Sequence record: OQ708376.1
Strand: one strand, 5' to 3'
Source of the DNA: Escherichia phage vB_EcoM_CRJP21
Length of the DNA: 64,000 bases
Of this stretch, positions 1-64,000 are shown in pieces; positions within the stretch are counted from its first letter, which is position 1; each line of letters opens with the position of its first letter. The notes under the pieces are model-generated. The model saw only the letters and a program-made list of their open reading frames with translations, ran no database searches and had not been told where the DNA came from. Both the position numbers and the translations under genes were made by a program.

Positions 1-577
1 AGTAGGCAGAGGAAGTCTGCCGTACTTTGTAGTTTCCAAGCTCCTTTTCCATTTTTCAAATTACATCAAATGTAATCAAAAGTAATCACGCAATGATTAG
101 TACTGAATTATTACTTTCACCTTAATTACAATTACCCTTTTACCCTTCGGGGTAAAATTCAATTACCCCTTGAGGCTCCAGCAAAAAGTTGGTTAGTACT
201 CCATCCTAAATCTCGATCCTAAAAATTTTGGAGTACCTATGAAATAAAAGTTGGATCTTCGAAAGTTGAAATTTACGTTGGGACGTTTATGATTTGTGGG
301 ATATAATGATGTTTGTAGACGGGTAGTTCTCAAGAATATCAGTACTGAAAGATGAAAGAAAGTTATTGACTTTATGATTCAGTACTGTATAATGTTCTAC
401 ATAGGGTGATGAGTTGCTGCGAACAATTCATTTACTCTACCTCCTGTCGTGAGACAGTACAGAAAAGATAGTTCCTCCTGTGGTGGTACATCTTTTTGAA
501 CCTCATATGAAAATCGTAATAACAGTACTGATATTAACAGAATGGTGTCAGTACTGATTTTAATCTAAAGCATTATG

Positions 578-597
578 CCACCAGCACAAGCTGGTGG
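578..597. repeat. inverted pair of Chi-like octamers CCACCAGC-acaa-GCTGGTGG (8-bp stem hairpin)
   Basis: direct read of sequence. Confidence 0.6.
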
Positions 598-721
598 ATT
601 CCCTCTAACAGTATTCAGTACTACATGATGGTCTTCATCCTCCTAGGGTAACATAGTGAGGGCTATGATGGCAGTACTGAATACTCCCTTTCAAAAGATA
701 GATCTATGGTATAGTACTGAC

Positions 722-762
722 GGATTTTGGGCGTAGTTACCCTGGATGGATTTTGGGCGTAG
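722..762. repeat. 2x direct repeat GGATTTTGGGCGTAG
   Basis: two identical 15-mers separated by 11 bp. Confidence 0.6.
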
Positions 763-789
763 ATATGTCTAGCCCTCCAGAAGTCTGGA

Positions 790-910
790 AGTAAAGATGG
801 CTATCCATCTAGACGGCTAAACGGCTAGATTTCTGGATGGCTGGATGGCTAGACGTTTGGACGGCTAAACGGCTAGATGGTTACACGTCTGGAAGTATAG
901 ACGGCTAAAT
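790..910. repeat. iteron-like cluster (GACGGCTAAACGGCTAGAT x2, GGATGGCT x3, TCTGGAAGTA x2)
   Basis: short direct repeats in non-coding DNA. Confidence 0.6.
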
Positions 911-1080
911 CAAAATTTTATTTTGTTTTTTCCAATAGTTCCCCTACCGCGTGGGGATAGTTTCCCCGCAGTATCTGGTGTTAGATTTTTCTGAATCTGG
1001 AATCATTATCTTATAAACTGGGGGCAATGTCAACGGCCTGGCCGGATATTTTTAAAAATTTTTTCAGTACTGAATTTTGG

Positions 1081-1145
1081 GCGTAACTATGCACCCGGTG
1101 GGCTTGAGTCTTTCTCGACTTGATGGAACTATTATACAGTACTGG
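1081..1145. repeat. R1 element copy 1 (GCACCCGGTGGG...CTTGATG...CAGTACTGG)
   Basis: about 60-bp element recurring at 3246 and 4778. Confidence 0.5.
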
Positions 1146-1536
1146 AAAAATAAAGCAATACCCTGGAAGCAAAAAAGTTTTAATTAATTTGCTTGCTATC
1201 CTGGGCCGGACTATGGTACTATATTTCAGTACTGAGAAAGTGCGTTTACCTGCTAGGGTGCGGGAGTGTATCCTTTTTTTATATCTTGAATTTTGGACGG
1301 ATCTTCCCACCCCCTGGGGTATCCGCTTTCTCGCGTCTATGTAGTAATTATACGCTTTTTCAGGATCAAGTCAATACCTAAAAACAAAATAATTGAAAAT
1401 AATTTAACGCGTTTAAACGGCCTGTAAAGCCCTGGAATGATTGGAATGGTGCAAATGTATAGCTTATGTGTATTAATGCGTTAGAATGCGTCTGAGGACG
1501 TTTTACGGGGTATAGGGATGATTTAGTGGATTGATT

Positions 1537-1624
1537 CAGTACTGAATAATAGTACTCCTATATAGAAAGATAGTTCCCCTGGATGATTGCAGTACTGAAT
1601 AATAGTACTCCTATATAGAAAGAA
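1537..1624. repeat. tandem direct repeat of a 34-bp unit (CAGTACTGAATAATAGTACTCCTATATAGAAAGA)
   Basis: two copies spaced about 54 bp. Confidence 0.6.
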
Positions 1625-1654
1625 AACTATTTTAAAAGTATTTGTAGAAAGTAC

Positions 1655-1682
1655 TTGCACCGTACTGATAAAAGCGTATAAT
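1655..1682 (+). promoter_or_regulatory. sigma70-like promoter (TTGCAC, 16 bp, TATAAT)
   Basis: consensus-like -35/-10 upstream of first gene. Confidence 0.6.
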
Positions 1683-1696
1683 GTTTTACATCGAGA

Positions 1697-1713
1697 GCGG
1701 GAACACTTCCCGC
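1697..1713 (+). promoter_or_regulatory. palindromic leader hairpin/operator GCGGGAA-cac-TTCCCGC
   Basis: first of about 20 similar GGGGAA-nnn-TTCCCC palindromes placed just after promoters. Confidence 0.55.
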
Positions 1714-1737
1714 TACACATTAAGAGAGATTAAAACG

Positions 1738-2100
1738 ATGGCGACTCAAATCAATAAAATCATGCTTAACCTGGTAAACTTCCGCGATGAGATGAAAGGT
1801 CTTCCGGCTGAAACTGTAAAAATTCACATTGCAGCTTATCGGGAACTTATTGCAATGTTGCCGCTTAAGCGTGAACAATACGCCGCTACTTTGATGCTGG
1901 ATTCAATGATCCATATAATGATCTCAAATGATTTGACGATGGTTTATCAGTATATGGGCGAAAATTTCGCGGTGTGTAGTAAGCCAGTACCAGGGATGGC
2001 AACAACTGAGGAATTGCACGGCTTAAACTTAAAACAAGATGCATGGGATAATATGCCTCGTTTCCTGGTATGGGCTGACAGTGGCAAAATTTACAAATAA
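1738..2100 (+). CDS. hypothetical protein (120 aa)
   Basis: track ORF restarted at internal ATG downstream of promoter and hairpin. Confidence 0.6.
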   Translation: MATQINKIMLNLVNFRDEMKGLPAETVKIHIAAYRELIAMLPLKREQYAATLMLDSMIHIMISNDLTMVYQYMGENFAVCSKPVPGMATTEELHGLNLKQDAWDNMPRFLVWADSGKIYK

Positions 2101-2114
2101 GTTTAATAAAGTAC

Positions 2115-2142
2115 TTGCAAACTATGTTTAATGGCGTATAAT
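2115..2142 (+). promoter_or_regulatory. sigma70-like promoter (TTGCAA, 16 bp, TATAAT)
   Basis: AAAGTACTTGCAA...GCGTATAAT consensus of this region. Confidence 0.65.
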
Positions 2143-2193
2143 GTTTTACATCAGGTGGGGAATAGTTCCCCACTATATAAGAGGATTAAAAAA

Positions 2194-2433
2194 ATGGCTA
2201 AATCAAAAATGTTCTTAGGTCACAAAAACAAAACTCATTGGAATGTAAGCCTTTGGATTAATAACGATGAGGGATTGTATCGGTTGGCCCAGGACTTTAT
2301 TAACGATAGCACTAATCGCAATGATGCGGCCCGTCATATGATGTTATTTTTAGAACAGACTGGACAAGATAAAACACCGGACGGATTCAAATATAGCACT
2401 ACTGCGATCCGTGCGGCGATGGTTGGAATGTAA
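2194..2433 (+). CDS. hypothetical protein (79 aa)
   Basis: internal ATG after promoter, hairpin 2156-2173 and RBS. Confidence 0.6.
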   Translation: MAKSKMFLGHKNKTHWNVSLWINNDEGLYRLAQDFINDSTNRNDAARHMMLFLEQTGQDKTPDGFKYSTTAIRAAMVGM

Positions 2434-2519
2434 TAGAATTTATTTAAAGTACTATCATTTTTTTGCGATAGTACTTTATAATAGTGTTTTATTCATACAC
2501 CAACGATAAGGGCAACAGC

Positions 2520-2786
2520 ATGAAAATTAAGTATTTTGCGACGCGTGAACAAGCTCGGATCGCCGCACGCCAGGACGGGGCAACGTTTAAAGATATGGGC
2601 GTACAATCGGAACGTGGTAAACGTTGGGCCATTGTAAAGCGTAGTACCGCCAGATCATTACAGTACTGGTTAGCGGCCTTAAAAAGTCCCGATAGTGTAT
2701 CGCGTCGAGTGGTAGAAATAAAGCTCGACCGAAAGGGCAACCGCGTGACCGTGTACCGTACTAAAAAGATTGCAGTACTTGAATAA
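2520..2786 (+). CDS. hypothetical protein (88 aa), paralog of 14497..14892
   Basis: shared KYFATREQARIAAR and DRKGNRVTVY motifs; RBS TAAGGG. Confidence 0.6.
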   Translation: MKIKYFATREQARIAARQDGATFKDMGVQSERGKRWAIVKRSTARSLQYWLAALKSPDSVSRRVVEIKLDRKGNRVTVYRTKKIAVLE

Positions 2787-2793
2787 AAAGTAC

Positions 2794-2821
2794 TTGCAAA
2801 CTATGTTTAATGGCGTATAAT
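2794..2821 (+). promoter_or_regulatory. sigma70-like promoter (TTGCAA, 16 bp, TATAAT)
   Basis: near-identical to promoter at 2115. Confidence 0.65.
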
Positions 2822-2873
2822 GTTTTACATCGAGAGCGGGAACTCTTCCCGCCTATAACCTGGAGTAATGAAA

Positions 2874-3104
2874 ATGACTAATATGTATATGACTGAAGTT
2901 AAAACCGTAAAAGATACTACCACGAATAAAACTACTTACTTACAGCGGATCTGTGGTGTATGGCAACGTATCAGCAAATCAAAGTACTTTAAATTAACAT
3001 CATATGCAAACCGTTCGGATTCATTCAGTACTGAAATAAAAGGTAATAAAGTACACCAATACGGCACTTATTATTATTATAGCCTGGACGCGATTGCAGT
3101 ATAA
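2874..3104 (+). CDS. hypothetical protein (76 aa)
   Basis: ATG 8 nt after GGAG; hairpin 2836-2852. Confidence 0.55.
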   Translation: MTNMYMTEVKTVKDTTTNKTTYLQRICGVWQRISKSKYFKLTSYANRSDSFSTEIKGNKVHQYGTYYYYSLDAIAV

Positions 3105-3186
3105 GCAGTTTACAAATCTTTACAATTGCCGGTATTGACTTATTTTGTCAGTACTGGCATAATGTATTCATTGGCAGATAAGCCGT

Positions 3187-3214
3187 AGCCCATAGGGTGC
3201 GGGAGTGTATCTAT
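3187..3214. repeat. R2 motif copy (AGCCCATAGGGTGCGGGAGTGTATCTAT)
   Basis: about 28-bp motif recurring at about 9172, 13194, 16469, 18721. Confidence 0.55.
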
Positions 3215-3245
3215 AGAAAAATTAGTTTAGTATAGTTACAATTGT

Positions 3246-3303
3246 GCACCCGGTGGGTTAGCTGTTGTCATGGGGTATATTATACCAGTACTTGATAATG
3301 CTG
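3246..3303. repeat. R1 element copy 2
   Basis: matches 1081..1145 and 4778..4833. Confidence 0.5.
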
Positions 3304-3354
3304 TCAATACTTTTTTTTTACTATTCAGTACTGAAAACTATTTTTAAAAAGTAC

Positions 3355-3382
3355 TTGCAAACTATGTTTAAAGGCGTATAAT
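3355..3382 (+). promoter_or_regulatory. sigma70-like promoter (TTGCAA-TATAAT), upstream member of tandem pair
   Basis: consensus boxes. Confidence 0.6.
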
Positions 3383-3389
3383 GTTTTAC

Positions 3390-3465
3390 ATCAGGACGGG
3401 GAACGAAATAAGTAACTTCCCGTTAAGTAGCCCAGGAGTAAGGCACACGAAAAACTCCCCTGATA
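3390..3465 (+). ncRNA. candidate structured leader / small RNA (copy 1)
   Basis: about 75-nt element with two imperfect hairpins between tandem promoters; second copy at 13300..13375. Confidence 0.35.
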
Positions 3466-3472
3466 AAATAGT

Positions 3473-3500
3473 TTGACAAATGTTTTTAAAAGCGTATAAT
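3473..3500 (+). promoter_or_regulatory. sigma70-like promoter (TTGACA, 16 bp, TATAAT)
   Basis: consensus boxes, proximal to gene 3533. Confidence 0.6.
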
Positions 3501-3532
3501 ACTTACATCAACTACTGAATGAGGGTTACAAA

Positions 3533-4144
3533 ATGAAAACTATCACTACTACTACTTATGTTATGGCTTTTTCTGAATTGAACGCAGAACAACAAACGTC
3601 AGCTATCGAACTGGTTCGGGAACGTGAAAAAAACTCAAACGACAATTATTTTTCTGAAAGTGAAATTGAATACTATAAAGAAACAGTACTACCGGAATAT
3701 GGCATTAATGACGCTGAAATACAATTCAGTGGTTTTTGGTCCCAGGGTGACGGTGCATCAATCAGTACTGACCACGTTGACGCAGTGAAGTTTTTACGCA
3801 AGGTAAGAGCATTAACTAAGTATCGCTCAATCCGTCACTTGCTGAATGAAGATGATTTGGCGATGAGTGTAAAACGTTCGCACTCCCACTACTCGCATGA
3901 GAATACTGTAAGCGGGTACATTGAATCGGCTTACACTGATTTAACCGCAAAACAAGAAACGTTAGTTAATGAGCTTGAGGAACTACTCACTGAAACTATT
4001 CGTGAATTGTCCCGCAAGTTGTACCGTGATTTAGAGAATGCATATGAGGATCAATTCACTACTGAAAACATTACGGCACTGATTGAGGGTAACGAATATC
4101 AATTCAATGTTATTGATGGCGTAGTAGAATCAATCGAATATTAA
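3533..4144 (+). CDS. hypothetical protein (203 aa)
   Basis: track ORF; RBS GAGGG 7 nt upstream. Confidence 0.7.
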   Translation: MKTITTTTYVMAFSELNAEQQTSAIELVREREKNSNDNYFSESEIEYYKETVLPEYGINDAEIQFSGFWSQGDGASISTDHVDAVKFLRKVRALTKYRSIRHLLNEDDLAMSVKRSHSHYSHENTVSGYIESAYTDLTAKQETLVNELEELLTETIRELSRKLYRDLENAYEDQFTTENITALIEGNEYQFNVIDGVVESIEY

Positions 4145-4156
4145 TTTAAAAAGTAC

Positions 4157-4184
4157 TTGCAAACTAAGTTTAAAAGCGTATAAT
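4157..4184 (+). promoter_or_regulatory. sigma70-like promoter (TTGCAA, 16 bp, TATAAT)
   Basis: consensus boxes. Confidence 0.6.
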
Positions 4185-4236
4185 ACTTTATATCGAGAGC
4201 GGGAATAGTTCCCGCTACTAATGAGGAATACTACAA

Positions 4237-4401
4237 ATGAATACTTTTACCTTCGCTCAATTGAACGCCCTGGATGTATTGTCTGATGCTTTGCGGGATG
4301 CAACTGAAAGCGGTTTATTTGACAATGTTGACATTCACCCTGATGTAATTAATAATTTTTGTGATGCTATCGCAGAAGTACTGGAAGATCTAAAAAAATA
4401 A
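4237..4401 (+). CDS. hypothetical small protein (54 aa, not in ORF track)
   Basis: hand translation MNTFTFAQLNALDV...; promoter + hairpin + RBS upstream. Confidence 0.55.
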   Translation: MNTFTFAQLNALDVLSDALRDATESGLFDNVDIHPDVINNFCDAIAEVLEDLKK

Positions 4402-4411
4402 TAGAAAGTAC

Positions 4412-4439
4412 TTGCAATTAGTTTTCAGTACTGTATAAT
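4412..4439 (+). promoter_or_regulatory. sigma70-like promoter with extended -10 (TTGCAA ... TGTATAAT)
   Basis: consensus boxes. Confidence 0.65.
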
Positions 4440-4489
4440 GGTTTACATCAAAGGGAGAAATGGTTCTCCCTGGTAATGAGGAAAATACA

Positions 4490-4711
4490 ATGGCTAATAT
4501 CACTACTCTTTCCCAACTGGAAGCACTGGTTAAATCTATGCGGGAACATGCTGACAAAATCGGCGTACAAGATCCAGCCGTTTGCTTCTGCGACGAATTG
4601 AATGATGATACCCTGGTAATAGCAGAAGTCCAGGACGTTTCTAACTATTCCTCGCGTTACACTGGCGGCGTAGCAAATAAAGGTGACTTCTGTTTATACC
4701 TTACAAAATAA
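4490..4711 (+). CDS. hypothetical protein (73 aa)
   Basis: internal ATG after leader hairpin 4453-4470; track start lies inside the hairpin. Confidence 0.6.
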   Translation: MANITTLSQLEALVKSMREHADKIGVQDPAVCFCDELNDDTLVIAEVQDVSNYSSRYTGGVANKGDFCLYLTK

Positions 4712-4712
4712 C

Positions 4713-4748
4713 AACGCGGGGAGATAATAACTCCCCGTTACTTTTTCA
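4713..4748 (+). terminator. rho-independent terminator (GC stem + T-run)
   Basis: CGGGGAG-ataataa-CTCCCCG then CTTTTT. Confidence 0.6.
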
Positions 4749-4777
4749 GTACTGAATCATTTAATAGACGGATCTCG

Positions 4778-4833
4778 GCACCCGGTGGGTTAGTGACTGT
4801 TTCGTCTTGATGTAGTAATTATGCCAGTACTGG
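4778..4833. repeat. R1 element copy 3
   Basis: GCACCCGGTGGGTTAG...CTTGATGTAGTAATTATGCCAGTACTGG. Confidence 0.5.
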
Positions 4834-4954
4834 ATGCACTTGTCAACAATTATTTTCCAAATACTTTTTATTAAAATACTTGCAATTAGTTTTTAAACGC
4901 GTATAATGTTTTGCATAGGGGGAGCGGTTCCCCTGGTAACTAAGGAATAATAAA

Positions 4955-5191
4955 ATGCTTGAACAAATCAAATCAACGTCTTCGAATGTAACGGGAACGG
5001 TAGCACACTTTACTAGTGATGAATCGCGGGGCGTTCCCTATTGTGCTGTACATGTAAACACTGAGGGTAACTACTGGTTTACGGTTTACGGATCATATTC
5101 ATTTGGACGGCCTGGACATCAAAAAATTCTGGATAAAGTACAACCAACGGGTAAAAATATCACTGCCGAAATGTTTTATAAAAAATCATAA
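4955..5191 (+). CDS. hypothetical protein (78 aa)
   Basis: track ORF; promoter + GGGGAGCGGTTCCCC hairpin + RBS. Confidence 0.65.
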   Translation: MLEQIKSTSSNVTGTVAHFTSDESRGVPYCAVHVNTEGNYWFTVYGSYSFGRPGHQKILDKVQPTGKNITAEMFYKKS

Positions 5192-5275
5192 AGTACTTGC
5201 AATTAGTTTTTAGTACTGTATAATATTTTACATCGCAAGGGGAAACGGTTTCCCCTGGTAACTAAGGATAATCAA

Positions 5276-5575
5276 ATGAAAATTGCAATCATCGCCCTGG
5301 CTTTATCTGTTTCCTCTTTCGCTGTTAATGCGTCATTAGATGTAAGTAGTGAAAAATTCATTCAGTGCACTGTTGCAATGACCGATGAAAGAACTGGCGA
5401 GATTGTATTAAAGGATTTAGAGATCCAGCCGGAAGCATTTAAAAACGGCCCGTTCCATGAAGAAGACGAAAACGGTAGCACGACAATTTATTATGATGCC
5501 AGTACTAAACGCGGTTCGGTCACTGTAATGGATACCGAGAAAGTAACTCATACCGGCGTTATTAATTGCCGTTGA
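5276..5575 (+). CDS. small secreted/periplasmic protein (Sec-type signal peptide)
   Basis: N-terminus MKIAIIALALSVSSFAVNA with AxA-like cleavage site. Confidence 0.6.
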   Translation: MKIAIIALALSVSSFAVNASLDVSSEKFIQCTVAMTDERTGEIVLKDLEIQPEAFKNGPFHEEDENGSTTIYYDASTKRGSVTVMDTEKVTHTGVINCR

Positions 5576-5596
5576 TAGATACTACGGGGTAACATC

Positions 5597-5827
5597 ATGA
5601 CTAAGCGAATTGTTTTACTTAACGAAAGCAGTACTACACAACTACTTAACGCCGTGCATTATGATATTGAAACGAGCGTTAATCTTATCAGTACTGTAGT
5701 TCTGTTGGACACTGGAAAGGTAGCCAATGATAAAGCGATTGCAGGTATACTAACGGATCTTGTGCCTGGTAGCAGTGCACCAATAACGTTAAATGGTAAA
5801 GTGTTTAATATTTTACTCACTGATTAA
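5597..5827 (+). CDS. hypothetical protein (76 aa)
   Basis: track ORF followed by terminator. Confidence 0.55.
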   Translation: MTKRIVLLNESSTTQLLNAVHYDIETSVNLISTVVLLDTGKVANDKAIAGILTDLVPGSSAPITLNGKVFNILLTD

Positions 5828-5833
5828 GTACAT

Positions 5834-5857
5834 AGCCCACCTGGTGGGCTTTTTTGT
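5834..5857 (+). terminator. rho-independent terminator
   Basis: AGCCCAC-ctg-GTGGGCT + TTTTTTG. Confidence 0.7.
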
Positions 5858-6060
5858 TTTTGTAGTATCGTAGTACTGAGATACTTTGAAAATAGTTTTA
5901 AAAAAGTAGTTGACATTACCACAGAAAAGCGTAGAATGTATTACATCAAGACGGGGAGCACTAAGTAGACCGCCAGTAAGTCGAACGAAAAACTGGACAC
6001 GTCGAGAAAACTTTGATACACTAATAAACGTAAACTAAACTTTAATTGAGGATTTATAAA

Positions 6061-6543
6061 ATGGCTAATGTAAAATCATTCATCAAAGCACTGGTAGCAA
6101 ATGAAACTAACGTCGCGGCTGAGATCCTGGCTGAACTGGATAACGATACCATGAAAGCGGTACGCAACAATTTTAACATTGCGTACAGTGAAGCTAAAGA
6201 ACTGCAAGCCAAAAAGGTAGCAGAACTGGAAGAACAGAAAAAAGCCCGTGAAGCAGAACTACAAGCAACAATTGAAAGTATTCAGGCGGCAGTGTCTGGA
6301 TTGGATCTGGAAGTGGTTGTAGAAATGGCACATAAAGCCCTGGCGGTTAAGTACGGTGAAGATAAGCCGGAATCTAAACCTAAAAAATGGATTCAAGAAC
6401 GTGTTACTGTAGTACTTGATAACGGTGAAGAACATTTGATTCCTGTACGCGGTAACTGCATTGCGGTAGTACTGGACGCTATCAAAGAAAGCGGTATGAC
6501 TCGCGAGGAATGGATCGAAGCTCATCGCAAAGTTGAAGCATAA
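6061..6543 (+). CDS. hypothetical protein (160 aa)
   Basis: ATG 8 nt after GAGGA; promoter TTGACA/TAGAAT at about 5908-5936. Confidence 0.65.
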   Translation: MANVKSFIKALVANETNVAAEILAELDNDTMKAVRNNFNIAYSEAKELQAKKVAELEEQKKAREAELQATIESIQAAVSGLDLEVVVEMAHKALAVKYGEDKPESKPKKWIQERVTVVLDNGEEHLIPVRGNCIAVVLDAIKESGMTREEWIEAHRKVEA

Positions 6544-6564
6544 CAATTAAAGTACTGAATCACT

Positions 6565-6592
6565 AGCCCACCTTAAACAGTGGGCTTTTTTG
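6565..6592 (+). terminator. rho-independent terminator
   Basis: AGCCCAC-loop-GTGGGCT + TTTTTT. Confidence 0.7.
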
Positions 6593-6610
6593 TGTCTGTA
6601 GTATTCCAGT

Positions 6611-6680
6611 CCACCAGCACCGCCTAGAATCGATTCTAACGCATTAAACTGATTATCTGATACATCGCCCTAGCTGGTGG
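6611..6680. repeat. inverted Chi-like octamer pair (CCACCAGC ... GCTGGTGG) flanking inverted R4 motif
   Basis: direct read. Confidence 0.55.
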
Positions 6681-6828
6681 CGTTAAGGTCGTTAGAATGC
6701 GATTGAGAGCGTTTAAAGTATTTTGCAAAAAGTAATAAAAAGTACTTGCACGATTAAGAGATTAGCGTATAATGTTTTACATCGAGAGGGGGAAACGGTT
6801 CTCCTTCCAAATCAAAGGAATCAAAACA

Positions 6829-7056
6829 ATGGCTATTATCATTACTCGCGTATCTGGTACTACTGGCAACGAACAAGTAGTTGCAGTCATTACTAACAAG
6901 GCAGGTGCGGAATTGCAAAATGCAATGAATACCTGGGCCGTTAATGAGTTCGGTCAGTGGGCAAGTGTAGCATACATTGAAACCTATCAAGTGCCGTCGA
7001 TTAGTTTAACTGATTTGGGCGTTGAGCGTATCCTTTGCCTGGATGAATTAAATTAA
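6829..7056 (+). CDS. hypothetical protein (75 aa), MAII-start paralog group
   Basis: internal ATG after promoter and hairpin; N-terminus resembles 7143 and 10054 genes. Confidence 0.6.
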   Translation: MAIIITRVSGTTGNEQVVAVITNKAGAELQNAMNTWAVNEFGQWASVAYIETYQVPSISLTDLGVERILCLDELN

Positions 7057-7142
7057 AAAAAGTACTTGCAAAGTAAATCGAATAAAGTATAATACATTAC
7101 ATCAAGGGGAGAAATGATTCTCCCCACTACAAGGAAACTAAA

Positions 7143-7355
7143 ATGGCTATCATTACTAAAATCAAAGTTAACAAGACTATCGTTAAACTGGCAGAAGTGA
7201 AAGAAGGTTATAAAGTATCTTGGTGCGGTATGTATCGGACGTTCGCAGATATAGATGATGCGATCAATTATTACAGTGACACGGTTAAAAACTTTGTTCG
7301 TGCTGATGTGGTTATGGCAGTGGCAACATATAAAGCAGCGAAAGAAAGTAAGTAA
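7143..7355 (+). CDS. hypothetical protein (70 aa), MAII-start paralog group
   Basis: track ORF; promoter + GGGGAGAAATGATTCTCCCC hairpin. Confidence 0.65.
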   Translation: MAIITKIKVNKTIVKLAEVKEGYKVSWCGMYRTFADIDDAINYYSDTVKNFVRADVVMAVATYKAAKESK

Positions 7356-7374
7356 AAATATTATCACAGTACTA

Positions 7375-7403
7375 TTGACATAGTTTGATAGTACTGGCAT
7401 AAT
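7375..7403 (+). promoter_or_regulatory. class-II promoter (AGTACT-flanked TTGACA, 17 bp, CATAAT), no leader hairpin
   Basis: same architecture at about 9990, 10258, 18047. Confidence 0.6.
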
Positions 7404-7446
7404 AGATTTTATCAAGACGACACATATTAATTTAAGGAATACTAAA

Positions 7447-7770
7447 ATGGCTAAAACTATCATCAACACCGTTTCCCTGGCTGCAATCCATGCAATCAAT
7501 GTTGACGGTAAACGTTGGACTGATTCATATGGCAATACTTATCATTCTTGTCATGTAAGCGTTGAACTGGATAACGGCTTGAATGATCTGGCGGTTGAAT
7601 CATTTACTTATGGCTATGAGGATGCATATCAACAAACGGCGGTATCACTCTTAAAGGAATCAGTAGACGGGCTTGATACTGTTGAAACCTCCCTCTATCG
7701 TTTGTGCAATGATCTTAATATCCCGTTGCATTGTACTGTACAGGATGTAAAACGTAAAAAAGATCTTTAA
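7447..7770 (+). CDS. hypothetical protein (107 aa), paralog of 14078..14401
   Basis: shared RWTD..GNTYHSC..ETFTYGY..DVKRKKD motifs. Confidence 0.65.
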   Translation: MAKTIINTVSLAAIHAINVDGKRWTDSYGNTYHSCHVSVELDNGLNDLAVESFTYGYEDAYQQTAVSLLKESVDGLDTVETSLYRLCNDLNIPLHCTVQDVKRKKDL

Positions 7771-7850
7771 TTAGCTTTACTTTATGCAGATACTTTGATA
7801 TAGTGTCTGCATAGGGGAAAGAAATTAAATCAACTTAAGAGGAAAGTAAA

Positions 7851-8120
7851 ATGAAAAATATCAGTACTTTAATCGATGCAGGTACACATGTTCGTCGGTC
7901 TATGGTTGCAACCAGTTCTACAAAACAAGTAGCGAGCGGTTATCTTGTATTTGTGCACGATGGAAAACTCCTGGAACGTTCAATCAATTTTGATGTTAAA
8001 AACAATTGCCGTTTTATTATCTTTCGCCGTGAACAATATAAAATTGATTTGCCAGCGAAGCCCATTAGCGGGGCGTACAACGTGCAATCATTGTTTGAGC
8101 GTCAACCTTACACCTATTAA
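7851..8120 (+). CDS. hypothetical protein (89 aa)
   Basis: track ORF; RBS AAGAGGAAAG. Confidence 0.55.
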   Translation: MKNISTLIDAGTHVRRSMVATSSTKQVASGYLVFVHDGKLLERSINFDVKNNCRFIIFRREQYKIDLPAKPISGAYNVQSLFERQPYTY

Positions 8121-8171
8121 TCAAAACATCGTTAGCGGTCGATTTAGGCCGCTTATATTGGGGATTATACC

Positions 8172-8444
8172 ATGAACGTTAATCAAGTACTGAATGAGAT
8201 CGAAAGCATCATTAAACCGATGAAGCGTACTGATGCTATGTTAACACCGGAAGAATGCCGCCTTTATGAGCGTTACAGCGTCGAACAAGTCCAGGCAATG
8301 GCTATGGCTACCCCAGCCGTTTCACCGCCTGAGAATGCGTTACAGGACGTTACAGGGGATTATATCATTAATCCAGTACTAGGGAAGATGACTGCAATCA
8401 CCGAAGATCAAAAAGACTACTTAAGCCAGTACTTAAAAGGTTAA
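8172..8444 (+). CDS. hypothetical protein (90 aa)
   Basis: track ORF. Confidence 0.5.
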   Translation: MNVNQVLNEIESIIKPMKRTDAMLTPEECRLYERYSVEQVQAMAMATPAVSPPENALQDVTGDYIINPVLGKMTAITEDQKDYLSQYLKG

Positions 8445-8449
8445 TTAAT

Positions 8450-8659
8450 ATGCTTACTGTACAGGATAAGATCGACATCTTAAAGGTTAATATGTATGTG
8501 ATTGATGCCGTACCTGGTAAAGTATTTGCATACGATGATAGTACTGTAAGCGATTTCTACTATAGCCAGGACGTGGGGGATCTTTCTGTACAGTCGGTTA
8601 TTGAAAACGTAGTTAATGCAGCGTATGAGCATTTACTTTCAAATAGTACTTGCAATTAG
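8450..8659 (+). CDS. hypothetical protein (69 aa)
   Basis: track ORF; next promoter overlaps its 3' end. Confidence 0.5.
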   Translation: MLTVQDKIDILKVNMYVIDAVPGKVFAYDDSTVSDFYYSQDVGDLSVQSVIENVVNAAYEHLLSNSTCN

Positions 8660-8727
8660 TTTTTAAACGCGTATAATGTTTTACATGAAGGGGAGAAATG
8701 ATTCTCCCCAATAACAGGAGAAACAAA

Positions 8728-8880
8728 ATGAAACAATACAACGCTCGGTTTGATGTTACTATCGGTAACGGCAAAGGTCAATTCTCTTTCAGTACTCGCC
8801 GCAGTTATACAGAAAACTTCCTGCGTAATTGTGCACTGACCGCCGCTCAAATTAAACACTATTTTCAGGCTAAAAAATGA
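8728..8880 (+). CDS. hypothetical protein (50 aa)
   Basis: ATG 7 nt after CAGGAG; promoter + hairpin upstream. Confidence 0.55.
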   Translation: MKQYNARFDVTIGNGKGQFSFSTRRSYTENFLRNCALTAAQIKHYFQAKK

Positions 8881-8966
8881 AATCATTAGCTTATTACAGT
8901 TCGGCCCTGGTCGGTGCATTGATCGCGGCATTGTTAGTAACCTATCTATTCTTTATGGTGATTTAA
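8877..8966 (+). CDS. small hydrophobic peptide (29 aa, single predicted TM helix)
   Basis: ATGA overlap with upstream stop; MKSLAYYSSALVGALIAALLVTYLFFMVI. Confidence 0.4.
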   Translation: MKSLAYYSSALVGALIAALLVTYLFFMVI

Positions 8967-9110
8967 ATGAATCCAACAGGTTTAAACTATAAAAGTTGTT
9001 CTGCATTTACGAAAGCAAATAAAGCGAATGCACGTAAAGCGAAAGTACAGGAATACATCAAGCAAGGCATGACGCGAAAAGCGGCGATTATAAAAGCTAA
9101 AAATAAATGA
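8967..9110 (+). CDS. small basic protein (47 aa)
   Basis: TAAATG coupling; K/R-rich. Confidence 0.4.
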   Translation: MNPTGLNYKSCSAFTKANKANARKAKVQEYIKQGMTRKAAIIKAKNK

Positions 9111-9202
9111 AAAAAGTGGTTGACTTCGGTCAGCCATTTTGTTATTATATATTCATTGAGAGATAGCTCACTAGCCCACAGGGTGCAGGAGTGTATCTAT
9201 TG
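9111..9202 (+). repeat. intergenic cassette copy A: hairpin-embedded promoter (R3) + R2 28-mer
   Basis: TTGACT-17-TATTAT inside inverted repeat, then AGCCCACAGGGTGCAGGAGTGTATCTAT. Confidence 0.55.
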
Positions 9203-9320
9203 TATGAGTATTGAGTACTGAAAACTATTTTTAAAAAGTACTTGCAAACTATCTCAATAAGCGTATAATGTTTTACATCGAAAGGGGAAACGGTTTCCCC
9301 TGGTAATAAGGAAACAAATC

Positions 9321-9662
9321 ATGACTATCTCAATTGCTCAATCTAACTTTGAAAATGAAATCATCGCCCAGGCACTGCGTTTAAATGATGGTCGGGCCGA
9401 AATTAATTACGGTTTCAATTCAGGCGGTTGCGAAAAATATCAGTACTTTGTAACGGCTGATGGCGGTGTCCTGGGTATCAATACAGTTATTGTAAACATC
9501 CAAAAAATTAATTTCAATGATCCAGACGATAGCCAGTTTTACATCACTGGCGTAGACGTGAACTATGAGGATGACTCACTAACTGATGATCACACTGGCG
9601 AGCGGTTAGAAAGTGCATACGGTGAAGATGATTATCAGTCCGGTCCAGAAGATTTCGAATAA
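9321..9662 (+). CDS. hypothetical protein (113 aa)
   Basis: track ORF; promoter 9242-9269 + GGGGAAACGGTTTCCCC hairpin. Confidence 0.65.
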   Translation: MTISIAQSNFENEIIAQALRLNDGRAEINYGFNSGGCEKYQYFVTADGGVLGINTVIVNIQKINFNDPDDSQFYITGVDVNYEDDSLTDDHTGERLESAYGEDDYQSGPEDFE

Positions 9663-9758
9663 TATAAAAAAATAGTTTGACAATAGATTATAGTACTGTA
9701 TAATAGTTTACATCAAGGGGAGAAAAACTTCTCCCCACTAACAGAGAGAGAAAACAAA

Positions 9759-9971
9759 ATGGCTAATATCCGGTCGAAATTAAAAAATGCAAAACAAGTT
9801 TTATTTTCAGATCATGAATACTTTAATAAAGATATTACAGGAGTTACAAGTATCAAGGAAGTAAAAGAAAAAACCGGCGTTTTGTGTGATGTGCGATTAG
9901 TTGGAACATTTGGGAATAACGTGCTATATCGCTGCGGTGATTACAATTTTACACTGACTATCATTAACTAA
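9759..9971 (+). CDS. hypothetical protein (70 aa)
   Basis: track ORF; promoter TTGACA...TGTATAAT + hairpin. Confidence 0.6.
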   Translation: MANIRSKLKNAKQVLFSDHEYFNKDITGVTSIKEVKEKTGVLCDVRLVGTFGNNVLYRCGDYNFTLTIIN

Positions 9972-10053
9972 AAATATTATCACAGTACTATTGACATAGT
10001 TTGATAGTACTGACATAATAACTTTTATCAACTACACTATTAAGGAATTAAAA

Positions 10054-10233
10054 ATGGCTATCATCGCAAAAACTGAAATCGTTGGTCTGGATTCTATCAT
10101 CATGACGTTTGAAGATCAAAAAGGTATGTATGTAGTTTCATATGGTGATTATGTTCGGGAGTATGAAACGGTAGACGAAGCCTTTGAAAGTTACATTCGC
10201 CAGGTGAATAAAGCATACGACGATTACCGCTAA
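10054..10233 (+). CDS. hypothetical protein (59 aa, not in track), MAII-start paralog group
   Basis: hand translation MAIIAKTEIVGLDS...; class-II promoter upstream; replaces track minus ORF 10100..10300. Confidence 0.55.
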   Translation: MAIIAKTEIVGLDSIIMTFEDQKGMYVVSYGDYVREYETVDEAFESYIRQVNKAYDDYR

Positions 10234-10332
10234 AATATATTACCAGTACTATTAAAGATATTGACAACGTTTGATAGTACTGTATAATAAGTTTTATCAA
10301 CAGTAGTTAACTTAACCTAAGAGAGAAATAAA

Positions 10333-10476
10333 ATGATCGCACTGGATTCATTCATCGACGCAGTACTGGCAAAAACTGGCGAGGATCTGACCGCAGAACA
10401 ATACGCAATGATCGAGCAATGCCAGCAAGACGGTAAATCGGTGAAAGATACTGTTAAGATTATCCGCAAGATGTAA
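10333..10476 (+). CDS. hypothetical small protein (47 aa, not in track)
   Basis: class-II promoter + RBS AAGAGAGAAA; terminator follows. Confidence 0.5.
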   Translation: MIALDSFIDAVLAKTGEDLTAEQYAMIEQCQQDGKSVKDTVKIIRKM

Positions 10477-10482
10477 GATTAT

Positions 10483-10512
10483 AGCCCACTGGTTAACGCT
10501 GGTGGGCTTTAA
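10483..10512 (+). terminator. candidate terminator hairpin (contains Chi octamer GCTGGTGG at 10498-10505)
   Basis: AGCCCAC-loop-GTGGGCT, weak T-run. Confidence 0.4.
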
Positions 10513-10581
10513 TTCATTACCCTATACAATGCCAGTACTAAACCGTTTATCTCGTTAGAATGCGTTACAGGACGTTTAACA

Positions 10582-10779
10582 ATGATTAGCATGAAATCAG
10601 TACAAAAACAAATAGAAACATTATCAAAAATTAAACGTAAACAGTACTCCTTAGAATATACAATCAATGGTAACTATCATCTAATGAAAGAGAATAATTT
10701 TATAGTCATTGATGAATCATTGCAAATCATTAGTATAGTACTGAAAGCATTAATCAATGACAGAAAAAAATTAAAATAA
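10582..10779 (+). CDS. hypothetical protein (65 aa; alt start 10591)
   Basis: track ORF preceded by R4 motif. Confidence 0.45.
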   Translation: MISMKSVQKQIETLSKIKRKQYSLEYTINGNYHLMKENNFIVIDESLQIISIVLKALINDRKKLK

Positions 10780-10874
10780 ACTATTGACAATATCATCAAG
10801 TACTGGCATAATACTTACATCAAGACGAGAACGTCACTAACCCATAGGGTGCACAAATGTAACTGTATAATATT

Positions 10875-10905
10875 GATCAAAAAATGATCTGATCAATACT
10901 TGATC
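10875..10905. promoter_or_regulatory. cluster of four GATC sites (three TGATCA palindromes) in 31 bp
   Basis: direct read; intergenic. Confidence 0.5.
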
Positions 10906-11110
10906 AATTTGCGTAAAGTAGTATAATTCTATGCAGTTGGTTAGACGAAAGGTTATGATTAGTAGTGCAAGTGTATAAAAATTTTCATGGTGTATCGTTT
11001 CGCACATATGGGGATGAATATGTGGTATCATGTGGATTGGAAAAAGTAAGAACAAGTAATATTATTGTCGCATTACAGTACTATAGTATTTTTATAATGA
11101 GGTTAAAATA

Positions 11111-11368
11111 ATGGCTGTAGGATTCGCGAAAGATGGGGCCGAACAAGACGAGATTAACGCAGTGATTCAGGCCGCCGTTAACCACGCTAGAAAGCAAATT
11201 AACGCACAAATAGAATCACTGATACATTGCCTCGACTGCGGCGATATAATCCCTGAGAATCGACGCCAGGCCGTTAAGGGATGTAAGTACTGCATAACTT
11301 GCCAGGAGGATCATGATAGTACTTTTAAACGTCCCCCGCGTAATTGTTGGCATAGATCTATGAGATAA
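11111..11368 (+). CDS. TraR/DksA-family C4 zinc-finger protein
   Basis: CLDCGDIIPENRRQAVKGCKYCITC matches CxxCG-x3-IP-x2-RR-...-C-x2-C signature. Confidence 0.65.
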   Translation: MAVGFAKDGAEQDEINAVIQAAVNHARKQINAQIESLIHCLDCGDIIPENRRQAVKGCKYCITCQEDHDSTFKRPPRNCWHRSMR

Positions 11369-11431
11369 AAAGTATTGACAGTACTGAAAGATAGTGTATA
11401 ATGTTTTATATCTTAACTGAGGATAGAAATC

Positions 11432-11788
11432 ATGGGAATACAACATATCACGCGTACTACTGACAATGGCGAGATCACTGGTTATCAAGTACAGGGCAAA
11501 GTAGCACAATTGCAGTACTGGTTTGTTAAACGTGGAATCATTGCACCGGATCTTGATTATGACCGTGTAGCGTTTATTGATTCTCTTTATGTTGATCCTG
11601 ATAGTCGGGGCAATGGTGAAGGTAACGAATTAATGAATGCCTTTATTGATGCCGCCGATGATTCAGATTGTATCATTTTAGAATGCGATACGGGAGAAGA
11701 TAACGCCTTTAATCTTAAAGAATGGTACGAAGGTTTCGGATTCGAGGTACTGATCGATAGTGAATATCCTATCATGATTTTATCATAG
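11432..11788 (+). CDS. putative GNAT-like acetyltransferase (small)
   Basis: RGNGEGNELMNAFIDAA resembles GNAT motif A; assignment tentative. Confidence 0.4.
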   Translation: MGIQHITRTTDNGEITGYQVQGKVAQLQYWFVKRGIIAPDLDYDRVAFIDSLYVDPDSRGNGEGNELMNAFIDAADDSDCIILECDTGEDNAFNLKEWYEGFGFEVLIDSEYPIMILS

Positions 11789-11866
11789 TACTTGCATTTA
11801 GTTTTCAGTAGTGTTATAGTACTTACATCAAGGGGAAACATCTTCCCCTACTAAGAGGAAATGAAA

Positions 11867-12055
11867 ATGGAAAACTTATCAAGTATTTTAGTACAAGATG
11901 ATTTCGGTAATCCTGGAAGTGCTATCATTGTTCGGGGTAATAAAGCAACATTTGTTATTGCTGGTGGACCTGTACAGCGTAGCATTAAAAACAATGCCGT
12001 TACTATTAATAATGTACGCTATCGCTTAGATAAAGAATTGATTCATAAACTGTAA
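11867..12055 (+). CDS. hypothetical protein (62 aa)
   Basis: second ATG, 7 nt after AAGAGGA. Confidence 0.55.
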   Translation: MENLSSILVQDDFGNPGSAIIVRGNKATFVIAGGPVQRSIKNNAVTINNVRYRLDKELIHKL

Positions 12056-12082
12056 TATTAATTTAATAGAGGATAACAATAA

Positions 12083-12406
12083 ATGTACATTCATACTACT
12101 ATCACAAAGGAAGTCCGTTGCCAGTTCGAAAGTATTCCGGGCGTATGTTTCATCACTGGTACGTTTTCCCCTGGTGATCGTGATAATCCAGTACTGTTAC
12201 AATTACGCCATCCATCATGGGATAAAGCATTTGATCTACCGTTGAATGAATTCGCAACTACTGCTGAAAAGTACATTAAAAATATTCGCGAGAATGATCG
12301 ACTATTCATTAATGCTTTTAGTGATTCCGCGTTAAGCGAGATCCACGGTGTATTGGTTGCAATCATGGAATCAATGGAGAAAACTAAATTCAAACAAGGT
12401 GAATAA
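12083..12406 (+). CDS. hypothetical protein (107 aa)
   Basis: track ORF; RBS AGAGGA. Confidence 0.6.
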   Translation: MYIHTTITKEVRCQFESIPGVCFITGTFSPGDRDNPVLLQLRHPSWDKAFDLPLNEFATTAEKYIKNIRENDRLFINAFSDSALSEIHGVLVAIMESMEKTKFKQGE

Positions 12407-12412
12407 AAACTA

Positions 12413-12440
12413 TTGACAAGATAATCTAGTACTGTATAAT
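12413..12440 (+). promoter_or_regulatory. sigma70-like promoter with extended -10 (TTGACA, 16 bp, TGTATAAT)
   Basis: consensus boxes. Confidence 0.65.
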
Positions 12441-12489
12441 AAGTTACATGAAGGGGAGAAATGATTCTCCCCACTGAGAGGAAAGAAAA

Positions 12490-12702
12490 ATGCAAGGTCA
12501 ACTAATCGTTCGTAAATGGTCTGATACTAACGCTAAACCGTGGGATGTACAATACATCGGACCGGATGGGGTATCACGTTATCAGCCTGGCGTAACGCAT
12601 AGTACTGAGCAATATGCCGCCGCTCACCGCGAACGCCTGTTAGAATCCATGAAACAGGGATACGGTGAAAAATTCATTCAAGATCATTGGCTGAAAGATT
12701 AA
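12490..12702 (+). CDS. hypothetical protein (70 aa)
   Basis: track ORF; promoter + hairpin. Confidence 0.6.
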   Translation: MQGQLIVRKWSDTNAKPWDVQYIGPDGVSRYQPGVTHSTEQYAAAHRERLLESMKQGYGEKFIQDHWLKD

Positions 12703-12719
12703 TATAAGGAGTACAGCTT

Positions 12720-12812
12720 ATGCAAATGAATCCGATGATTATTGTTTTAGCTGTACTTATGATCATTCATGCAATAGTAGAAGTATTAACGCAATCAGGA
12801 GTAATAAAATGA
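12720..12812 (+). CDS. small hydrophobic peptide (30 aa, predicted TM)
   Basis: strong RBS TAAGGAG 8 nt upstream; MQMNPMIIVLAVLMIIHAIVEVL... Confidence 0.5.
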   Translation: MQMNPMIIVLAVLMIIHAIVEVLTQSGVIK

Positions 12813-12982
12813 TTCAAGTAGAATTATCAGTACTGAAAGATCTGTTTTATCGGTTAGGTACTACTGGCGAGTATCCTAAAAGTGATACCGCAAAACTTTT
12901 TGTATCACTCGACTTATGGCAACGCGAACAATTAGTAATGTCCTGGCGTAAAGGTAAAGCAGATAGCGAGGTGAAAGCATGA
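12809..12982 (+). CDS. hypothetical small protein (57 aa, not in track)
   Basis: ATGA coupling to upstream peptide. Confidence 0.45.
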   Translation: MIQVELSVLKDLFYRLGTTGEYPKSDTAKLFVSLDLWQREQLVMSWRKGKADSEVKA

Positions 12983-13128
12983 AAGAATTCTTATTCGAAG
13001 TAGTGTTTCAAGGTGTCGGTAGTAACCAACTGATTCGCTCAAGTGGTTACAATGTTAACCAGGCATGGAATAACATTAAACAAATGTACCCGAACGCTAT
13101 CACCTATCGCAACCCGAAACAAGTTTAA
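12979..13128 (+). CDS. hypothetical small protein (49 aa, not in track)
   Basis: ATGA coupling. Confidence 0.45.
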   Translation: MKEFLFEVVFQGVGSNQLIRSSGYNVNQAWNNIKQMYPNAITYRNPKQV

Positions 13129-13137
13129 AAATAATTG

Positions 13138-13234
13138 AAAAAGGGATTGACTCCGGTCAGTCCCTTTGCTATTATATACGCATAGAAACAAATCAGCCCA
13201 CAGGGTGCATAAATGTATCTATTGTTTGCTGGTG
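13138..13234 (+). repeat. intergenic cassette copy B (R3 hairpin-promoter + R2) followed by Chi octamer 13227-13234
   Basis: near-identical to copies at 9111, 16409, 18667. Confidence 0.55.
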
Positions 13235-13299
13235 GCTAGTACTGAAAACTATTTTTAAAAAAGTACTTGCATTGTACTTAGAATCAAGTATAATGTTTT

Positions 13300-13375
13300 A
13301 CATCAGGACGGGGAACGAAACAAGTAACCCCGTTAAGTAGTCCAGGAGTAAGACATAAGAAAACCTCCCCTGATA
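13300..13375 (+). ncRNA. candidate structured leader / small RNA (copy 2)
   Basis: about 90 percent identical by eye to 3390..3465; between tandem promoters. Confidence 0.35.
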
Positions 13376-13443
13376 AAATAGTTTGACAATAGAAAGTAAA
13401 CGAGTATAATACTTACATCAACCACTGATAAGGAAACATTAAA

Positions 13444-13719
13444 ATGCGGATTCTACTGACAGCTAACGAAATCGAACAAGTACTGACTACTAACCTGGAA
13501 GACTGGAAACGTGAAGCAGATATCCAGGCGGTTCAACGGCTTAACGATGAGTTAACGCCGGATGACTTAAGCAAGATTGTAGATCCTCAATTCTACGAAG
13601 ATATCCACGACACCGCGTTAAGCGTCGAGGATGTACTAGATAAGCACTACATTGATATTGATTTGCAGGTTTACGGTCGTAAAAACTTTATCACTATTCA
13701 CGACATTTACAATAATTAA
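13444..13719 (+). CDS. hypothetical protein (91 aa)
   Basis: track ORF; promoter TTGACA-16-TATAAT at 13382-13409. Confidence 0.65.
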   Translation: MRILLTANEIEQVLTTNLEDWKREADIQAVQRLNDELTPDDLSKIVDPQFYEDIHDTALSVEDVLDKHYIDIDLQVYGRKNFITIHDIYNN

Positions 13720-13805
13720 GTATTGACAAAGTATCTTAGTACTGTATAATAGTTTACATCGAGAGGGGGAATGGTTCCCCTCCTAACAAAGAGAGAGAAA
13801 TAAAA

Positions 13806-13988
13806 ATGGCTAAATGCACTATCTGTAAGAAAGAAATCGTATTAGTTCCAAGTGCCCGTGAACGTGCCGCTCGGTTCGGTGGCAAAGCGTCAGACTATAC
13901 AAAAATGTTTACTACCCATGCAGCTTGCCAGGTAGCAAAACGTTCACAAGAAAGCGTAGAATTAATGCGTAAACTTTCCAAAAAATAA
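13806..13988 (+). CDS. hypothetical protein (60 aa, Cys-containing)
   Basis: track ORF; promoter + GGGGGAATGGTTCCCCTCC hairpin. Confidence 0.6.
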   Translation: MAKCTICKKEIVLVPSARERAARFGGKASDYTKMFTTHAACQVAKRSQESVELMRKLSKK

Positions 13989-14077
13989 GTATTGACAAAG
14001 TATCTTAGTACTGTATAATAGTTTACATCAAGCGAGGGGAATGGTTCCCCTCCTAACTAAAAGAGAGAGAAATAAAA

Positions 14078-14401
14078 ATGGCTATGATCCTTACCCAGAA
14101 AGTAGAACTGAAAATTGTAACCTCCTTTGACATTAAAGTTAATCGCTGGACTGATCGGAACGGTAACACTTACCACTCTTGCTACGTGTCCGCGTTAATT
14201 GGCGACCGCTGGGAAGACTTGGGACATGAAACCTTTACTTACGGTTACGGTACACAAGGAGAATACACGGGCTTGGAGATCATTAAAGAAACCGTTATAG
14301 GTTTCAACCCGAAAGAAAAAGTTATTCACCGCATCGAAAAAGAGATTAACAAAGAAATAACAGTTCGCTACTACGATGTAAAACGTAAGAAAGACATGTA
14401 A
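14078..14401 (+). CDS. hypothetical protein (107 aa), paralog of 7447..7770
   Basis: promoter/leader duplicated from the 13727 copy. Confidence 0.65.
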   Translation: MAMILTQKVELKIVTSFDIKVNRWTDRNGNTYHSCYVSALIGDRWEDLGHETFTYGYGTQGEYTGLEIIKETVIGFNPKEKVIHRIEKEINKEITVRYYDVKRKKDM

Positions 14402-14496
14402 TAGAATCCATTTAAAGTACTATTTGACATTGCCCAGATAGTACTTTATAATAGACTCTAACTTGTAGTACTAACTCAACTAATAGGATGTATACC

Positions 14497-14892
14497 ATGA
14501 TTACTAAATTCTACGCTACCCGTGAAGCTGCCCGTATTGTTGCACGCGAGGAAGGAGCAGCATTTAAAGACATGGGCAAAGATGCACCGAAAGGTCAACG
14601 CTGGGCCGTACAGTTCAAAGAAATCTCTGATATCGTGAATTCACCGGAGCCAGTACTAACAGCAGCAGAACTAAAACGAGCGGATTTACTGGCGGCAGTA
14701 CTTAACGCACAAGATGAATTTATCGCTGATTCTGATATCAAAGTACAGACAAACCATACCGCTTGGACTCACGCGGATCACCTGGCAAACCTTAAGCGTC
14801 CAAGTGAACTGGTTCGCAACCAGAAAGAGATCCGACACGACCGTAAGGGTAATCGTGTAACAGTATACAGTAAACGCCGCCAGGTTATCTAA
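14497..14892 (+). CDS. hypothetical protein (131 aa), paralog of 2520..2786
   Basis: ATG 8 nt after TAGGA; shared motifs. Confidence 0.6.
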   Translation: MITKFYATREAARIVAREEGAAFKDMGKDAPKGQRWAVQFKEISDIVNSPEPVLTAAELKRADLLAAVLNAQDEFIADSDIKVQTNHTAWTHADHLANLKRPSELVRNQKEIRHDRKGNRVTVYSKRRQVI

Positions 14893-14914
14893 TAACTTGC
14901 AGTACTAACAACAC

Positions 14915-14940
14915 GGCGGGATCAGTTCCCGCCTTTTTTA
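14915..14940 (+). terminator. rho-independent terminator
   Basis: GGCGGGA-tcagt-TCCCGCC + TTTTTT. Confidence 0.75.
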
Positions 14941-14954
14941 TAGGATAAACTAAA

Positions 14955-15209
14955 ATGATTAAGGTACAACTATCTAAAGATAATATCTTGCGGGTACACT
15001 ATAAAGCACCACAGAGAATCATCACAAAGGCCGTACAGCTTGCTAATGAGTTTATTAATGGTAACCTATTACCAAGGAAGTTAAGCAACGGAAAACTGCG
15101 TGTAATCGATGTAGACACTAACAACAGAATAGTAATTGAGAACACAGGAAAGATAAACCTATATGAACACCAACAATATAATAAGAAAATAAAACTAATA
15201 TCACGTTGA
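14955..15209 (+). CDS. hypothetical protein (84 aa)
   Basis: track ORF. Confidence 0.55.
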   Translation: MIKVQLSKDNILRVHYKAPQRIITKAVQLANEFINGNLLPRKLSNGKLRVIDVDTNNRIVIENTGKINLYEHQQYNKKIKLISR

Positions 15210-15262
15210 CAGTACTCAATTGTTTTAGTACTATGTACATATACCAACACGGGAGAAACAAA

Positions 15263-15481
15263 ATGAAATTATCTAAAATCGAAAAGAAAACTATTGATGA
15301 AGCAGTTAAGCACGGTTATACCTTTCGTAATGATTCACATTTTACCAATTTTCAACAAGGGTATCGTACTATTAAAAAACTCATTGACAAAGGTTTATTA
15401 GTTGAAGTCAATAACGGCAATGGTATTGAGTATCAACCAACACAAGACGCATTTTATTTTAAGAAATATAATATTATCTAA
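15263..15481 (+). CDS. hypothetical protein (72 aa)
   Basis: internal ATG after promoter TTGACAGTACTCAA... Confidence 0.55.
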   Translation: MKLSKIEKKTIDEAVKHGYTFRNDSHFTNFQQGYRTIKKLIDKGLLVEVNNGNGIEYQPTQDAFYFKKYNII

Positions 15482-15539
15482 TTGACAGTACTCAAATGTT
15501 TTAGTACTATATGTACATACCAACACGGGGAAAAACAAA

Positions 15540-15782
15540 ATGATTACTTTAGAAAAACGTATCAAAGAAACTACATCGCTGGTGGAACTGTTAACAGTAC
15601 TGAAATGCCGTACTACTCGGTTTAGTACACCGGACTTTATTAATATGGTTGATGTTAATGGTCGCTATCGTATCACGGTCGAACAAGGAGCGGCGAAAGT
15701 ATTCAGTACTAAAAACACTAAGGAAGTGATTCACGCTGTAAGTGTTAAAAAAGTAGTTGCCATTGATAGTAAAGTACTGTAA
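15540..15782 (+). CDS. hypothetical protein (80 aa)
   Basis: track ORF; promoter duplicated from upstream gene. Confidence 0.55.
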   Translation: MITLEKRIKETTSLVELLTVLKCRTTRFSTPDFINMVDVNGRYRITVEQGAAKVFSTKNTKEVIHAVSVKKVVAIDSKVL

Positions 15783-15813
15783 GATAGTTTCATTAACTCA
15801 AGGAGAACATGCA

Positions 15814-16398
15814 ATGCGTAATTATACTAAATTCATCCGTACCCTGTCAGAAATGGAAACCAACAAAGAGATCCTTTCAGCTTGTCGGTTAGCTGGTCTG
15901 GAGATCATCGGTGCGGGTTCTTCCCGTATTGTATTCGCTTTAAATGATCGGTTAGTGATTAAGGTCGCGAATTGTGATGCGGGTGTAGAACAAAATGAAA
16001 CTGAATGTAAGGTATGGAATTTTTTAGATTATGACCGCCCTCAATTGAAACAGTACTTTGCAAAGGTGCATATGCATTTATGCGATCCTGATAATATGTT
16101 TATCGTTATGGATCGGTTGAGTACTGCAAGTAAAGGCAGTGTAAAGCACGTAAACGCGTGCAATGAATTAAAGTACAATATTAAACGTAATGCCATTGAA
16201 CGCCAGCACCGCTTTGCTGATGCACTACAACACGTTGATGATACATTATCAACACTAACGATAAGAGATATCAGAAAACAGAATATCGGCCAGGATCGTA
16301 ATGGCCTTATTAAAGTACTTGATTACGGTTTAACCCGCAATATCTGGAATCAGTACTATAAAAAGCGTGATGTAGAAGCAAGTAAGGTAACACGATAA
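15814..16398 (+). CDS. protein-kinase-like protein (ePK/RIO/Kdo-kinase-like fold)
   Basis: Gly-rich loop IGAGSSRIVF, Lys motif VIKV, catalytic-loop-like IRDIRKQNIG, DFG-like LDYG; RBS AGGAG. Confidence 0.5.
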   Translation: MRNYTKFIRTLSEMETNKEILSACRLAGLEIIGAGSSRIVFALNDRLVIKVANCDAGVEQNETECKVWNFLDYDRPQLKQYFAKVHMHLCDPDNMFIVMDRLSTASKGSVKHVNACNELKYNIKRNAIERQHRFADALQHVDDTLSTLTIRDIRKQNIGQDRNGLIKVLDYGLTRNIWNQYYKKRDVEASKVTR

Positions 16399-16408
16399 AA
16401 AAGATTAA

Positions 16409-16498
16409 AAAAGGGATTGACTCCGGTCAGTCCCTTTGCTATTATATATTCATTGAGAGATAACTCACTGACCCATAGGGTGCGGAAGTGTATCTATT
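16409..16498 (+). repeat. intergenic cassette copy C (R3 + R2)
   Basis: near-identical to other copies. Confidence 0.55.
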
Positions 16499-16619
16499 AT
16501 ATAAGTATTCAGTACTGAAAACTATTTTTAAAAAAGTACTTGCATTGTACTTAGAATCAAGTATAATGTTTTACATAGAGAGGGGGAAATGGTTCTCCCT
16601 GGTAATAAGGAATAAAATC

Positions 16620-16841
16620 ATGACTACAATGACTTGCATTTACGCTTCCAATCTTCTGAATGATGCGGCCTTTAATGTTGATTCAGAATATCAATGTTAT
16701 CGGGATGAAAATAAAAAAGTTTTTGTAGTTGATAATAATGGTTTCCATATTGAATTACAATCCGGTTTCACTGGTGTTGATGGTAAATCAGTGTGGGGCG
16801 TACAGGATGATAAAGGCACATATCATTTTAAACGTAATTAA
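16620..16841 (+). CDS. hypothetical protein (73 aa)
   Basis: internal ATG after promoter and hairpin. Confidence 0.6.
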   Translation: MTTMTCIYASNLLNDAAFNVDSEYQCYRDENKKVFVVDNNGFHIELQSGFTGVDGKSVWGVQDDKGTYHFKRN

Positions 16842-16925
16842 GTATTGACAAAGTATATCAGTACTGTATAATAGTTTACATCAAGGGGAGAATAGTTCTC
16901 CCCGATACTAAAAGGAAACAAAATT

Positions 16926-17198
16926 ATGTCCAGCTACTCCGCTACTATGATCATTAAAGATATGAACGGTAATCCTACTTCTGCTGGTGGATCATTTGGA
17001 AACATTAATTTAGATGGTCGGTTATCCATGCAATCAGCCATCGATGCAGCGAAAGAAGTTTTTAAGAATGAATGTACTGTTAGTAAGATGGATTATATGG
17101 GATTCGCTATCGAGAAAACTAATCGTTTTGTGAACTACAAAAATCCACTGATGATTGATACTAACCTGAAAGCTAACGAAGTGGGGTACTTATTATGA
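16926..17198 (+). CDS. hypothetical protein (90 aa)
   Basis: track ORF; promoter TTGACA...TGTATAAT + hairpin. Confidence 0.6.
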   Translation: MSSYSATMIIKDMNGNPTSAGGSFGNINLDGRLSMQSAIDAAKEVFKNECTVSKMDYMGFAIEKTNRFVNYKNPLMIDTNLKANEVGYLL

Positions 17199-17386
17199 CA
17201 GTAGAAGAAGTTAAAAAAGTACTGGCAGTACTACGCTATCATAATCATTGCAAGGTGAAGAATGATCCTGATTATGTTGATTCATCCCTGGAGGAAGACA
17301 CATTAAACGCAATAAGCCATATGCAAACATTAGCAAAGCGTATGACCGAAAAGAATAGACCGGACTATATCGGAAATAAAATTTAA
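17195..17386 (+). CDS. hypothetical protein (63 aa)
   Basis: ATGA translational coupling. Confidence 0.55.
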   Translation: MTVEEVKKVLAVLRYHNHCKVKNDPDYVDSSLEEDTLNAISHMQTLAKRMTEKNRPDYIGNKI

Positions 17387-17472
17387 AAAGTACTTGCATT
17401 GTAGTTAGATTAACGTATAATGTTTTACATAGAGCGGGGGAATAGTTCTCCCGCCAGTCCAGGAGATACACC

Positions 17473-17736
17473 ATGAACACTATCGAAATCACTATCAATG
17501 CACACGTATACGACAACGTAGTACTGCAAACTACTATGACCGCTAATGATACCAGTACTTTGCGGAATACCGTTGTAAGTGCTGTATGTGCTGCAATCGG
17601 TGATGTAGCCCTGGAAAATGCAGAACACATCAACAACGGTTTCACTATGTGCAAACGTGATAACGCAAAACATATCATCTTAGAAGGTTACGGCGGTGTA
17701 GAATATAATCTTTATATGAAAAAAGTACTTGCATAA
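17473..17736 (+). CDS. hypothetical protein (87 aa)
   Basis: track ORF; promoter + hairpin; RBS AGGAGA. Confidence 0.65.
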   Translation: MNTIEITINAHVYDNVVLQTTMTANDTSTLRNTVVSAVCAAIGDVALENAEHINNGFTMCKRDNAKHIILEGYGGVEYNLYMKKVLA

Positions 17737-17803
17737 TAACTAAAACAAAGTATAATGTTTTGCATAGGGGGAGATATCCTCCCCCACTAAAAGGAGTAAT
17801 AAA

Positions 17804-18028
17804 ATGGCTAACTTTGATGAACTGATGCGGGAAGTAGCTAACCTGGCAGAAGAGAAGAAATCATTCGATTCTATCTATAACACCGCTCACCGTGATTCAG
17901 TACTGGCATGTACTCAGGATCAAAAAGATGAACTAATCGCCACCTATCATGAAGCATGGAAGTACTACCGACAATGGGAGAAAGAAGAAAGTGAGTCTAC
18001 CATTGACGGCCTCAATAATCTAATCTAA
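17804..18028 (+). CDS. hypothetical protein (74 aa)
   Basis: track ORF; promoter overlaps stop of upstream gene. Confidence 0.6.
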   Translation: MANFDELMREVANLAEEKKSFDSIYNTAHRDSVLACTQDQKDELIATYHEAWKYYRQWEKEESESTIDGLNNLI

Positions 18029-18104
18029 AAGTTTTATTTCAGTACTATTGACATAGCTTGATAGTACTGATGTAATAACTTTACTAACTACAAGGGGAAA
18101 CATA

Positions 18105-18362
18105 ATGGAACAGTTCACACAATATCGGGTAAATCCTCAAGCTATGGCCTACGTAGAAGACCATAAAACATTACCAGTACTGCAACCAGTTAAAGGCCAT
18201 ATCTATCGTGCTATGTCGTGGAGTACTGCACAGGATGGATATAAAACCGTTGCCGTGGGTATGTATTGCGGGAATGGTGAATGGTTTGATCCAAATAATC
18301 CGGTAGCCATTGACAGTACTGAAAAAATGAAATGGGCCGACTACATCGAAGATATTTCATAA
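18105..18362 (+). CDS. hypothetical protein (85 aa)
   Basis: track ORF; class-II promoter. Confidence 0.6.
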   Translation: MEQFTQYRVNPQAMAYVEDHKTLPVLQPVKGHIYRAMSWSTAQDGYKTVAVGMYCGNGEWFDPNNPVAIDSTEKMKWADYIEDIS

Positions 18363-18451
18363 AACTATTTGACAGTACTAACCAGTAATGTATAATGTTT
18401 TACATAGAGCGGGGGAATAGTTCTCCCGTCAATAGTTTGGAGTAAAACATT

Positions 18452-18652
18452 ATGTCTATCGCTATCGCCCTGGTTGAAGTACTGAAAGAAGCTAAAGCCA
18501 ACCTTATCGATGTACAGATTAAGGAATTACAAAATGGTTTAATCGGCTGTACTTGTACCGCTGGTGGAGCGGCAGACTATCGGGAATTCGAATCACTTGA
18601 ATCGATGGTCCGTTATCTTACCATGATCGTAGAAGATTGGAGAATCATCTAA
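18452..18652 (+). CDS. hypothetical protein (66 aa)
   Basis: track ORF; promoter + hairpin. Confidence 0.6.
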   Translation: MSIAIALVEVLKEAKANLIDVQIKELQNGLIGCTCTAGGAADYREFESLESMVRYLTMIVEDWRII

Positions 18653-18666
18653 CAAAAAAGAATAAA

Positions 18667-18790
18667 AAAAGGGATTGACTCCGGTCAGTCCCTTTGCTAT
18701 TATATACTCATAGACAAAAACTAGCCCACTGGGTGCAGGAGTGTATCTAAAATATATAGTTAATAACGGTGAGTAACTATCTGCTGGTGG
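18667..18790 (+). repeat. intergenic cassette copy D (R3 + R2) followed by Chi octamer 18783-18790
   Basis: direct read. Confidence 0.55.
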
Positions 18791-18898
18791 GGTGAAAACT
18801 ATTAATAAAAAAAGTATTGACAAAGTATATCAGTACTGCAATAATGTATCTCGTAGGGCGGCAATGGTGCGACGGCCCACAAAGTTAGGAGATTCAAA

Positions 18899-19231
18899 AT
18901 GAGTACTTCAATCGCTATCGTTAAAGCTTTCATCCGTACCAATGTTTCATCTGTATTCATCGACGGTCTGGATCGGGAAGTAGAATACTCAATCATTATC
19001 GCACAGACTGCAAACGGTGCTCGGTATATCCTTAATGATAGTGAAGCAAATCACTACTACTTCACTAAAGCTACTGGCTTTAAACGCATCGATGCTGACG
19101 TAGTATACACTAAGATGAATAAGCTGGTAGACAAGATTAACGCGAAAGGTACTATCGATTTACAGTACTGGACCGAAACCGATCCAGAATATGGATCTCA
19201 CCGCTACCTGAATCCAGGTATTAAAATGTAA
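18899..19231 (+). CDS. hypothetical protein (110 aa)
   Basis: track ORF; RBS AGGAG. Confidence 0.65.
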   Translation: MSTSIAIVKAFIRTNVSSVFIDGLDREVEYSIIIAQTANGARYILNDSEANHYYFTKATGFKRIDADVVYTKMNKLVDKINAKGTIDLQYWTETDPEYGSHRYLNPGIKM

Positions 19232-19320
19232 AAAGTACTTGCATAGTACTTAGAATCAAGTATAATGTTTTACATAGAGAGGGGGAAATGGTTCTCCCTC
19301 CTAAATTAAGGAGTTTTATC

Positions 19321-19722
19321 ATGACCTTCTCAATCAATTCCTTCGCTGACGTTTTAGTACTGGCTCGGACTTTCGGTAAAGATGCACTGGAGTACGCTGT
19401 AAGTAATGGTACTATCCAACCGGAACAGTGCCGCATCATTGGAAACTGCAAACGTTGGGCGGTATCCAATACTATTGCACTGGAAAACTTCCACGATGGC
19501 AACAATGAATATTCTGTTGATGTAGTATTCGAAGCCGTTGATCTCGGCGGTATCTATAATACTAACCTGAATGATGTGCGTATCGTTCGCACGGGGTTCG
19601 GTGCTTATGATGTATCTATTCGTGAAGCTATGAACACCGGATACATTAGCAAGGACTTACTTGCTCACATCATGCAGCTGTGTACGGAACGTAACGAAGC
19701 ACGCACTATCTTAGGACTGTAA
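19321..19722 (+). CDS. hypothetical protein (133 aa)
   Basis: internal ATG 7 nt after AAGGAG. Confidence 0.65.
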   Translation: MTFSINSFADVLVLARTFGKDALEYAVSNGTIQPEQCRIIGNCKRWAVSNTIALENFHDGNNEYSVDVVFEAVDLGGIYNTNLNDVRIVRTGFGAYDVSIREAMNTGYISKDLLAHIMQLCTERNEARTILGL

Positions 19723-19747
19723 GCGTTACACATCACCAAACATCATA

Positions 19748-19767
19748 GGCCGCCTTGTAGCGGCCTT
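19748..19767 (+). terminator. candidate terminator hairpin
   Basis: AGGCCGC-cttgta-GCGGCCT, weak U-run. Confidence 0.35.
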
Positions 19768-19790
19768 AACTATATCAGGAGGGCATACAT

Positions 19791-20000
19791 ATGTTCTATA
19801 CAGTATACAGCGTTCTAGGTACTATTGCAGGCGTACATGATAACGTCAATGATGCTATGCGTACAGTACTGCAACAGGTTCCACTAAAGCCTAAGACCAT
19901 TAAGCAGATGACAGCACGACTAACCAGGGCGACCGATGGCGTGGAAGTATGGCAGGACTACGGGGATACACAGATAATCGTTAGCGTAACGAAGGATTAA
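19791..20000 (+). CDS. hypothetical protein (69 aa)
   Basis: track ORF; RBS AGGAGGG. Confidence 0.55.
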   Translation: MFYTVYSVLGTIAGVHDNVNDAMRTVLQQVPLKPKTIKQMTARLTRATDGVEVWQDYGDTQIIVSVTKD

Positions 20001-20028
20001 TGCGTAAAGGGATCTAGTACTGATTCAG

Positions 20029-20094
20029 AAAAAAGTCAAGGCGTTTTTAAAATTATGCGTTAAAAAAATGCATAGGTAATCCCTTGACTTTTTT
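20029..20094. promoter_or_regulatory. large inverted repeat (13-bp arms AAAAAAGTCAAGG / CCTTGACTTTTTT) at boundary to paralog array
   Basis: direct read; loop about 40 nt. Confidence 0.45.
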
Positions 20095-20192
20095 GAAATA
20101 AAAGGGATTGGACTATGGCAAAATGCGTAGGGGGCTAAAGGGCGGGTAACCTTAGCGACTTCGATAAAGGGGTATTACGAATAAAATGTTAT

Positions 20193-20221
20193 TGACTTTT
20201 TATACAATTCATATATTATAT
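20193..20221 (+). promoter_or_regulatory. candidate promoter of family-1 array (TTGACT + AT-rich -10)
   Basis: TTGACT then TATTAT/TTATAT; exact -10 uncertain. Confidence 0.4.
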
Positions 20222-20249
20222 GATTGATATTATTTTCAAGGGAGTCCCT

Positions 20250-20447
20250 ATGCGTATTTTAACTCAAGCAGAACACCACGAAAGACTTATCAATAACATG
20301 GCTATGATAATGTATAAGTCACATGAACGTGGTATTTCCTATAAGCGTGAATTAATTATGGCACTATTCATTGGAACTAACTTTCAGGAAAGGTATGTCA
20401 AGGATTGGATTTGGTATTTAATTGAAGATGTAACGAGTAAACTATGA
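20250..20447 (+). CDS. family-1 small protein (LGTNYQ-core family)
   Basis: core FIGTNFQERYV; ATG 7 nt after AGGGAG. Confidence 0.6.
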   Translation: MRILTQAEHHERLINNMAMIMYKSHERGISYKRELIMALFIGTNFQERYVKDWIWYLIEDVTSKL

Positions 20448-20644
20448 AAATGCGTAAATTAACCGAAAAAGAATATCAAGCACTGTTACGTAAAAACTTC
20501 ACAAAGATTTATAATACAGACACACACGTAGAACGAATGGAGTTATACCTTTTGATTACATTGGGAACAAACTATCAGGGTAGATGGGTGTGGCAATATA
20601 TGGATACATTGAAAAATAAAATATTGTCCACGAGGAAACAATGA
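20444..20644 (+). CDS. family-1 small protein
   Basis: core LGTNYQGRWV; ATGA coupling. Confidence 0.6.
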   Translation: MKMRKLTEKEYQALLRKNFTKIYNTDTHVERMELYLLITLGTNYQGRWVWQYMDTLKNKILSTRKQ

Positions 20645-20850
20645 AAACTATAACACGAACCCAATCATACGGTCTTATCTTGAAATACATGGACTTAATG
20701 GTGGATATCAGCAAAGACCTTCCTAAAACTGAAATTGAAGTTGCAAGAGCAGAGATCCGCATGTTGGCTGTACTGAACACAAACCATCAGGAAGATTATG
20801 TTGAAGAATGGATTCGATTTTTAATAGAAGATATAAAGAGTAAACTATGA
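20641..20850 (+). CDS. family-1 small protein
   Basis: core LNTNHQEDYV; coupled. Confidence 0.6.
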   Translation: MKTITRTQSYGLILKYMDLMVDISKDLPKTEIEVARAEIRMLAVLNTNHQEDYVEEWIRFLIEDIKSKL

Positions 20851-21062
20851 TTATTATAGAAAACTCATATCAATATACTGAACGCATCGCTGCCAGACAA
20901 CTTGAAATCCTCATAATATACGAAGAGACTTCTGATTTAAACTTAGCCGAGGTATTGGAAAATGAAATACTTTTGGGTGCATTCTTAGGAACAGACTATC
21001 AGAAGTATTATGAGGAAAAGTATTTGTCATCTCTTGAGAAATATATCAGGAGCAAATTATGA
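20847..21062 (+). CDS. family-1 small protein
   Basis: core LGTDYQKYY; coupled. Confidence 0.6.
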   Translation: MIIIENSYQYTERIAARQLEILIIYEETSDLNLAEVLENEILLGAFLGTDYQKYYEEKYLSSLEKYIRSKL

Positions 21063-21271
21063 TTTTTTTAACACCAGAAGAATATAAGAAACGTTTCAAT
21101 TCCGCACAGGGTGAAATCTTACTTATATACCTTTCAAATGCAGACCTTAACTTATCAAGGGTATTAGAAAAAGATTTACTTATGGGTGCATTCCTTGATA
21201 CAGACTTTCAGGTGTATTATGTAGGGGAATACTTAATTGCACTTCAGAATTATATCAGGAGTAAACTATGA
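21059..21271 (+). CDS. family-1 small protein
   Basis: core LDTDFQVYYV; coupled. Confidence 0.6.
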   Translation: MIFLTPEEYKKRFNSAQGEILLIYLSNADLNLSRVLEKDLLMGAFLDTDFQVYYVGEYLIALQNYIRSKL

Positions 21272-21495
21272 AACATTTAAGTAATATTGAGAAGATGAGA
21301 ATTATCATTGATGCATTAAACAAATACGATACCCTTTTACAAATAAAAGGTTTAACTCGATTGGAACACAAGATAAACACCACCGATGTACGCATGATGG
21401 CTGTACTGGGGACGAACTTCCAGGAAGAGTATGTTATTGCACACATAGTTGCACTCAAGAATTACATTATGGACAAATGTAATGAACATCATTAA
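21268..21495 (+). CDS. family-1 small protein
   Basis: core LGTNFQEEYV; coupled. Confidence 0.6.
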   Translation: MKHLSNIEKMRIIIDALNKYDTLLQIKGLTRLEHKINTTDVRMMAVLGTNFQEEYVIAHIVALKNYIMDKCNEHH

Positions 21496-21706
21496 TAACT
21501 TTGAATACGAGGCCCGTGCTAAGAGTGCCAGAAAAAAAGAGAACACCATTTACTTCACTATGATGTACTTACAATGGACTGAAATTGAAGAAAAGGTTGC
21601 TGAAGTATGGATGTTGGAATTCATGGGGACGCAGTATCAGAATAGGTTTGCGGGTGAGTATATCAATGTTCTTATGAAACAAATAGAAAGAAAGGAAAAG
21701 AACTAA
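21482..21706 (+). CDS. family-1 small protein
   Basis: core MGTQYQNRF; internal ATG chosen. Confidence 0.5.
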   Translation: MNIINNFEYEARAKSARKKENTIYFTMMYLQWTEIEEKVAEVWMLEFMGTQYQNRFAGEYINVLMKQIERKEKN

Positions 21707-21864
21707 TGGTTTTCATTAACATATCTGACCAACTCGATACTAAACTAGAAGTCGAGCAGAGTGAGGGATGGATGCTGTACTTTCTTGGAACTTCTCATCA
21801 AAATTTTTATATCCATGAACACATAGTTGCACTCACAAATCTAATAAGGGATAAATGTAAATGA
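21706..21864 (+). CDS. family-1 small protein (52 aa, not in track)
   Basis: core LGTSHQNFY; TAATG coupling. Confidence 0.5.
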   Translation: MVFINISDQLDTKLEVEQSEGWMLYFLGTSHQNFYIHEHIVALTNLIRDKCK

Positions 21865-22118
21865 AACACTTGACGAACGATGAATATTCACTTAGAATTC
21901 GAAAGCTCACCCCAGAAGCAAGAGTAATCTACGATGACGGTGAACTTTCATGGAACGAGATGAAAGTTAAAGTTCATGAGCTATGGTTGCTGTACTTTGT
22001 GGGAACCCAATATCAAGAGAAATATTGTACCGATTATCTTGAACAACTAATGGATCTTATACAGATAAAACTAAATGAACGAATTGTGGAAAAATATGAA
22101 GACTTTATCAAGCACTGA
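21861..22118 (+). CDS. family-1 small protein
   Basis: core VGTQYQEKY. Confidence 0.55.
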   Translation: MKHLTNDEYSLRIRKLTPEARVIYDDGELSWNEMKVKVHELWLLYFVGTQYQEKYCTDYLEQLMDLIQIKLNERIVEKYEDFIKH

Positions 22119-22347
22119 GTATCAGACTGCCCTCTTCTCCCTTCTAAACACTCTCCGCACGAACAATAAACTTTATAATTCCCGTGAAGCTGATATCGTC
22201 AACGGTGATGTTTATCTTATGAAATTCATTGGAACAAACTATCAAGAACTGTTCACTCAACGATATATCTCTGCACTGAGAAACGAAATATCAGATAAAA
22301 CCCGCCAAGCCAGAAGAGAATGGAAGAGACAATGCAACAAAGACTAA
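22096..22347 (+). CDS. family-1 small protein
   Basis: core IGTNYQELF; N-term MKTLSSTEYQ. Confidence 0.55.
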   Translation: MKTLSSTEYQTALFSLLNTLRTNNKLYNSREADIVNGDVYLMKFIGTNYQELFTQRYISALRNEISDKTRQARREWKRQCNKD

Positions 22348-22583
22348 ATCACAAAATGTATTTTAAACTATTACAGAATCTGGGACAAAAACACTATGAT
22401 ACAGTATCTGAAATATTACCCTATGATATCATGCGTTTAATTCATAGTGAGGCAGAGATGCTTGTACTGATGACAGGCACTGATAAAACAGCAATTACCA
22501 AATCTATAGATATGTTCATCGATGCACACTGCCAACACATTAGAACCGAGATATGGAGACGTGAGAATGAAAATCCTGACTGA
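22320..22583 (+). CDS. family-1-like small protein (divergent core)
   Basis: core LVLMTGTDKTAIT; start uncertain. Confidence 0.45.
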   Translation: MEETMQQRLNHKMYFKLLQNLGQKHYDTVSEILPYDIMRLIHSEAEMLVLMTGTDKTAITKSIDMFIDAHCQHIRTEIWRRENENPD

Positions 22584-22782
22584 GCATGAGTATTACAATA
22601 GGTTAAGAACTATACAAGGAAAAGTCTCGTGGACTTTTTTAGATAATTCTATTGCAGAAGCGGACCGATGTGTTATAATAGCTGAAATGAAGCTATTACT
22701 CTTCATTGGGACAAACTATCAAAGTATCTACATAGACGCATGGTTAAGCAGCTTACGTCTGAAGTCGGTGAGTTTAAAATGA
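22567..22782 (+). CDS. family-1 small protein
   Basis: core IGTNYQSIYI; N-term MKILTEHEY. Confidence 0.55.
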   Translation: MKILTEHEYYNRLRTIQGKVSWTFLDNSIAEADRCVIIAEMKLLLFIGTNYQSIYIDAWLSSLRLKSVSLK

Positions 22783-22997
22783 GAAAATTAATAGGTTTCG
22801 AATATGTTAAGCTTCTACAAACCTGTGGAATCAGAAGGAGAATGATTCAAAAGGATAAAAGAATTGCCGAAGAACGAAAGTATATAATGATAACTGAACT
22901 TTATGTCTTAACACTCTTAGGCACAAACTATCAACACACTTATGTAGACCTATGGATCGATGCACTACAGAAAGAGGTTAAAAGTAAATGCAAATGA
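22779..22997 (+). CDS. family-1 small protein
   Basis: core LGTNYQHTYV; ATGA coupling. Confidence 0.55.
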   Translation: MRKLIGFEYVKLLQTCGIRRRMIQKDKRIAEERKYIMITELYVLTLLGTNYQHTYVDLWIDALQKEVKSKCK

Positions 22998-23206
22998 TTA
23001 ATTTAAGTAAAGACGAATTTTATGTTATACTGGCGAAAACTTATCCAGCACGTAAGGCCGTTTATGATAGTAACATTATTGAACCCTCAAAGAAGTTGAT
23101 TTTAGTAAATGAGATAAAGATGCTTTCAGTCTTAGGGACAAACTATCAAGAGAATGCTGTACTGATGTTAATTGATGCCCTCCAGCGAGAGGTTAAACGT
23201 AAATGA
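22988..23206 (+). CDS. family-1 small protein
   Basis: core LGTNYQENAV. Confidence 0.6.
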   Translation: MQMINLSKDEFYVILAKTYPARKAVYDSNIIEPSKKLILVNEIKMLSVLGTNYQENAVLMLIDALQREVKRK

Positions 23207-23433
23207 AAATGATTCATTTAACTTACCATGAATATCAAAAACGTTTAAATGCATCCAGAGATATAAGGATTCAAATATTCAATAACAAAAGATTGAAGCC
23301 TGATATCAGAAAAATCAAAATTATAGAAGCAGAGTTATGCAACTTTCTAGGGACCAACTATCAGGCAGGTAAGGTAAAAAACTATCTTAGAGAACTAATG
23401 AATAGTATTGAAAATAAATGTAAGGGTAATTAA
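23203..23433 (+). CDS. family-1 small protein
   Basis: core LGTNYQAGKV. Confidence 0.6.
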   Translation: MKMIHLTYHEYQKRLNASRDIRIQIFNNKRLKPDIRKIKIIEAELCNFLGTNYQAGKVKNYLRELMNSIENKCKGN

Positions 23434-23434
23434 C

Positions 23435-23674
23435 ATGAAAATGATTAAATTATCTCAAGCAAAATATAAAGAACGCCTGGTGAAAATTGCACCTGGACTT
23501 AATGAAATCCATCACGGAGAAGTCATTAAACACGGAAATAAGATGATTATGAAACTTGAGTTAAAGGTGGGTGCATTCATAGGAACAAACTATCAGGAGT
23601 ATTATGTAGATGAATACATAATCGCACTTAAGAGATACATTGGAAGAAAACTATATCTACAAACTAAAGAATAG
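23435..23674 (+). CDS. family-1 small protein
   Basis: core IGTNYQEYYV; N-term MKMIKLSQAKY. Confidence 0.55.
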   Translation: MKMIKLSQAKYKERLVKIAPGLNEIHHGEVIKHGNKMIMKLELKVGAFIGTNYQEYYVDEYIIALKRYIGRKLYLQTKE

Positions 23675-23703
23675 TATTGAAAATAAATGTGAGGTTGATG
23701 AAC

Positions 23704-23967
23704 ATGCAAATGATCAATTTAAGTAAAGATGAATATACCGAGCGTATGACAAAAATTACGCACAAACGTAATACAATCTATCACAACCCAGAAATTCAAC
23801 ACAGTAAGAAAATGATTATGATGCGTGAGTTAAAGATGGGTGTATTCTTAGGAACAAACTATCAAGATACAGAAGTAAATCGCTTAATCGCGGAGTTACT
23901 ACTGGAAATCAGAGGTAAGCTGTACTTTCATCAAATGACCCAACCACTGAGGTGTACTGATCGATGA
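23704..23967 (+). CDS. family-1 small protein (tandem duplicate of 23435 gene)
   Basis: core LGTNYQDTEV; duplicated junction upstream. Confidence 0.55.
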   Translation: MQMINLSKDEYTERMTKITHKRNTIYHNPEIQHSKKMIMMRELKMGVFLGTNYQDTEVNRLIAELLLEIRGKLYFHQMTQPLRCTDR

Positions 23968-24215
23968 ATACTATGAATAAAATTAATAAAATCGACTTAG
24001 CAGAAAGTTTTGCCAGAATGGGGGAAGCTCTGAAAAGATACGAAAAGGAATATGGTCATTTAAGCTTTTCTATAGAAAAGAGATATGAACTGGAAACAGA
24101 GTTTAAAATGCAGAGTCTCTTAGGAACACAATATCAAACAAGATATGTTCAAACTTGGATTGATTGTTTAATCCAGACAATTCATGTAAGGAACATTAAA
24201 TGCAAAATGAAATGA
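23964..24215 (+). CDS. family-1 small protein
   Basis: core LGTQYQTRYV. Confidence 0.6.
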   Translation: MNTMNKINKIDLAESFARMGEALKRYEKEYGHLSFSIEKRYELETEFKMQSLLGTQYQTRYVQTWIDCLIQTIHVRNIKCKMK

Positions 24216-24454
24216 TATACTTAACCTATAATGAATACGTCGAGAGATTAGTTCGTGCCAAGAGATATACCAATAAACGTCCAATTGACCTAAACCAAAC
24301 CCCAGCAGAAAGGAGTGCAGAAGTATTATTCCAATCACTACCATATCTTCTGGGAACTGATAGACAAGAGGAATATGTTGCACGTATGATTAGATATCTT
24401 AAAATCACTATTAAGGAAAAAGTAAATGCAAATGAAATACTTAACAGACGATGA
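24200..24454 (+). CDS. family-1 small protein
   Basis: core LGTDRQEEYV. Confidence 0.55.
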   Translation: MQNEMIYLTYNEYVERLVRAKRYTNKRPIDLNQTPAERSAEVLFQSLPYLLGTDRQEEYVARMIRYLKITIKEKVNANEILNRR

Positions 24455-24677
24455 GTTAAAAGAACGACTAATTAAATCAAGAAAACATACAAATCAACTT
24501 CCAAACGACACAAACAAGTCTCCAGCGGAAAGGAGTGCAGAAGTTTTATACATTCAACTCATGTACTTTCTTGGCACTGACAGACAAGAGTATTACATTG
24601 AAAGTATGCTTCGATATCTTAAATTCTCTATAAAGGAAAAGATACATGATCAAGTATTTAAAAATCCTAACAGTTAA
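24426..24677 (+). CDS. family-1 small protein
   Basis: core LGTDRQEYYI. Confidence 0.55.
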   Translation: MQMKYLTDDELKERLIKSRKHTNQLPNDTNKSPAERSAEVLYIQLMYFLGTDRQEYYIESMLRYLKFSIKEKIHDQVFKNPNS

Positions 24678-24888
24678 TGAATATCATAAGATTGTAATGA
24701 AAACTAATAGTGATTACGCTAAAAAATCAAACCCAAAGTACATACTGGAACACACATTTGAAGAACGTCAATTAGCTTTAGTTGAAGCAAAACTTCTTGC
24801 ACTATTAGGAACAAACTATCAGGAAGAATACAATAGAAAACTAATATACCTTTTAACTAAACATATAAGAAAAAGAAAAAATGCATGA
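24646..24888 (+). CDS. family-1 small protein
   Basis: core LGTNYQEEY. Confidence 0.55.
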   Translation: MIKYLKILTVNEYHKIVMKTNSDYAKKSNPKYILEHTFEERQLALVEAKLLALLGTNYQEEYNRKLIYLLTKHIRKRKNA

Positions 24889-25115
24889 AACACTTGACAG
24901 ATGATGAACATGGGCTTATAGTAATGGATGTAATCAACATCGAATACAAAAAGTTGATACGCTATCGTTGTTATGAAGATAAGCAACTCGTTCTAGCAGA
25001 ACAGAAGTTGTTTCGACTCTTAAACACAAACTACCAAGCACAATACGAAGAATCGTATATGTACCTTTTGGCGAGGAAAGCAAAAAGAGATTATGAAAAT
25101 TTTAAGCAAAGGTGA
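24885..25115 (+). CDS. family-1 small protein
   Basis: core LNTNYQAQY. Confidence 0.6.
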   Translation: MKHLTDDEHGLIVMDVINIEYKKLIRYRCYEDKQLVLAEQKLFRLLNTNYQAQYEESYMYLLARKAKRDYENFKQR

Positions 25116-25314
25116 TTCAGTAATATTACTTATAGAGAGTTCAAGTAAATTCTTAAACATAACACTGTCTGATATAGATGAAGATGACAAAGAAGTACTG
25201 AGAGCAGATTTAAGAGTACTGTTACATATCGGAACAAACCTACAAGAAGAATATGTAGAGTGCTACATCAATGAACTTAAAGAATCAGTACTGAGAAAAT
25301 GCAAATGCAAATGA
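25093..25314 (+). CDS. family-1 small protein
   Basis: core IGTNLQEEYV. Confidence 0.55.
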   Translation: MKILSKGDSVILLIESSSKFLNITLSDIDEDDKEVLRADLRVLLHIGTNLQEEYVECYINELKESVLRKCKCK

Positions 25315-25532
25315 AAATCATTACCGATGTAGAATACCTAACAATCATAAATGGACTGTTTTTGAAGCTCTTCGTCATTAACACATCAGATATACCAGAT
25401 ATGGATAAAATTATTAAGAGAAATGAAGTCTATGTTCTAGCTACCCTTGGAACGAACTATCAAGAACACGACATTAAAGATTATATTAATACACTTAAAC
25501 GAGCGATTGAACTAAAATGCCAAAACCACTAG
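25299..25532 (+). CDS. family-1 small protein
   Basis: core LGTNYQEHDI. Confidence 0.55.
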   Translation: MQMQMKIITDVEYLTIINGLFLKLFVINTSDIPDMDKIIKRNEVYVLATLGTNYQEHDIKDYINTLKRAIELKCQNH

Positions 25533-25732
25533 GAACAGCAGAATACATTGAACTCATGGGATTACACTTCTCATCCTTTCAGAAACTTATGCGAGAATCA
25601 AAGAATGATTTAGAATATACCATCAGAGGTTCCGATTTAAGAATGCTTCTCACCCTAGACACAGATTCCCAAGAGCGATTTGTCAATGAGCATATTAGAG
25701 CACTTTTAATGGAAATTAAAAGTAAACTATGA
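25517..25732 (+). CDS. family-1 small protein
   Basis: core LDTDSQERFV. Confidence 0.55.
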   Translation: MPKPLGTAEYIELMGLHFSSFQKLMRESKNDLEYTIRGSDLRMLLTLDTDSQERFVNEHIRALLMEIKSKL

Positions 25733-25944
25733 AGATAATATCAAACCAAGAGTACTTGGCACTATTCAGGAAGAATAATCACAAATATATGGCACTTGAT
25801 TCAAGAACTGATATAAGTGAACTTGAAAAAAATCTTTTGCGTTCAGATATGATAGTACTGACACTCTTAGGAACACAGCATCAAGAGAGAACTGTTAATT
25901 CACACATAGGTATTCTTATACAGATTGTACAGGAAAAGATATGA
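25729..25944 (+). CDS. family-1 small protein
   Basis: core LGTQHQERTV. Confidence 0.6.
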   Translation: MKIISNQEYLALFRKNNHKYMALDSRTDISELEKNLLRSDMIVLTLLGTQHQERTVNSHIGILIQIVQEKI

Positions 25945-26162
25945 GAATCATATCACAACAAGATATTCTTAAGTTCACAAGGGTTCATGCATCTGAATTT
26001 GATGCTATATTATCAAAAAGTTACAACAACCCTTATACACAAGATGTACATTACAGTGAATTATGGATGTATATACTTTTAGGTACAAATAAGCAAGAGC
26101 AAGCCGTACAGAAGTATTTGACAGCTTTACGTGATGCTACAGCTAATGGAGTATGTGTTTAA
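25941..26162 (+). CDS. family-1 small protein
   Basis: core LGTNKQEQAV. Confidence 0.6.
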   Translation: MRIISQQDILKFTRVHASEFDAILSKSYNNPYTQDVHYSELWMYILLGTNKQEQAVQKYLTALRDATANGVCV

Positions 26163-26163
26163 T

Positions 26164-26406
26164 ATGAAAGTACTATCTGAATTAGAAATGTATCATAGAT
26201 TTAATAAGTACTATCATTTACTTAAGCCTATACAGAGGATTAAATGTCCATTTGAAGAGAAACAGGTATTAATTTATGAGCATAAGTTATTTGTATCATT
26301 AGGTACGAATGAACAAGAGTATTATTTGAAGTTGTACTTGATTACATTAATAGATTTAATTCACTATAAAACCAAACAAGCTAATAAAGAGAAATATGAA
26401 AACTAA
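26164..26406 (+). CDS. family-1 small protein
   Basis: core LGTNEQEYYL; N-term MKVLSELEMY. Confidence 0.55.
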   Translation: MKVLSELEMYHRFNKYYHLLKPIQRIKCPFEEKQVLIYEHKLFVSLGTNEQEYYLKLYLITLIDLIHYKTKQANKEKYEN

Positions 26407-26740
26407 TATACAACTCAAGGTATATAAATCATTTGAACATACATATATCAAAAGTAGTCTATGTAGAGATGTAATGGATTACAAGGGTAAGCCATTCACA
26501 ATTACCTATGATTCTTATGTTAGTGATTTATATATATCATTTGTTAATTACGAAAATAAAATATACAAGCACGTTGATATTAAAGATTTAAGTACTTTAT
26601 CACCAGAGGAATACTTTCAGGAATCATTAGTATGGGATTTAGAGTTCCCTATGCCATTAGTACATAAGATGATAGTACTAATGAAAGAATCTAAACAGGA
26701 GCCTAATAGTGGTTATGAAGAACACACAGTTGAGTATTAA
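26396..26740 (+). CDS. family-2 protein (EEYFQxSLV-core family)
   Basis: core EEYFQESLVWD. Confidence 0.6.
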   Translation: MKTNIQLKVYKSFEHTYIKSSLCRDVMDYKGKPFTITYDSYVSDLYISFVNYENKIYKHVDIKDLSTLSPEEYFQESLVWDLEFPMPLVHKMIVLMKESKQEPNSGYEEHTVEY

Positions 26741-27110
26741 AAGTACTGATAATACTAAGAGTTATACAAGCTCAAGTACTGTGACAATCGAAGTGAATTC
26801 TATTAATGCTGGTAATGCAGTAGATAAGTTCTTTATTGCTCAAGGGTACAGGAAAGATATTCATCAATACTGTTCAGTATATGGGGAGTACAATTCTACT
26901 GAAGATATAATTTATTGGTCAACACATCAAGATTATATAACTAAAATTGGCGTTCCAGATGTTAGTACTTTATCTGAAGAAGAATACTTTCAGTACAGCT
27001 TAGTACATGATGTACCTATACCTTTAGGGTTAATCAAGGGTATGCAGGAAGAGGTTCATAAGCTTAAATCCATGAGTTCAGGTACTTTCATTAGAACAGT
27101 GCAATACTAG
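26709..27110 (+). CDS. family-2 protein
   Basis: core EEYFQYSLVHD. Confidence 0.6.
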   Translation: MVMKNTQLSIKSTDNTKSYTSSSTVTIEVNSINAGNAVDKFFIAQGYRKDIHQYCSVYGEYNSTEDIIYWSTHQDYITKIGVPDVSTLSEEEYFQYSLVHDVPIPLGLIKGMQEEVHKLKSMSSGTFIRTVQY

Positions 27111-27111
27111 C

Positions 27112-27140
27112 TTGACAGTACTTTTTATTACTGATATAGT
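27112..27140 (+). promoter_or_regulatory. internal sigma70-like promoter (TTGACA, 17 bp, TATAGT)
   Basis: consensus boxes. Confidence 0.55.
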
Positions 27141-27169
27141 GCACCAACGTTAATCATAGGGTACAGATT

Positions 27170-27415
27170 ATGTTAAAATTTTTAAATTTCCTTATCGTCT
27201 TGTGTATTGTTCTTGGAATTGCACCGTTTGTATTAGCGTATCTGGATTCAGATGAAATGCAGAAGATGAATTGCACAAAGACAGGACAGAGTAGAGAAGA
27301 GACGGTTATGATGCCTGTAACGGTTATTGTGAATAACATACCAATTACGAACATGATTCCTACCCTAACGACAACGTACCAGTACTCTTGTGCAGACGGA
27401 GAGAGGTGGAGATGA
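27170..27415 (+). CDS. small membrane protein (N-terminal TM helix)
   Basis: MLKFLNFLIVLCIVLGIAPFVLAYL hydrophobic N-terminus. Confidence 0.5.
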   Translation: MLKFLNFLIVLCIVLGIAPFVLAYLDSDEMQKMNCTKTGQSREETVMMPVTVIVNNIPITNMIPTLTTTYQYSCADGERWR

Positions 27416-27732
27416 AATTTAATATAGCAAAAACATCGAATGTATGTATATTTGGTTATGCAGATGAGTTAGGTGATATTGACATTCTTTTGTACAAAAA
27501 GGATGGTGTTATGCATTTCAAGTACCAGGATGAAGAGGCAGACAATTATCCTTTACCTAATTTAGTACAAATGCAGGAAGAGGAATTATTCCAGTACAGC
27601 TTAGTATATGACATTGATATTTGCACGATGCCAGTACTAATTAATATTCAAAAAGTGATGCTCGATGTGTTTGATAGGCTAATACAAGGCACACAAGGAA
27701 GAACCATATATGTCAATGTACAAGACAATTAA
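27412..27732 (+). CDS. family-2 protein
   Basis: core EELFQYSLVYD; ATGA coupling, RBS GGAGG. Confidence 0.6.
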   Translation: MKFNIAKTSNVCIFGYADELGDIDILLYKKDGVMHFKYQDEEADNYPLPNLVQMQEEELFQYSLVYDIDICTMPVLINIQKVMLDVFDRLIQGTQGRTIYVNVQDN

Positions 27733-27925
27733 TCAAGAATGGAAGACCCAAAAGTACAGGGAATTCAGTACTAGTTTAACAAAAGATGCATTGAATTTAA
27801 AAAGAACAGAGTTTGATATGTTTATTTTTCTTGGAACACGTTCACAGGAACAATACATTCATTATTATATAAGTTCATTGCGAACGGAGATCGTATACAA
27901 AACACAGGGTATTATAAAAAAGTAA
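27710..27925 (+). CDS. family-1 small protein (outlying copy)
   Basis: core LGTRSQEQYI. Confidence 0.5.
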   Translation: MSMYKTINQEWKTQKYREFSTSLTKDALNLKRTEFDMFIFLGTRSQEQYIHYYISSLRTEIVYKTQGIIKK

Positions 27926-27933
27926 ACCAATAT

Positions 27934-28161
27934 TTGTACGCTACAAAGTACAGGGATTTTTGTTTAAAGGGTGGTGATGAAGATTTTTCTTTGCGATTAT
28001 CAGAATTTAATCTGTTATTTTATCTTGGTACATCGGAACAAGAAGAAATGGCACAGAAATTTATCAAGCACCTTGAACAAAAAATTCATATGCAAATTTT
28101 GATGCTTAAGGTACATAATGAGATAAACAAATATGAACCCAACAATAGTACAGGATCTTAA
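27934..28161 (+). CDS. family-1 small protein (outlying copy, TTG start)
   Basis: core LGTSEQEEMA; no in-frame ATG. Confidence 0.4.
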   Translation: MYATKYRDFCLKGGDEDFSLRLSEFNLLFYLGTSEQEEMAQKFIKHLEQKIHMQILMLKVHNEINKYEPNNSTGS

Positions 28162-28522
28162 ACAAGTAATATTCCTTTTGAATACAAGAAGTGAAATGTA
28201 TACAGAGTTTAAAGAGATTAATGCATTTTATCAGAATTTTGTAATTCAAGAGTTCAGTGATTTAATTACAGATGCATTATTTGAATTATCGGAAAAATAC
28301 AAAGGAACAGAGTTCAGTGTTAAGAATGTATTACGTTCTTTATCAAAGCGTATAATAAAATTAGATCATTTTACATTTGACAATAAAGATTTATTCAGTC
28401 ATAATCCAAGTACAGCTTTATATTTTATTCCTGATTCAGACAAAAATCATCCTATTCATTACGGATGGATTTTGTCGTACATAGTACAAGGAAAGGAGTA
28501 TCCTATTAAATGGAACGATTAG
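28133..28522 (+). CDS. hypothetical protein (129 aa)
   Basis: track ORF; no family motif. Confidence 0.45.
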   Translation: MNPTIVQDLKQVIFLLNTRSEMYTEFKEINAFYQNFVIQEFSDLITDALFELSEKYKGTEFSVKNVLRSLSKRIIKLDHFTFDNKDLFSHNPSTALYFIPDSDKNHPIHYGWILSYIVQGKEYPIKWND

Positions 28523-28670
28523 GGCGATTAGATTATTACACAATTAATACAAATTATTTGTTGCGTAATATAAAATCCGATTACAAAATATGGATAAAGA
28601 ACAGAGATAGTATGTGTTATGAATTTTATTTAGATTATGCCATCAAACGCTTTTTAAGAGAAGAACATTA

Positions 28671-28853
28671 ATGCACACACCGCACAAAAATACAAAAACG
28701 ATAAATGTTTTAAATGATTCTTTATTGGTGAGTATAAATTTATATTATAAAATTCATTTAAATGGTGGTATTGAAAATTTTAGTTATTATTTGAGTGCAA
28801 TATCGCAAGAGCATTTAATATACCAAGATCATTTATTGCACCCGAATCCATAA
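28671..28853 (+). CDS. hypothetical small protein (60 aa)
   Basis: track ORF only. Confidence 0.3.
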   Translation: MHTPHKNTKTINVLNDSLLVSINLYYKIHLNGGIENFSYYLSAISQEHLIYQDHLLHPNP

Positions 28854-28861
28854 GGCAAATT

Positions 28862-29407
28862 ATGAATGATATAGAATTATTAGCACACAAGATTAGTACA
28901 ATAATGCTTATCCTCAATAACAACCATCCTATATCGCAGATAGATGGAATCCTGAGTCAGAGGACAGGTGGTAGTTTATATTTGACATTAACAGAGGTTA
29001 TCGCAAGGAATTACATTGATATTGAAATCGAGAACAGTGATGCATCAGGAAAGGTTGATGTAGGTGCATTAATCAGTTCAAATCCAGTATCAGCATCCCC
29101 ATTGACCAAAGGTGTTAGTACAGGATTCGAAGGGTATTTGTGGTACAATACCAATGATGATTATTTTATATATCAGCATTCCAATACAAATTATGATGAA
29201 GACAAATTTCAGTTCATAGACCCTTATGATGAAGCTGAAGTATTTCAAAAATCATTAATCACAAAACCGCATGAGATGATGTATCTAATGTTATTCAGTA
29301 CAATGCATTTGAATCGATTAATTAAAGGTTTAAAATTTTATATTCAATTGAATTTAGTCCATGTAGTTTATGATTTATTAATGCAAGGATATAGTTATGA
29401 AGTATAA
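28862..29407 (+). CDS. family-2 protein
   Basis: core AEVFQKSLIT. Confidence 0.55.
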   Translation: MNDIELLAHKISTIMLILNNNHPISQIDGILSQRTGGSLYLTLTEVIARNYIDIEIENSDASGKVDVGALISSNPVSASPLTKGVSTGFEGYLWYNTNDDYFIYQHSNTNYDEDKFQFIDPYDEAEVFQKSLITKPHEMMYLMLFSTMHLNRLIKGLKFYIQLNLVHVVYDLLMQGYSYEV

Positions 29408-29708
29408 AATGATGTATACCCCAGATATGATTTATGTTGAATTAGAAGATGATGACGATGGGTGGAATTTGATTTATTCAAGAAGTTCAGGTTGGTACAT
29501 GGCACATTTAAATGATTCGATAGTTACAGATTATTTTGTAGATTTCAATACATTATCCGATGAAGAATTGTTCCAACAGCAATTAGTAATTGACACGGGT
29601 GGTTATGATGTTTTATTATTAAAAAAGATACAGAAAGCTGTTATTGATTTTAAGCCCATGATATGGCAAAGGAAATATTATGACCTCGAAGTACCGTACC
29701 AGCAATGA
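29397..29708 (+). CDS. family-2 protein
   Basis: core EELFQQQLVID. Confidence 0.55.
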   Translation: MKYKMMYTPDMIYVELEDDDDGWNLIYSRSSGWYMAHLNDSIVTDYFVDFNTLSDEELFQQQLVIDTGGYDVLLLKKIQKAVIDFKPMIWQRKYYDLEVPYQQ

Positions 29709-30246
29709 AATTCAGTACACCTACGCTAATGCAATCCTTATGGGACAAAAGTTAGCTTGTATTGTTGCAGCCTTATATAATGCACAGAAAGATTACAAGC
29801 GTCACATCCACAAATGTATTGGTATTATTCCATCGAAGTACAATACATATATTGCGTGCACGAGTCATTTTGATAAACGATTCAATACACCTGATACCCC
29901 AAATGCCAGTAGTGTTATTGGTCTTTTGGATTTCGCACCTGGTGCTGTTATTGGAAAGAATGATTTAGAGTACACATGGTATAATAAAAATGCCCCGTTA
30001 GTAATGGTAAAATATGATACAGAAACGAATAAAACAATAGAGTACAATACATATAAATCAGAGGAAGAATTTTTCCAAGGTTCATTGCTTGTGCCAGTGC
30101 GTTTGTTGTTTTATAATGTCCTTATTAGTACAGTACACAATAGTCCATTACACAAGAATCACAAAATTAATTTCAATTTTTGTGCTTATGCGATTGATGG
30201 TGTGTATGAGTGTTTAATGGAGGTATTGAGTTATGAAGCTGAATAA
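29680..30246 (+). CDS. family-2 protein
   Basis: core EEFFQGSLLV. Confidence 0.55.
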   Translation: MTSKYRTSNEIQYTYANAILMGQKLACIVAALYNAQKDYKRHIHKCIGIIPSKYNTYIACTSHFDKRFNTPDTPNASSVIGLLDFAPGAVIGKNDLEYTWYNKNAPLVMVKYDTETNKTIEYNTYKSEEEFFQGSLLVPVRLLFYNVLISTVHNSPLHKNHKINFNFCAYAIDGVYECLMEVLSYEAE

Positions 30247-30574
30247 TACATTTGATATTAATAAGTTAAGAGAATGGTTTTATAGTATTGAAATTGAAGC
30301 CATCCCGTATCATAGATATGAACAATATAATTTAACCAGTATTGATATCAGTGAGTTGTACGCGTATTATCAAAGTGCATTAGAGATGCATAAGTTATTT
30401 TTGAGTACAGATTTTGTTCTAAATTACAATTTTGAGGAATTTAATAATTATAATTTAGTACAGAAATATGTAGTAGCAAAGTACATGTACAATCAAGGTA
30501 TCAAAGGTTGCCTCGAATTCAATACCGTTCTTATTTTAGTTGAGGTAATTTTATGCACCGCATGTCTGATTTAG
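30233..30574 (+). CDS. hypothetical protein (possibly divergent family-2)
   Basis: degenerate ELYAYYQSALEM. Confidence 0.4.
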   Translation: MKLNNTFDINKLREWFYSIEIEAIPYHRYEQYNLTSIDISELYAYYQSALEMHKLFLSTDFVLNYNFEEFNNYNLVQKYVVAKYMYNQGIKGCLEFNTVLILVEVILCTACLI

Positions 30575-31050
30575 AGTTCAGTTTAGATGCAGCCTTTAAA
30601 TTTGTTCACAAAATAGAAACAATATATCGTACATTATGTGCAATAACATCAGTATCAAAAGAGTTTGATGTTGGTGAAAGGTATCAGGTGTGGAATAATT
30701 CATTTTATAATAAAGAACATTCTGCGACGGCATTTTATATTTTAGCATTTAATCCCAGCAATTGTTACCCAGAGAAGCATGAACGTTATCCAAATGACGA
30801 CATGTGGTTTGAGTACAAAGAAGATGCTGATATGTCGTCAATTGTAGTTCCTGATGATTTTAATGCACAAGATTTAACAGAAGAGTGGTGGTTCCAGCAG
30901 AATTTAGTACATGATGATATTGATTTATTTTTCTATATTGCATTTAAAATGCTTTATCACAACAATATAGTTAAAGAAAGTTTATCGTTTTCATGTCTAT
31001 ATATTGATGATTTGTACAATGAAATTCAAATAAACATGCCTGTATCGTAA
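30553..31050 (+). CDS. family-2 protein
   Basis: core EWWFQQNLVHD. Confidence 0.55.
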   Translation: MHRMSDLEFSLDAAFKFVHKIETIYRTLCAITSVSKEFDVGERYQVWNNSFYNKEHSATAFYILAFNPSNCYPEKHERYPNDDMWFEYKEDADMSSIVVPDDFNAQDLTEEWWFQQNLVHDDIDLFFYIAFKMLYHNNIVKESLSFSCLYIDDLYNEIQINMPVS

Positions 31051-31075
31051 GATATGGGCTTTTTTCGTTTTGGTA

Positions 31076-31104
31076 TTGACAAAGAAGTGCAAAGCTGTTA
31101 TCAT
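31076..31104 (+). promoter_or_regulatory. internal promoter (TTGACA, 17 bp, TATCAT)
   Basis: consensus boxes; RBS AAGGAGA follows. Confidence 0.55.
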
Positions 31105-31132
31105 GTGTAATCATTTTAAAGGAGAACATATA

Positions 31133-31645
31133 GTGAGTTTCATAATCCCAAGTACATACGAAGATGCATCAAGTGCAGTTCATAAGATTCATTATATTTT
31201 TAATTTAATTATTAGATCTGCAAAAATTAAAATGTATGCACCTCTTGTGACAAATAATCGAAATGAAGAAATTTTTATTAGCACAGACAAAATTATTTTT
31301 CCATATTTCAATGAAGATAGATTGTGGTTCATACATTTAGCTGCATTACAAAAATATAAGATGTCAATTCGTAATAATTTGGATATACCGTTATATCATC
31401 CTGATATTGGAGAGGATGAATATTTTCAGTACAGTACAGTACACCGCCATGAAGATATCTTTGTTGCTATGCTTATTGCTAAATTGAATACCGTTGATTT
31501 GGAGCAGTACAAATACAATAATAAATCATGTAAGATCATAATCCCTGCATTCATAGCTCTTTATGATTATGTGGTGCATAACAAAAAAGATGATACATAT
31601 GCTTTCAATGAAGAGTATTTGAATTTTTTTAAGGAGAACATATGA
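31133..31645 (+). CDS. family-2 protein (GTG start)
   Basis: core DEYFQYSTVH; GTG 8 nt after AAGGAGA, same RBS context as next gene. Confidence 0.55.
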   Translation: MSFIIPSTYEDASSAVHKIHYIFNLIIRSAKIKMYAPLVTNNRNEEIFISTDKIIFPYFNEDRLWFIHLAALQKYKMSIRNNLDIPLYHPDIGEDEYFQYSTVHRHEDIFVAMLIAKLNTVDLEQYKYNNKSCKIIIPAFIALYDYVVHNKKDDTYAFNEEYLNFFKENI

Positions 31646-32169
31646 GCAGTGAAGTGCTGAAATCAATGACATTCAATGAAATTGGTACATTTAAAGATAA
31701 GATCATTGATTGCATTGAATACATGATTTGTAGTAATATCGAAAGTATCGAGATATTTAACAAGACAAATCGCTCTTACCATATGATGTACATTGCAAAC
31801 AATAATGGTATCATTCCATTTATTTCGGATAGTACAATATGGTACGCATGTGATACGAAAAAAACCACAATAGGTTTACATTCATTTGAGACACATTATG
31901 ATCTAATTATTCCTGAACATTGTATGCAAGAAGAAGAATATTTTCAAATGCAATGTATACATTCACCATTAGTGTTGTTTAGTTTATATATTATACCTTA
32001 TATCACCAAATGTGTTCATGAGAATAAAGCTCCGTGGAATCATGAATTTGTATCGTTGAAGTTATTGTATAATGTATTAGTAGAATATTATGATTACAGG
32101 CACAATGGTACAATCAGTGATGTATGGGATTTTGAATCGCTAAGGGTGAAAACATACACAGGTGAATGA
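31642..32169 (+). CDS. family-2 protein
   Basis: core EEYFQMQCIH; RBS AAGGAGAACAT. Confidence 0.6.
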   Translation: MSSEVLKSMTFNEIGTFKDKIIDCIEYMICSNIESIEIFNKTNRSYHMMYIANNNGIIPFISDSTIWYACDTKKTTIGLHSFETHYDLIIPEHCMQEEEYFQMQCIHSPLVLFSLYIIPYITKCVHENKAPWNHEFVSLKLLYNVLVEYYDYRHNGTISDVWDFESLRVKTYTGE

Positions 32170-32785
32170 TATGACCAGAATTAAAATGTATGATTTGATG
32201 CAGTACAGTAAAATTGCCATTCCAGTGCTTAATAAAGTGCTGGATGCATTCATTGCCAAATACCCTGAGAATTCAGTGTTATGTATTCCATTTAGTGTTC
32301 CAGATAAAGATGATATATTCCAAGTGAATGTCAGTACACGTGGTATTACATTACAGCAGAAATACATGGATACGGAATATTATGGAATAAAGTTGGATTC
32401 AGTACAGGGTTCAAAATCAGCCTATGATTTTTTTGTTCCTAATAATATAGAGTCATGGGAAACAAACATTTCAAAGAAAGATGAAAATGATGTTCCTATT
32501 AGTGGTGTGTTCAACAATAAAGTTTTTTATTATTACGAAACCGACAAATTCCCTGAAGAGTTATATTACAATTCAGAAATGAATGAAGATGTAGATGCAT
32601 TCATGTTTCAATTATCTTTAGTACATGATATCATTGATGTTCAAGAGTTAAGAGCAGAAATCAATTTAGCTAAAGAGTTATCGGACATGCTGCCACCGTT
32701 TAGTATGCTTTTTTGTGAAGGTGGTTATTTTTCAAAAGAAGTGTTTGAACATTTCGTAGATGTTGTAAAAGGGTTGGATATATAG
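32162..32785 (+). CDS. family-2 protein (alt start 32171)
   Basis: core AFMFQLSLVHD. Confidence 0.55.
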   Translation: MNDMTRIKMYDLMQYSKIAIPVLNKVLDAFIAKYPENSVLCIPFSVPDKDDIFQVNVSTRGITLQQKYMDTEYYGIKLDSVQGSKSAYDFFVPNNIESWETNISKKDENDVPISGVFNNKVFYYYETDKFPEELYYNSEMNEDVDAFMFQLSLVHDIIDVQELRAEINLAKELSDMLPPFSMLFCEGGYFSKEVFEHFVDVVKGLDI

Positions 32786-32786
32786 T

Positions 32787-32981
32787 ATGCTTACAGTTGA
32801 TGTTAAACAAAAATACCGTAAGTTTGATTGGTTCACCGACAGTTTCCAGCTTGAATTATTACATTTGAATATCTGTGAAACATTATGTGCAGAAACACAA
32901 GATGAATTTGATGATAGAGTGATGAACATAGTAATGCTTTCTTGCTTTAAACATTTTGGTTATTTTTTCGGACAGAATTGA
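32787..32981 (+). CDS. short family-2-like protein (64 aa)
   Basis: DSFQLELLH. Confidence 0.4.
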   Translation: MLTVDVKQKYRKFDWFTDSFQLELLHLNICETLCAETQDEFDDRVMNIVMLSCFKHFGYFFGQN

Positions 32982-32989
32982 GGTAAAAA

Positions 32990-33505
32990 ATGCATCAACA
33001 CAAGCATCATTCATATGATTTTGCAATTAACATTATGAAGTTTATTCGAGCGTTGGAGGATGGGAAGCTTAGTCATAAGTACAGGAAAGAGGGTAACAAT
33101 TGGTTCAGAAATGATTCCGAGTTCAGTTGTCATAAAATCGTGTATAGTAATCAGTACAGTGCCAATTACCTACAAGATGTAGTGATGTGTTTTGAATACG
33201 TGTTGCAGTTCAGGGGTTCAATCCAAGATGAGTTGATGGAGAACATGTACATCCGATACCTTCCAATGCTCAAAGATGAAAATGTATTATTAAATTCAAT
33301 ATACCAACGAGTTCGTGAAATTGAGTGCAGGGATATATTAGATACAGAAGAATCGTATTTCCAGCAATCCCTGATTTATGCACCTGATTTATTACAGGTA
33401 CATAATTTGTTTAATACATTACGTCAAAACATCAGTACAGACATATTTTTGTCATTATCGGATTATGATACATTTGTCAAAGATTTAGAGGAAATAGGTT
33501 TATGA
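32990..33505 (+). CDS. family-2 protein
   Basis: core ESYFQQSLIY. Confidence 0.6.
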   Translation: MHQHKHHSYDFAINIMKFIRALEDGKLSHKYRKEGNNWFRNDSEFSCHKIVYSNQYSANYLQDVVMCFEYVLQFRGSIQDELMENMYIRYLPMLKDENVLLNSIYQRVREIECRDILDTEESYFQQSLIYAPDLLQVHNLFNTLRQNISTDIFLSLSDYDTFVKDLEEIGL

Positions 33506-33846
33506 GTCGATTTTCGGTTTATATAGTAAACGTCAGTAAAGATGGTAGTTTAATTGAATTTGATGTAGTTGATAACAATGATAATTCATATGGTATTAAG
33601 GTACAGGACAATGATGTACAGTTCAGTACAAGGACAAATTTTGAGAATCCAGTCCAAGTTCCGAATTTCATAGAAGATGAAGCTGCACGATTCCAATACG
33701 AAACGGCATATGACAATGTACATATGCATATTATTATGCAAACGAGTTTAGTTCAATTAGTTCCTTTGTTCAGACAAAATATATATGTACATGAAGTGTC
33801 GATTAATGGCATTCAAAGTTCCGTTTTGTTCGGTACAAATATGTAA
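33502..33846 (+). CDS. family-2 protein (variant core)
   Basis: core AARFQYETAYD. Confidence 0.5.
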   Translation: MSRFSVYIVNVSKDGSLIEFDVVDNNDNSYGIKVQDNDVQFSTRTNFENPVQVPNFIEDEAARFQYETAYDNVHMHIIMQTSLVQLVPLFRQNIYVHEVSINGIQSSVLFGTNM

Positions 33847-33856
33847 GGAAAGTACA

Positions 33857-34399
33857 ATGAGTTTATTAGATACATTAGAAAAAGACAGAAGTGCAATTAA
33901 GCGTTTAAAAGAGCAAGTACAAAAGATTGTATACAACGTTGATAAGTTTGAAGTCCCAGGAAGATTTGGTGATATTTCCCATACGGAGATCAAATCCCTT
34001 AAGTCAGATTTGTTGATTAAAAATAAAAATGGGTTGATTTTAGTTTTGAGTTCAGATATGATGGGGGCAACACATAGTTATAATGCAGTATCGGTGCGTT
34101 CAGAGTGTGAAGGTATATATCTATCACAGGGTTTCAATAGCGAGACACAGGTTTGTTTTTGTGATGCAGTACATGACCCTATGAAGTTCACGAGAAGTGA
34201 AGCCCAAGCGTTATTAGAGCTATCAGACGAGAGTTTGTTTCAGTACAGTACAATGTATGACAATGATAAGCTTCGTTGTATGTACGCTGTAAAGCATTAT
34301 ACACAGGAGTTCTCTGGATTTGCATACCTTTTAGTTAGAACCAATACCATATATATTGATATGTTAGAAGATTACATCGATAAAGTTGTTAATGTATGA
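33857..34399 (+). CDS. family-2 protein
   Basis: core ESLFQYSTMYD; RBS AAGGA. Confidence 0.55.
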   Translation: MSLLDTLEKDRSAIKRLKEQVQKIVYNVDKFEVPGRFGDISHTEIKSLKSDLLIKNKNGLILVLSSDMMGATHSYNAVSVRSECEGIYLSQGFNSETQVCFCDAVHDPMKFTRSEAQALLELSDESLFQYSTMYDNDKLRCMYAVKHYTQEFSGFAYLLVRTNTIYIDMLEDYIDKVVNV

Positions 34400-34411
34400 T
34401 TTTGTGATGGG

Positions 34412-34585
34412 ATGATGCTAATGAAAGAGTTATTTGAAGATCAGTTCAATACATATGTGGATAATATTCTTTATTCCAGTCGTGCCAGTCAACGAGGAAA
34501 TCGTGCTTACAATATTGATTACCTATTGGTGGTGCTGAGTTCACAGTACACCAATGCGGTACAAAGGGTTTATTATGAAAAGTGA
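34412..34585 (+). CDS. hypothetical small protein (57 aa, not in track)
   Basis: hand-translated ORF. Confidence 0.3.
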   Translation: MMLMKELFEDQFNTYVDNILYSSRASQRGNRAYNIDYLLVVLSSQYTNAVQRVYYEK

Positions 34586-34784
34586 AAGTAATAGTGATAT
34601 TGCAAAGGAGAAGTTTAAGTGCAGTTTAGATTACGGTTTAAATAATTTTCTTACATGCACAATGTACAGGGATGAGGATTATGAACAATCCGTAATTTCG
34701 TTGCATCGATATTTCGAAATAATTTACGCAAGATATCTTAGAAGGTTAGAGGGAATAGGGGATTGGTATAATGATTACGTTTGA
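34575..34784 (+). CDS. hypothetical protein (69 aa)
   Basis: track ORF restarted at internal ATG. Confidence 0.4.
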   Translation: MKSESNSDIAKEKFKCSLDYGLNNFLTCTMYRDEDYEQSVISLHRYFEIIYARYLRRLEGIGDWYNDYV

Positions 34785-35007
34785 AGAACCAGAAACAATG
34801 AGTCCATATACGATGAAAGGTTTTGAATTCATGATGGATTCGATTTTGAAGAGTTCGTGTTTAGTACACAATCCTGAGCGTGCAACAGTGAGGGAATATC
34901 AGGACAATGCATTACAGCGTGTAATGAATATGTACAGGAATACGAGTCGCAAGCTTTGTGCGTTGAAAAGGATTGAAGAAATCAAGGTTTCTAGGCTGAA
35001 TAAATAG
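34771..35007 (+). CDS. hypothetical protein (78 aa)
   Basis: track ORF. Confidence 0.45.
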   Translation: MITFEEPETMSPYTMKGFEFMMDSILKSSCLVHNPERATVREYQDNALQRVMNMYRNTSRKLCALKRIEEIKVSRLNK

Positions 35008-35205
35008 AGACGTTTCATTTTGACAGGCCGCAGGGGGGTCAAAAAAATTTCCGCTGAAAAACATGCTAAGGTATATGTTTAATATAAAGTTTTATATTGT
35101 GTTTTTCAGAGTACAGTTCATGTTTCCTTAAACAAAAAAAATACCCCGCCACCGAACGTGCTCCTTATATTGGAGTTTACCTTATTAATTAAAGTTGAGG
35201 ATTAC

Positions 35206-35583
35206 ATGGAAATAAAATATAATCAATATTGTGTAAGGACATGGATGTACACGGGTGAGTTAGTTACGCACTGTAACTTATACAAAGGTGATTTAAACTA
35301 CGCCAGGGACAAGATTTTAAAGTACTGGAATGCTGACTTTTATTTGATGGATTTTAGTACTGGGTTTAGGGGTAAAGCAACCGAGATGTTGGACTATACA
35401 GTACTTGATGATGCTGCACTGTTTCAGGAGGCATTAGTATTTGACAAGAAGTACATCTGTACATTAGAAGAGATGATTGAATTACAGCGTAGAATTAAAT
35501 GTATTCACAGGGAATGTATAGATATCTGGTGCAGTACTGGTGAAGATGATTTTTGTAATCATTTCAATCTAGGGGAAGTGTGA
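35206..35583 (+). CDS. family-2 protein (subfamily B)
   Basis: core AALFQEALVFDKKY; RBS GAGGA. Confidence 0.6.
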   Translation: MEIKYNQYCVRTWMYTGELVTHCNLYKGDLNYARDKILKYWNADFYLMDFSTGFRGKATEMLDYTVLDDAALFQEALVFDKKYICTLEEMIELQRRIKCIHRECIDIWCSTGEDDFCNHFNLGEV

Positions 35584-35744
35584 TGGAATTTGATTTTTTA
35601 ATATCAGTACATACGGTCAAGGGTGCACCTCAGTACCTTTGTAATTTAAACAAAGGTGATTTGATTATGGATACAGATACAGAGGCTGTATACAGTTCTA
35701 ATATTCTGTACAAATTCAGTACTAATCTGAAGGAGATTTTATGA
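35583..35744 (+). pseudogene. truncated family-2 paralog (53 aa N-terminal fragment)
   Basis: MEFDFLISVHT..CNLNKGDL matches N-terminus of 36112 gene but lacks core. Confidence 0.5.
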
Positions 35745-36112
35745 AAAAAGAAATTAGAATTCAATTCGGTATGAGGAAAAAAGAGGTCATCTGTACACTG
35801 AATCATGCGGTCGTGGAAAGCCTTGGTGGTGCATTACAAAAATTCTCCCATTTTGTTCTTGTACTATATGAAAATGGGTCTTTTAAAATCTTCACATATG
35901 ATGATTCAAAAAATTACCGTAATGATTTTGTAAATCTGACAGTACTGTCAGAAGAGGAATTCTTTCAGGAAAGTACTGTCTGGAATTTACCAGGAGCACC
36001 AATTGAATACGTCCGTGCTACACAGGCAGAAATGATCAAAGTAATGCAGAACTATCCAGAAGATTATATGACTAAGTTTCCTGAATCTATTTATGTAGAG
36101 GTTGAGTACTGA
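35741..36112 (+). CDS. family-2 protein
   Basis: core EEFFQESTVWN. Confidence 0.6.
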   Translation: MKKEIRIQFGMRKKEVICTLNHAVVESLGGALQKFSHFVLVLYENGSFKIFTYDDSKNYRNDFVNLTVLSEEEFFQESTVWNLPGAPIEYVRATQAEMIKVMQNYPEDYMTKFPESIYVEVEY

Positions 36113-36468
36113 TGGAATTTGATTTTTTAATATCAGTACATACTTTCAAGCACAGTTATCAGTACTTTTGTAATTTAAACAAAGGTGATTTAATGCACAG
36201 TGCAAATGAGTATATTCATTACACTCAGGGTAAATTTACATTCATTGATTACAGTTCATTACAGTATCCACACCAAGATATGCCGGACTATACATTAATG
36301 GATACCGCAGAACTATTCCAAGAATCATTAGTATTTGATAAGAAGTACTTGTGTACATTTGAAGAAGTTATTGCAATACAAAATGAAATGAAAGAGTATG
36401 CTGCTTTGCATAAACCCAATGCAAGTATTAATCAAGAATACAAATTCAATTTAGGAATTCAAGAATGA
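36112..36468 (+). CDS. family-2 protein (subfamily B)
   Basis: core AELFQESLVFDKKY. Confidence 0.6.
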   Translation: MEFDFLISVHTFKHSYQYFCNLNKGDLMHSANEYIHYTQGKFTFIDYSSLQYPHQDMPDYTLMDTAELFQESLVFDKKYLCTFEEVIAIQNEMKEYAALHKPNASINQEYKFNLGIQE

Positions 36469-36824
36469 CATATGATTATTCTATGTACTATTATAAGTTA
36501 CCTAAAGGATGGGACTTGTGCTGTAATCTTATTAAGGGCGACTCGGAACATGAGTTGAGTTTATATATGCATTACAAAGATTCTTGTTTTAAATTTATTC
36601 ATGTATCACATGACGACTATGACTATGAATCTGAGAGTCTTATAGATTATACAGTACTGGACGATGGTGAACTATTTCAGGCTGCATTAGTGTTTGATAA
36701 GAATAAGTACTCCTGTACATTTGAAGAAATGGTTTCTTTGCAAAATGAAATGAAGAGATTTGAAAAAGAAAACGTATTTAATCCATCCCCATCAAGAACG
36801 AATAATTATTATTTCAATATATGA
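36465..36824 (+). CDS. family-2 protein (subfamily B)
   Basis: core GELFQAALVFDKNKY. Confidence 0.6.
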   Translation: MTYDYSMYYYKLPKGWDLCCNLIKGDSEHELSLYMHYKDSCFKFIHVSHDDYDYESESLIDYTVLDDGELFQAALVFDKNKYSCTFEEMVSLQNEMKRFEKENVFNPSPSRTNNYYFNI

Positions 36825-36833
36825 GATTATAAA

Positions 36834-37328
36834 ATGACATTACAGAGTTCATTGGAAAAAGCAAAGAAGATTCATGAGTACATGAATATGGCAAAAGAAG
36901 GTTCAGTTTACGGTGTTTTCAAAGACACAAGTACTCAATATTATGTGCCGGATAACCTCCTTTATAATGACTGCTCAGATACAGAAACGTGCGTACTGGA
37001 TACAGAAACATGCATACTAGATACCGACCCTAATGATTATGAATGCTTCATTAATATGCATAATGAGTACATGGTCTATATTAATGATGCAGATATTACC
37101 ATATACAGTACTGACAGCGATTCCGATGACATTATAATTCCGAGTGAAGTACTAGAAGGTCCGTGGGATAGTGAAGAGTATTACTTCCAACAAAGTACTG
37201 TATACGATGATGAAGTACTTGAAGTATTAGTTATTATGTGGTACTTTAAAAGTATTGGTTCTGGGAACTTCTATTTCGATTACAGATACGTAACGAAAAC
37301 TGTAGATAACGGTATTAACAGGGGTTGA
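36834..37328 (+). CDS. family-2 protein (subfamily A)
   Basis: MTLQSSLEKAKKIHEY..., core EEYYFQQSTVYD...VIMWYFKS. Confidence 0.65.
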   Translation: MTLQSSLEKAKKIHEYMNMAKEGSVYGVFKDTSTQYYVPDNLLYNDCSDTETCVLDTETCILDTDPNDYECFINMHNEYMVYINDADITIYSTDSDSDDIIIPSEVLEGPWDSEEYYFQQSTVYDDEVLEVLVIMWYFKSIGSGNFYFDYRYVTKTVDNGINRG

Positions 37329-37329
37329 A

Positions 37330-37800
37330 ATGAGTTTAGAAAGAGCATTAGAGATTGCGAAGTTAATTGATTTATGCAGCAAAGAAATTGTAGCAAATTG
37401 TCTCAATGGATATCTATTCAAGGAAGGTAAATCTTATTGTCGAATGAGATACGATGACAGTAGTGAGTACATTCACATGTACGATGAAAACTTAGATTCT
37501 TCTGAAACAACACTCAATGGGTGTGATGTTAATTTGGAAGATAATTACATGTACTTCTGTCGTGATGCTGATATTTTAATACAAGATTCTGACATTCTAA
37601 CTGGTGGTGAAGAGAAACATCTTCCGTATTCAGTACTGGATAATGACTGGGGAAGTGAAGAGTACTACTTCCAGCAGAATACTATCTACGAGGAAGATGT
37701 ACTTGACAAGCTTGTCATTCTGTGGTACTTTAATAATACAGATTGTCCTAGCTTCTATTTGGACTTGGATCTACTACGAGTTATTAAAGAGGATATATGA
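37330..37800 (+). CDS. family-2 protein (subfamily A)
   Basis: core EEYYFQQNTIYE...VILWYF. Confidence 0.65.
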   Translation: MSLERALEIAKLIDLCSKEIVANCLNGYLFKEGKSYCRMRYDDSSEYIHMYDENLDSSETTLNGCDVNLEDNYMYFCRDADILIQDSDILTGGEEKHLPYSVLDNDWGSEEYYFQQNTIYEEDVLDKLVILWYFNNTDCPSFYLDLDLLRVIKEDI

Positions 37801-38240
37801 GTTTAGCAAGTGCACTTGAACTAGCACACAGAATACATCACTTCCACGATAACATAAAAAGTGGGTTCTATGGTGATAAAGTAAGTGCATTTGGTGATGA
37901 GTATTATCTATCAGGTATAAAGACATACTCTGATGATATTTTACTTATGGGACAGGATAAAGACAATACTATACAGTACTCTTCATGTAGTCAATATACT
38001 AATTTTTTTGTATATATTCCAGGTACTAAGATTACTTTTGACACAACAAATACACCTGTTGACTTCGGGGTACTTGATGGCCCGTGGGGTACTGAAGAGT
38101 ATTACTTCCAACAGAGTCTCATTTTTAACCAAGAAATTCTTGATTCCTTGGTTGTGTTGTGGTACTTTAAGGAATTGAATTTTGAACCATTCTTTCTTGA
38201 CTGGGGAGCATGTGAATATTTAAGTACAGGGGATTTGTAA
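37797..38240 (+). CDS. family-2 protein (subfamily A)
   Basis: core EEYYFQQSLIFN...VVLWYFK. Confidence 0.65.
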   Translation: MSLASALELAHRIHHFHDNIKSGFYGDKVSAFGDEYYLSGIKTYSDDILLMGQDKDNTIQYSSCSQYTNFFVYIPGTKITFDTTNTPVDFGVLDGPWGTEEYYFQQSLIFNQEILDSLVVLWYFKELNFEPFFLDWGACEYLSTGDL

Positions 38241-38728
38241 TGTCATTACAAAGTGCATTGAAAGAAGCAAAGAAGATTCATGAGTACATGATTATGGTAC
38301 AGGAAGGTTCAGTACCAGGTGTATATAAAACATCTGATACTGAATTTTTTGTAAAAGACCGTGACGATTATGACGAGTCCGAGATATGTGCAGAAACATT
38401 AGTACTGCACACTGATACTGGTGACAGTGATAACTGTGAATATCATATGTACAATCAGTACATTAGTTATTGCCGTAATGAAGATATTACCATCTACAAC
38501 ACAGATAGTGATGCTGATGACACTATCATTCCTTATTCAGTACTGGAAGGACCGTGGGATAGTGAAGAATATTACTTCCAGAATAGTACGTTGTACAATG
38601 AAGAAGAATTAGATGTTATTGTAATTATGTGGTATTTCAAAAGTATTGACTCCAGTAGTTTCTATTTTGATTATGAATATGTAGAGAATACTGTAGGAGA
38701 AGGTAATGTCATTACAAAGTGCTCTTGA
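38240..38728 (+). CDS. family-2 protein (subfamily A)
   Basis: core EEYYFQNSTLYN...VIMWYFKS. Confidence 0.65.
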   Translation: MSLQSALKEAKKIHEYMIMVQEGSVPGVYKTSDTEFFVKDRDDYDESEICAETLVLHTDTGDSDNCEYHMYNQYISYCRNEDITIYNTDSDADDTIIPYSVLEGPWDSEEYYFQNSTLYNEEELDVIVIMWYFKSIDSSSFYFDYEYVENTVGEGNVITKCS

Positions 38729-39158
38729 AAAAGCAAAAGAACTACATGGATACTTTGACGATATAAAGGCAGGAAAGTTCAAAGAAGTGTACAAAGCCGA
38801 GAACGGCAACTACTACAAGGATGAAATGTATAATAACTCCGTTGGTGTAAGGGTTATTCTTGGGTTGAATTCCAATAGTCCTATATCGTTTTCTGAATAC
38901 AATAGAGATGCAGAATTTATTAGTTATGTTGAAAATGGTAGCATTCGTTTTATTAATCGCAAAAAACCATTAATTTTGAATTATGAAGTACTGGAAGGTC
39001 CGTGGGATAGTGAAGAGTATTACTTCCAAAACAGTACTGTTTACGATGATGAAGTACTTGAAGCATTAGTTATTATGTGGTACTTAAAGAGTGTTAACTG
39101 TCCTCGATTTTATTTGGATTTCGAAGAACTTCGTAAAGATCCAGAAGGTATAGAATGA
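38706..39158 (+). CDS. family-2 protein (subfamily A)
   Basis: core EEYYFQNSTVYD...VIMWYLKS. Confidence 0.65.
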   Translation: MSLQSALEKAKELHGYFDDIKAGKFKEVYKAENGNYYKDEMYNNSVGVRVILGLNSNSPISFSEYNRDAEFISYVENGSIRFINRKKPLILNYEVLEGPWDSEEYYFQNSTVYDDEVLEALVIMWYLKSVNCPRFYLDFEELRKDPEGIE

Positions 39159-39469
39159 AAAACTTATTCAGTGTTCAGTACGTTCCTGGTGAAATTAGTT
39201 TATTGTATCTGTTTGATCATGATAATTCATTATTACTAGTAGTAAAGAAATGCCAAGCTAGTTCGTTTGTTGAATACATTCACGATAGTGAATATATACC
39301 TGATTTTTTAGAGTGTGATTATTACGATGAACATGAATCATTTATTTTCCAGGAATCGCTCGTATGGGATAAATCGATCAACTTCTTTACGTTAATTGAA
39401 TTACAAAAGCAGGTGAAGTATCATTGGAATTACTTAATCACACAGGATTACATTGAGATAGAAATATAA
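39155..39469 (+). CDS. family-2 protein
   Basis: core SFIFQESLVWD. Confidence 0.55.
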   Translation: MKNLFSVQYVPGEISLLYLFDHDNSLLLVVKKCQASSFVEYIHDSEYIPDFLECDYYDEHESFIFQESLVWDKSINFFTLIELQKQVKYHWNYLITQDYIEIEI

Positions 39470-39777
39470 TGACTAAAAATGAATTTGATTCACTTTGTAC
39501 GGTTTATAATTCATTGACAGAAATACCTGACTTTATTAATTACATTTCAGCTTTAAATCAAATTATGCATAGTTTTGAACAATCGTTTGAAGAGAAATAT
39601 GCTGGTAGAAAAGTTCTATGTCATATGTCAATGTACTTAGGAGATGGTGAGCCTTACACTACAAGTACTACATGTGAAATAAAAAAATATAATATATTAT
39701 TGGGGACAATAGAATTCACAGTATCCAATGGTGGTAGTTATATGTACTTTAGAGATGGAGTGGTTGAATTATTATGA
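39469..39777 (+). CDS. hypothetical protein (102 aa)
   Basis: track ORF; no family motif. Confidence 0.45.
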   Translation: MTKNEFDSLCTVYNSLTEIPDFINYISALNQIMHSFEQSFEEKYAGRKVLCHMSMYLGDGEPYTTSTTCEIKKYNILLGTIEFTVSNGGSYMYFRDGVVELL

Positions 39778-40223
39778 GTTACGAAAGTGCAATCAAGAAA
39801 GCAAATGATATTCTACGCGTCGTTAAATTCTTCAAAGAAAATCCTGAATACTTAGCTGATGAAAACCATGATCACGATGAGAGATTGAGACGAAAAATTG
39901 TCGCTTTATTTGACACTAATGCGGATAATTATAGTCTAATTGAGTTAGCATACGATTATATTTCATTGAACCGAAACGGCAATATAGTTAATATAGAAAG
40001 ACATGCAACTGAAGAATCTTTTAAAATTTCAGATATTTTATCCCTGAGTACTGAAGAAGGGTACTTCCAGGGTAGTACTGTTTATGAACAAGGGACACTT
40101 GACAATCTATGCACATTCAGTGTAATATATCAGAAATCTGTACTAGATGTATTTTATCTTGACACTGCTGAACTGGATACACTAACCAATTTTGTTACTA
40201 CTGAAGAGGCTACATTCGAGTGA
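39774..40223 (+). CDS. family-2 protein
   Basis: core EEGYFQGSTVYE. Confidence 0.6.
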   Translation: MSYESAIKKANDILRVVKFFKENPEYLADENHDHDERLRRKIVALFDTNADNYSLIELAYDYISLNRNGNIVNIERHATEESFKISDILSLSTEEGYFQGSTVYEQGTLDNLCTFSVIYQKSVLDVFYLDTAELDTLTNFVTTEEATFE

Positions 40224-40756
40224 TGAAAGTTAACATCAATGACTTTGATGCATTACAAGATTTATCAAAAAAGATTCGCACCATTGTACCAGTACTCAAA
40301 AAATGCAGTACTGGTTTAATCGATCCTAGTACTGTTGTTAATGAGAAGTACAATTTTCATTATGTATTACAGGGTACTGGGGCATTCCAGAAGTGTGAGG
40401 TGCGTGAGACACACGTAATTGATACATCATTGTTTTCTATTGGTGCACCTGTGTCGAATAATACTATTTTCCTAGACAACGCTGGAAATATTCAACAATT
40501 AACATTTAAGAAAAGGAAAAAGAACAATAACATTGGTGTGTATGCGATGAAGTGGGGTCAACCTGATTTGAAGCGTGAAATTCACATCCCTAAGTACAAT
40601 TACAATGCATTTGACGAACAGTGTTTTCAACTATCGTGTACTGACCCTGACTATGCTATCATTCAGTTCTATATGGAATTGCAGATAGCATTTAACAGTA
40701 ATTTGTATATTAACTTATTGGCGATGAACATCGATGAAGTATTCAAAAACATTTAA
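40220..40756 (+). CDS. family-2 protein (variant)
   Basis: core EQCFQLSCTD. Confidence 0.5.
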   Translation: MMKVNINDFDALQDLSKKIRTIVPVLKKCSTGLIDPSTVVNEKYNFHYVLQGTGAFQKCEVRETHVIDTSLFSIGAPVSNNTIFLDNAGNIQQLTFKKRKKNNNIGVYAMKWGQPDLKREIHIPKYNYNAFDEQCFQLSCTDPDYAIIQFYMELQIAFNSNLYINLLAMNIDEVFKNI

Positions 40757-40952
40757 TCGAATTGAATACATGAGAACTGTGAGTGCAGTGTGGGACATAT
40801 GGTTCACTACTAAACCAAAAATGGATTACCATGACTTTAAGCTCTTGTTCTTCGTTGGCTCTAACAAACAGGATGTTGCAATGAAGGGTTATATTCAGCA
40901 CTTACAGGAACTAATCCAGAAGAGAATATATGAAAATAATAGACCAAAATGA
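40734..40952 (+). CDS. family-1-like small protein (outlying copy)
   Basis: core VGSNKQDVAM. Confidence 0.45.
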   Translation: MKYSKTFNRIEYMRTVSAVWDIWFTTKPKMDYHDFKLLFFVGSNKQDVAMKGYIQHLQELIQKRIYENNRPK

Positions 40953-41121
40953 CATTGCTAAACTATTCAATATATATTCTACTAGAATGATGCAAACAGA
41001 CTCATATAGTACTGAATTCAAAGAGTTGAAAGTACTGATGTACTTGGGAACCCAATATCAGGAACAAGTTATTTTGGAATATATTAATTCGCTGAAGAAG
41101 GATATCCGTTATGTACGATGA
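40930..41121 (+). CDS. family-1 small protein (outlying copy)
   Basis: core LGTQYQEQVI. Confidence 0.5.
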   Translation: MKIIDQNDIAKLFNIYSTRMMQTDSYSTEFKELKVLMYLGTQYQEQVILEYINSLKKDIRYVR

Positions 41122-41671
41122 TTTAGATCTTGCGTTTGAACGTATGGTAATTTTAATGCAATGTGCAGAAATGCATGAAACAATCCGTCGCACCAAAGGG
41201 ATTGAATATACAAGTAAACTATTCTCATACGAAAGTCGTCGAGGGATGGATCATTTTTACTGCACTGATTGTTCAAAGTTTTCAGTACTGAAATATTATC
41301 ATCCTACTGTTTCCAATAATAGTTTAATATCCACATATGACGGTGATCTGTTTAGTGTAATGTATGACACATTACATCCATCAATTTCAATCTATAAAGA
41401 TTGCGATAGTAGTTTATCGTATATAATTGAAGATTACTTATCTCCTAATACTGAAGAGAATATTTTTCAGAACAGTGTGTTGCATGATGAATTAAGTATA
41501 AAATGCATCTATATGTTCAATAAGTTAAAAGAGTACGCCGATAATAATTACTTAATTGATAAGTTAGCAGTATTGTCTGTTTCCGTTTTTAATACAAATG
41601 ACATTGATATGAAATACTATAATGAGATTTGTAAAGTACATCATATGTATAAGGAACTATTATGTCAATAA
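41111..41671 (+). CDS. family-2 protein
   Basis: core ENIFQNSVLHD. Confidence 0.55.
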   Translation: MYDDLDLAFERMVILMQCAEMHETIRRTKGIEYTSKLFSYESRRGMDHFYCTDCSKFSVLKYYHPTVSNNSLISTYDGDLFSVMYDTLHPSISIYKDCDSSLSYIIEDYLSPNTEENIFQNSVLHDELSIKCIYMFNKLKEYADNNYLIDKLAVLSVSVFNTNDIDMKYYNEICKVHHMYKELLCQ

Positions 41672-42264
41672 ATGCAAATAAATGTTGTAGTGCAGATGTG
41701 CATTTGTTTTTTAAGAAATTAGCAAATGATATTATATATATGCAGGAAATGATTTATCACAAACGAGCGGATTTAGAAAAAGCATTAGTACAGTTCTCAT
41801 TTATGCTTGATGGTGATATATTTCTAGAGAGTGATGCATTGCGAATAGTATTAGACAAAAATGCTAAAAGATTTTTATTTCATATAGATAATAAATTATG
41901 TTCCTCCGTATGTCGTACTTTTTATAATCGTGATTCGGACTTATATCAATTCCTTTATGCTAAAGGTGCAGTAGAAGCATCATATGGTGATGGTTATGCC
42001 CTAGGAAATAGTATTCCATTTATGAAATCATTTAAAATAGAACACATCAGTACTGATGAAGATGCAATGTTCACAAATGATATAACTATGGGACGTGAAG
42101 ATGCAATGCGATATATTACAAATTCTATGCATACATTCTTTCAACGATCAGAATTTGATAATGTATATATATCAAATGTAAATATTTTCACTGACCTGTG
42201 TCAGTACTTGAGAAGTGTTTGTGATTTTGATGAAAGCTATTGTAAGCTTTATACTGAGGTATAA
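41662..42264 (+). CDS. hypothetical protein (possibly divergent family-2)
   Basis: track ORF; weak motif. Confidence 0.45.
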   Translation: MSINANKCCSADVHLFFKKLANDIIYMQEMIYHKRADLEKALVQFSFMLDGDIFLESDALRIVLDKNAKRFLFHIDNKLCSSVCRTFYNRDSDLYQFLYAKGAVEASYGDGYALGNSIPFMKSFKIEHISTDEDAMFTNDITMGREDAMRYITNSMHTFFQRSEFDNVYISNVNIFTDLCQYLRSVCDFDESYCKLYTEV

Positions 42265-42269
42265 AACAA

Positions 42270-42632
42270 ATGAACACATTAAGTATTACATACTATACAA
42301 CTAAAAAATTAGTTACTTGTTTAATATCATTGAAGACAAACCATGATGATATGTTTGATATGGCGGCATATGAATTAGAATTATCAGAAGATGGCTTCAA
42401 GAGCTATGAAGTATATAGCTATGTTCGTGAAGATGTAATTGACACTACACTAATGCAAGAGGATGAGTTATTCCAAGAAAGTTTAGTATGGGATAATAAG
42501 TACGATTGTAACTTTGATTTCTTATGTTTAATCCAGAAAGAAATGAAAAGAATCTTTGATAATTATCCAGTGAAGAGATTGAGTACTGGACCGGAGCAGT
42601 ACAGGAGAATTTTATTCCGTTATGAAGACTGA
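42270..42632 (+). CDS. family-2 protein (subfamily B)
   Basis: core DELFQESLVWDNKY. Confidence 0.6.
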   Translation: MNTLSITYYTTKKLVTCLISLKTNHDDMFDMAAYELELSEDGFKSYEVYSYVREDVIDTTLMQEDELFQESLVWDNKYDCNFDFLCLIQKEMKRIFDNYPVKRLSTGPEQYRRILFRYED

Positions 42633-42957
42633 ATTAGTGAAAGTAATGTACGCTACTCATATTAAACTACTACTTGTGAAATTTGATTATAATAAAAAAC
42701 ATAATGATTTCTATACTTTAATTCGTGATGAAAATACATTCTCCTTGCGATGCAACAATATACCGTTGAAGATAAATGATTTTACTTCACTTGACGAGGG
42801 TGAATTATTTCAAGAATCATTAGTTTTTAATAGTAATATAAAAATTGATATAGAAGTTATTAAAAAATACCAGATTTTATTGAACAAAATTATGAATTGT
42901 TATCCATGTGAAATAGGAGGTCATATGCAGTTCAAATCAAAAATGTATGAATTATGA
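42622..42957 (+). CDS. family-2 protein (subfamily B)
   Basis: core GELFQESLVFN. Confidence 0.55.
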   Translation: MKTELVKVMYATHIKLLLVKFDYNKKHNDFYTLIRDENTFSLRCNNIPLKINDFTSLDEGELFQESLVFNSNIKIDIEVIKKYQILLNKIMNCYPCEIGGHMQFKSKMYEL

Positions 42958-42964
42958 GGTTTAT

Positions 42965-43501
42965 ATGTTAGATGAAAAAATGAACAATGGAACACAATAT
43001 AATCATCTTAAGTTGGATACATTCGAATCAGCTATCAGTACTGCACAAGATATAATTGATATTATCAAGTTCATTAAAGAAAATAAGTTCAAATGTTTGA
43101 AAATACTAAATCGTTCAATGTACCGTGATAACAATATTCATGTATCAGTACGTAGACCGAAAGATAAAGAAAGTGGGAGAGATTTCTATAACAACAGTGA
43201 GCAGTTCGAATGTGAATATGATCCAGAATTCAGAGGCGGTTTCATGTGTTACAGTATAAAGGATACCTCACACATTGAGATACGTTCATCGAAAGGTGGC
43301 ATACGTACATTAGAGTTCATTGATATAGTTTTAAATCAGGAATACTACTTTCAACTATCATTATTGTTTCCTGCATACGATTTAGGAGTTCTATTCATGT
43401 ATAAGTACTTTTATGAGCACTGGAATGAAGACTTCTATCTGGACTTAGAAGATTACCAATTAGTTTGGAAAGAAATGGTAGAACTTCGCAATCCCTCTTG
43501 A
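42965..43501 (+). CDS. family-2 protein
   Basis: core QEYYFQLSLLF; ATG after GAGG. Confidence 0.55.
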   Translation: MLDEKMNNGTQYNHLKLDTFESAISTAQDIIDIIKFIKENKFKCLKILNRSMYRDNNIHVSVRRPKDKESGRDFYNNSEQFECEYDPEFRGGFMCYSIKDTSHIEIRSSKGGIRTLEFIDIVLNQEYYFQLSLLFPAYDLGVLFMYKYFYEHWNEDFYLDLEDYQLVWKEMVELRNPS

Positions 43502-43518
43502 CACCCACCGATTCTTTG

Positions 43519-43527
43519 TGATATAAT
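43519..43527 (+). promoter_or_regulatory. extended -10 promoter element (TGaTATAAT) followed by leader hairpin 43528-43550
   Basis: no clear -35. Confidence 0.4.
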
Positions 43528-43560
43528 CCCTTTATATTAATTGTAAAGGGTTATAACACA

Positions 43561-44037
43561 ATGTCCAAAGACCTATCATTTAGCAATGCACAAAAAATAG
43601 CAAAAGACATTATCAGGGTTTATAAATTCCTTGCGAATGTTACTGAAGATTTTTCCGTGGGGGAACATAAAGTTATTAAACGAAATGGATACCTTTCATT
43701 TATGGATGGGTTACTCTATAGTTCAGATGAATCAACTTGTAGCATTAGAGTACTTGATGAAGTACCAAGTGGTGATTTTATTTCATACCATTTTCCAAGT
43801 TCAGATAATTTCAAATACTACAATCATCTTCTTATAAATGAAGCATTTAATACGATTGTAATTAACACTGAAGAAGAGTTCTTCCAGTACAGTACTGTGT
43901 ATCCAGAGAGGATTGTTTTCAGTTCAGTGATTTTAACAGCCCTTAAAAATGAACTAAATTCCGATAGTGATCATTTCTACTTGGACCTGAACAATGTCGA
44001 TTGTATTATTGAGTACCTGGAGAAAAATGGTTTATGA
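43561..44037 (+). CDS. family-2 protein
   Basis: core EEFFQYSTVY. Confidence 0.6.
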   Translation: MSKDLSFSNAQKIAKDIIRVYKFLANVTEDFSVGEHKVIKRNGYLSFMDGLLYSSDESTCSIRVLDEVPSGDFISYHFPSSDNFKYYNHLLINEAFNTIVINTEEEFFQYSTVYPERIVFSSVILTALKNELNSDSDHFYLDLNNVDCIIEYLEKNGL

Positions 44038-44519
44038 TTACTACAGAATATGATTACTATGGTGTTTTAGAATTTACAGAAAATATCTATCGCATTGCAA
44101 AGGAGTTCAGAAGTCCTAAGCCTTTTGGTGGAATGCCTTTTGGTGGTATGTTTCAATACGATGAGTTCAGTTCATCTAAAGGAAGACTAGCATTTACTAA
44201 TGGTAGAGGTAATCAAATCTACGCGGAGTACTTTGATGATAATGACTTTCATTACAAAGCCGAATACATTTCATATTGCCCTGGGTCTGATTTGAAGATT
44301 AATATTGATACATTTAGAGAAGCAGTATTTGTTCCGTATAATGATTTAGTCTTCATGTCAGAGGAAATGTACTTTCAGGGTTCTTGTATTCATGATGTAA
44401 AAGTACTTAATGCTATGTTATTTTATGGTGCACTACTTAATCATTACAAATACAATCAACGATTCTTTTTAGATTTAGCAGTCTACTATAAATGCGTGGA
44501 TTATTTGAATGCAAAATAA
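44034..44519 (+). CDS. family-2 protein
   Basis: core EEMYFQGSCIHD. Confidence 0.6.
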   Translation: MITTEYDYYGVLEFTENIYRIAKEFRSPKPFGGMPFGGMFQYDEFSSSKGRLAFTNGRGNQIYAEYFDDNDFHYKAEYISYCPGSDLKINIDTFREAVFVPYNDLVFMSEEMYFQGSCIHDVKVLNAMLFYGALLNHYKYNQRFFLDLAVYYKCVDYLNAK

Positions 44520-44871
44520 GAAAACAATTCAGTACATGACGGATGGCAATGAATGCTTTGCTTCAAGATATGAATTCAACAAGAACCATTTCGTAACCTA
44601 TATCCCTGAATATAATCAGTTTTATCTACAGATTTACCAAAATGATTCATATATGAATGAGATATATTCTGAAATAAAAATCCCGGATTATAGTACTTTA
44701 TCAGAAGAGGAATTGTTTCAGCAGAGCACTATCAGTACTGAAGATGTGTATGAAATAATGGAATACCAGAAGGTACTTAAATATTTCCATGAAGTTCAGG
44801 ATATACAAATGGATAGTGTTAAAGCGTGGAATTATAACACATACGAGGTAAATTATGTTCGAAATGATTAA
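44509..44871 (+). CDS. family-2 protein
   Basis: core EELFQQSTIS. Confidence 0.55.
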   Translation: MQNKKTIQYMTDGNECFASRYEFNKNHFVTYIPEYNQFYLQIYQNDSYMNEIYSEIKIPDYSTLSEEELFQQSTISTEDVYEIMEYQKVLKYFHEVQDIQMDSVKAWNYNTYEVNYVRND

Positions 44872-45268
44872 AATTATGCAACGATGTATTGTAGACCAAC
44901 ACGGGATATATGGATATCGTTTAAGTGCTCCTATTGACAAAAATAAAACAACCTATGTAAGCTATAATGCTGTACAAGGATTTGATATATTCATTGATGC
45001 CAACAATAAAATCAAACAAGCTAAGGATGTGTCTATAATGACCCCTGACGAGCTATTTCAGTACAGCTTAGTTCTGCCTACCTGTATTGATTTACAACGT
45101 CTAGGAGCTATACAGAAGGTTTTACGCGAACATAAAGTACAACCCAATAAAGTCACACACATTCCAGAAACAATCTTCAAAACCATAGAAGTAGAAACTC
45201 CTGATTATATGTTAAGTGATGATGAGTACTACGAGAAACACTTCCCTGGTAAAGTTTGGAGAGACTAA
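44855..45268 (+). CDS. family-2 protein
   Basis: core DELFQYSLVL. Confidence 0.55.
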   Translation: MFEMIKIMQRCIVDQHGIYGYRLSAPIDKNKTTYVSYNAVQGFDIFIDANNKIKQAKDVSIMTPDELFQYSLVLPTCIDLQRLGAIQKVLREHKVQPNKVTHIPETIFKTIEVETPDYMLSDDEYYEKHFPGKVWRD

Positions 45269-45750
45269 TGAACCGAAAGTACAGAGAAACTATGAAGTTC
45301 GCTAAGGAGTGTTTAGAGACAGTTGATTTCATTTTCGATAACAAAGACTCACTGGGTCATCACTTCGTAATTACAAAGAAAGAAGATAAGAGATACAAGT
45401 GTGAAAGATTAGGATACAGTATTGAGTTCTCCTTAATGATTGATGGAATGATAAACTCCTTATATGAATGTGGTAAGACTGATTACCTTTCATTTAGATC
45501 ATGGAGTGAAGGTATCATGTTCTTGAGAACAAATGGAGTTTTATATCCGTTTCTTGATGATTTATCAGAAGAAAGTTACTTTCAAAATAGTTTAATTTAC
45601 ACAGAAAAAGAACTCAAGATGCTATTCATTATGTCGTACTTTAAAAAGTACTGCAAATTTAATACATTATCTTTTGAGATTTCTGCAATGAAAGTATTCA
45701 TTAAAAATGTAAAAGAATTAAAGAGGGCTTTTAATGTACATAGAAAATGA
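45256..45750 (+). CDS. family-2 protein
   Basis: core ESYFQNSLIY. Confidence 0.6.
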   Translation: MERLMNRKYRETMKFAKECLETVDFIFDNKDSLGHHFVITKKEDKRYKCERLGYSIEFSLMIDGMINSLYECGKTDYLSFRSWSEGIMFLRTNGVLYPFLDDLSEESYFQNSLIYTEKELKMLFIMSYFKKYCKFNTLSFEISAMKVFIKNVKELKRAFNVHRK

Positions 45751-46276
45751 GAATGTAAAATGCATTACTGACATTTGTATAAAATTAATGAAAATTTTCA
45801 TTAACCCAAAATACAAGACTCGTTCTTTACATCATAATATTGATGAGCATTGTACCATTAATATACTAGGTAGTATTCTTGATGTAAAATATGATGGTAA
45901 AATGTTATTCGGTATAAGAGAAGAGAAGATAGATGATGCATTCTTTTCTTCTAAAGATAAATTTGAACCTTCTGATTATAAAGTGATTATTCGTGATGAT
46001 AGCATCTATATTAGTAGTGATTATTCAAATTACTTCGATAAAATATACACTGAAAACGTTGACTACCATTATGAAATGATTGATTTACCAGTAACAGACA
46101 TTGATATGGAGAGAATCAAATTTTCATTATCAGATAATGAGTACTTAGGTATACAAACATATTATTCACTACAAGGAAAGATTCCACCTGCTATGTATAT
46201 AAGGATTGAGATTGGTAATGTATTCAATGATAAGGTTATATCAATTGCTGATAAAATATTGAGGGTTGAATTATGA
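45734..46276 (+). CDS. hypothetical protein (possibly divergent family-2)
   Basis: track ORF; degenerate motif. Confidence 0.45.
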   Translation: MYIENENVKCITDICIKLMKIFINPKYKTRSLHHNIDEHCTINILGSILDVKYDGKMLFGIREEKIDDAFFSSKDKFEPSDYKVIIRDDSIYISSDYSNYFDKIYTENVDYHYEMIDLPVTDIDMERIKFSLSDNEYLGIQTYYSLQGKIPPAMYIRIEIGNVFNDKVISIADKILRVEL

Positions 46277-46836
46277 ATATCAATGATTACCAATTTCATA
46301 GGCTTGAATTTCGTCATTGTGTTGCATTTGCAAAAACATTGATGTGCATCATTGACACTCTTTCATCCAAACAATTTCGTAAGGATAATGATTTATTTCT
46401 GAAAAAAGGTCGTGTAACATCATCCGATATCAGTGTTGAACTATTTGTTGATATCAGTGTTGATACCGGAGACAGTACAAGGGTTGGTTGTATAGGTCAT
46501 ATTGGTACACATTGCTTCACATGGAATCCAAATACAAGTCAAGTACGAATTGATTATAGAAATTCACGTTGGGTTGATCTTAGTACTGAATCCGATTTAG
46601 AATCAGCTATGTTCCAGCTAAGTTTAATTCACAATCCTAATGAACTTCTTTACATTATTACTTTCAGTTATCTGTTACAAAACTACGATAATCCATCAGG
46701 GTTTTTCATAGAATCGGATATAGAAGAAATTATGGAAGAGTTTCCTAGTTTAAAGGATATTCTGGAAGAAAAAGATTTCTATGAAGACTTCAGAGATTTA
46801 TACGACATGCACTTGGAGTTATTTAAGAATGGATAA
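46273..46836 (+). CDS. family-2 protein
   Basis: core SAMFQLSLIHN. Confidence 0.55.
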   Translation: MNINDYQFHRLEFRHCVAFAKTLMCIIDTLSSKQFRKDNDLFLKKGRVTSSDISVELFVDISVDTGDSTRVGCIGHIGTHCFTWNPNTSQVRIDYRNSRWVDLSTESDLESAMFQLSLIHNPNELLYIITFSYLLQNYDNPSGFFIESDIEEIMEEFPSLKDILEEKDFYEDFRDLYDMHLELFKNG

Positions 46837-47347
46837 AGATGATATTCTAATTAGACTAATTAAGAGTTTAATAAAGTTCTCAAATAATGATGTCGATACA
46901 TACAAAGTAGGGGATATTGAATTCAAATCATTTGGTATGTACGGTGAGGACAAAACATATTATGCGTCAATGAAATTTCAAGATTTTCACGAGATGTTAA
47001 TATCGTTATCATATGAAGATGTTGATCCAAGATGGAGTTCCAGTATTTCACTATCGAGAATGGTAATTCGTAGTAAGCATCGTTACATTTCGTCAAAGAA
47101 TACTCCTAACTTGATTAATATTGTGTTGAATGAAAATACCAATCCTATATCTAAACTTGATATCGTACCGTTAACCGATGAAGTACTTTTTCAATTGAGT
47201 ACCATTTGTGATGAAGATGTGATATCATGTATGAAAATTTATGAGAAGGTTGGGAGTGATATTCCCATGAACTATTACCTAACTATAGATGGAACGTACC
47301 TTCGAGATGAGGTTCTAGCGTACATTGACAGTGTTTTACCAAAATAA
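46829..47347 (+). CDS. family-2 protein
   Basis: core EVLFQLSTICD; internal ATG chosen. Confidence 0.55.
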   Translation: MDKDDILIRLIKSLIKFSNNDVDTYKVGDIEFKSFGMYGEDKTYYASMKFQDFHEMLISLSYEDVDPRWSSSISLSRMVIRSKHRYISSKNTPNLINIVLNENTNPISKLDIVPLTDEVLFQLSTICDEDVISCMKIYEKVGSDIPMNYYLTIDGTYLRDEVLAYIDSVLPK

Positions 47348-47370
47348 AGACCCGTATGGGTCTTTTTGTG
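47346..47370 (+). terminator. rho-independent terminator
   Basis: AAAGACCC-gtat-GGGTCTTT + TTT. Confidence 0.7.
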
Positions 47371-47378
47371 TTTATGGC

Positions 47379-47407
47379 TTTACAAGAGCATTCAGGTGTG
47401 TTATACT
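47379..47407 (+). promoter_or_regulatory. internal promoter (TTTACA, 17 bp, TATACT)
   Basis: consensus-like boxes after terminator. Confidence 0.5.
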
Positions 47408-47434
47408 TGATTTTAAATAGAGTTGGAGGAATCT

Positions 47435-48001
47435 ATGAGTACTGAATTAATTAAAGAAGTCACATTACTTCTGAAGCATTGTTTTAAGTTCATTCCTGAT
47501 ACTGGTTCCCGCCAGTACATTAAAGTCAATGAGAAATATAACATCAATATCCTTGCATCCGAAACTGCAAGCAGTTATGCTAACATTGAGTTGGATTCTG
47601 AAGAAAAATATACAGTATTACAAATCATATCAGATGTACAACGTAAACAAGATTATCGTTCTTCATTTTACAACGATCATCTGTGTGTTTGCTCAAACTT
47701 CAGTGAGAATAAAATTGTGTATAAGAATTTATACACACATGAAGTGATTGATACATATAATTATAAAATTTCATCTGATGAATACAATGTGCTAATGTTC
47801 AACGCAAACCTTTTGTATGATGCCAGTACTGTACGCTGTTTAGAGTTAGCATATAAAATTCCAAAGATCATGGAAAGAAAAGATTTGATTCACTTTAAAA
47901 CTATTTTAAAATACAGTACAAAAGAATTAGAGGATTTAGTACAGGCTCTTAAGAATTTCATTAATGAACATGTACCTGTTAAATTCGAGGATGCACAATG
48001 A
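47435..48001 (+). CDS. hypothetical protein (possibly divergent family-2)
   Basis: ATG after GGAGG; degenerate motif. Confidence 0.5.
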   Translation: MSTELIKEVTLLLKHCFKFIPDTGSRQYIKVNEKYNINILASETASSYANIELDSEEKYTVLQIISDVQRKQDYRSSFYNDHLCVCSNFSENKIVYKNLYTHEVIDTYNYKISSDEYNVLMFNANLLYDASTVRCLELAYKIPKIMERKDLIHFKTILKYSTKELEDLVQALKNFINEHVPVKFEDAQ

Positions 48002-48582
48002 ACCATATCAGAACTAAAATTTTGAGACTCATGCATGACATTGCAGAACTTTCAGAGATTCATGACATTACAGAAATTGTTGAATTTGATGATTATCGAC
48101 TGAAAATTGAAAACAAATCCAAACATCGTTTTGGATCAGTTCAGTTGGATGTATATAAAACTTATGAATTTTCTAAAAAAATTAAAAGTTCATGGGATAC
48201 GATTACTATGTACATTCGCACATCCAGAAATCGTGAACGTATTGGTTCTATTTCTTCTAATATGGTATTTGCGAATGCATTACATGAAAAAATGAATAAA
48301 ATTGTAGAATCTGATTTCAGTGAAGATGATGGTTTTATTGGGTTGGATGTTCCACCAGAATTAGACCAAAGTGAAGATATTCGAGATGCATTCATTTTCC
48401 AGAAATCATTGTTGGACAATTACAAAGAATTCGAGTACTTAATGCTTTGTTACGATACTGCAAAAGTTCTTGATTGTGGTGAACTAGTTATGTACAATGA
48501 TTTTATCAATTACAAGACTGATGTTCTGAATACACTACTTCAAAATATAGAATCGGTTAAGGAAAAATATGAACGCTTATAG
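47998..48582 (+). CDS. family-2 protein
   Basis: core AFIFQKSLLDN. Confidence 0.55.
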   Translation: MNHIRTKILRLMHDIAELSEIHDITEIVEFDDYRLKIENKSKHRFGSVQLDVYKTYEFSKKIKSSWDTITMYIRTSRNRERIGSISSNMVFANALHEKMNKIVESDFSEDDGFIGLDVPPELDQSEDIRDAFIFQKSLLDNYKEFEYLMLCYDTAKVLDCGELVMYNDFINYKTDVLNTLLQNIESVKEKYERL

Positions 48583-49147
48583 TTATATGACAGAACGCCA
48601 TCAGTTATTATATGATATCAGTACAAAAATGTTATCAATTGTTAGTAGTGCAAAAGAAATTGAAAAACAATACCTCATCCGTGATGTAGCAATTTCATCT
48701 AAATGTTGGTCCAATGAATATTACGATCACGGTATTCTTACTATTTCTGGGGCTAGAAATATTTGTATTGTAAAAAATAAAAATAAAAGTAATGAAGAGT
48801 GTGAGATTATAACCGATATACAAATTAAGGATGATGGAAGTTTTTCACACCACCCATTCCATATTAGTACTATTGGTGTTTTATATAATATTAAAGTACT
48901 ATTCGGTGATGAAGAGTATGTGTTAAAAGCCATCAATCCAGATTCAAGTACAGTTGAAGAAGAACTGTTCCAGATGAGCACTGTTATACCTGAAGAGGTT
49001 CTTAGTACTGTTATTTTTTGTAGTTTAATTTATCATGAATACAAAAAGTACCAGTTCGATTTCCACATGTTAGGAACATACATCTTCAATAATTTGAATG
49101 TAGATCGTTTAACAGCATTAAATGCAGCAATGGATAAGGTGCTATAA
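48569..49147 (+). CDS. family-2 protein
   Basis: core EELFQMSTVI. Confidence 0.55.
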   Translation: MNAYSYMTERHQLLYDISTKMLSIVSSAKEIEKQYLIRDVAISSKCWSNEYYDHGILTISGARNICIVKNKNKSNEECEIITDIQIKDDGSFSHHPFHISTIGVLYNIKVLFGDEEYVLKAINPDSSTVEEELFQMSTVIPEEVLSTVIFCSLIYHEYKKYQFDFHMLGTYIFNNLNVDRLTALNAAMDKVL

Positions 49148-49575
49148 TGACAAGAGATGATTGTTTGTACATATGGGATATAATTGAAACTACACTTTCA
49201 AATCCAGAAAATTATAAAACAAAAAAAAGACAACGACACAAAATATGGATAGATTTGTTCGTTGAGGGCATACACGCAGTGACTATCTGGGATTCACCGA
49301 GGGCATCATCATCTACTCTGTTGGACAATGAATGCATTGATTGCATTAATTCCACTTTTCATCTCTACGGTACTACAATTTTTGGTACATTTCTGGATAT
49401 TGAAAGTAAAGATGATATTGATTCACTTGCGTTACAATACCAAGTACTATATAATACTAAATTAATTTACGATTTAGTACTAGCTTCTTATGTGTATAAA
49501 TTAATGATGAAATATAATCATATTTCTGTTTCAGTTTATACTAAGGATATTCTTTCATTAAGAGACAAAACATGA
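49147..49575 (+). CDS. hypothetical protein (possibly divergent family-2)
   Basis: LALQYQVLYN variant. Confidence 0.45.
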   Translation: MTRDDCLYIWDIIETTLSNPENYKTKKRQRHKIWIDLFVEGIHAVTIWDSPRASSSTLLDNECIDCINSTFHLYGTTIFGTFLDIESKDDIDSLALQYQVLYNTKLIYDLVLASYVYKLMMKYNHISVSVYTKDILSLRDKT

Positions 49576-50081
49576 GTTTATTAAATGCACGCGAATTGGT
49601 TGAGATGTATGAGATTTTGTCTTCATATAAAAATTCTCATGGAGATGTGATTCTCGACAAAAAGTTCCATGTCAGTGTTGAACATATATCAAATATAGAT
49701 ATGATTTCTTTGGTGGAAAGTAATAAGTCAGGTCTTGAACGCGATATCATGCGTTTGATTTATATTCCCAAACCATCATATACTAATGATAGTTCAATTA
49801 GTAATGAGACATTCATGTATAGTCCCGGTACGGATTCTACTATAGTATCGCTGTCCAATAAATCAATGGATACTTTCCAATTCATATATACCAGTACTGA
49901 TAACATTGAAGAAATTGAATTTCAAAACAATACATTAAGTCCATGTAGTAGTGTTATAACCTTTATGTCATATCTATGGTCAACTAAAACAAGTGCTGTT
50001 GTATATAGTTCAAATTATACACAAGATAGTATTGTTGAATCATATAAAGTTCTAAAGGAATACTATGAAAATAACAAATGA
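49572..50081 (+). CDS. family-2 protein
   Basis: core EIEFQNNTLS. Confidence 0.5.
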   Translation: MSLLNARELVEMYEILSSYKNSHGDVILDKKFHVSVEHISNIDMISLVESNKSGLERDIMRLIYIPKPSYTNDSSISNETFMYSPGTDSTIVSLSNKSMDTFQFIYTSTDNIEEIEFQNNTLSPCSSVITFMSYLWSTKTSAVVYSSNYTQDSIVESYKVLKEYYENNK

Positions 50082-50646
50082 TTTTATTAAAAGTGTAGTA
50101 CACCCTATGCTTAGTATTATGAAAAAAATACAGAATCTACCGGAAGATAACGATTACAAGTTTAATCGTTTTGATTCAGATGTGTTTTGTATTGAAATTG
50201 AAATTAATAACAATCGCAATTTACATTTAAAATTCAAAGAATCTTCGAGTCCGTACTACAACTTTGATATGAATTTTAAAATAGATACTGACATTGAAGA
50301 AAACATAATATCAAATCATACTAGCAAAAATGGTTTTATGCATAGAACTACTATGTACAATAATAAAAATAGTATTATATCTAAATGGAATCAACAATTC
50401 ACTAAAATTTGTGAAATTGAATATAATGATTTTGGTGAAGAACATTACTTTCAGTTAAGTACAATTCATGAACTTCCACCATATGATTATGTTAAAACAT
50501 GGTTTGATATTCATAATATAATTGATGATGCAATCAAACTTCCATTTGGTGTGTCAATATCATATACTGCTCCTAAAACATTTGTTTTTACTGAAGATAT
50601 GATTATGAAAAAGATATGGGCAATCATCCCACTTATGATGGATTAA
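50065..50646 (+). CDS. family-2 protein
   Basis: core EHYFQLSTIHE. Confidence 0.55.
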   Translation: MKITNDFIKSVVHPMLSIMKKIQNLPEDNDYKFNRFDSDVFCIEIEINNNRNLHLKFKESSSPYYNFDMNFKIDTDIEENIISNHTSKNGFMHRTTMYNNKNSIISKWNQQFTKICEIEYNDFGEEHYFQLSTIHELPPYDYVKTWFDIHNIIDDAIKLPFGVSISYTAPKTFVFTEDMIMKKIWAIIPLMMD

Positions 50647-50660
50647 ATTTGTACCAGGGG

Positions 50661-50689
50661 TTGACTCTGGTTTTTTTGTATGATACATT
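50661..50689 (+). promoter_or_regulatory. candidate internal promoter (TTGACT + weak -10)
   Basis: follows short hairpin and T-run; RBS AAGGAG before 50708. Confidence 0.35.
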
Positions 50690-50707
50690 GTTCTCAAGGA
50701 GAATTTT

Positions 50708-51259
50708 ATGAACTACAATCATGATCTTTTTACATTATGTGCATCCAAATGTGTTGAAGGATGGGCAGATAAAATCAATACCATAATTCATCGATATCTC
50801 GTCTTTAGTTCCCGTGCACGAAGTGAGGGGGCTATGGATTTCAAATATACACTATCTATTGATGGTGTAACTATCCATGCAGACGAAGAACGTCTGAACA
50901 TTAATTTGTATGATTCCTGTGTATTTGCTATTCACCAAAAGATGGGGAAAGGATGGGGTTGTAATAACATTAACTCCAAAGCTATCTTTTGGGTTGGTCA
51001 CCATCAGACAGTACTTGATCCTTCAATCAAATCTAATCTTTTATCCGATAATATGGTTTATGATTTATTGTACTCCGAAGAACAACATTTTCAGTTAAGT
51101 ACATTGCATGTTCTGGCACAGTACGAGGATTGTTACAAAACATTAGAACTATGCCATTCCCTTGAACTTAAAGATAAATTAATACAAGTTTACCCTTCAT
51201 TCTTTCATGAAGAAGTCCAAAGTACACTAGATCATATTTTATATGGATACGATAAATGA
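50708..51259 (+). CDS. family-2 protein
   Basis: core EQHFQLSTLH. Confidence 0.6.
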   Translation: MNYNHDLFTLCASKCVEGWADKINTIIHRYLVFSSRARSEGAMDFKYTLSIDGVTIHADEERLNINLYDSCVFAIHQKMGKGWGCNNINSKAIFWVGHHQTVLDPSIKSNLLSDNMVYDLLYSEEQHFQLSTLHVLAQYEDCYKTLELCHSLELKDKLIQVYPSFFHEEVQSTLDHILYGYDK

Positions 51260-51858
51260 GAAAAAGTTATCAAGAAGCTATTGACTTAATTCGTGAAGTT
51301 ATCAAGGTGGCTCCTGCTGCTATTGAGTTCAAGAAGTCCATATACAAGAAGTATGGGTCAATGTCGAGTATGTGCTTTCAAAAGAAACGTAGAGCATTCA
51401 CTACCCAGTACTGGAATGATTCTATCATCCTGAGCAATGAGACTCAGCGTATTTTAACACTAGAATCTGAACCTAATGAGTACGGGGAAGGAAACATTTG
51501 TGTACCTGATTATGATGAAATTAACTTCAACTGCGGTGATTTTGAAACAACATTATTACTTCATGAGGGTTATCCAGAAGGTGATGTATTAGCTGAATAC
51601 AATCCAAAAACTAAAATTCTCAAAAGAGGAATTCAGTTCACTATTAATAACAAAGATGATGTTGAAGCAGCACTGATGCAACTGAGTACAAGTGAACCTA
51701 TCACTATTAGTGTAGAAGAGTTATGGGGAATTATTTCAGTACTCAATGAGTGCTACAAAGTAAAATCATTGCGTAAACACAGCATTATATTACATACCAA
51801 TATGGCAAATATAAAATGTAAGCACATTCAAGAAATGGTGGTTCCAGATGGACTTTAA
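51256..51858 (+). CDS. family-2 protein (variant)
   Basis: core AALMQLSTSE. Confidence 0.5.
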   Translation: MRKSYQEAIDLIREVIKVAPAAIEFKKSIYKKYGSMSSMCFQKKRRAFTTQYWNDSIILSNETQRILTLESEPNEYGEGNICVPDYDEINFNCGDFETTLLLHEGYPEGDVLAEYNPKTKILKRGIQFTINNKDDVEAALMQLSTSEPITISVEELWGIISVLNECYKVKSLRKHSIILHTNMANIKCKHIQEMVVPDGL

Positions 51859-52432
51859 AGAAATTGAAAGTAAATTAAAGTACTTCAAAGATATCAAACT
51901 TCTTTGGAAAAAGTATAAAGTTGATTACAATTTCAGTGATGATGAGACAATAAAATACATTGAGATTAATATCAAAATCAAGTTCAAGAATAATAATTAT
52001 GGTGAAGTAACCTTAAATCATACTGGTATATCACTCAAGGACTATGATGGTACAACACTCGCATATTTTGACTTCACACCAGAACCAGGTGAAACACTAC
52101 TTAGTGAGATAAATTCCTATGACATGGAAGTGTTCGGCGGGAATCCGTTACTGTTCCGACTTTCTGAAGAGTGGAGTGAAGAGTACTACACTTACAAAGA
52201 TGGTGTAGTACTTGACATTCATGGAGAAGTTGTGAATGACTTGGAAGAACGTTTGTTCCAAGAATTGTGTGTTTCAAATACTTCATATGCATACAATCAT
52301 ATCCTTGACATGTTTGATTTATATAGTAAAATAGATGCTGAAATGAAGGCACATGGTATTCATTACCTTACAATTAACGACTATGCTCAACTCGAAACCG
52401 CTGTGAAAGCATTGACTAAAGTACTGAAATAG
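51848..52432 (+). CDS. family-2 protein (variant)
   Basis: core ERLFQELCVS. Confidence 0.5.
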   Translation: MDFKEIESKLKYFKDIKLLWKKYKVDYNFSDDETIKYIEINIKIKFKNNNYGEVTLNHTGISLKDYDGTTLAYFDFTPEPGETLLSEINSYDMEVFGGNPLLFRLSEEWSEEYYTYKDGVVLDIHGEVVNDLEERLFQELCVSNTSYAYNHILDMFDLYSKIDAEMKAHGIHYLTINDYAQLETAVKALTKVLK

Positions 52433-52441
52433 GAATGAAAT

Positions 52442-52855
52442 ATGAAACTGTATCATGCGAGTACTGTAAAAATTGATAACTTTTATATCCCGTATGGTGG
52501 TCTTCATATGGGAGGTAAACACAGTGCTTTGGAAGCTGCATTACGCAAGCTGAGAAGCCCACTGAACGTAGTAGACGCATGTACAGTATACTTGCATACC
52601 TTAGAAGTTGATGTTGATAACGTGCTTCTGTGTGAAGATTTAGGCAGTGATGATGAGTGGCGTTCACTTATTGAGAATTGCACTGCTCAAGGTTATGATG
52701 CTGTTCAGTACAAAAATGATTACGAGCCAGACAATGTTCCTAGCTTTATGATTTGGGATGCATCTAAAGTTCGCATCATTGAAGTTGATGCTATGCATAT
52801 GGATGAAGCTGAAATGATTATCGAAGATTTTCTTGATGAATATGAAGGTGTATAA
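52442..52855 (+). CDS. hypothetical protein with possible ADP-ribosyltransferase-like motif
   Basis: N-terminal KLYHASTV...GGLHMG recalls the H-containing strand of H-Y-E ART folds; speculative. Confidence 0.3.
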   Translation: MKLYHASTVKIDNFYIPYGGLHMGGKHSALEAALRKLRSPLNVVDACTVYLHTLEVDVDNVLLCEDLGSDDEWRSLIENCTAQGYDAVQYKNDYEPDNVPSFMIWDASKVRIIEVDAMHMDEAEMIIEDFLDEYEGV

Positions 52856-53391
52856 TGACTGACCCGATGGTAGCACTGGCACGTACTAAGTTACTATTAA
52901 AGATTGGTGAGATTTTTACGGTTCTTCTGTCCAATAATATTGATATTACTGAGCTAGATATTAAGCAACCGTGGGAAGTGACTATGTTCTCGGCGTTCCA
53001 CCGATTGTCATATAAAGGTGAAAGTGTTCTTGATTTTAACCCTAAAGCAAAATTCATAGATTATGCTGCGTTGTACAGAGAGTTGCACCGAAATATTTAT
53101 TCCGGTTGTATAACCAATAACTTCAAAGAAATTAAAGTTCAAACTGCATCACATGAGTTCAATGATTTACTTTATCCAGAATTTAATCTAACGGAAGAAT
53201 TACTCTTTCAGTACTCGTTAATTCTCACAAATCTCGAAACGCTAGAGTACTACAAAGAGTTAGTAGATATTTTTATGAATACACGACTTTCAAAAGATAT
53301 TGTGATATTCTGGTATACAGAGCATGTTACGGAGGAATTGCTTACTGAATTTCTTCTAAATATGACAGCTATAAAGGAGAAGTTATGTTAG
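52855..53391 (+). CDS. family-2 protein
   Basis: core ELLFQYSLIL. Confidence 0.55.
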   Translation: MTDPMVALARTKLLLKIGEIFTVLLSNNIDITELDIKQPWEVTMFSAFHRLSYKGESVLDFNPKAKFIDYAALYRELHRNIYSGCITNNFKEIKVQTASHEFNDLLYPEFNLTEELLFQYSLILTNLETLEYYKELVDIFMNTRLSKDIVIFWYTEHVTEELLTEFLLNMTAIKEKLC

Positions 53392-53858
53392 ATATTTTAG
53401 GAAACATCGATACTGCAAATTATTTTATCCAGGACGCACTGTTCAATACAGTTCAACAAGGATTAGAAGTTCGTCATAACGTTTACCAAGGTGATGGTTA
53501 TTTCGTTGATATTGTTGAGGCACGAAAGAATACGTTTAATGTTAACATTACAACACTGGGTAGACAGAACATTGCACGAATTTTAGTAAGTAAAGATGAA
53601 ATTGTATTGAGATACAGTGCTAAGTTTATGTTGACTTATAAGAAAAAAACTGATATGTTCAGTACTAATTTATTTGATGAGCCATTTGACCTTGAAGATA
53701 TTGAAGCTACTTTCTTTACTCAAAGTACTATGGTAAAATACACTGATGTTCAATTTTCTGCTGATGTAATGTCGGAAACATTACAAATGATCAAGGTATT
53801 ATTTTATGCATTTGAGCAATTTAGAGAAGAAAGAAACAAGGTTAACAACCACAGATGA
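53385..53858 (+). CDS. family-2 protein (variant)
   Basis: core ATFFTQSTMV. Confidence 0.5.
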   Translation: MLDILGNIDTANYFIQDALFNTVQQGLEVRHNVYQGDGYFVDIVEARKNTFNVNITTLGRQNIARILVSKDEIVLRYSAKFMLTYKKKTDMFSTNLFDEPFDLEDIEATFFTQSTMVKYTDVQFSADVMSETLQMIKVLFYAFEQFREERNKVNNHR

Positions 53859-54219
53859 ACTAATAGAGGCGATCACTAAGGAGTCAAAATACCACAAAGG
53901 GATTCGTCTATATTTTATAGATATTGGTTCAATGGAAGGCATATACATTTATGGTTCACAATCTTTATCTTATGATGTAATGCCAAAAAAACATGTAAAA
54001 ATCTTTTTAGGTTCAGATAAAAAAACTTTCTTGACAATTAATGATAAAAACGTTATTATGAATTCGTTGGGTCATGATAAGGTGGAAATTGATCTAAACA
54101 CACTGGAGGATATTGATTTTTTTCAATACGAGTGTTTAGGTGTTGACTTACATGGCATTAGTAGCGATATGATAAAATCATTAATCAAATATTTCGAAGG
54201 TGTTCATAAATGTATCTAA
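53806..54219 (+). CDS. family-2 protein (variant; start uncertain)
   Basis: core IDFFQYECLG. Confidence 0.45.
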   Translation: MHLSNLEKKETRLTTTDELIEAITKESKYHKGIRLYFIDIGSMEGIYIYGSQSLSYDVMPKKHVKIFLGSDKKTFLTINDKNVIMNSLGHDKVEIDLNTLEDIDFFQYECLGVDLHGISSDMIKSLIKYFEGVHKCI

Positions 54220-54707
54220 CTAAATCAATGAAAAATTCATTTGATAAAATCAAGAGTTGTCTTGATGGGGAAAATATTACAAGTGTTACACAAACTGCTG
54301 ACCAAATTCAAAGCAGTTCAAGTGATTGTACTGTTATTTTAGGTTTACATAGTCTACGTTTATCAATAGTAAATAATATTGACAACACTGCTATTGTAAT
54401 CACACCATGCCATATTCAAAATGAGAATGGTGTATATCTTCATCACATGGGAACAGTATTTCATATTTTCAATACAAACGAAAACATTGTTAAGGAATAC
54501 AAATCTCTTAATATTGATTCAGGTGAATTATTTCAAATGAGTACTTTGTACTCATGTAATTTTACAGATACTTCATGTATTTTGCCATTTTTCTTGGAAA
54601 TTATTAAGAAAATGGAAAATTTAAAACGTGAATACAATAAAGAAATGGTTCCTGAAGCTATATTAAATATTACTAATGCTATAGAGAAGTATAATGCAGT
54701 GACTTAA
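54210..54707 (+). CDS. family-2 protein
   Basis: core GELFQMSTLY. Confidence 0.55.
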   Translation: MYLTKSMKNSFDKIKSCLDGENITSVTQTADQIQSSSSDCTVILGLHSLRLSIVNNIDNTAIVITPCHIQNENGVYLHHMGTVFHIFNTNENIVKEYKSLNIDSGELFQMSTLYSCNFTDTSCILPFFLEIIKKMENLKREYNKEMVPEAILNITNAIEKYNAVT

Positions 54708-54749
54708 TAAAAACGCACATGGAGTGCATTAGAAGATCAAGGATAGATC

Positions 54750-55223
54750 ATGGAGATTAAAACTGTTGAAAATGGGAAAATTGATGACATTTTAGAGTTG
54801 GACGCATTCAAAGTTCATGATATAATGTTTAATGTGAAGGACATTATTCAATGTCTATTTTTGTGTAGCAAGACAATGCATGATTTTTTTCACAACCCAA
54901 ATACTAACGTTTTTATACTAACAATCAGTACTGAAAACTCGTTTATCATGGGTATGCCTATGAGTACAAATGAACAATATATTGATTGTGTTATTCGTAA
55001 TAACGATAGTATTACGCCACAATCTGAAGTACGTAAAAAGAAAAACACCTACACAATCAAAGATGATAAAATTATGATGTGCTGTAGTAAAGGGTTTATA
55101 TTAGATAATTTTATCGTCAAAGACAGTTATCACGACTTTAAAGTGTCTGAAAATCAATCCAATGTAGTTCTTTATGCGAGTGACATAGAAAGTCTAACAG
55201 TTAAAGATCCCAGTTTGGAGTAA
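54750..55223 (+). CDS. hypothetical protein (157 aa)
   Basis: track ORF; no family motif. Confidence 0.5.
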   Translation: MEIKTVENGKIDDILELDAFKVHDIMFNVKDIIQCLFLCSKTMHDFFHNPNTNVFILTISTENSFIMGMPMSTNEQYIDCVIRNNDSITPQSEVRKKKNTYTIKDDKIMMCCSKGFILDNFIVKDSYHDFKVSENQSNVVLYASDIESLTVKDPSLE

Positions 55224-55225
55224 GT

Positions 55226-55357
55226 ATGGCTAAGAAAGTAAACAATTTCGTACAGAAACACATGAATGAGTTTAACAAGCCTCAGACACATGTGGACCGT
55301 AAAAAAGCAATGAAGAATGGTAAAGTAAAACACAAGTCGAGATTTATTCTCGACTAA
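55226..55357 (+). CDS. small basic protein (43 aa, not in track)
   Basis: ATG 6 nt after GGAG; K/R-rich; terminator overlaps 3' end. Confidence 0.45.
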   Translation: MAKKVNNFVQKHMNEFNKPQTHVDRKKAMKNGKVKHKSRFILD

Positions 55358-55365
55358 TTTTTTGT
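55336..55365 (+). terminator. rho-independent terminator
   Basis: GTCGAGA-tttat-TCTCGAC + TTTTTTG. Confidence 0.6.
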
Positions 55366-55390
55366 CCGAAATTTAGGAGATTGTATTACT

Positions 55391-56239
55391 ATGGATACAA
55401 CAGATTTTCGTAATTTCAAAAAGTATTCAGTACTTGAACATATCAACGAATTTCTGAATTCCCCAACACCATTTGGTATCAGTACATCAGATACATACGA
55501 TGGATATAGAATCTTCCCATGCAATGACTTTCAAATTTCTGTCAAAAAAGGTACTTCAAAAGAAGTTGCAATTCGTGATGTAGTACTGTATAGCGATTCT
55601 TCTATTTCTTACTGTCATGATGTGAACAATTTTGAATCTCTTTCAACACCTAATTGTTCATACTACAAATCCAATGACACAATGATGTACAAAGAAGAAC
55701 ACATCAATGGGGTTTCGTTTTATAAAACCGCCAGCGATAAATCATATACATCTAGAGATGATTTTGGAAAATATACATGCACTATGTATACGGATGATGA
55801 AAAATCAAATCGTATTCATTCATTCGAATCCAAATTCAAAGAGAGTGAAGTTTCAAATATCACTATACAAGAAAAGGTTACAGAAGATGGTGTTGTGTAT
55901 CGTAGTACTGCATTCTTCCGAATGAAAGATATTGCAACTGGTCGCCCAATGATGTATAATATTGACATATCCATGAAAGGTGAATCATCGGAAGTGGTGA
56001 TTAGTACTGGTTATCGTGCCAACTACACATTTACAATGGAATCACCTGATGCATCGTTGGTACATCTATTCAACAATTTATATACTTTCCAATTCGAACT
56101 TAGTTTCGAAACAAATGAATATCAAATATTTGAGATATTAAAAAGTAATATTATTAATAAATTGGAATATTACTTCAAGTTAGGCGGGAAGATGAACATA
56201 GTTAATACTATGTTACATAACATAAAAGAAACATTATAA
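55391..56239 (+). CDS. hypothetical protein (282 aa)
   Basis: track ORF; RBS AGGAGA. Confidence 0.6.
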   Translation: MDTTDFRNFKKYSVLEHINEFLNSPTPFGISTSDTYDGYRIFPCNDFQISVKKGTSKEVAIRDVVLYSDSSISYCHDVNNFESLSTPNCSYYKSNDTMMYKEEHINGVSFYKTASDKSYTSRDDFGKYTCTMYTDDEKSNRIHSFESKFKESEVSNITIQEKVTEDGVVYRSTAFFRMKDIATGRPMMYNIDISMKGESSEVVISTGYRANYTFTMESPDASLVHLFNNLYTFQFELSFETNEYQIFEILKSNIINKLEYYFKLGGKMNIVNTMLHNIKETL

Positions 56240-56255
56240 ATCTGGAGGATTTGGT

Positions 56256-56549
56256 ATGGATACTAAATTCAAAATTATTTTTAAAACTAAGCCGTATATT
56301 CCACATACAGCAGAACGTTTTATACCACATGGTGCTGAGGAAATTATTCACCAAGATGGTACTAAGTTATACCTTGTTCCTTGTTCTTATGAACGTGCAG
56401 TAGAAATGTTACTAATGAATGCTAGACTATGCAAAAACAAGTACATTAGTTACCTATACAATGAACATATTTTAGATTTCAATGATGAAAATATGTTCAT
56501 TCTAGCAATTGAGGATTTTGATAACTGGTACAATATTATTAAAATCTAA
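56256..56549 (+). CDS. hypothetical protein (97 aa)
   Basis: track ORF; RBS GGAGGA. Confidence 0.55.
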   Translation: MDTKFKIIFKTKPYIPHTAERFIPHGAEEIIHQDGTKLYLVPCSYERAVEMLLMNARLCKNKYISYLYNEHILDFNDENMFILAIEDFDNWYNIIKI

Positions 56550-56556
56550 TGAAAAT

Positions 56557-56604
56557 AATGTGAACATATTAGATTCTTGTGATATAATGTTCACATCTTT
56601 TTTT
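56557..56604 (+). promoter_or_regulatory. hairpin (10-bp arms ATGTGAACAT / ATGTTCACAT) with -10-like TGATATAAT in loop, then T-run
   Basis: direct read; terminator and/or operator. Confidence 0.4.
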
Positions 56605-56620
56605 GATAACGGAGATATAG

Positions 56621-57007
56621 ATGAATACAAGTTCAATCCTAAAAGCAATTGGTGGTGTTTTACTCATTGAAGTAAAAGGTGAACCAAAGCTATGCTGTTT
56701 AGAAGATATGAAGAATACAAAACACTTCAGTACTGGTCAGATTTTCAATGCCATTCGTATTCTAAATGACAAATCCATTGCTGATTATGGAAAAGTTTGG
56801 CCTGTATATCAAAATGCTGATGGTGATATCAGTACTGATTGGAAAACAATTGAGGCGGTACGACAAAGTTGTGAGAGTGATTGGGACTTCATTGTTGAAG
56901 TTTGTGATCAACTACAAGAAGATGTTCCAGAAATTGTTGAACGAAAAGAAGTTCTAGCACGACTTGAAAAATTCCGTCACGGAACACTACAGTATGACAC
57001 AATCTAA
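56621..57007 (+). CDS. hypothetical protein (128 aa)
   Basis: track ORF; RBS GGAGA. Confidence 0.55.
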   Translation: MNTSSILKAIGGVLLIEVKGEPKLCCLEDMKNTKHFSTGQIFNAIRILNDKSIADYGKVWPVYQNADGDISTDWKTIEAVRQSCESDWDFIVEVCDQLQEDVPEIVERKEVLARLEKFRHGTLQYDTI

Positions 57008-57056
57008 TCTGCTTATTAAAAATATCTAATTAACATTATATAAAAGGAATTTAAAA

Positions 57057-57362
57057 ATGGAAGACAATGGAATGAAATTTGATATGTTTGAAGGTGTACC
57101 AGAGTTCGATTTCAACAAACTTGAAGAAGGTGAGGAATCAGAACTAGTTAGTGTTACACTTAAAGCAGATTCTAAAAAGAAATATTCATCATCAGTACGT
57201 TCACGTTCACAAGAAGAATACGAATCATTTATTGAAAGTATTCATTATGAAACATTCCATCACGCAGATGGAACTCCATATGAAGTACGTGTAACAGTAC
57301 TGAAGCCTGAAGTAAATCCAATGGAAAATCTACGTCCTGTTTACTGCTGGGCAAGTCACTAA
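57057..57362 (+). CDS. hypothetical protein (101 aa)
   Basis: track ORF; RBS AAGGAA. Confidence 0.55.
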   Translation: MEDNGMKFDMFEGVPEFDFNKLEEGEESELVSVTLKADSKKKYSSSVRSRSQEEYESFIESIHYETFHHADGTPYEVRVTVLKPEVNPMENLRPVYCWASH

Positions 57363-57370
57363 TAAACCAA

Positions 57371-57402
57371 AGGACGGGATTTGTTATCTCGTCCTTTTTT
57401 TG
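57371..57402 (+). terminator. rho-independent terminator
   Basis: AGGACGGGAT-ttgtt-ATCTCGTCCT + TTTTTTT. Confidence 0.7.
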
Positions 57403-57413
57403 TCTGGAGATGT

Positions 57414-58268
57414 ATGAAACTTTATCTAATCGTTGACTACAATAAGGATTATGCTGGTAACTTCACCGAAGATTCGGATGGATATTGCACATCGACTAAT
57501 GTCAATGTACGTATCAGTAATGCTCATGAACATGAATCTTGTAAAAATCTAAAAGATTTTATCACATACCGAGCATTTGAAAAGAACTTCTGCCGCAGTA
57601 GATATTCGAAGTTTGAGTACCCGTTAATTGATGTTCCTGATGATTTAATGTTCCAGTTAATGCTAACTGGAGTTCAAGATTATGATTACATAGCATATAA
57701 TCATATTACTAAGAAAATTTATATTGGTACATCATCACATGACACTTCTATGTATGCATCATGCCCAGATGATCGAATGAATGATAGAAAATCATACTAT
57801 AGTGGATCAGTTGGTTTAAATGATTCATTAAATGAAAATTTATTCTTTGAGTATGTTTATGATTACCATCATGAGAAAAAAGAACGTGAAGATTACTGTA
57901 TAGCAATTGATAGTACTAATGGGTATGAAGACGTGAAAGAAGCACTTATGCCGTACATTATTGAAAAGTACTACAAAGATTTTCAGTACTGTAGTAATTT
58001 TCTAATCAGAAATTCTATTATAATCGGTCGCCAATCTAGTGCATACTCTCAGTACTATAATGATTCACCAGTAGCATCGGCAAATGAAATGTGTGATATT
58101 TTACAAATTCCACGTGAAGATATGGCATTCATTTTTACATCTTTTATTGAAGATGATGAGTTGTATATTAAAAATAAACACCGTTTCATGCCAAGCAAGA
58201 TTGAGGTTATTCGAAGTTTTAGTGTTGATATACTAACAAATTTCACAGAAAAAACCGAATATAACTGA
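57414..58268 (+). CDS. large divergent family-2-like protein (284 aa)
   Basis: core DLMFQLMLTG; track start inside terminator, so restarted at internal ATG. Confidence 0.5.
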   Translation: MKLYLIVDYNKDYAGNFTEDSDGYCTSTNVNVRISNAHEHESCKNLKDFITYRAFEKNFCRSRYSKFEYPLIDVPDDLMFQLMLTGVQDYDYIAYNHITKKIYIGTSSHDTSMYASCPDDRMNDRKSYYSGSVGLNDSLNENLFFEYVYDYHHEKKEREDYCIAIDSTNGYEDVKEALMPYIIEKYYKDFQYCSNFLIRNSIIIGRQSSAYSQYYNDSPVASANEMCDILQIPREDMAFIFTSFIEDDELYIKNKHRFMPSKIEVIRSFSVDILTNFTEKTEYN

Positions 58269-58296
58269 GACAAATGATAAGTTAATGATATAATAT

Positions 58297-58331
58297 AAGG
58301 TGACAACATAATATGTTAGTCACCTTTTTTT
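58297..58331 (+). terminator. rho-independent terminator
   Basis: GGTGACAACATA-at-TATGTTAGTCACC + TTTTTTT. Confidence 0.7.
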
Positions 58332-58860
58332 AATCCTGAAAGGTTCCCATAAGGAAATGATTAAAAGCCTAATCCACTCGAAAATGTAGAGGGTAGATGA
58401 GTAGTCCTTTCAGTACGAACAGCAGATGAAACCCGTTAGATGATGGCATAGTTTGAACCACTCACGGCAATGCGGCTGTATAAAGAACTCCAATAGGATA
58501 AAGAGAGTTCCTCGATAGACATATAAGGATCGCACCTTACCAATTATCTAAGGGAGATTTCATAAGAAATATGCGGTCGGAATTATACAATATAGTTGCG
58601 TCCAAATTTTGTGAAATCAAATACAAGTACTGGTCATATGGTATTTGTATTATGTGTCGGGATGTTTAAGACCGACGACCGTTGCTACAAGAACCGCGAT
58701 AGAGAGAAACAGAGCAACCCGCTTTCGTCTCGTAAGAGAATTCGTGATATGAACTATGTGAAGGCCACCAGCGTCAAACTTTTTTGTTCTTTCCCCTGCG
58801 GGGGGATGAAATATGCTCAAGCAAACCCCGTCAATATTAATTAAAAGAAAATAGTACTTG
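58332..58860. other. non-coding GC-richer island (candidate structured RNA or decayed gene)
   Basis: no convincing ORF; several GC-rich hairpins (GTCGGGatgtttaagaCCGAC, CCCCTGCGGGG). Confidence 0.3.
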
Positions 58861-58871
58861 TAGAATTAGAC

Positions 58872-59492
58872 ATGCGTAGCATGATAATTCTACTGATGTT
58901 GATGCAATCAACGTCACGTATATTCATTGATGTTTCCATAGGAATAATGATGGCATTTATTAGAAAAGAAAAAACTGTTACTTATAAAACTTTGAATTTT
59001 GATGATTGCATTAATCAATCACAAGACGAAGATATCTTTACTGGATATGTGGTTATTAAAGAAAAAGGATGCATTTCTTATATAAAGGAATTGCAAAATG
59101 GAATTGAAGTAACTTCAGTTAAATTACTTCCTACTCAAAAACCAACAATATCAAAAGCCCAGTATGGTAATTATTTTGAAGAAAGATATAGTAATAATTC
59201 AATAAGTGTTAAGGCTCATATTATTAAAGGAGAACTAGAAGGAGAATATAGAAAATACAACCCACAAGGAAAATGTGTTTGGGTTAAATACTTCAATTCA
59301 GGATATGATGTAACATCTGAAATTATAGAGTTCTTAGGTTTAAAATGTACCCCTGAGACTATTCACGATTACAAGTTCAATACTGAAGAAGAGTTTAATC
59401 TGATGATGCGTTACGGTTCACATTTTAAATTTTTATATGAATATAACATTGACAGTAGTACTTTTGATAAGATAGTACACAACTGTCTCTAA
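58872..59492 (+). CDS. hypothetical protein (alt start 58950)
   Basis: track ORF; hydrophobic N-terminal extension may not be translated. Confidence 0.5.
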   Translation: MRSMIILLMLMQSTSRIFIDVSIGIMMAFIRKEKTVTYKTLNFDDCINQSQDEDIFTGYVVIKEKGCISYIKELQNGIEVTSVKLLPTQKPTISKAQYGNYFEERYSNNSISVKAHIIKGELEGEYRKYNPQGKCVWVKYFNSGYDVTSEIIEFLGLKCTPETIHDYKFNTEEEFNLMMRYGSHFKFLYEYNIDSSTFDKIVHNCL

Positions 59493-59508
59493 CAAAAGGA
59501 ATTATATA

Positions 59509-60030
59509 ATGTCGAAGAAGGATGCTTCGAAAAAACATTCAGTACATTTTAGTACTGGAAAAGATAACTGGACAACTCCAAAGGATTTCTTTGAAGATTT
59601 GGATGAACTCTGGGAATTTACACTAGATGCAGCATGTGTCAAAGAAACTGCATTGTGTGATAATTTTTTCACTCCAGAAGATGATTCACTGTCACAGGAT
59701 TGGGGAAATAATATAGTTTGGTTGAATCCACCATATAGTGACTTGAAAACTTGGTTATCCAAAGCAGTAGATGCATATAATAACGGGGCAACTGTAGTTA
59801 TTCTTGTACCCTCAAGAACCGATACAATTGCTTTTCAGGATTATGCTGCTAAAATATGTGATTGTATTTGTTTTATTAAGGGAAGATTGAGATTTGGTAT
59901 ACCAGAAGAACCCGATAAGAAAACAGATTCAGCACCATTTCCTTCGTGTCTGATAGTACTGGATAAGTACTTAACCACTGCTAAAATCAATTATCTTAAA
60001 TCTCTTGGGTTGGTGATGAAGAATTTATGA
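59509..60030 (+). CDS. phage-type DNA N6-adenine methyltransferase (Dam-like)
   Basis: WTTPKDFFEDL N-terminal motif and NPPY catalytic motif. Confidence 0.7.
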   Translation: MSKKDASKKHSVHFSTGKDNWTTPKDFFEDLDELWEFTLDAACVKETALCDNFFTPEDDSLSQDWGNNIVWLNPPYSDLKTWLSKAVDAYNNGATVVILVPSRTDTIAFQDYAAKICDCICFIKGRLRFGIPEEPDKKTDSAPFPSCLIVLDKYLTTAKINYLKSLGLVMKNL

Positions 60031-60560
60031 AAGAAACATGCGTATTAACTTTTGGACGTGTTAATCCCGTACATCGTGGACATGGTTTAGTTTTTGAAAA
60101 GGCCAAAACATTACAAGAACAGTACAATGCTGATTTAAAAATATATCTAAGCACCAGTACTGACAATATAAAAAACCCACTCCCACCTGAACTAAAAATG
60201 TATTATACAGAGGGATTCTATCCTTCAGTGCAAGAGAACATCTACACAGAAGACAATCTATTTGATATAATGAGAGAACTGGATGGAAAGTACTTAGATG
60301 TTCTTTTCATATGTGGTTCTGACCGTATTGATTCTTTTCAAAAAACTCTTGACATGTACAATGGTAAGTTGTATAATTTTTGTAGTATAAAAGCAATTCA
60401 AGCAGGTATTGACCGTAATGTAAGTCAATATAGCTCAACACAAATGCGTAACTTCGCAAAAAATGAAGATTTTGATAGTTTTCGTGAGTTTTTACCTGGA
60501 AATGACGAGGACTTAAAAATACAATTATTTGAAGACGTTATAAAATACATGAGGAAATAA
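60027..60560 (+). CDS. HxGH-motif nucleotidyltransferase (NMN adenylyltransferase-like)
   Basis: TFGRVNPVHRGH resembles GxFxPxHxGH; SSTQMR resembles the ISSTxxR motif. Confidence 0.5.
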   Translation: MKETCVLTFGRVNPVHRGHGLVFEKAKTLQEQYNADLKIYLSTSTDNIKNPLPPELKMYYTEGFYPSVQENIYTEDNLFDIMRELDGKYLDVLFICGSDRIDSFQKTLDMYNGKLYNFCSIKAIQAGIDRNVSQYSSTQMRNFAKNEDFDSFREFLPGNDEDLKIQLFEDVIKYMRK

Positions 60561-60562
60561 TT

Positions 60563-60856
60563 ATGTCAGTACTGTTCAAAACCAATCCAGTACTTTGGGA
60601 TCAAAATGAGCAATCAGGATTTCGTTCCATCCATGTTGAATACAAAGGTAATACTGTAGTTGCAATTATTGCTAACAAAACTCTAGGAAACTGGACTGCA
60701 CAGGTTGTTCCTATGGGATATTCTTACACATCTGATGAGGTTCAATTCCTGGCTGAACTATATCGTCAAGTGCCGTTTATCATTAATGTACTAGAAGGTA
60801 ATGATACATTATCACATGCAGATGTGATTAATTTTCTTGGAAACTTGCATGTGTGA
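60563..60856 (+). CDS. hypothetical protein (97 aa)
   Basis: track ORF; coupled. Confidence 0.5.
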   Translation: MSVLFKTNPVLWDQNEQSGFRSIHVEYKGNTVVAIIANKTLGNWTAQVVPMGYSYTSDEVQFLAELYRQVPFIINVLEGNDTLSHADVINFLGNLHV

Positions 60857-61136
60857 TGAAATAAATCTTACAGGATATTTTTTACAAGAATCAATGATTA
60901 AATTTAGTGATAAATTTTCAGTACTGGATGGTATCGAAATGTGGCATGTCAAACCACTGTTCCACACTTTCAGTAAAGAGCACAAAATGTTATTGACTGA
61001 AGCCAGTAAATCAAATAACATATGTGAAATCAAAATTGGTGTAAATGTCTATAAAGGGATGGTTATCTTTTTTGACAATAACAGCAACTACTTTTATATT
61101 GTTAAGGAGCATTACGTTGACAAATACAAATACTAA
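60837..61136 (+). CDS. hypothetical protein (99 aa)
   Basis: track ORF; overlaps neighbours. Confidence 0.45.
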   Translation: METCMCDEINLTGYFLQESMIKFSDKFSVLDGIEMWHVKPLFHTFSKEHKMLLTEASKSNNICEIKIGVNVYKGMVIFFDNNSNYFYIVKEHYVDKYKY

Positions 61137-61731
61137 TACATATTTCCGTTATCTTCGCTTAGGTCTTTCCCTACGTCCGATCCGTGGAAAGTGCGATTCA
61201 CTCGCTGACCTTGACTATGCATATGCATTACATCATGAAGGTGTACAGTATGTATTGGGTGATTATGGTGAATTTGAAGAAACAAATGACAGTACTGGAA
61301 TTAATGCTGGTGTAGAAAATCTTAACAACATTGCTAACAGTTCTCGCCATGACATTGTGTTACAGATTCAAAACTTTATTGAGCAGCACACAGGTAAACG
61401 TGTTTGGTGCTATGTCGGTACGGATGCACAAATGTCAATTTCATTCGGTAACGATGAAGGATATGTTGCACAGCTTATTATGGATTTTGAATCTGAAGAG
61501 AAGTTTTTAGAATTCAAAGAAAAGATTATTCAGTCACTTGTTGATATGGGTATCCCCGAAGATAAAATGCCAGAAGTCCAAAACATTGATGAATTTGTTT
61601 TGATTCCATCTGATGAGAAATATGATGCAATGTTTACTGCTCTTAATATTCCAGGAGTTATTGTGGAGTACTTTGATGATGGTGATGATAGTATCTATAT
61701 CGATCTAGATGACGATGACGACGATGAATAA
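61045..61731 (+). CDS. hypothetical acidic protein (C-terminal D/E tail; start uncertain)
   Basis: long ORF ending DLDDDDDDE; first 92 nt overlap upstream ORF in another frame. Confidence 0.45.
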   Translation: MSIKGWLSFLTITATTFILLRSITLTNTNTNTYFRYLRLGLSLRPIRGKCDSLADLDYAYALHHEGVQYVLGDYGEFEETNDSTGINAGVENLNNIANSSRHDIVLQIQNFIEQHTGKRVWCYVGTDAQMSISFGNDEGYVAQLIMDFESEEKFLEFKEKIIQSLVDMGIPEDKMPEVQNIDEFVLIPSDEKYDAMFTALNIPGVIVEYFDDGDDSIYIDLDDDDDDE

Positions 61732-61737
61732 TGTACA

Positions 61738-61766
61738 TAGCCCGACATAAGTTCGGGCTATTTTTG
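61738..61766 (+). terminator. rho-independent terminator
   Basis: TAGCCCGA-cataag-TTCGGGCTA + TTTTT. Confidence 0.75.
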
Positions 61767-61777
61767 TAAGGGGATAT

Positions 61778-62053
61778 ATGAATTATAAAGTTCTACAATA
61801 TACATACAGTGTTTTGTTTGATTTACATCACAATGGAAGATATCTCAATACAATACGAGAAAACACATTCACTCATACTATCTGGATTAATCACTTAATA
61901 ATGATACGTGAATATTTTGTTAATAGTGAGATAATCATTCGTGGTAAAAAACAGAAGATAGAACAAGTTAATAGTTTTGGTGGTAAATTAGTACTATCAT
62001 TTATAGATAGTAATACTAATGAAAGATATAGTATAGATTTGGTGGACATATGA
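61778..62053 (+). CDS. family-3 small protein
   Basis: N-terminal MNYKVLQYTYSVLFDL; tandem paralogs follow. Confidence 0.55.
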   Translation: MNYKVLQYTYSVLFDLHHNGRYLNTIRENTFTHTIWINHLIMIREYFVNSEIIIRGKKQKIEQVNSFGGKLVLSFIDSNTNERYSIDLVDI

Positions 62054-62316
62054 ATTATAAAGATTTCCTACTAACATACAAGATTATTCGAGATTTAGCA
62101 CACGACAATGATAGCCCTAGTCTAGAAGACACATGCACTGAAATGATTCATACGATTCGTGGTAAGATTAAAAAAAAATTCAGTACTGTTATTATTGGTG
62201 ATGACCATGCAGAATTTTCTGATATAATCATTAGACGTGATGGTAAAGTTGAGGTTCAGTACTACACTGATTTTGGATTTACCAGTATTCCGTTGGAGAT
62301 ATTCCCTTGGGATTAA
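62050..62316 (+). CDS. family-3 small protein
   Basis: MNYKDFLLTYKIIRDL; ATGA coupling. Confidence 0.55.
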   Translation: MNYKDFLLTYKIIRDLAHDNDSPSLEDTCTEMIHTIRGKIKKKFSTVIIGDDHAEFSDIIIRRDGKVEVQYYTDFGFTSIPLEIFPWD

Positions 62317-62618
62317 ATTTAAATGATATACAATTCACTTATAAGATCCTATATGATTTGTATGATGTATACCTTGTTAGTAACAACATAGGTTCACATA
62401 ACCGATCCAAAGAACAACCATTTATTGATTTATATATTGAGTACTTAGATTCAGTAGGTGAATATATAAAAAAGAATTACAGTACTTTTATCGATGGAAA
62501 TGATAAATTCGATTTCTATGGTGTGCAATCATATAATGGTATAATCCATGTTCAATTTCAGGAAATAACCGATAGGGGATTTATCGAGATTAAAGTTGTG
62601 AAGTTGGTGAATTTATAA
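62307..62618 (+). CDS. family-3 small protein (TTG start)
   Basis: LNDIQFTYKILYDL; no in-frame ATG. Confidence 0.45.
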   Translation: MGLNLNDIQFTYKILYDLYDVYLVSNNIGSHNRSKEQPFIDLYIEYLDSVGEYIKKNYSTFIDGNDKFDFYGVQSYNGIIHVQFQEITDRGFIEIKVVKLVNL

Positions 62619-62628
62619 GAGGTTACAT

Positions 62629-62940
62629 ATGTTATTAAATGATATACAATTCACATACAAATTTTTGTATATCCAATACGCTACGGTTGATGCTGGAGAA
62701 TATCTCTACAGTGAAATCTATCGTTCGGTATGGATAAAGTTTTTGGATGAATTACATGAATATTACCATGATTTGTGTATAGTTCGTGATAATAAAATAT
62801 ACAAATTCCGCGATATTGTTAGTCATAGCGGTAAGCTACGATTGGAATTAAGTACTGATAGTGATGTTGATTGGATTGGTGTAAATTTACTGGAATTGAA
62901 GAATGAAAAACAACTTAAAGGAAATACAAGTATTTTATAA
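62629..62940 (+). CDS. family-3 small protein
   Basis: LNDIQFTYKFLYIQY. Confidence 0.55.
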   Translation: MLLNDIQFTYKFLYIQYATVDAGEYLYSEIYRSVWIKFLDELHEYYHDLCIVRDNKIYKFRDIVSHSGKLRLELSTDSDVDWIGVNLLELKNEKQLKGNTSIL

Positions 62941-63187
62941 ATTCTTATACTTATCATATGTAAAAGATGAGTACTATGAAAGTGTGTATTATTTTTTATG
63001 GCAACATTACCGTACTATAGTAAGAGATTTATATATAGGAAAATCTATCATATCCAATGGTGAAAAATGTATCTGTACGGATGTAGTTAGTTTTAATGGT
63101 TCTTTAACACTGTGTTTCAGATGCGATAATAATAGTGGGTCATTTTCATTAAACGTATATCAGTTAGAAGGAATAAATTTTGAATAA
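62903..63187 (+). CDS. family-3 small protein
   Basis: LKEIQVFYKFLYLSY. Confidence 0.5.
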   Translation: MKNNLKEIQVFYKFLYLSYVKDEYYESVYYFLWQHYRTIVRDLYIGKSIISNGEKCICTDVVSFNGSLTLCFRCDNNSGSFSLNVYQLEGINFE

Positions 63188-63380
63188 ATGTCCATATTGT
63201 AACAGTACTCAATTAGCTCGTTTCCGTTTAGATTCAGACTGGGCGACTGGTGCTGGTGATTTCTTCCCTATTAATGATGATGCGGAATACACCGAAGAAC
63301 AACACAAAGATTTTGATAAATCATGGCGACCTGACATTGAGTGCATTTATTGCCTTAATTGTGAGCGTGTTCATGACTAA
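63180..63380 (+). CDS. zinc-ribbon-like small protein (two CxxC pairs; TTG start)
   Basis: CPYCNS ... CIYCLNC. Confidence 0.4.
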   Translation: MNKCPYCNSTQLARFRLDSDWATGAGDFFPINDDAEYTEEQHKDFDKSWRPDIECIYCLNCERVHD

Positions 63381-63407
63381 AGCTGAACTAATAGTTCATA
63401 CATATAA

Positions 63408-63636
63408 AATGATATCAAGTACTGAGTTATCATATAGTGCAGATAATCCAGTACTGGATTATTTTGTTGAATTATTGAAAGAGCATTATATTGGTAAATC
63501 ACTGATTCTTAATAATATTAATTTCACGGTAAAGGATGTAGCACCTGGAAAAAACGTACTAATAGTATGTGTTACTTCATCTGATAACCCAGTATACCCA
63601 ATATCAATAATTTTTGAGATATTAGGAGATTTATGA
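63408..63636 (+). CDS. hypothetical small protein (possible family-3)
   Basis: internal ATG of track ORF 63250..63636. Confidence 0.4.
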
Positions 63637-63923
63637 ATATCATTTTAATGCAGAAAACATATGCTATATTGGTGAAAGATTATTCCATTACTTTCGATTC
63701 ACAAGAAAGTGCTCTACATAACCTATACAAAAACGTAACACAAGAATACAGAAATATGTTTTCTGACTTAGTAGTAGGAAGGTATTTCAGTACTAGAAAA
63801 TACCCAAAACTTCAAATAGTTGATGTTTCTTTTTATTTCAATGGTCATATTACTATTCATAGTTTAGACCAAGATTCAACAACGTACTTAAACTTTTCAT
63901 TTGATGAGGTAACATTTTTATGA
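63633..63923 (+). CDS. family-3 small protein
   Basis: MNIILMQKTYAILVKDY; coupled. Confidence 0.5.
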   Translation: MNIILMQKTYAILVKDYSITFDSQESALHNLYKNVTQEYRNMFSDLVVGRYFSTRKYPKLQIVDVSFYFNGHITIHSLDQDSTTYLNFSFDEVTFL

Positions 63924-64000
63924 GAACAGTATTTTTTATCTGGAGTCTTTTTTCATTGGCAGTACTGACAGTATGTGGGATTTGTTTCCTTTCATCAATT

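Follow-up and report, generated by a model that had tools for sequence, protein, structure and literature searches.

In a jumbo coliphage of the Asteriusvirus type, the left end of the genome carries a single six-base palindrome, AGTACT, at a frequency that raises the question of whether the word is a functional site and, if it is, what reads it. The stretch analysed here, called the window, comprises 64,000 nucleotides, and its alignment starts at base 1 of phage fEgEco12. A preliminary description of this DNA had noted the palindrome by eye, and suggested either a recognition motif for a phage-encoded binding, nicking or modifying activity or a signal for packaging or condensation. No earlier report of AGTACT enrichment was found in the literature.

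Frequency and distribution of AGTACT in the window

The over-representation is real and stronger than first claimed, with 254 copies against about 17 expected. AGTACT is the top hexamer (rank 1 of the 3935 observed), and the runner-up palindrome, ATTAAT, occurs 81 times. None of 100 dinucleotide-preserving shuffles reached 254 (17.3 ± 4.3, maximum 33). Hexamer counting with Markov expectations, put forward at the outset as a check on the observation, places AGTACT above expectation at orders 1 to 4 (16.8, 44, 98 and 210, respectively); the order-4 null is unfair, being circular, because AGTAC and GTACT derive mainly from the motif itself. The mean density of one site per 252 bp agrees with the estimate of roughly one per few hundred bp, and the nine copies reported for the first 720 bp are present (positions 99, 195, 341, 381, 524, 550, 617, 673 and 713). 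Sites do lie inside genes in several reading frames, with 68, 42 and 64 in frames 0, 1 and 2, and 80 more are intergenic. A long repeat can be dismissed, since the most frequent 10-mer has just 17 copies. The claim that enrichment extends throughout the window needs one correction, as blocks A and B (Table 1) contain no site; with about 12.6 kb (20% of the window) free of AGTACT, coverage is not a strict requirement.

Table 1. Features of the 64-kb window and their AGTACT content
Feature	Coordinates	Strand	Remarks
Direct terminal repeat (DTR), early region	1..20152	+	129 AGTACT, 6.4 per kb
Non-coding left terminus	99..718	.	Nine AGTACT, mostly cAGTACTga
Four-site cluster	1538..1609	.	Two copies of gattcAGTACTgaataatAGTACTcctatatagaaaga
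Two-site early promoter AGTACTtgcaattagttttcAGTACTgtataat	4407..4439	+	AGTACT at both fixed positions
Second promoter type AGTACTattgacatagtttgatAGTACTggcataat	7368..7403	+	Promoter scanner: TTGACA, 17-bp spacer, CATAAT, TG upstream
Motif-free block A	20153..25193	+	0 AGTACT; tandem paralogues of ~70-90 aa
AGTACT island between blocks A and B	25194..27772	+	16 sites
Motif-free block B	27773..35320	+	0 AGTACT; 18 orphan genes
Tightly packed genes	35321..64000	+	109 AGTACT, 3.8 per kb, nearly all coding
ORF of no assigned function	58872..59492	+	Immediately upstream of methyltransferase; no Pfam match
Dam-family N6-adenine DNA methyltransferase, 173 aa	59509..60030	+	PF05869, E = 2.3e-31

The short genes that make up the DTR each have a sigma-70-type promoter and a stem-loop of their own. 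At its right edge the final 40 nt of the fEgEco12 repeat match window positions 20113-20152; the repeat of fEgEco12 is 20,993 bp long (PMC13070987). In the left terminus, a 14-bp inverted repeat has sites 524 and 550 as its arms. In a Klebsiella relative, the non-coding leader carries (ATTCAGTACT)x5. The paralogue family of block A has 23 members in the window and is genus-specific, a homologue being found for 1 of 20 genes in the loci sampled from other genera; the site gap is also present in a relative. The block B genes gave no homologues in the loci sampled, and this block is without GCGC too.

Selection at the level of DNA

That AGTACT is a functional site, as had been suggested from its frequency, is strongly supported, beyond composition, by synonymous shuffling, dipeptide usage, conservation, turnover, spacing and fixed promoter positions. 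Shuffling synonymous codons within genes yields 52.6 ± 6.2 coding sites in the window, where 174 are observed. Serine-threonine is encoded as AGT-ACT in 52.6% of cases against 15.9% expected (7.5% in the reverse-order control), and valine-leucine as GTA-CTN in 40% against 17.7%. The dipeptides ST, VL and QY are themselves 1.34-1.44x over-represented, whereas TS, LV and YQ are not, and selection for AGTACT is strong enough to change protein sequences.

In a relative of 96% identity, 95.1% of AGTACT sites are intact, compared with 85.8-88.2% of control hexamers, a mark of purifying selection. Gains and losses relative to the same genome are balanced (9 vs 12). Orthologous genes of other genera share the positions of 14 of 79, 3 of 25, 4 of 17 and 8 of 42 sites, and the density in such genes stays at 1.8-4 per kb, a pattern in which selection acts on AGTACT density and not on position. 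The gaps between sites are also more even than random, with a coefficient of variation of 0.87 versus 1.03 ± 0.04 simulated, a largest gap of 2.1 kb versus 2.6-4.5 kb simulated, and a mean spacing of 450 bp. The AGTACT excess is not explained by composition, codon use, repeats or mutation bias.

Symmetry of the site and its place in early promoters

The extended consensus is symmetric, T-T-n-C-AGTACT-G-n-A-A, or TTnCAGTACTGnAA in its written form. In the window, C stands at -1 in 112 and G at +1 in 126 of the 254 sites, CAGTACTG occurs 62 times, and every enriched lineage has identical flank preferences. In a 350-kb relative, single-mismatch variants are enriched at most 2.2-fold, against ninefold for exact AGTACT; the ratios for these neighbours lie between 1.2 and 2.2, with a lone value of 0.6 attributed to avoidance of GGWCC. 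Symmetric flanks and sharp 6-bp palindromic specificity fit a dimeric DNA-binding, nicking or modifying protein, the kind of reader originally suggested; on its phage origin the evidence points both ways.

The observation that AGTACT is built into early promoters was confirmed (AAAGTACTTGCA, n=15; AGTACTTGCA, n=17; AGTACTGTATAAT, n=9), and these promoter forms are all confined to positions 1-20100. The two-site promoter in Table 1 has one AGTACT fused 5' of its -35 box, TTGCAA, and the other directly upstream of TATAAT, with 20 bp separating the two. Across four genera, the first base of AGTACT lies 7 and 27-28 bp upstream of the -10 hexamer. Fusion to a core element is seen in 26 of the 39 strong promoter calls within the terminal repeat, the overlap of a promoter AGTACT always being one shared base, and distances between paired sites peak at 20-24 bp. 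This overlap could simply reflect the packing of sites where they are tolerated, with no regulatory role. Chi is strongly enriched in the early regions of these jumbo phages.

Occurrence in other phages and in hosts

In the 350-kb relative AGTACT is the commonest hexamer (918 copies vs 101 expected), with at least four in each 5-kb bin. RaK2, GAP32, Munch, fHe-Yen9-04 and a Klebsiella jumbo phage show 10-19x enrichment, a trait common to all the enterobacterial Rak2-like genera sampled. The word is absent from the Pseudomonas relative PA5oct. Among unrelated coliphages, it is near expectation in a Vequintavirus (7 vs 10) and depleted in an rV5-like phage (6 in 100 kb vs 26 expected). The same core and flanks (TTnCAGTACTGnAA) are enriched in a Leclercia prophage family that is temperate, siphovirus-type and unrelated to the jumbo phages; this family also carries clustered intergenic AGTACT. 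The jumbo and Leclercia lineages differ in replication machinery. A lysozyme domain and a mobile endonuclease-like domain are all that they have in common, and no gene for DNA binding or modification was found in both. The hosts of enriched phages, where identified, are all Enterobacterales.

GCGC is wholly absent from every enriched lineage, and almost every GC-containing 6-bp palindrome other than AGTACT has been purged from these phages. AGTACT occurs about 4 times per kb in phage DNA versus 0.06-0.1 in host DNA, and GCGC 0 versus 7-11 times. In host DNA, 3 AGTACT were counted for E. coli (4.8 expected) and 2 for Leclercia (1 expected).

Candidate readers encoded in the window

The Dam-family methyltransferase is the sole recognisable DNA-acting enzyme in the window. 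A scan of 150 window proteins turned up no recognisable DNA-binding domain, and neither a MutH-like nor a SeqA-like partner was found. The enzyme scores 89.6 bits against TIGR01712, under the cut-off of 97, and is 100% identical to that of phage SP27; the PF05869 methyltransferase is syntenic in GAP32 and fHe-Yen9-04. Orthologues of at least 55% identity are on jumbo-sized contigs, homologues of 44-48% identity in other phage types have no AGTACT enrichment alongside, and no methyltransferase was detectable in the AGTACT-enriched Leclercia prophage family. As a reader of AGTACT the enzyme is unsupported, its presence not tracking enrichment. The genus has a second methyltransferase, a DNMT3-like C5 enzyme that is probably CpG-specific and hence irrelevant to AGTACT. 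The ORF upstream of the Dam-family gene has only seven close homologues and a likely true start at M27, and its AlphaFold model (pLDDT 46.5) is unusable; GAP32 and fHe-Yen9-04 have in its place an ORF of ~175 aa, alike by position alone. The original interpretation is supported in part. In favour of a phage-encoded activity, the trait tracks the phage lineage; against it, the Leclercia prophages have no shared reader gene and the Dam-family enzyme does not follow the motif.

Proposed explanation and its alternatives

We tentatively favour an explanation in which AGTACT (TTnCAGTACTGnAA) is a positively selected self tag in duplex DNA, read by a symmetric and highly specific protein. The pattern points to a previously undescribed tagging of viral DNA. 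The tags would be spread evenly along the phage genome as duplex recognition sites, and the reader would be symmetric, probably homodimeric, and as sharp in its specificity as a type II restriction or modification enzyme. The enrichment, DNA-level selection, positional turnover at maintained density, even spacing, promoter geometry and distribution among lineages are shown; we infer a protein as reader, along with its encoder and the effect of its binding or modification. It would most likely be supplied by the phage lineage, although the Leclercia prophages, having no common reader gene, fit a host-encoded reader at least equally well. Together with zero GCGC, the tag would set phage DNA sharply apart from host DNA. 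At the sigma-70 early promoters, whose -35 and -10 elements have AGTACT fused to them, a bound protein would touch or occlude RNA polymerase, so that one reader could mark or protect the genome and also control early transcription.

A host-encoded reader, by which a conserved Enterobacterales protein binds TTnCAGTACTGnAA and two phage lineages independently loaded sites so as to recruit, titrate or exploit it, is in our judgement unlikely. The same core and weak flanks in jumbo myoviruses and the unrelated Leclercia family, the lack of a reader gene common to both, the enterobacterial hosts and the motif-free PA5oct all argue for it, and Chi, highly enriched in the early regions, is a precedent for the use of host signals. 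However, the word brings no gain to other large virulent coliphages (the rV5-like phage and the Vequintavirus), host DNA treats it normally, and SlmA, the only known host protein with an AGTACT core, fails: its full site (GTGAGTACTCAC) occurs 0 times among 918 cores and its GTR flank is 2.7x depleted. We know of no other candidate host protein. The chances are also rather poor for a methylation mark, in which the phage Dam-family enzyme would methylate the adenine of AGTACT and the methylated site would be what matters, protecting against ScaI/Eco255I-type restriction and serving, like GATC but private to the phage, in strand discrimination, sequestration or timing. Such a mark would account for a requirement that sites recur within ~2 kb or less. 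The spacing resembles the working range of methyl-directed repair. The methyltransferase with its synteny and its jumbo-sized orthologue contigs, and a target-like palindrome of sharp specificity, are consistent with it. Some 900 unprotected ScaI-type sites would moreover be a serious liability, because these phages purge GC-containing palindromes and the rV5-like phage avoids AGTACT. Characterised members of the enzyme family are nevertheless GATC enzymes, the specificity of the phage enzyme for AGTACT is only putative, and if protection were all, the site should be neutral in frequency and not in 9-19-fold excess; the equally enriched Leclercia prophages without the enzyme, the 44-48% homologues without enrichment and the missing MutH- or SeqA-like partner also count against it. 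RaK2 DNA has been reported as methylated (PMC3622015), which is on the side of the mark.

The remaining alternatives are less probable. A purely transcriptional operator, a repressor or activator site of early genes with coding sites as spill-over, is improbable even though four genera place the sites at fixed offsets from -35 and -10, paired sites 20-24 bp apart share a helix face, density peaks in the early terminal repeat, and the Leclercia prophage too has intergenic clusters. It does not accommodate the 69% of window sites and most of the 918 genome-wide that lie inside genes, in three frames and in late structural genes as well, nor selection on coding sites that shifts dipeptide usage, nor the retention of density and even spacing despite positional turnover; a palindrome, moreover, has no orientation, unlike stoperators. 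Very improbable is an origin without function, through VSP-type mutational or repair drive, polymerase bias or short-repeat spread. The order-4 model nearly matches the count (210 vs 254) and younger genus-specific DNA is without the motif, as a slow genome-wide process predicts; but that expectation is circular, drive should deplete precursors where no single-mismatch neighbour is depleted (1.2-2.2), gains and losses balance, spacing is too even, amino-acid dipeptides are shifted, and two lineages with different replication machinery carry the same word. VSP-type repair drive was rejected on the precursor and gain-loss results, and recombination hotspots were tested and rejected. Hardly credible is a signal in RNA, with AGUACU in transcripts recognised, for example, by a nuclease or an RNA-binding protein. 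Transcription covers almost the whole of this DNA, and a palindrome reads alike in RNA from either strand, yet the flanks are symmetric although the genes of the window are all on one strand, many sites lie upstream of transcription starts inside promoter elements, and an RNA motif has no reason to be palindromic.

Comparison with known systems

The terminal repeat, an array of small genes each with a near-identical early promoter and stem-loop, resembles the PeSL (promoter-early stem-loop) cassettes reportedly described in T4-type phages by Arbiol et al. in 2010; the likeness is limited to cassette architecture, as PeSL has no genome-wide hexamer or AGTACT element. SlmA, the nucleoid-occlusion factor of E. 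coli, has the same central six bases in its sites, and it has a similar distribution across gammaproteobacteria. The phage sites, in contrast, favour C where SlmA needs a purine at position 3 (it requires G1, T2 and that purine; PMC3020112).

Among type II targets, that of ScaI and its E. coli isoschizomer Eco255I is the identical word, read with the same all-or-none 6-bp palindromic specificity; phages usually avoid restriction targets, whereas AGTACT is amplified 9-19x here. Dam and GATC, with MutH and SeqA, offer a short palindrome every few hundred bp, a Dam-family methyltransferase that the phage also encodes, and a repair range near the ~2 kb maximum AGTACT gap. The systems differ in that GATC in E. 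coli is not above composition, AGTACT methylation is only putative, no MutH- or SeqA-like partner was found in the phage, and the second enriched lineage is without the methyltransferase. The stoperators of cluster A mycobacteriophages and the C1 operators of phage P1 are likewise operator-like sites scattered at promoters and within transcription units. Stoperators, however, are 13-bp asymmetric sites, roughly 25-35 per genome, mostly intergenic and oriented with transcription, whereas the ~900 AGTACT sites are palindromic, mostly coding, evenly spaced and turning over in position.

Chi (GCTGGTGG) with RecBCD, and the USS/DUS of Pasteurellaceae and Neisseria, are likewise short exact words in many-fold genome-wide excess and in any frame, kept up by selection or drive that bears on density and not on position, and serve to tell own from foreign DNA. 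They are asymmetric 8-12-mers of cellular genomes, orientation-dependent or -biased and read by RecC and ComP, while AGTACT is a palindromic 6-mer of phages, far denser (2.6-6 per kb) and present in promoters as well.

Over-representation of AGTACT

AGTACT is the most frequent hexamer of the window, with 254 copies against 81 for the runner-up palindrome, ATTAAT, while shuffles preserving dinucleotides give 17.3 ± 4.3 copies and none of 100 reached the observed number. The strong over-representation that a preliminary description had judged by eye is therefore borne out, and the first 720 bp do contain the nine sites it had estimated; the longer forms it had listed recur as well, CAGTACTG 62 times, AGTACTTGCA 17 times and AGTACTGTATAAT nine times. 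Genome-wide the exact hexamer is enriched 9.1-fold, and all nine classes of single-mismatch variant lie between 0.6 and 2.2 times expectation. The flanks are symmetric, with C preceding the site in 44% of cases and G following it in 50%, and a preference for T and A three to four bases outward leads to the extended consensus TTnCAGTACTGnAA. In all lineages, position −1 carries G at only 0.26–0.59 times the expected frequency.

By megablast, the window matches the left end of a jumbo coliphage of Asteriusvirus type, with 95.7% identity to Escherichia phage fEgEco12 from base 1 of the latter, and the phage SP27 counterpart of one window gene is 100% identical. Nearly all genes lie on the + strand. 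As fEgEco12 DNA is digested as predicted by ten restriction enzymes (PMC13070987), wholesale base hypermodification does not occur.

Selection on an exact word

The sites fall in reading frames 0, 1 and 2 in numbers of 68, 42 and 64, with 80 more in intergenic DNA, where density is 8.2 per kb compared with 3.2 per kb in coding sequence. Composition and codon usage are ruled out as causes by the dinucleotide shuffles together with three tests on coding DNA. When synonymous codons are shuffled inside each gene, 52.6 ± 6.2 sites are left, compared with 174 observed. In a 350-kb relative (OR844650), Ser-Thr is written AGT-ACT in 52.6% of cases compared with 15.9% expected from codon usage, and Val-Leu is written GTA-CTN in 40% compared with 17.7%, while the reverse-order control, Thr-Ser as ACT-AGT, stands at 7.5%. 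The dipeptides ST, VL and QY are themselves over-represented 1.34–1.44-fold, with TS, LV and YQ at 0.94–1.03. Nor is a longer spreading repeat behind the signal, since the commonest 10-mer occurs only 17 times.

A mutational drive of the very-short-patch (VSP) repair type would deplete the precursors of the favored word, yet no single-mismatch precursor is depleted, the transition neighbors GGTACT, AATACT and AGCACT standing at 2.15, 1.23 and 1.79 times expectation, which argues against such a drive; site gains and losses against a 96.3%-identical relative are likewise balanced, at 9 and 12. That relative preserves 95.1% of the sites intact; the corresponding figures are 85.8% for hexamers overall and 88.2% for control hexamers from the flanks. 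Across genera, only 18–25% of sites in orthologous genes (40–62% protein identity) share a position, and density nevertheless remains at 1.8–4 per kb. Outside the direct terminal repeat (DTR) the sites are more evenly spaced than random placement would make them: the coefficient of variation of the gaps is 0.87, compared with 1.03 ± 0.04, and over 280 kb the observed gaps average 451 bp and reach at most 2103 bp, where simulation gives a maximum of 2.6–4.5 kb. Taken together, the conservation, turnover, spacing and undepleted neighbors indicate that the density and coverage of AGTACT are under selection as an exact word. A role as recombination or cleavage hotspots was rejected, as mosaic breakpoints between relatives show no proximity to AGTACT beyond that expected at random (p = 0.53 and 0.086, in a test of low power).

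The exception to this close spacing is a pair of motif-free blocks, which hold no sites where 35–45 would be expected at local density. They contain a tandem paralogue array and orphan genes, essentially without homologues in the other genera sampled, and are already free of GCGC. The simplest reading is that the blocks are younger DNA, from which GCGC is quickly purged and in which AGTACT accumulates slowly. The paralogue family is restricted to this genus; phrog_4148 (PHROGs) matches 26 window ORFs, which probably belong to the same family.

Distribution and the absence of GCGC

Over the whole 350-kb relative AGTACT is again the commonest hexamer, with 918 sites and at least four in every 5-kb bin, and it is enriched 10–19-fold in RaK2, GAP32, Munch, fHe-Yen9-04 and a Klebsiella jumbo phage. 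In the Pseudomonas relative PA5oct, 40 kb contain 4 sites; an unrelated rV5-like coliphage has 6 in 100 kb, where 26 would be expected, and a Vequintavirus 7 in 50 kb.

A scan of IMG/VR for paired CAGTACTG, from which about 120 contigs were sampled, brought out a second enriched lineage, with contigs of about 25–35 kb carrying a serine recombinase, a lambda-type portal, an HK97 capsid and a J-like tail tip, and giving no nucleotide match to known phages. These contigs are Leclercia prophages, and they constitute a previously undescribed siphovirus-type family. AGTACT stands at about 4 per kb within the prophage compared with 2 sites in 19 kb of flanking chromosome; flank preferences and codon effects match those of the jumbo phages, and distant relatives of the family (28–41% identity) are also enriched. 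The prophages are of a temperate type, with about 40% GC in a host of about 57%, and combine the AGTACT excess with an absence of GCGC. Contig L087, considered as a third lineage, proved to be a fragment of a Rak2-like terminal repeat.

GCGC is absent from every enriched lineage, where 18–179 copies would be expected: it is missing from the window and from the 350-kb relative (179 expected), while host DNA carries 7–11 per kb and counts are normal in PA5oct, the rV5-like phage and the Vequintavirus sampled. Of the IMG/VR loci, 51 are enriched, and GCGC is lacking from 39 of these compared with 4 of the remaining 69; the same lineages are, however, represented by many of the loci. Of the other GC-containing 6-bp palindromes, 19 are missing or almost missing, and most are lacking alike from the jumbo phages, from the rV5-like phage and from the prophage family, which is ordinary restriction avoidance. 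Because the rV5-like phage avoids some other words but not GCGC, the absence of GCGC is specific to the enriched lineages. AGTACT, enriched 9–19-fold, is the single amplified palindrome. Words absent or nearly absent from the window and OR844650 include TGGCCA, CCATGG, GAGGAG, GGTCTC, CAGCTC, GGTACC and CGTACG.

Integration into early promoters

The DTR, which measures 20,993 bp in fEgEco12 (PMC13070987), consists of short genes in series, every one of them provided with a stem-loop and a sigma-70 promoter close to consensus. AGTACT is present in 26 of the 39 strong promoter calls in this region, in three fusions with the promoter core: AGTAC-TTGCA, TTGAC-AGTACT, and AGTACT-G-TATAAT or AGTACT-GG-CATAAT. 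GAP32, Munch and fHe-Yen9-04 show the same placement, with AGTACT 7 and 27–28 bp upstream of the −10 hexamer, and paired sites are most often 20–24 bp apart, roughly two turns of the helix. At either promoter position, a bound dimer would touch or occlude RNA polymerase. Since the motif and a core element have a base in common in every case, the fusions may also reflect the packing of sites wherever a promoter tolerates them.

The Klebsiella jumbo phage has a perfect tandem of five sites in a non-coding leader, spaced exactly one helical turn apart. The T4-type late-promoter word TATAAATA, reported as a late promoter for CBB and GAP32 (PMC5259590), is scarce in OR844650 (14 copies compared with 68 expected, with TAAATA/TATTTA at 0.31 times expectation), which fits late-promoter use combined with avoidance elsewhere.

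Comparison with known systems and the search for a reader

Several known DNA signals share part of this pattern. The SlmA-binding site has the same core, within a 12-bp palindrome, GTRAGYRCTYAC, in which G1, T2, A4 and G5 are required (PMC3020112), but titration of SlmA is rejected by the flanks: neither full nor relaxed sites occur in 350 kb despite 918 AGTACT cores, and the GTR flank is found at 1.03% of half-sites where 2.8% would be expected. LexA (SOS) boxes, with TACTG/CAGTA arms 10 bp apart, would set AGTACT starts 18 bp apart, and are rejected because the peak of pairs lies at 20–24 bp, with only three pairs at 18 bp; by inspection, the right LexA arm is missing from AGTACTGTATAATAGTTTACA-type promoters. 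As an exact short palindrome with all-or-none specificity, AGTACT resembles a type II restriction-modification target such as that of ScaI, yet such targets would be expected to be avoided or neutral in phage genomes and this one is enriched 9–19-fold. Like Chi, USS and DUS, whose known readers are RecBCD and an uptake receptor, it shows a many-fold genome-wide excess, lies within genes in any frame, and keeps its density while individual positions turn over; unlike them, being palindromic together with its flanks, it lacks the asymmetry that makes those signals orientation-dependent or -biased. Stoperators also overlap promoters and lie inside transcription units, but are asymmetric, oriented with transcription, bound by an immunity repressor and present in tens of mostly intergenic copies, whereas palindromic AGTACT has about 900 copies per genome and 69% of the window sites are in coding DNA. 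The parallel with the methyl-directed Dam/GATC mark consists in an encoded adenine methyltransferase and in spacing, the motif-free blocks excepted, within the 1–2 kb that would serve local action.

That enzyme, of the Dam family, is kept across the jumbo clade, but indirect evidence speaks against it as the driver: homologues (44–48% identity) occur in other phage types in which AGTACT is not enriched, and no methyltransferase was found in the Leclercia prophage family. A second methyltransferase of the genus, a C5-cytosine enzyme, has as its best solved-structure matches the catalytic domains of mammalian DNMT3A/B; it is probably CpG-specific, which fits the CpG methylation reported for RaK2, and on that account is taken to be irrelevant to AGTACT. 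No HTH or other DNA-binding domain was detected in the 150 window ORFs or the prophage genes (Pfam, PHROGs), no endonuclease was recognized among the 150 window proteins (Pfam), and no repressor among the window ORFs or prophage genes scanned. The ORF upstream of the Dam-family gene was considered as a hidden nuclease; its alignment comprises eight sequences and its AlphaFold model has a pLDDT of 46.5. In a search for the reader by co-occurrence, tblastn and phmmer comparisons of the Leclercia prophages with the jumbo proteomes turned up nothing in common beyond a lysozyme domain and an endonuclease-like, mobile protein (treble-clef zinc finger, T5orf172 domain); this protein is encoded by one prophage and missing from the other at the same position.

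Features of the window and of related sequences
Feature	Location	Remarks
Terminal repeat (DTR)	window 1–20152	last 40 nt of the fEgEco12 repeat map to 20113–20152
Motif-free blocks	window 20153–25193; 27773–35320	
Paralogue array	window 20220–26162 (also 40930–41121)	23 members in window, about 70–90 aa, start/stop codons overlapping
AGTACT-bearing early promoters (examples)	window 4407–4439; 7368–7403	
Dam-family N6-adenine methyltransferase	window 59509–60030	PF05869, E = 2.3e-31; only DNA-acting enzyme recognized in window
C5-cytosine methyltransferase	L140 444–1304 = fEgEco12 279943–280803	286 aa
Leclercia prophages	L138 10300–21785; L139 10300–21785 (chromosomes)	IMG/VR loci L022–L129
Homing-endonuclease-like gene	L139 20807–21667	treble-clef zinc fingers and T5orf172-type domain; absent at same L138 position
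Distant jumbo paralogues of the preceding	ECO103 117590–118510; 259542–260324	
Tandem array, Klebsiella jumbo phage	OU509535, L017 10181–10247	(ATTCAGTACT)x5
Chi (GCTGGTGG), + strand, in DTR	window 590; 6673; 10498; 11960; 13228; 15578; 16983; 18560; 18783	
Chi (GCTGGTGG), − strand	window 578; 6611; 58765	
28-nt hairpin AAAGGGATTGACTCCGGTCAGTCCCTTT, then GCTATTATAT	window 13140–13167; 16410–16437; 18668–18695	identical copies; variant at 9113–9140
Direct repeats, non-coding left terminus	window 720–1000	GGATTTTGGGCGTAG x3, GGCTAAACGGCTAGAT and GGCTAGAC units
Inverted repeat, non-coding terminus	window 523–556	two CAGTACTG sites as arms, 14-bp stem, then T-rich tail
Early genes shared with rV5-like and Vequintavirinae phages	window 2136–2435; 13756–14068; 17195–17382	
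Shared promoter segment	window 4172–4215	44 bp

Interpretation

The enrichment of AGTACT is real, ancient and under selection, and it is unreported in the literature searched; papers on fEgEco12, CBB, RaK2, SlmA, giant-virus and marine methylomes and restriction-site avoidance do not mention such an excess in phages. The sharpness of the palindromic specificity, the symmetry of the flanks, the evenness of the coverage and the integration into promoters fit best with a duplex-DNA recognition tag for a putative symmetric protein of enzyme-like specificity. Phages are known to avoid restriction-type palindromes, and here a clade of the largest coliphages and an unrelated prophage family reverse this for one word, with selection fixing codon choice at more than half of Ser-Thr dipeptides and shifting dipeptide frequencies. 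Selection of such strength implies an abundant, highly specific and undescribed DNA-reading activity that operates at about 900 places in each genome and is built into the early promoters.

A more elaborate proposal, which we regard as improbable, is that the Rak2-like jumbo myoviruses and the unrelated Leclercia temperate family form a guild of enterobacterial phages in which a two-word self/host code replaces base modification. Host DNA carries GCGC every 100–150 bp and AGTACT about once per 10–17 kb; a GCGC-directed nuclease could thus destroy host DNA, and an AGTACT-reading protein could mark, protect or activate phage DNA, while the small Leclercia phage may have arrived at the code of the jumbo phages by convergence, or taken it from them, to survive or exploit jumbo infections.

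Finding the protein that reads the recognition tag would bear on the means by which unmodified jumbo phages tell phage DNA from that of the host, on how early transcription is switched, and on why some 900 ScaI-type sites are affordable. The AGTACT excess combined with zero GCGC provides a cheap metagenomic signature for these lineages, and AGTACT should be retained when these therapeutic-candidate phages are engineered or recoded.

Other features of the terminal repeat

The nine + strand copies of the E. coli Chi sequence in the DTR compare with a chance expectation, roughly judged rather than computed, of well under one; several are located in post-gene stem-loops, and the 350-kb relative has 28 copies compared with 3 expected. 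In GAP32, Munch and fHe-Yen9-04 the early regions carry 11, 13 and 9 copies, respectively, the two orientations taken together. This suggests that the phage exploits the host RecBCD–Chi signal for end protection. Each copy of the 28-nt hairpin lies upstream of a conserved segment ending in an AGTACT-bearing promoter. At the left terminus, the direct repeats adjoin the AGTACT cluster and may be terminus or packaging signals, and the inverted repeat is terminator-like according to the scanner.

Three small early genes and a short promoter segment have 82–95% nucleotide identity to rV5-like (Phapecoctavirus) and Vequintavirinae phages, which indicates that early-gene cassettes have recently been exchanged; these phages are not rich in AGTACT. 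Several of the GenBank matches to the shared cassettes are labelled as Campylobacter phages, one of them classified in Vequintavirus, a coliphage genus.

Follow-up and report, generated by a model that had tools for sequence, protein, structure and literature searches.

A gene-free, repeat-dense leader at the genome end of an Asteriusvirus jumbo coliphage, with a predicted MetJ-box array

What is the role of a 1.6-kb, repeat-dense stretch without a recognizable gene at the start of a phage genome record? Such a stretch occupies positions 1-1650 of the window, by which we mean the 64 kb of the Escherichia phage vB_EcoM_CRJP21 genome (OQ708376.1) that was analyzed here. A reading made from the letters alone (here, the sequence-only reading) had offered three possibilities: a genome end, a replication origin, or a packaging region; it also named injection-control regions. 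The genome end was supported. In alignments with five independent Asteriusvirus records, base 1 of the window fell on base 1 of each, and positions 1-1700 were 98.9% identical to fEgEco12 in an alignment that began at fEgEco12 base 1. The termini of fEgEco12 were determined with PhageTerm and confirmed by restriction digests (PMC13070987). In the vB_Ec-M-J record, positions 1-21,525 are annotated as direct terminal repeats (DTR), and the DTR of Sharanji is 20,668 bp. Full-length relatives matched positions 1-1700 at two or more places per record, and it is in these relatives that the second DTR copy is seen; in fEgEco12 it begins at 353,741, with unique sequence before it. We placed the right boundary of the repeat in this phage by homology at ~20,152 (DTR of ~20.15 kb). 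The concatemer-type junction reads ...cccacta followed by AGTAGGCAG. With the five record starts, the vB_Ec-M-J annotation, and the mapped fEgEco12 ends in agreement, positions 1-1650 are almost certainly the terminus and DTR leader of an Asteriusvirus (PBECO4/121Q/fEgEco12-like) jumbo coliphage.

The statement that the region holds no supported open reading frame (ORF) was also borne out. Pfam and PHROG searches with the six longest ORFs of the leader returned no match, the hand-curated records of fEgEco12, vB_Ec-M-J, 121Q, and A4 carry zero annotated features there, and Rfam covariance models gave no match in positions 1-2400 at an E value of ≤1. The DTR contains small early genes only, the first of them with its ATG at 1738, and the neighbors of the leader are small hypothetical early genes. 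Some automatic annotations of relatives list five to six hypothetical ORFs in the leader region. Repeats in the leader were far above chance, as judged from the array, CAGTACTG, and Chi counts described below. The earlier catalogue of them was partly confirmed; the dominant repeat (CAGTACTG), the 8-bp register of the supposed iterons, and the leftward promoters had been overlooked. The features of the leader are as follows.

1, no strand: left physical end of the virion DNA, where the DTR begins (related-record starts, DTR annotation, mapped relative)
5-21, plus strand: hairpin GGCAGAGGAAGTCTGCC at the terminus, set back 4 bases from the end; five of the seven aligned relatives keep it, and A4 keeps part of it
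56-88, plus strand: 10-bp tandem repeat TCAAATGTAA, about 3.3 copies (repeat detection, relatives' alignment)
195-236, no strand: conserved element, an inverted repeat AGTACTCCA...TGGAGTAC around two CCTAAA (conservation)
366-393, plus strand: sigma-70-type promoter TTGACT-16-TATAAT of the early family, CAGTACTG abutting the -10 (consensus match)
399-565, plus strand: candidate non-coding transcript from the 366-393 promoter (RNA fold, terminator-like end)
578-597, no strand: Chi palindrome CCACCAGC-acaa-GCTGGTGG (exact match)
722-736 and 748-762, plus strand: two GGATTTTGGGCGTAG repeats (exact match)
779-906, plus strand: array of sixteen 8-bp units, predicted MetJ landing pad (published MetJ met-box matrix)
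943-975, plus strand: CCTACCGCG, hairpin GGGG-ATAGTTT-CCCC, and GCAGTATC, invariably downstream of the array slot
1005-1033, minus strand: promoter-like TTGACA-17-GATAAT aimed at the array (11/12 consensus matches; conserved except in 121Q)
1060-1158, minus strand: leftward promoter (-35 at 1153-1158, -10 at 1131-1136, CAGTACTG-TATAAT) plus non-coding unit (promoter family)
1240-1374, minus strand: leftward promoter TTGACT-16-TATAAT (1374-1347), TACTACATAGACGCGAGAAAGCGG, and a long imperfect palindrome (cross-genus conservation)
1527-1623, plus strand: pair of 44-nt units (period, 53 bp) that both contain CAGTACTG-AATAATAGTACT and lie a short way upstream of the first early promoter
1655-1737, plus strand: the first early promoter linked to a gene (AGTACTTGCA...GCGTATAATGTTTTACATC), followed by a 5' hairpin plus ribosome-binding site, the right limit of the leader (coding sequence annotated in relatives)

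Close to the terminus, the 10-bp repeat TCAAATGTAA has one additional copy in vB_Ec-M-J. Positions 176-258 were near-invariant (one variable column) in five of seven Asteriusviruses; A4 and EJP2 showed a few substitutions, and EJP2 also a duplication. The two CCTAAA copies lie in this stretch at 205 and 218, spaced by 13 bp. Copies of the CCTAAA element ~92% identical to it were present 86-175 bp from the end in fENko-Kae01 and Munch, and XbC2 carried one at 70-135. The DNA fold of the element (170-265) was not significant (z = -0.9). Judged from conservation alone, 195-236 is the leading candidate for a signal that directs end recognition or packaging.

Farther in, the leader contains promoters without genes. 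About 30 DTR promoters share one architecture, and three such copies are found in the leader with no ORF downstream; -10 elements lie at 388 (rightward) and at 1352, 1136, and 1010 (leftward). The rightward site had been given as 366-394 with a 17-bp spacer; the near-consensus promoter is present, but its spacer is 16 bp. Its TTGAC...TCAGTACTGTATAATG core was kept in all seven relatives. The segment that follows (399-565) had no ORF and no Rfam match, folded as RNA at -48.9 kcal/mol (z = -4.4), and ended in a hairpin formed by two CAGTACTG copies (523-556) and then a U-run. The CAGTACTG palindrome itself, a genome-wide motif, occurred 62 times in the window (0.7 expected), with 10 copies within 1-1650 (6 per kb), and paired copies form hairpins. 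TrpR was considered as its binder and dropped, since the motif is without the CTAG core expected of TrpR sites; literature searches on CAGTACTG and the other repeat strings found nothing relevant.

The leftward units were assessed by inspection of alignments. The unit at 1060-1158 consists of a GAGAAA-loop hairpin, GCCCACCGGGTGC, and CGCCCAAAATTCAGTACTG and has a paralogue at 4740-4835. An "R1 element" reported previously could not be mapped with certainty to any feature; its probable counterpart is the promoter unit at 1058-1150 that carries CAGTACTG and has the same paralogue. The two GGATTTTGGGCGTAG copies described within 722-762 were recovered, together with diverged copies at 1072-1086 and 1288-1302, inside leftward units. 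The most widely conserved element of the leader was 1240-1374, which was present with its promoter in fENko-Kae01, XbC2, and RaK2 and matched RaK2, K64-1, and phiKp_21 by blastn; promoter (-10 at 1352) and leader of this unit were retained in four genera. Its imperfect palindrome reads ACCCCAGGGGGTGGGAAGATCCGTCC ... GGATACACTCCCGCACCCTAG, and a terminator-like plus-strand hairpin with a T-run (1255-1281) faces it. Identity between distant relatives was high across 1000-1500; however, we abandoned this as proof of constraint, because the identity profiles look mosaic, and the identity may reflect mosaic recombination instead. At the right limit, a 34-bp tandem repeat had been noted at 1537-1624. 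Two exact 34-mers do occur (1537-1570 and 1590-1623), but they are 19 bp apart rather than head-to-tail, and the number of the 44-nt units differs among relatives.

We regard it as likely that the leader promoters are active. Host-sigma-70, early-family promoters would then fire in both directions into hairpin-rich non-coding units, which are probably small RNAs, and some of these transcription units would converge around long palindromes.

The Chi hairpin at 578-597 was present as the sequence-only reading had described it. Chi (GCTGGTGG) occurred 12 times in the window compared to 0.37 expected, and 11 copies fell within the DTR. Under the orientation rule for Chi relative to RecBCD entry, the minus-strand copy at 578-585 points to the left end; in the right DTR copy, nine plus-strand copies point to its right end. 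The 578-585 copy would thus be the first Chi met by RecBCD entering at the left end, and the palindrome, 578 bp from that end, should switch the entering enzyme from nuclease to recombinase. Among relatives, the palindrome was retained with a different loop in fENko-Kae01, had a reverse-complemented loop in fEgEco12, 121Q, and JNE01, and was lost in A4 and EJP2.

The repeats that had suggested iterons resolved into an array of contiguous 8-bp units. We scanned the window with the MetJ weight matrix and thresholds from PMC3228920, scoring a box at one-quarter or more of the consensus score and a site at the full consensus score or more, with at least two adjacent boxes. Fourteen contiguous boxes in register (795-906) and one at 779-786 exceeded the thresholds. 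The array scored 102.8 bits (threshold, 12.58), and the 64 kb contained only one further site. As a positive control, 7.5 kb of Escherichia coli sequence yielded only the metJ/metB and metF operators, with four boxes each; 200 random 64-kb sequences contained at most four boxes, versus 14 in the array. Base frequencies in the array correlated with the matrix in one register only (r = 0.90; r ≤ 0.03 in the seven remaining registers). By class, the correlation was 0.91 for Rak2-like arrays, 0.89 for T5-like, and 0.82 for T7-like, and 0.94 for the E. coli operators. Of the repeats listed earlier, GACGGCTAAACGGCTAGAT occurs twice as claimed (812-830 and 860-878), whereas GGATGGCT, counted as three, is exact only twice (835 and 843), the third being the near-copy AGATGGCT at 795; the fEgEco12 array has three GGATGGCT copies. 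Array length varied among relatives by +8, -8, and -16 bp, all multiples of 8.

Like E. coli MetJ operators, the array thus comprises contiguous AGACGTCT-type boxes with the same register-specific preferences and similar scores (mean of 7.3 bits per box, versus 6.2 to 7.8 bits in natural operators). Natural operators have two to five boxes. In contrast to the four per operator in the scanned controls, there are 14 to 16 here, in the terminal repeat of a virulent phage; position 6 is G in about half of the phage boxes, whereas natural boxes have T in 87% and G in 10%. No methionine or S-adenosylmethionine (SAM) gene lies beside or downstream of the array, which sits in a gene-free leader between orphan promoters. 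The metJ gene is annotated in E. coli K-12, a member of the host species, and MetJ is confined to five gammaproteobacterial orders. A tblastn search of 50,697 phage records with E. coli MetJ found host contamination only, and our search for literature on MetJ or met boxes in phage genomes returned nothing relevant.

Arrays of this kind were not limited to the present phage. Homologous arrays lie 650-810 bp from the end in Asterius-, Mimas-, and Eneladusvirus; four Rak2-like arrays of 13 to 16 units together hold 63 boxes, 35 of them distinct. Similar arrays occur in T5-like and T7-like DTR phages. In T5-like phages of Vibrio, Aeromonas, and Providencia, they lie in the untranslated type of repeat region, an array of 28 boxes is found in an Aeromonas phage, the Vibrio Thalassaviruses have arrays 10-130 bp from record ends, and that of PGT2 is 38-109 bp from the record end, within a DTR of ~260 bp. 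In total, 85 to 95 phage records bore an array, with hosts in Enterobacterales, Vibrionales, and Aeromonadales, i.e., in three of the five MetJ orders for 94 of 95 records; the exception was the Xanthomonas phage XbC2. With no MetJ homologue encoded by phages, it is economical to assume that one shared host factor reads the arrays of three unrelated families. No match to the array was found in 72,556 plasmids and 5,426 E. coli genomes, which ruled out a plasmid-centromere or prophage origin.

Several observations count against MetJ as the reader. One is the G at box position 6. Another is XbC2, which has the array although its reported Xanthomonas host should be without MetJ. T5 proper has no met-box array, and neither does fENko-Kae01 despite the same terminus architecture, which indicates that the array is dispensable for a DTR lifestyle. 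In addition, bacteria without MetJ commonly contain 8-bp arrays that fit the degenerate met-box pattern. The 4-box degenerate pattern had at least 120 matches in bacterial genomes; among the matches listed, most were perfect microsatellites in phyla without MetJ (Bacteroidota, Gemmatimonadales, and Anaerolineae), sometimes as inverted pairs of arrays. The bacterial scan therefore lends no taxonomic support, and the notion that the pattern implies MetJ is weakened. In IMG/VR, control 8-bp patterns were about as frequent as the met-box pattern, but as perfect microsatellites only; heterogeneous arrays made up 8 of 17 for the met-box pattern versus 0 of 24 for the controls.

On balance, we predict from the match to the matrix that MetJ binds the array in vivo, a prediction for and against which the chances appear equal. 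MetJ with its corepressor SAM would polymerize cooperatively along the ~130-bp array once the DTR is in the cell, and the coated array would stand as a SAM-dependent nucleoprotein barrier that separates the leftward promoters from the genome end. With DTR copies in the hundreds, MetJ would be drawn onto the arrays and away from the host met regulon. Any specific downstream consequence of this sort is doubtful at best. T5- and T7-type phages degrade host DNA, so derepressed host met genes would be a weaker payoff, and a pure "sponge" model leaves unexplained the proximity to ends in three families, which hints at an end-related role. We propose only tentatively, as somewhat short of an even chance, that virulent DTR phages of three unrelated families carry, in their terminal repeats, super-arrays of 9 to 36 MetJ boxes as high-capacity, SAM-dependent landing pads. 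These would either protect the genome end as it enters, by capping or insulating it, or titrate MetJ and so redirect methionine/SAM metabolism in the host. In fENko-Kae01, the array slot holds Fur-box-like sequences instead, a swap that fits a slot for a host repressor. The Fur-box-like slot of fENko-Kae01 and Munch could extend the idea to general non-coding "host-repressor traps" at phage genome ends.

The observed proximity to ends leads to the best-surviving alternative, in which phage proteins read the array, or perhaps the leader in its entirety, as a structural or packaging element tied to the terminus, with the met-box likeness of the array a coincidence. The reader could be the terminase small subunit or an end-binding or ribbon-helix-helix protein, and the array might mark the site of DTR cutting or duplication or hold the DNA that is packaged last and ejected first. 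Ribbon-helix-helix proteins generally bind contiguous short repeats (omega heptads; ParG boxes, with an 8-bp period), arrays lie near record ends in three DTR phage families, and perfect GGATGGCT arrays terminate viral contigs of 35 to 40 kb. The departure from the MetJ consensus at position 6 and the reported host of XbC2 point the same way. However, this explanation needs the same 8-bp reader in three families with unrelated terminases, and such a protein is unlikely to be common to a 42-kb podovirus and a 350-kb myovirus. In jumbo phages, 0.65-0.8 kb separates the array from the cut, and a comparison of the two DTR boundaries turned up no shared motif (no 6-mer in common within 40 nt to either side, nor any local alignment of significance); the "packaging region" of the sequence-only reading is apt only in the trivial sense that the terminus is here. 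Nor does a packaging role explain why hosts are restricted to MetJ orders or why the terminus of fENko-Kae01 has the same architecture without the array. We therefore consider this explanation possible but unlikely.

A second alternative is that the leader is a graveyard of early-gene cassettes that have lost their ORFs, filled out with slippage repeats, whose one function is to host the terminus. The three orphan promoters built like the ~30 gene-linked ones would be expected of such decay, several repeats vary in copy number between close relatives, and positions 1-175 and 300-700 are strongly diverged in A4 and EJP2, with identity patterns that look mosaic. Against decay, the order of modules (CCTAAA element, CAGTACTG, Chi, array, CCGCG-hairpin, leftward unit) is kept across genera with ~70% or no identity elsewhere in the leader. 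The hairpin beside the array (943-975) keeps its flanks across genera while its stem takes four compensating forms (GGGG/CCCC, CTGGT/ACCAG, CTAGT/ACTAG, and CGGAATAT/ATATTCCG), and the box pattern and array length of ~128 bp are kept despite 35 distinct boxes. We consider a pure graveyard improbable.

A replication origin, with repeats binding an initiator and transcription from flanking promoters opening or priming the DNA as in T7 and T4, is more improbable still: although dense repeats adjoin AT-rich runs (1040-1065 and 1375-1410, in a genome of only about 36% GC overall), convergent and leftward promoters around palindromes might in principle give rise to R-loops like those at T4 oriF and oriG, and four satellite- or prophage-like contigs have a 4-box array just upstream of a helicase gene, the claimed iterons are contiguous 8-bp MetJ-operator-like units rather than helically phased iterons of 17 to 22 bp, no initiator, primase, or helicase gene lies near the leader, and cumulative GC skew rises steadily without a turn. 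Positions 1-22,000 contain no DnaA box (TTWTNCACA), which also rules out an oriC-like or T5-iss-like reading. The T5 injection stop signal is defined by paired DnaA boxes, and origins of T5-like relatives lie mid-genome, outside the repeat (Davison preprint). The hallmark of T5 iss, paired DnaA boxes within large inverted repeats, is absent here.

The preferred reading, a gene-free DTR leader with a predicted MetJ-box array, is one that we hold as a whole with moderate confidence; its plan would be that of an enlarged T7 left end, unlike an iteron origin. The T7 left end is likewise the gene-free physical left end of a DTR genome, with the leftward host promoter A0 and the rightward promoters A1-A3. 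The leader resembles it in having inward host sigma-70 promoters and at least one directed toward the end, which are here consensus matches only. Both have CCTAAA repeats near the terminus with 13-bp spacing and share the 10-mer CCATCCTAAA, but T7 has 11 CCTAAAG copies in its first 340 bp and this leader two of CCTAAA. The phage leader is also twice as long and lies wholly inside a 20-kb repeat, whereas that of T7 lies beside one of 160 bp. Positions 1-420 of T7 lack the met-box array, the Chi palindrome, and CAGTACTG, all three of which are found here, and this phage is not known to use transcription-driven DNA entry, as in T7. The T5 left terminal repeat offers a second likeness, with large, conserved non-coding blocks rich in repeats as well as inverted repeats and palindromic sequences within an early-gene DTR. 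DnaA, a host DNA-binding protein, has been proposed to act on arrayed sites there, whereas this leader has no DnaA boxes and T5 no met-box array. The T5 region lies at the inner edge of the repeat and the leader at the outer end, and Rak2-like phages are not known to use two-step transfer. At datA (DnaA titration), omega heptads, and ParG boxes, adjacent short sites load protein cooperatively to form a sink or a block. These loci serve as a working analogy only, as host and plasmid loci bind their own proteins and the phage would here exploit a host repressor.

Mapping of the ~20-kb terminal repeats in Rak2-like jumbo phages is recent, and the non-coding heads of these repeats had not previously been analyzed; we found no mention of the leader or its repeats in the literature on these terminal repeats. 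Independent of MetJ, the mapped end, the orphan bidirectional promoters, the Chi palindrome, and CAGTACTG provide handles on early infection by jumbo phages. If MetJ does load onto the arrays, then these phages would capture a host metabolic repressor with bare DNA, with consequences for SAM-dependent restriction-modification, BREX, methylation, and the handling of the first-entering DNA. It would also give a function to the short-repeat arrays near T7- and T5-type ends that have long been puzzling.

Forty-one phage records match window positions 1-1700 by megablast, all of them Rak2-like jumbo myoviruses of the genus Asteriusvirus (PBECO4, 121Q, and relatives), with Ecwhy_1 the closest (99.7%). 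Window base 1 is the first base of five records (fEgEco12, BAU.Micro_ELP-22, vB_EcoM_E9.1, BF17, and vB_Ec-M-J), and direct terminal repeats (DTRs) are annotated at 1-21,525 in the vB_Ec-M-J record. DTR-end status has already been published for close relatives: the DTR of Sharanji is 20,668 bp, and that of fEgEco12, called via PhageTerm, is 20,993 bp, its end fragments having been verified by digestion with ten restriction enzymes (PMC13070987). In vB_EcoM_CRJP21, homology places the inner DTR end at window 20,152. Given the shared record starts, the mapped or annotated DTRs of relatives, and this homology-placed boundary, the genome end suspected from the sequence stands: the left DTR copy opens with a gene-free stretch, window 1-1650 (here, the leader). 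No ORF is supported there, as had been claimed, since the longest ones have no Pfam or PHROG match; Rfam also gave no match in the leader. The first DTR gene begins at 1738, and ~56 small plus-strand genes follow within the repeat. In fEgEco12, ~300 bp of unique noncoding DNA with three copies of CAGTACTG lies 5' of the right DTR copy, and the junction reads ...cccacta up to the boundary and AGTAGGCAGAGG from it. The inner boundary at 20,152 falls within a noncoding gap, just 3' of a 12-bp inverted repeat (AAAAAGTCAAGG...CCTTGACTTTTT; 20,030-20,093), and a TTGACT-type promoter of the first unique gene is just 3' of it. Comparison of the left with the inner/right boundary found no common motif.

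The anatomy of the leader was read from an alignment of seven Asteriusviruses and a comparison with more distant genera.

Features of the leader (window positions)
1-175: terminal hairpin and 10-bp repeat; least conserved part, replaced in EJP2
176-258: conserved element; nearly invariant, with a few substitutions in A4 and EJP2 and a duplication in EJP2
366-393: promoter TTGACT-16-TATAAT; core TTGAC...TCAGTACTGTATAATG kept in 7/7 Asteriusviruses
578-597: Chi palindrome
779-906: array of 8-bp units
943-975: CCTACCGCG, hairpin, then GCAGTATC; flanks conserved
1033-1005, minus strand: leftward promoter TTGACA-17-GATAAT
-10 at 1136, minus strand: leftward promoter with abutting CAGTACTG
1374-1347, minus strand: leftward promoter TTGACT-16-TATAAT
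1527-1623: two 44-nt units, followed by the first gene-linked promoter; copy number variable

Within 176-258, two CCTAAA repeats lie 13 bp apart inside an inverted repeat (AGTACTCCA...TGGAGTAC). fENko-Kae01 has copies of this element (~92% identical) at a distance of 86-175 bp from its mapped end, and XbC2 has similar ones. T7 carries 11 CCTAAAG within its first 340 bp, many at 13-bp spacing, and the 10-mer CCATCCTAAA is common to T7 and 176-258. The DNA fold of the element was not significant; on conservation alone, it is the leading candidate end-recognition signal.

Most of the repeats listed in the sequence-only reading were found where it placed them. However, GGATGGCT has two copies rather than three, the spacer of the promoter is 16 rather than 17 nt, the "34-bp tandem repeat" consists of two exact 34-mers that are spaced 53 bp apart, and the "R1 element" was a label without a definition. 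That reading had missed the CAGTACTG palindrome, the strict 8-bp register of its "iterons," and the leftward promoters.

Downstream of the 366-393 promoter, 160 nt fold with z = -4.4 and end 3' in a hairpin of two CAGTACTG copies plus a U-run. The stem at 943-975 has four versions across genera (GGGG/CCCC, CTGGT/ACCAG, CTAGT/ACTAG, and CGGAATAT/ATATTCCG), which are compensatory changes. The leftward units have in common a GAGAAA-loop hairpin, an ACCCnnnGGGTGS hairpin, and CGYCCAAAATTCA, the opposite-strand reading of the previously listed GGATTTTGGGCG. Together with a facing unit they form long imperfect palindromes, and paralogues lie at about 3258, 4790, 10,840, and 16,471. The promoter and leader of the 1352 unit are kept in fENko-Kae01, XbC2, and RaK2, with orientation sometimes flipped. 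We infer that the leftward units are small noncoding transcription units. The early-promoter signature (-10, then nTTnnCATC) has 30 matches in the DTR, ~27 with full early-promoter context; most precede genes that carry a 5' hairpin (GGGGAAnnGTTCCCC) and a ribosome binding site (RBS), and the three in the leader have no ORF.

Elsewhere in the DTR (1650-20,152; ~27 sites, e.g., 1655-1737, 2115-2195, and 16,840-16,920), nearly every small gene has its own stereotyped promoter: aaAGTACTTGCA or GTATTGACA, 17 nt, TATAAT, and gTTTTACATC, then the 5' hairpin and RBS. This conserved hairpin may affect stability or have a regulatory role. Further orphan promoters with ACCCnnnGGGTGS units occur at about 3130-3300, 4715-4860, 10,770-10,900, and 16,430-16,500, some of them paired convergently about long imperfect palindromes; fENko-Kae01, XbC2, CBB, and RaK2 keep these units, with orientation flips. 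Such units are a candidate sense/antisense small-RNA family. On the minus strand at 620-650, in the path of leftward transcripts, a strong RBS precedes a five-codon mini-ORF (AGGAGG-ATG AAG ACC ATC ATG TAG) kept in 6/7 relatives.

In the array at 779-906, the 14 in-register units (795-906) are AGATGGCT ATCCATCT AGACGGCT AAACGGCT AGATTTCT GGATGGCT GGATGGCT (units 1-7) and AGACGTTT GGACGGCT AAACGGCT AGATGGTT ACACGTCT GGAAGTAT AGACGGCT (units 8-14). We scored it for met boxes, the 8-bp units read by the host methionine repressor MetJ, with the half-box weight matrix and thresholds published by Augustus and Spicer (PMC3228920). The array comprises 14 in-register boxes (102.8 bits; threshold, 12.58), with one more passing box at 779. 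The only other qualifying site in the 64-kb window, a marginal 2-box site (35,512-35,527; 14.3 bits), is at chance level; among 200 random 64-kb sequences, 136 had 2 boxes, 30 had 3, one had 4, and 33 had none. In a 7.5-kb E. coli K-12 control, exactly the metJ/metB and metF operators were recovered (4 boxes each; 31.2 and 24.9 bits). Mean bits per box were equal in the phage array (7.3) and natural operators (6.2 to 7.8). Position-specific base frequencies of the boxes correlated with the MetJ matrix in Rak2-like (r = 0.91; 63 boxes, 35 distinct), T5-like (0.89), and T7-like (0.82) phages, compared to 0.94 for E. coli operators, and for phage boxes this was confined to one register (r ≤ 0.03 in the seven others). 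The sole systematic deviation was at box position 6, which is G in about half of phage boxes, whereas natural boxes have T in 87% and G in only 10%. By these scores the "iterons" fit a MetJ operator, and binding is predicted.

Searches by blastn with this array and with the 28-box array of Aeromonas phage AhSzq-1 returned 85 and 95 phage records, respectively. Carriers were Rak2-like jumbo phages (Asterius-, Mimas-, and Eneladusvirus), T5-like Demerecviridae of Vibrio, Aeromonas, and Providencia, and T7-like Autographiviridae (PGT2, phiKT, and KPV811). Rak2-like arrays are homologous; they lie 650-810 bp from the record start, have 13-16 units, and keep an odd box, ATCCWTCT, with the hairpin module after it; among Asteriusviruses, lengths differ only in multiples of 8. 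In PGT2, nine boxes make up 72 bp of the ~260-bp DTR and are present at both ends; in Thalassaviruses the array is 10-130 bp from the record start, and in AhSzq-1 it sits in a noncoding block that neighbors pre-early genes A1 and A2. This nearness to a terminus in three phage families hints at an end-related role. Hosts were Enterobacterales, Vibrionales, and Aeromonadales throughout, with the exception of Xanthomonas phage XbC2; MetJ is found only in five gammaproteobacterial orders, these three among them (PMC3228920). No phage-encoded MetJ homologue was found, nor any such array in 72,556 plasmid records or 5,426 complete E. coli genomes. The array is also absent from T5 itself and from Klebsiella phage fENko-Kae01, where exactly its slot holds Fur-box-like sequences (700-800 of that genome; best, 16/19 to GATAATGATAATCATTATC), with 10 windows at ≥13/19 versus 1.25 in shuffles (P about 0.01). 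A similar box lies between convergent units in fENko-Kae01 (1034-1060), Serratia phage BF (1034-1052), and RaK2. The longest met-box-like array observed, 36 consecutive AGATGTCY boxes (356 bits), is near the end of a 17-kb IMG/VR contig (L023, 7257-7544). Four IMG/VR contigs of 12-18 kb (L017, L020, L022, and L026) carry a 4-box site, GGATGTTT GGACGTCT AGATGTTT AGATGGTT; in L020, the one whose ORFs were read, a cI-like repressor module flanks it on one side and a large helicase gene on the other, in a satellite/prophage-like element. This site could be under MetJ control or could be iterons of the element.

The scans of bacterial and viral sequences call for caution. In a scan of one bacterial genome per species with a 4-box degenerate pattern, the matches listed were mostly from phyla without MetJ and were nearly all perfect or near-perfect 8-bp microsatellites, some as inverted array pairs. 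Gemmatimonadales, Anaerolineae, and Saprospiraceae MAGs (L049, L056, L110, L132, L133, and others), from bacteria that lack MetJ, carry multicopy RGAYGGYT arrays, often as inverted pairs 10-40 bp apart, that resemble the phage units. In IMG/VR, two equally degenerate control patterns gave 16 and 7 loci versus 16 for the met-box pattern; therefore, there is nothing special about 8-bp arrays per se. In contrast, control arrays had 1-2 distinct units in 24/24 cases, whereas 8/17 met-box arrays had at least 3 per four boxes. The signature of the phage arrays is thus a pattern kept while the sequence varies, which points to a reader protein. No reader of this pattern other than MetJ is known.

Other short motifs are enriched too. 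Chi (GCTGGTGG) occurs 12 times in the window versus 0.37 expected (30-fold), 11 of these within the DTR; plus-strand copies fall within 590-18,790, and minus-strand copies are at 578, 6611, and 58,765. Chi orientation sets which RecBCD entry end a copy acts on, so that the copy at 578 is the first met from the left end and, in the right DTR copy, nine plus-strand Chi sites point toward the right end. This excess and orientation suggest that RecBCD drives recombination between the terminal repeats. In vB_EcoM_CRJP21 and vB_Ec-M-J, the 4-nt loop of the Chi palindrome reads ACAA, but in fEgEco12, 121Q, and JNE01 it reads TTGT, the reverse complement, as if the hairpin had flipped; the palindrome is kept with a different loop in fENko-Kae01, reduced to the left-end-active half in XbC2, and lost in A4 and EJP2. 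CAGTACTG is the most frequent 8-mer of the window (62 copies versus 0.7 expected; e.g., 2661, 3026, 35532, and 63960). Ten copies lie in the leader (6.1 per kb), compared to 1.2 per kb across the remaining DTR, 1.0 per kb at 35-64 kb, and one copy in 20,153-35,000; 43 are within predicted genes, with no single codon phase. AGTACT is also in excess (254 copies versus 17 expected), in part because early promoters contain it (AGTACTTGCA at -35 and AGTACTG-TATAAT at -10). CAGTACTG may be a site at which some factor binds or modifies the DNA.

Our conclusion is that window 1-1650 forms, for the DTR, an entry and control leader in the style of T7. MetJ with its corepressor S-adenosylmethionine would polymerize along 779-906, forming a nucleoprotein block that would separate the leftward promoters from the genome end; at high copy number the array could also act as a MetJ sink. 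A simple payoff from derepressing host met genes is weakened, since T5- and T7-type phages destroy host DNA. The strongest rival, that the array serves a phage protein or is a structural terminus element with only a resemblance to met boxes, is unlikely. It is distinctly improbable that the leader consists of decayed gene cassettes, given that module order is kept across genera and the stem changes are compensatory. Slightly less probable still is the replication origin proposed from the sequence, as the unit size does not suit, DnaA boxes and an initiator gene are absent, and GC skew shows no turn. A packaging role of 176-258 and these readings are not all mutually exclusive.

We found no analysis of this leader in the literature on these phages, and nothing relevant on MetJ or met boxes in phage genomes or on the repeat strings. 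Untranslated terminal-repeat leaders of the same kind are already known in T7 and T5. What is new here is a leader with a super-array of host-repressor boxes, common to three phage families, with a predicted function.
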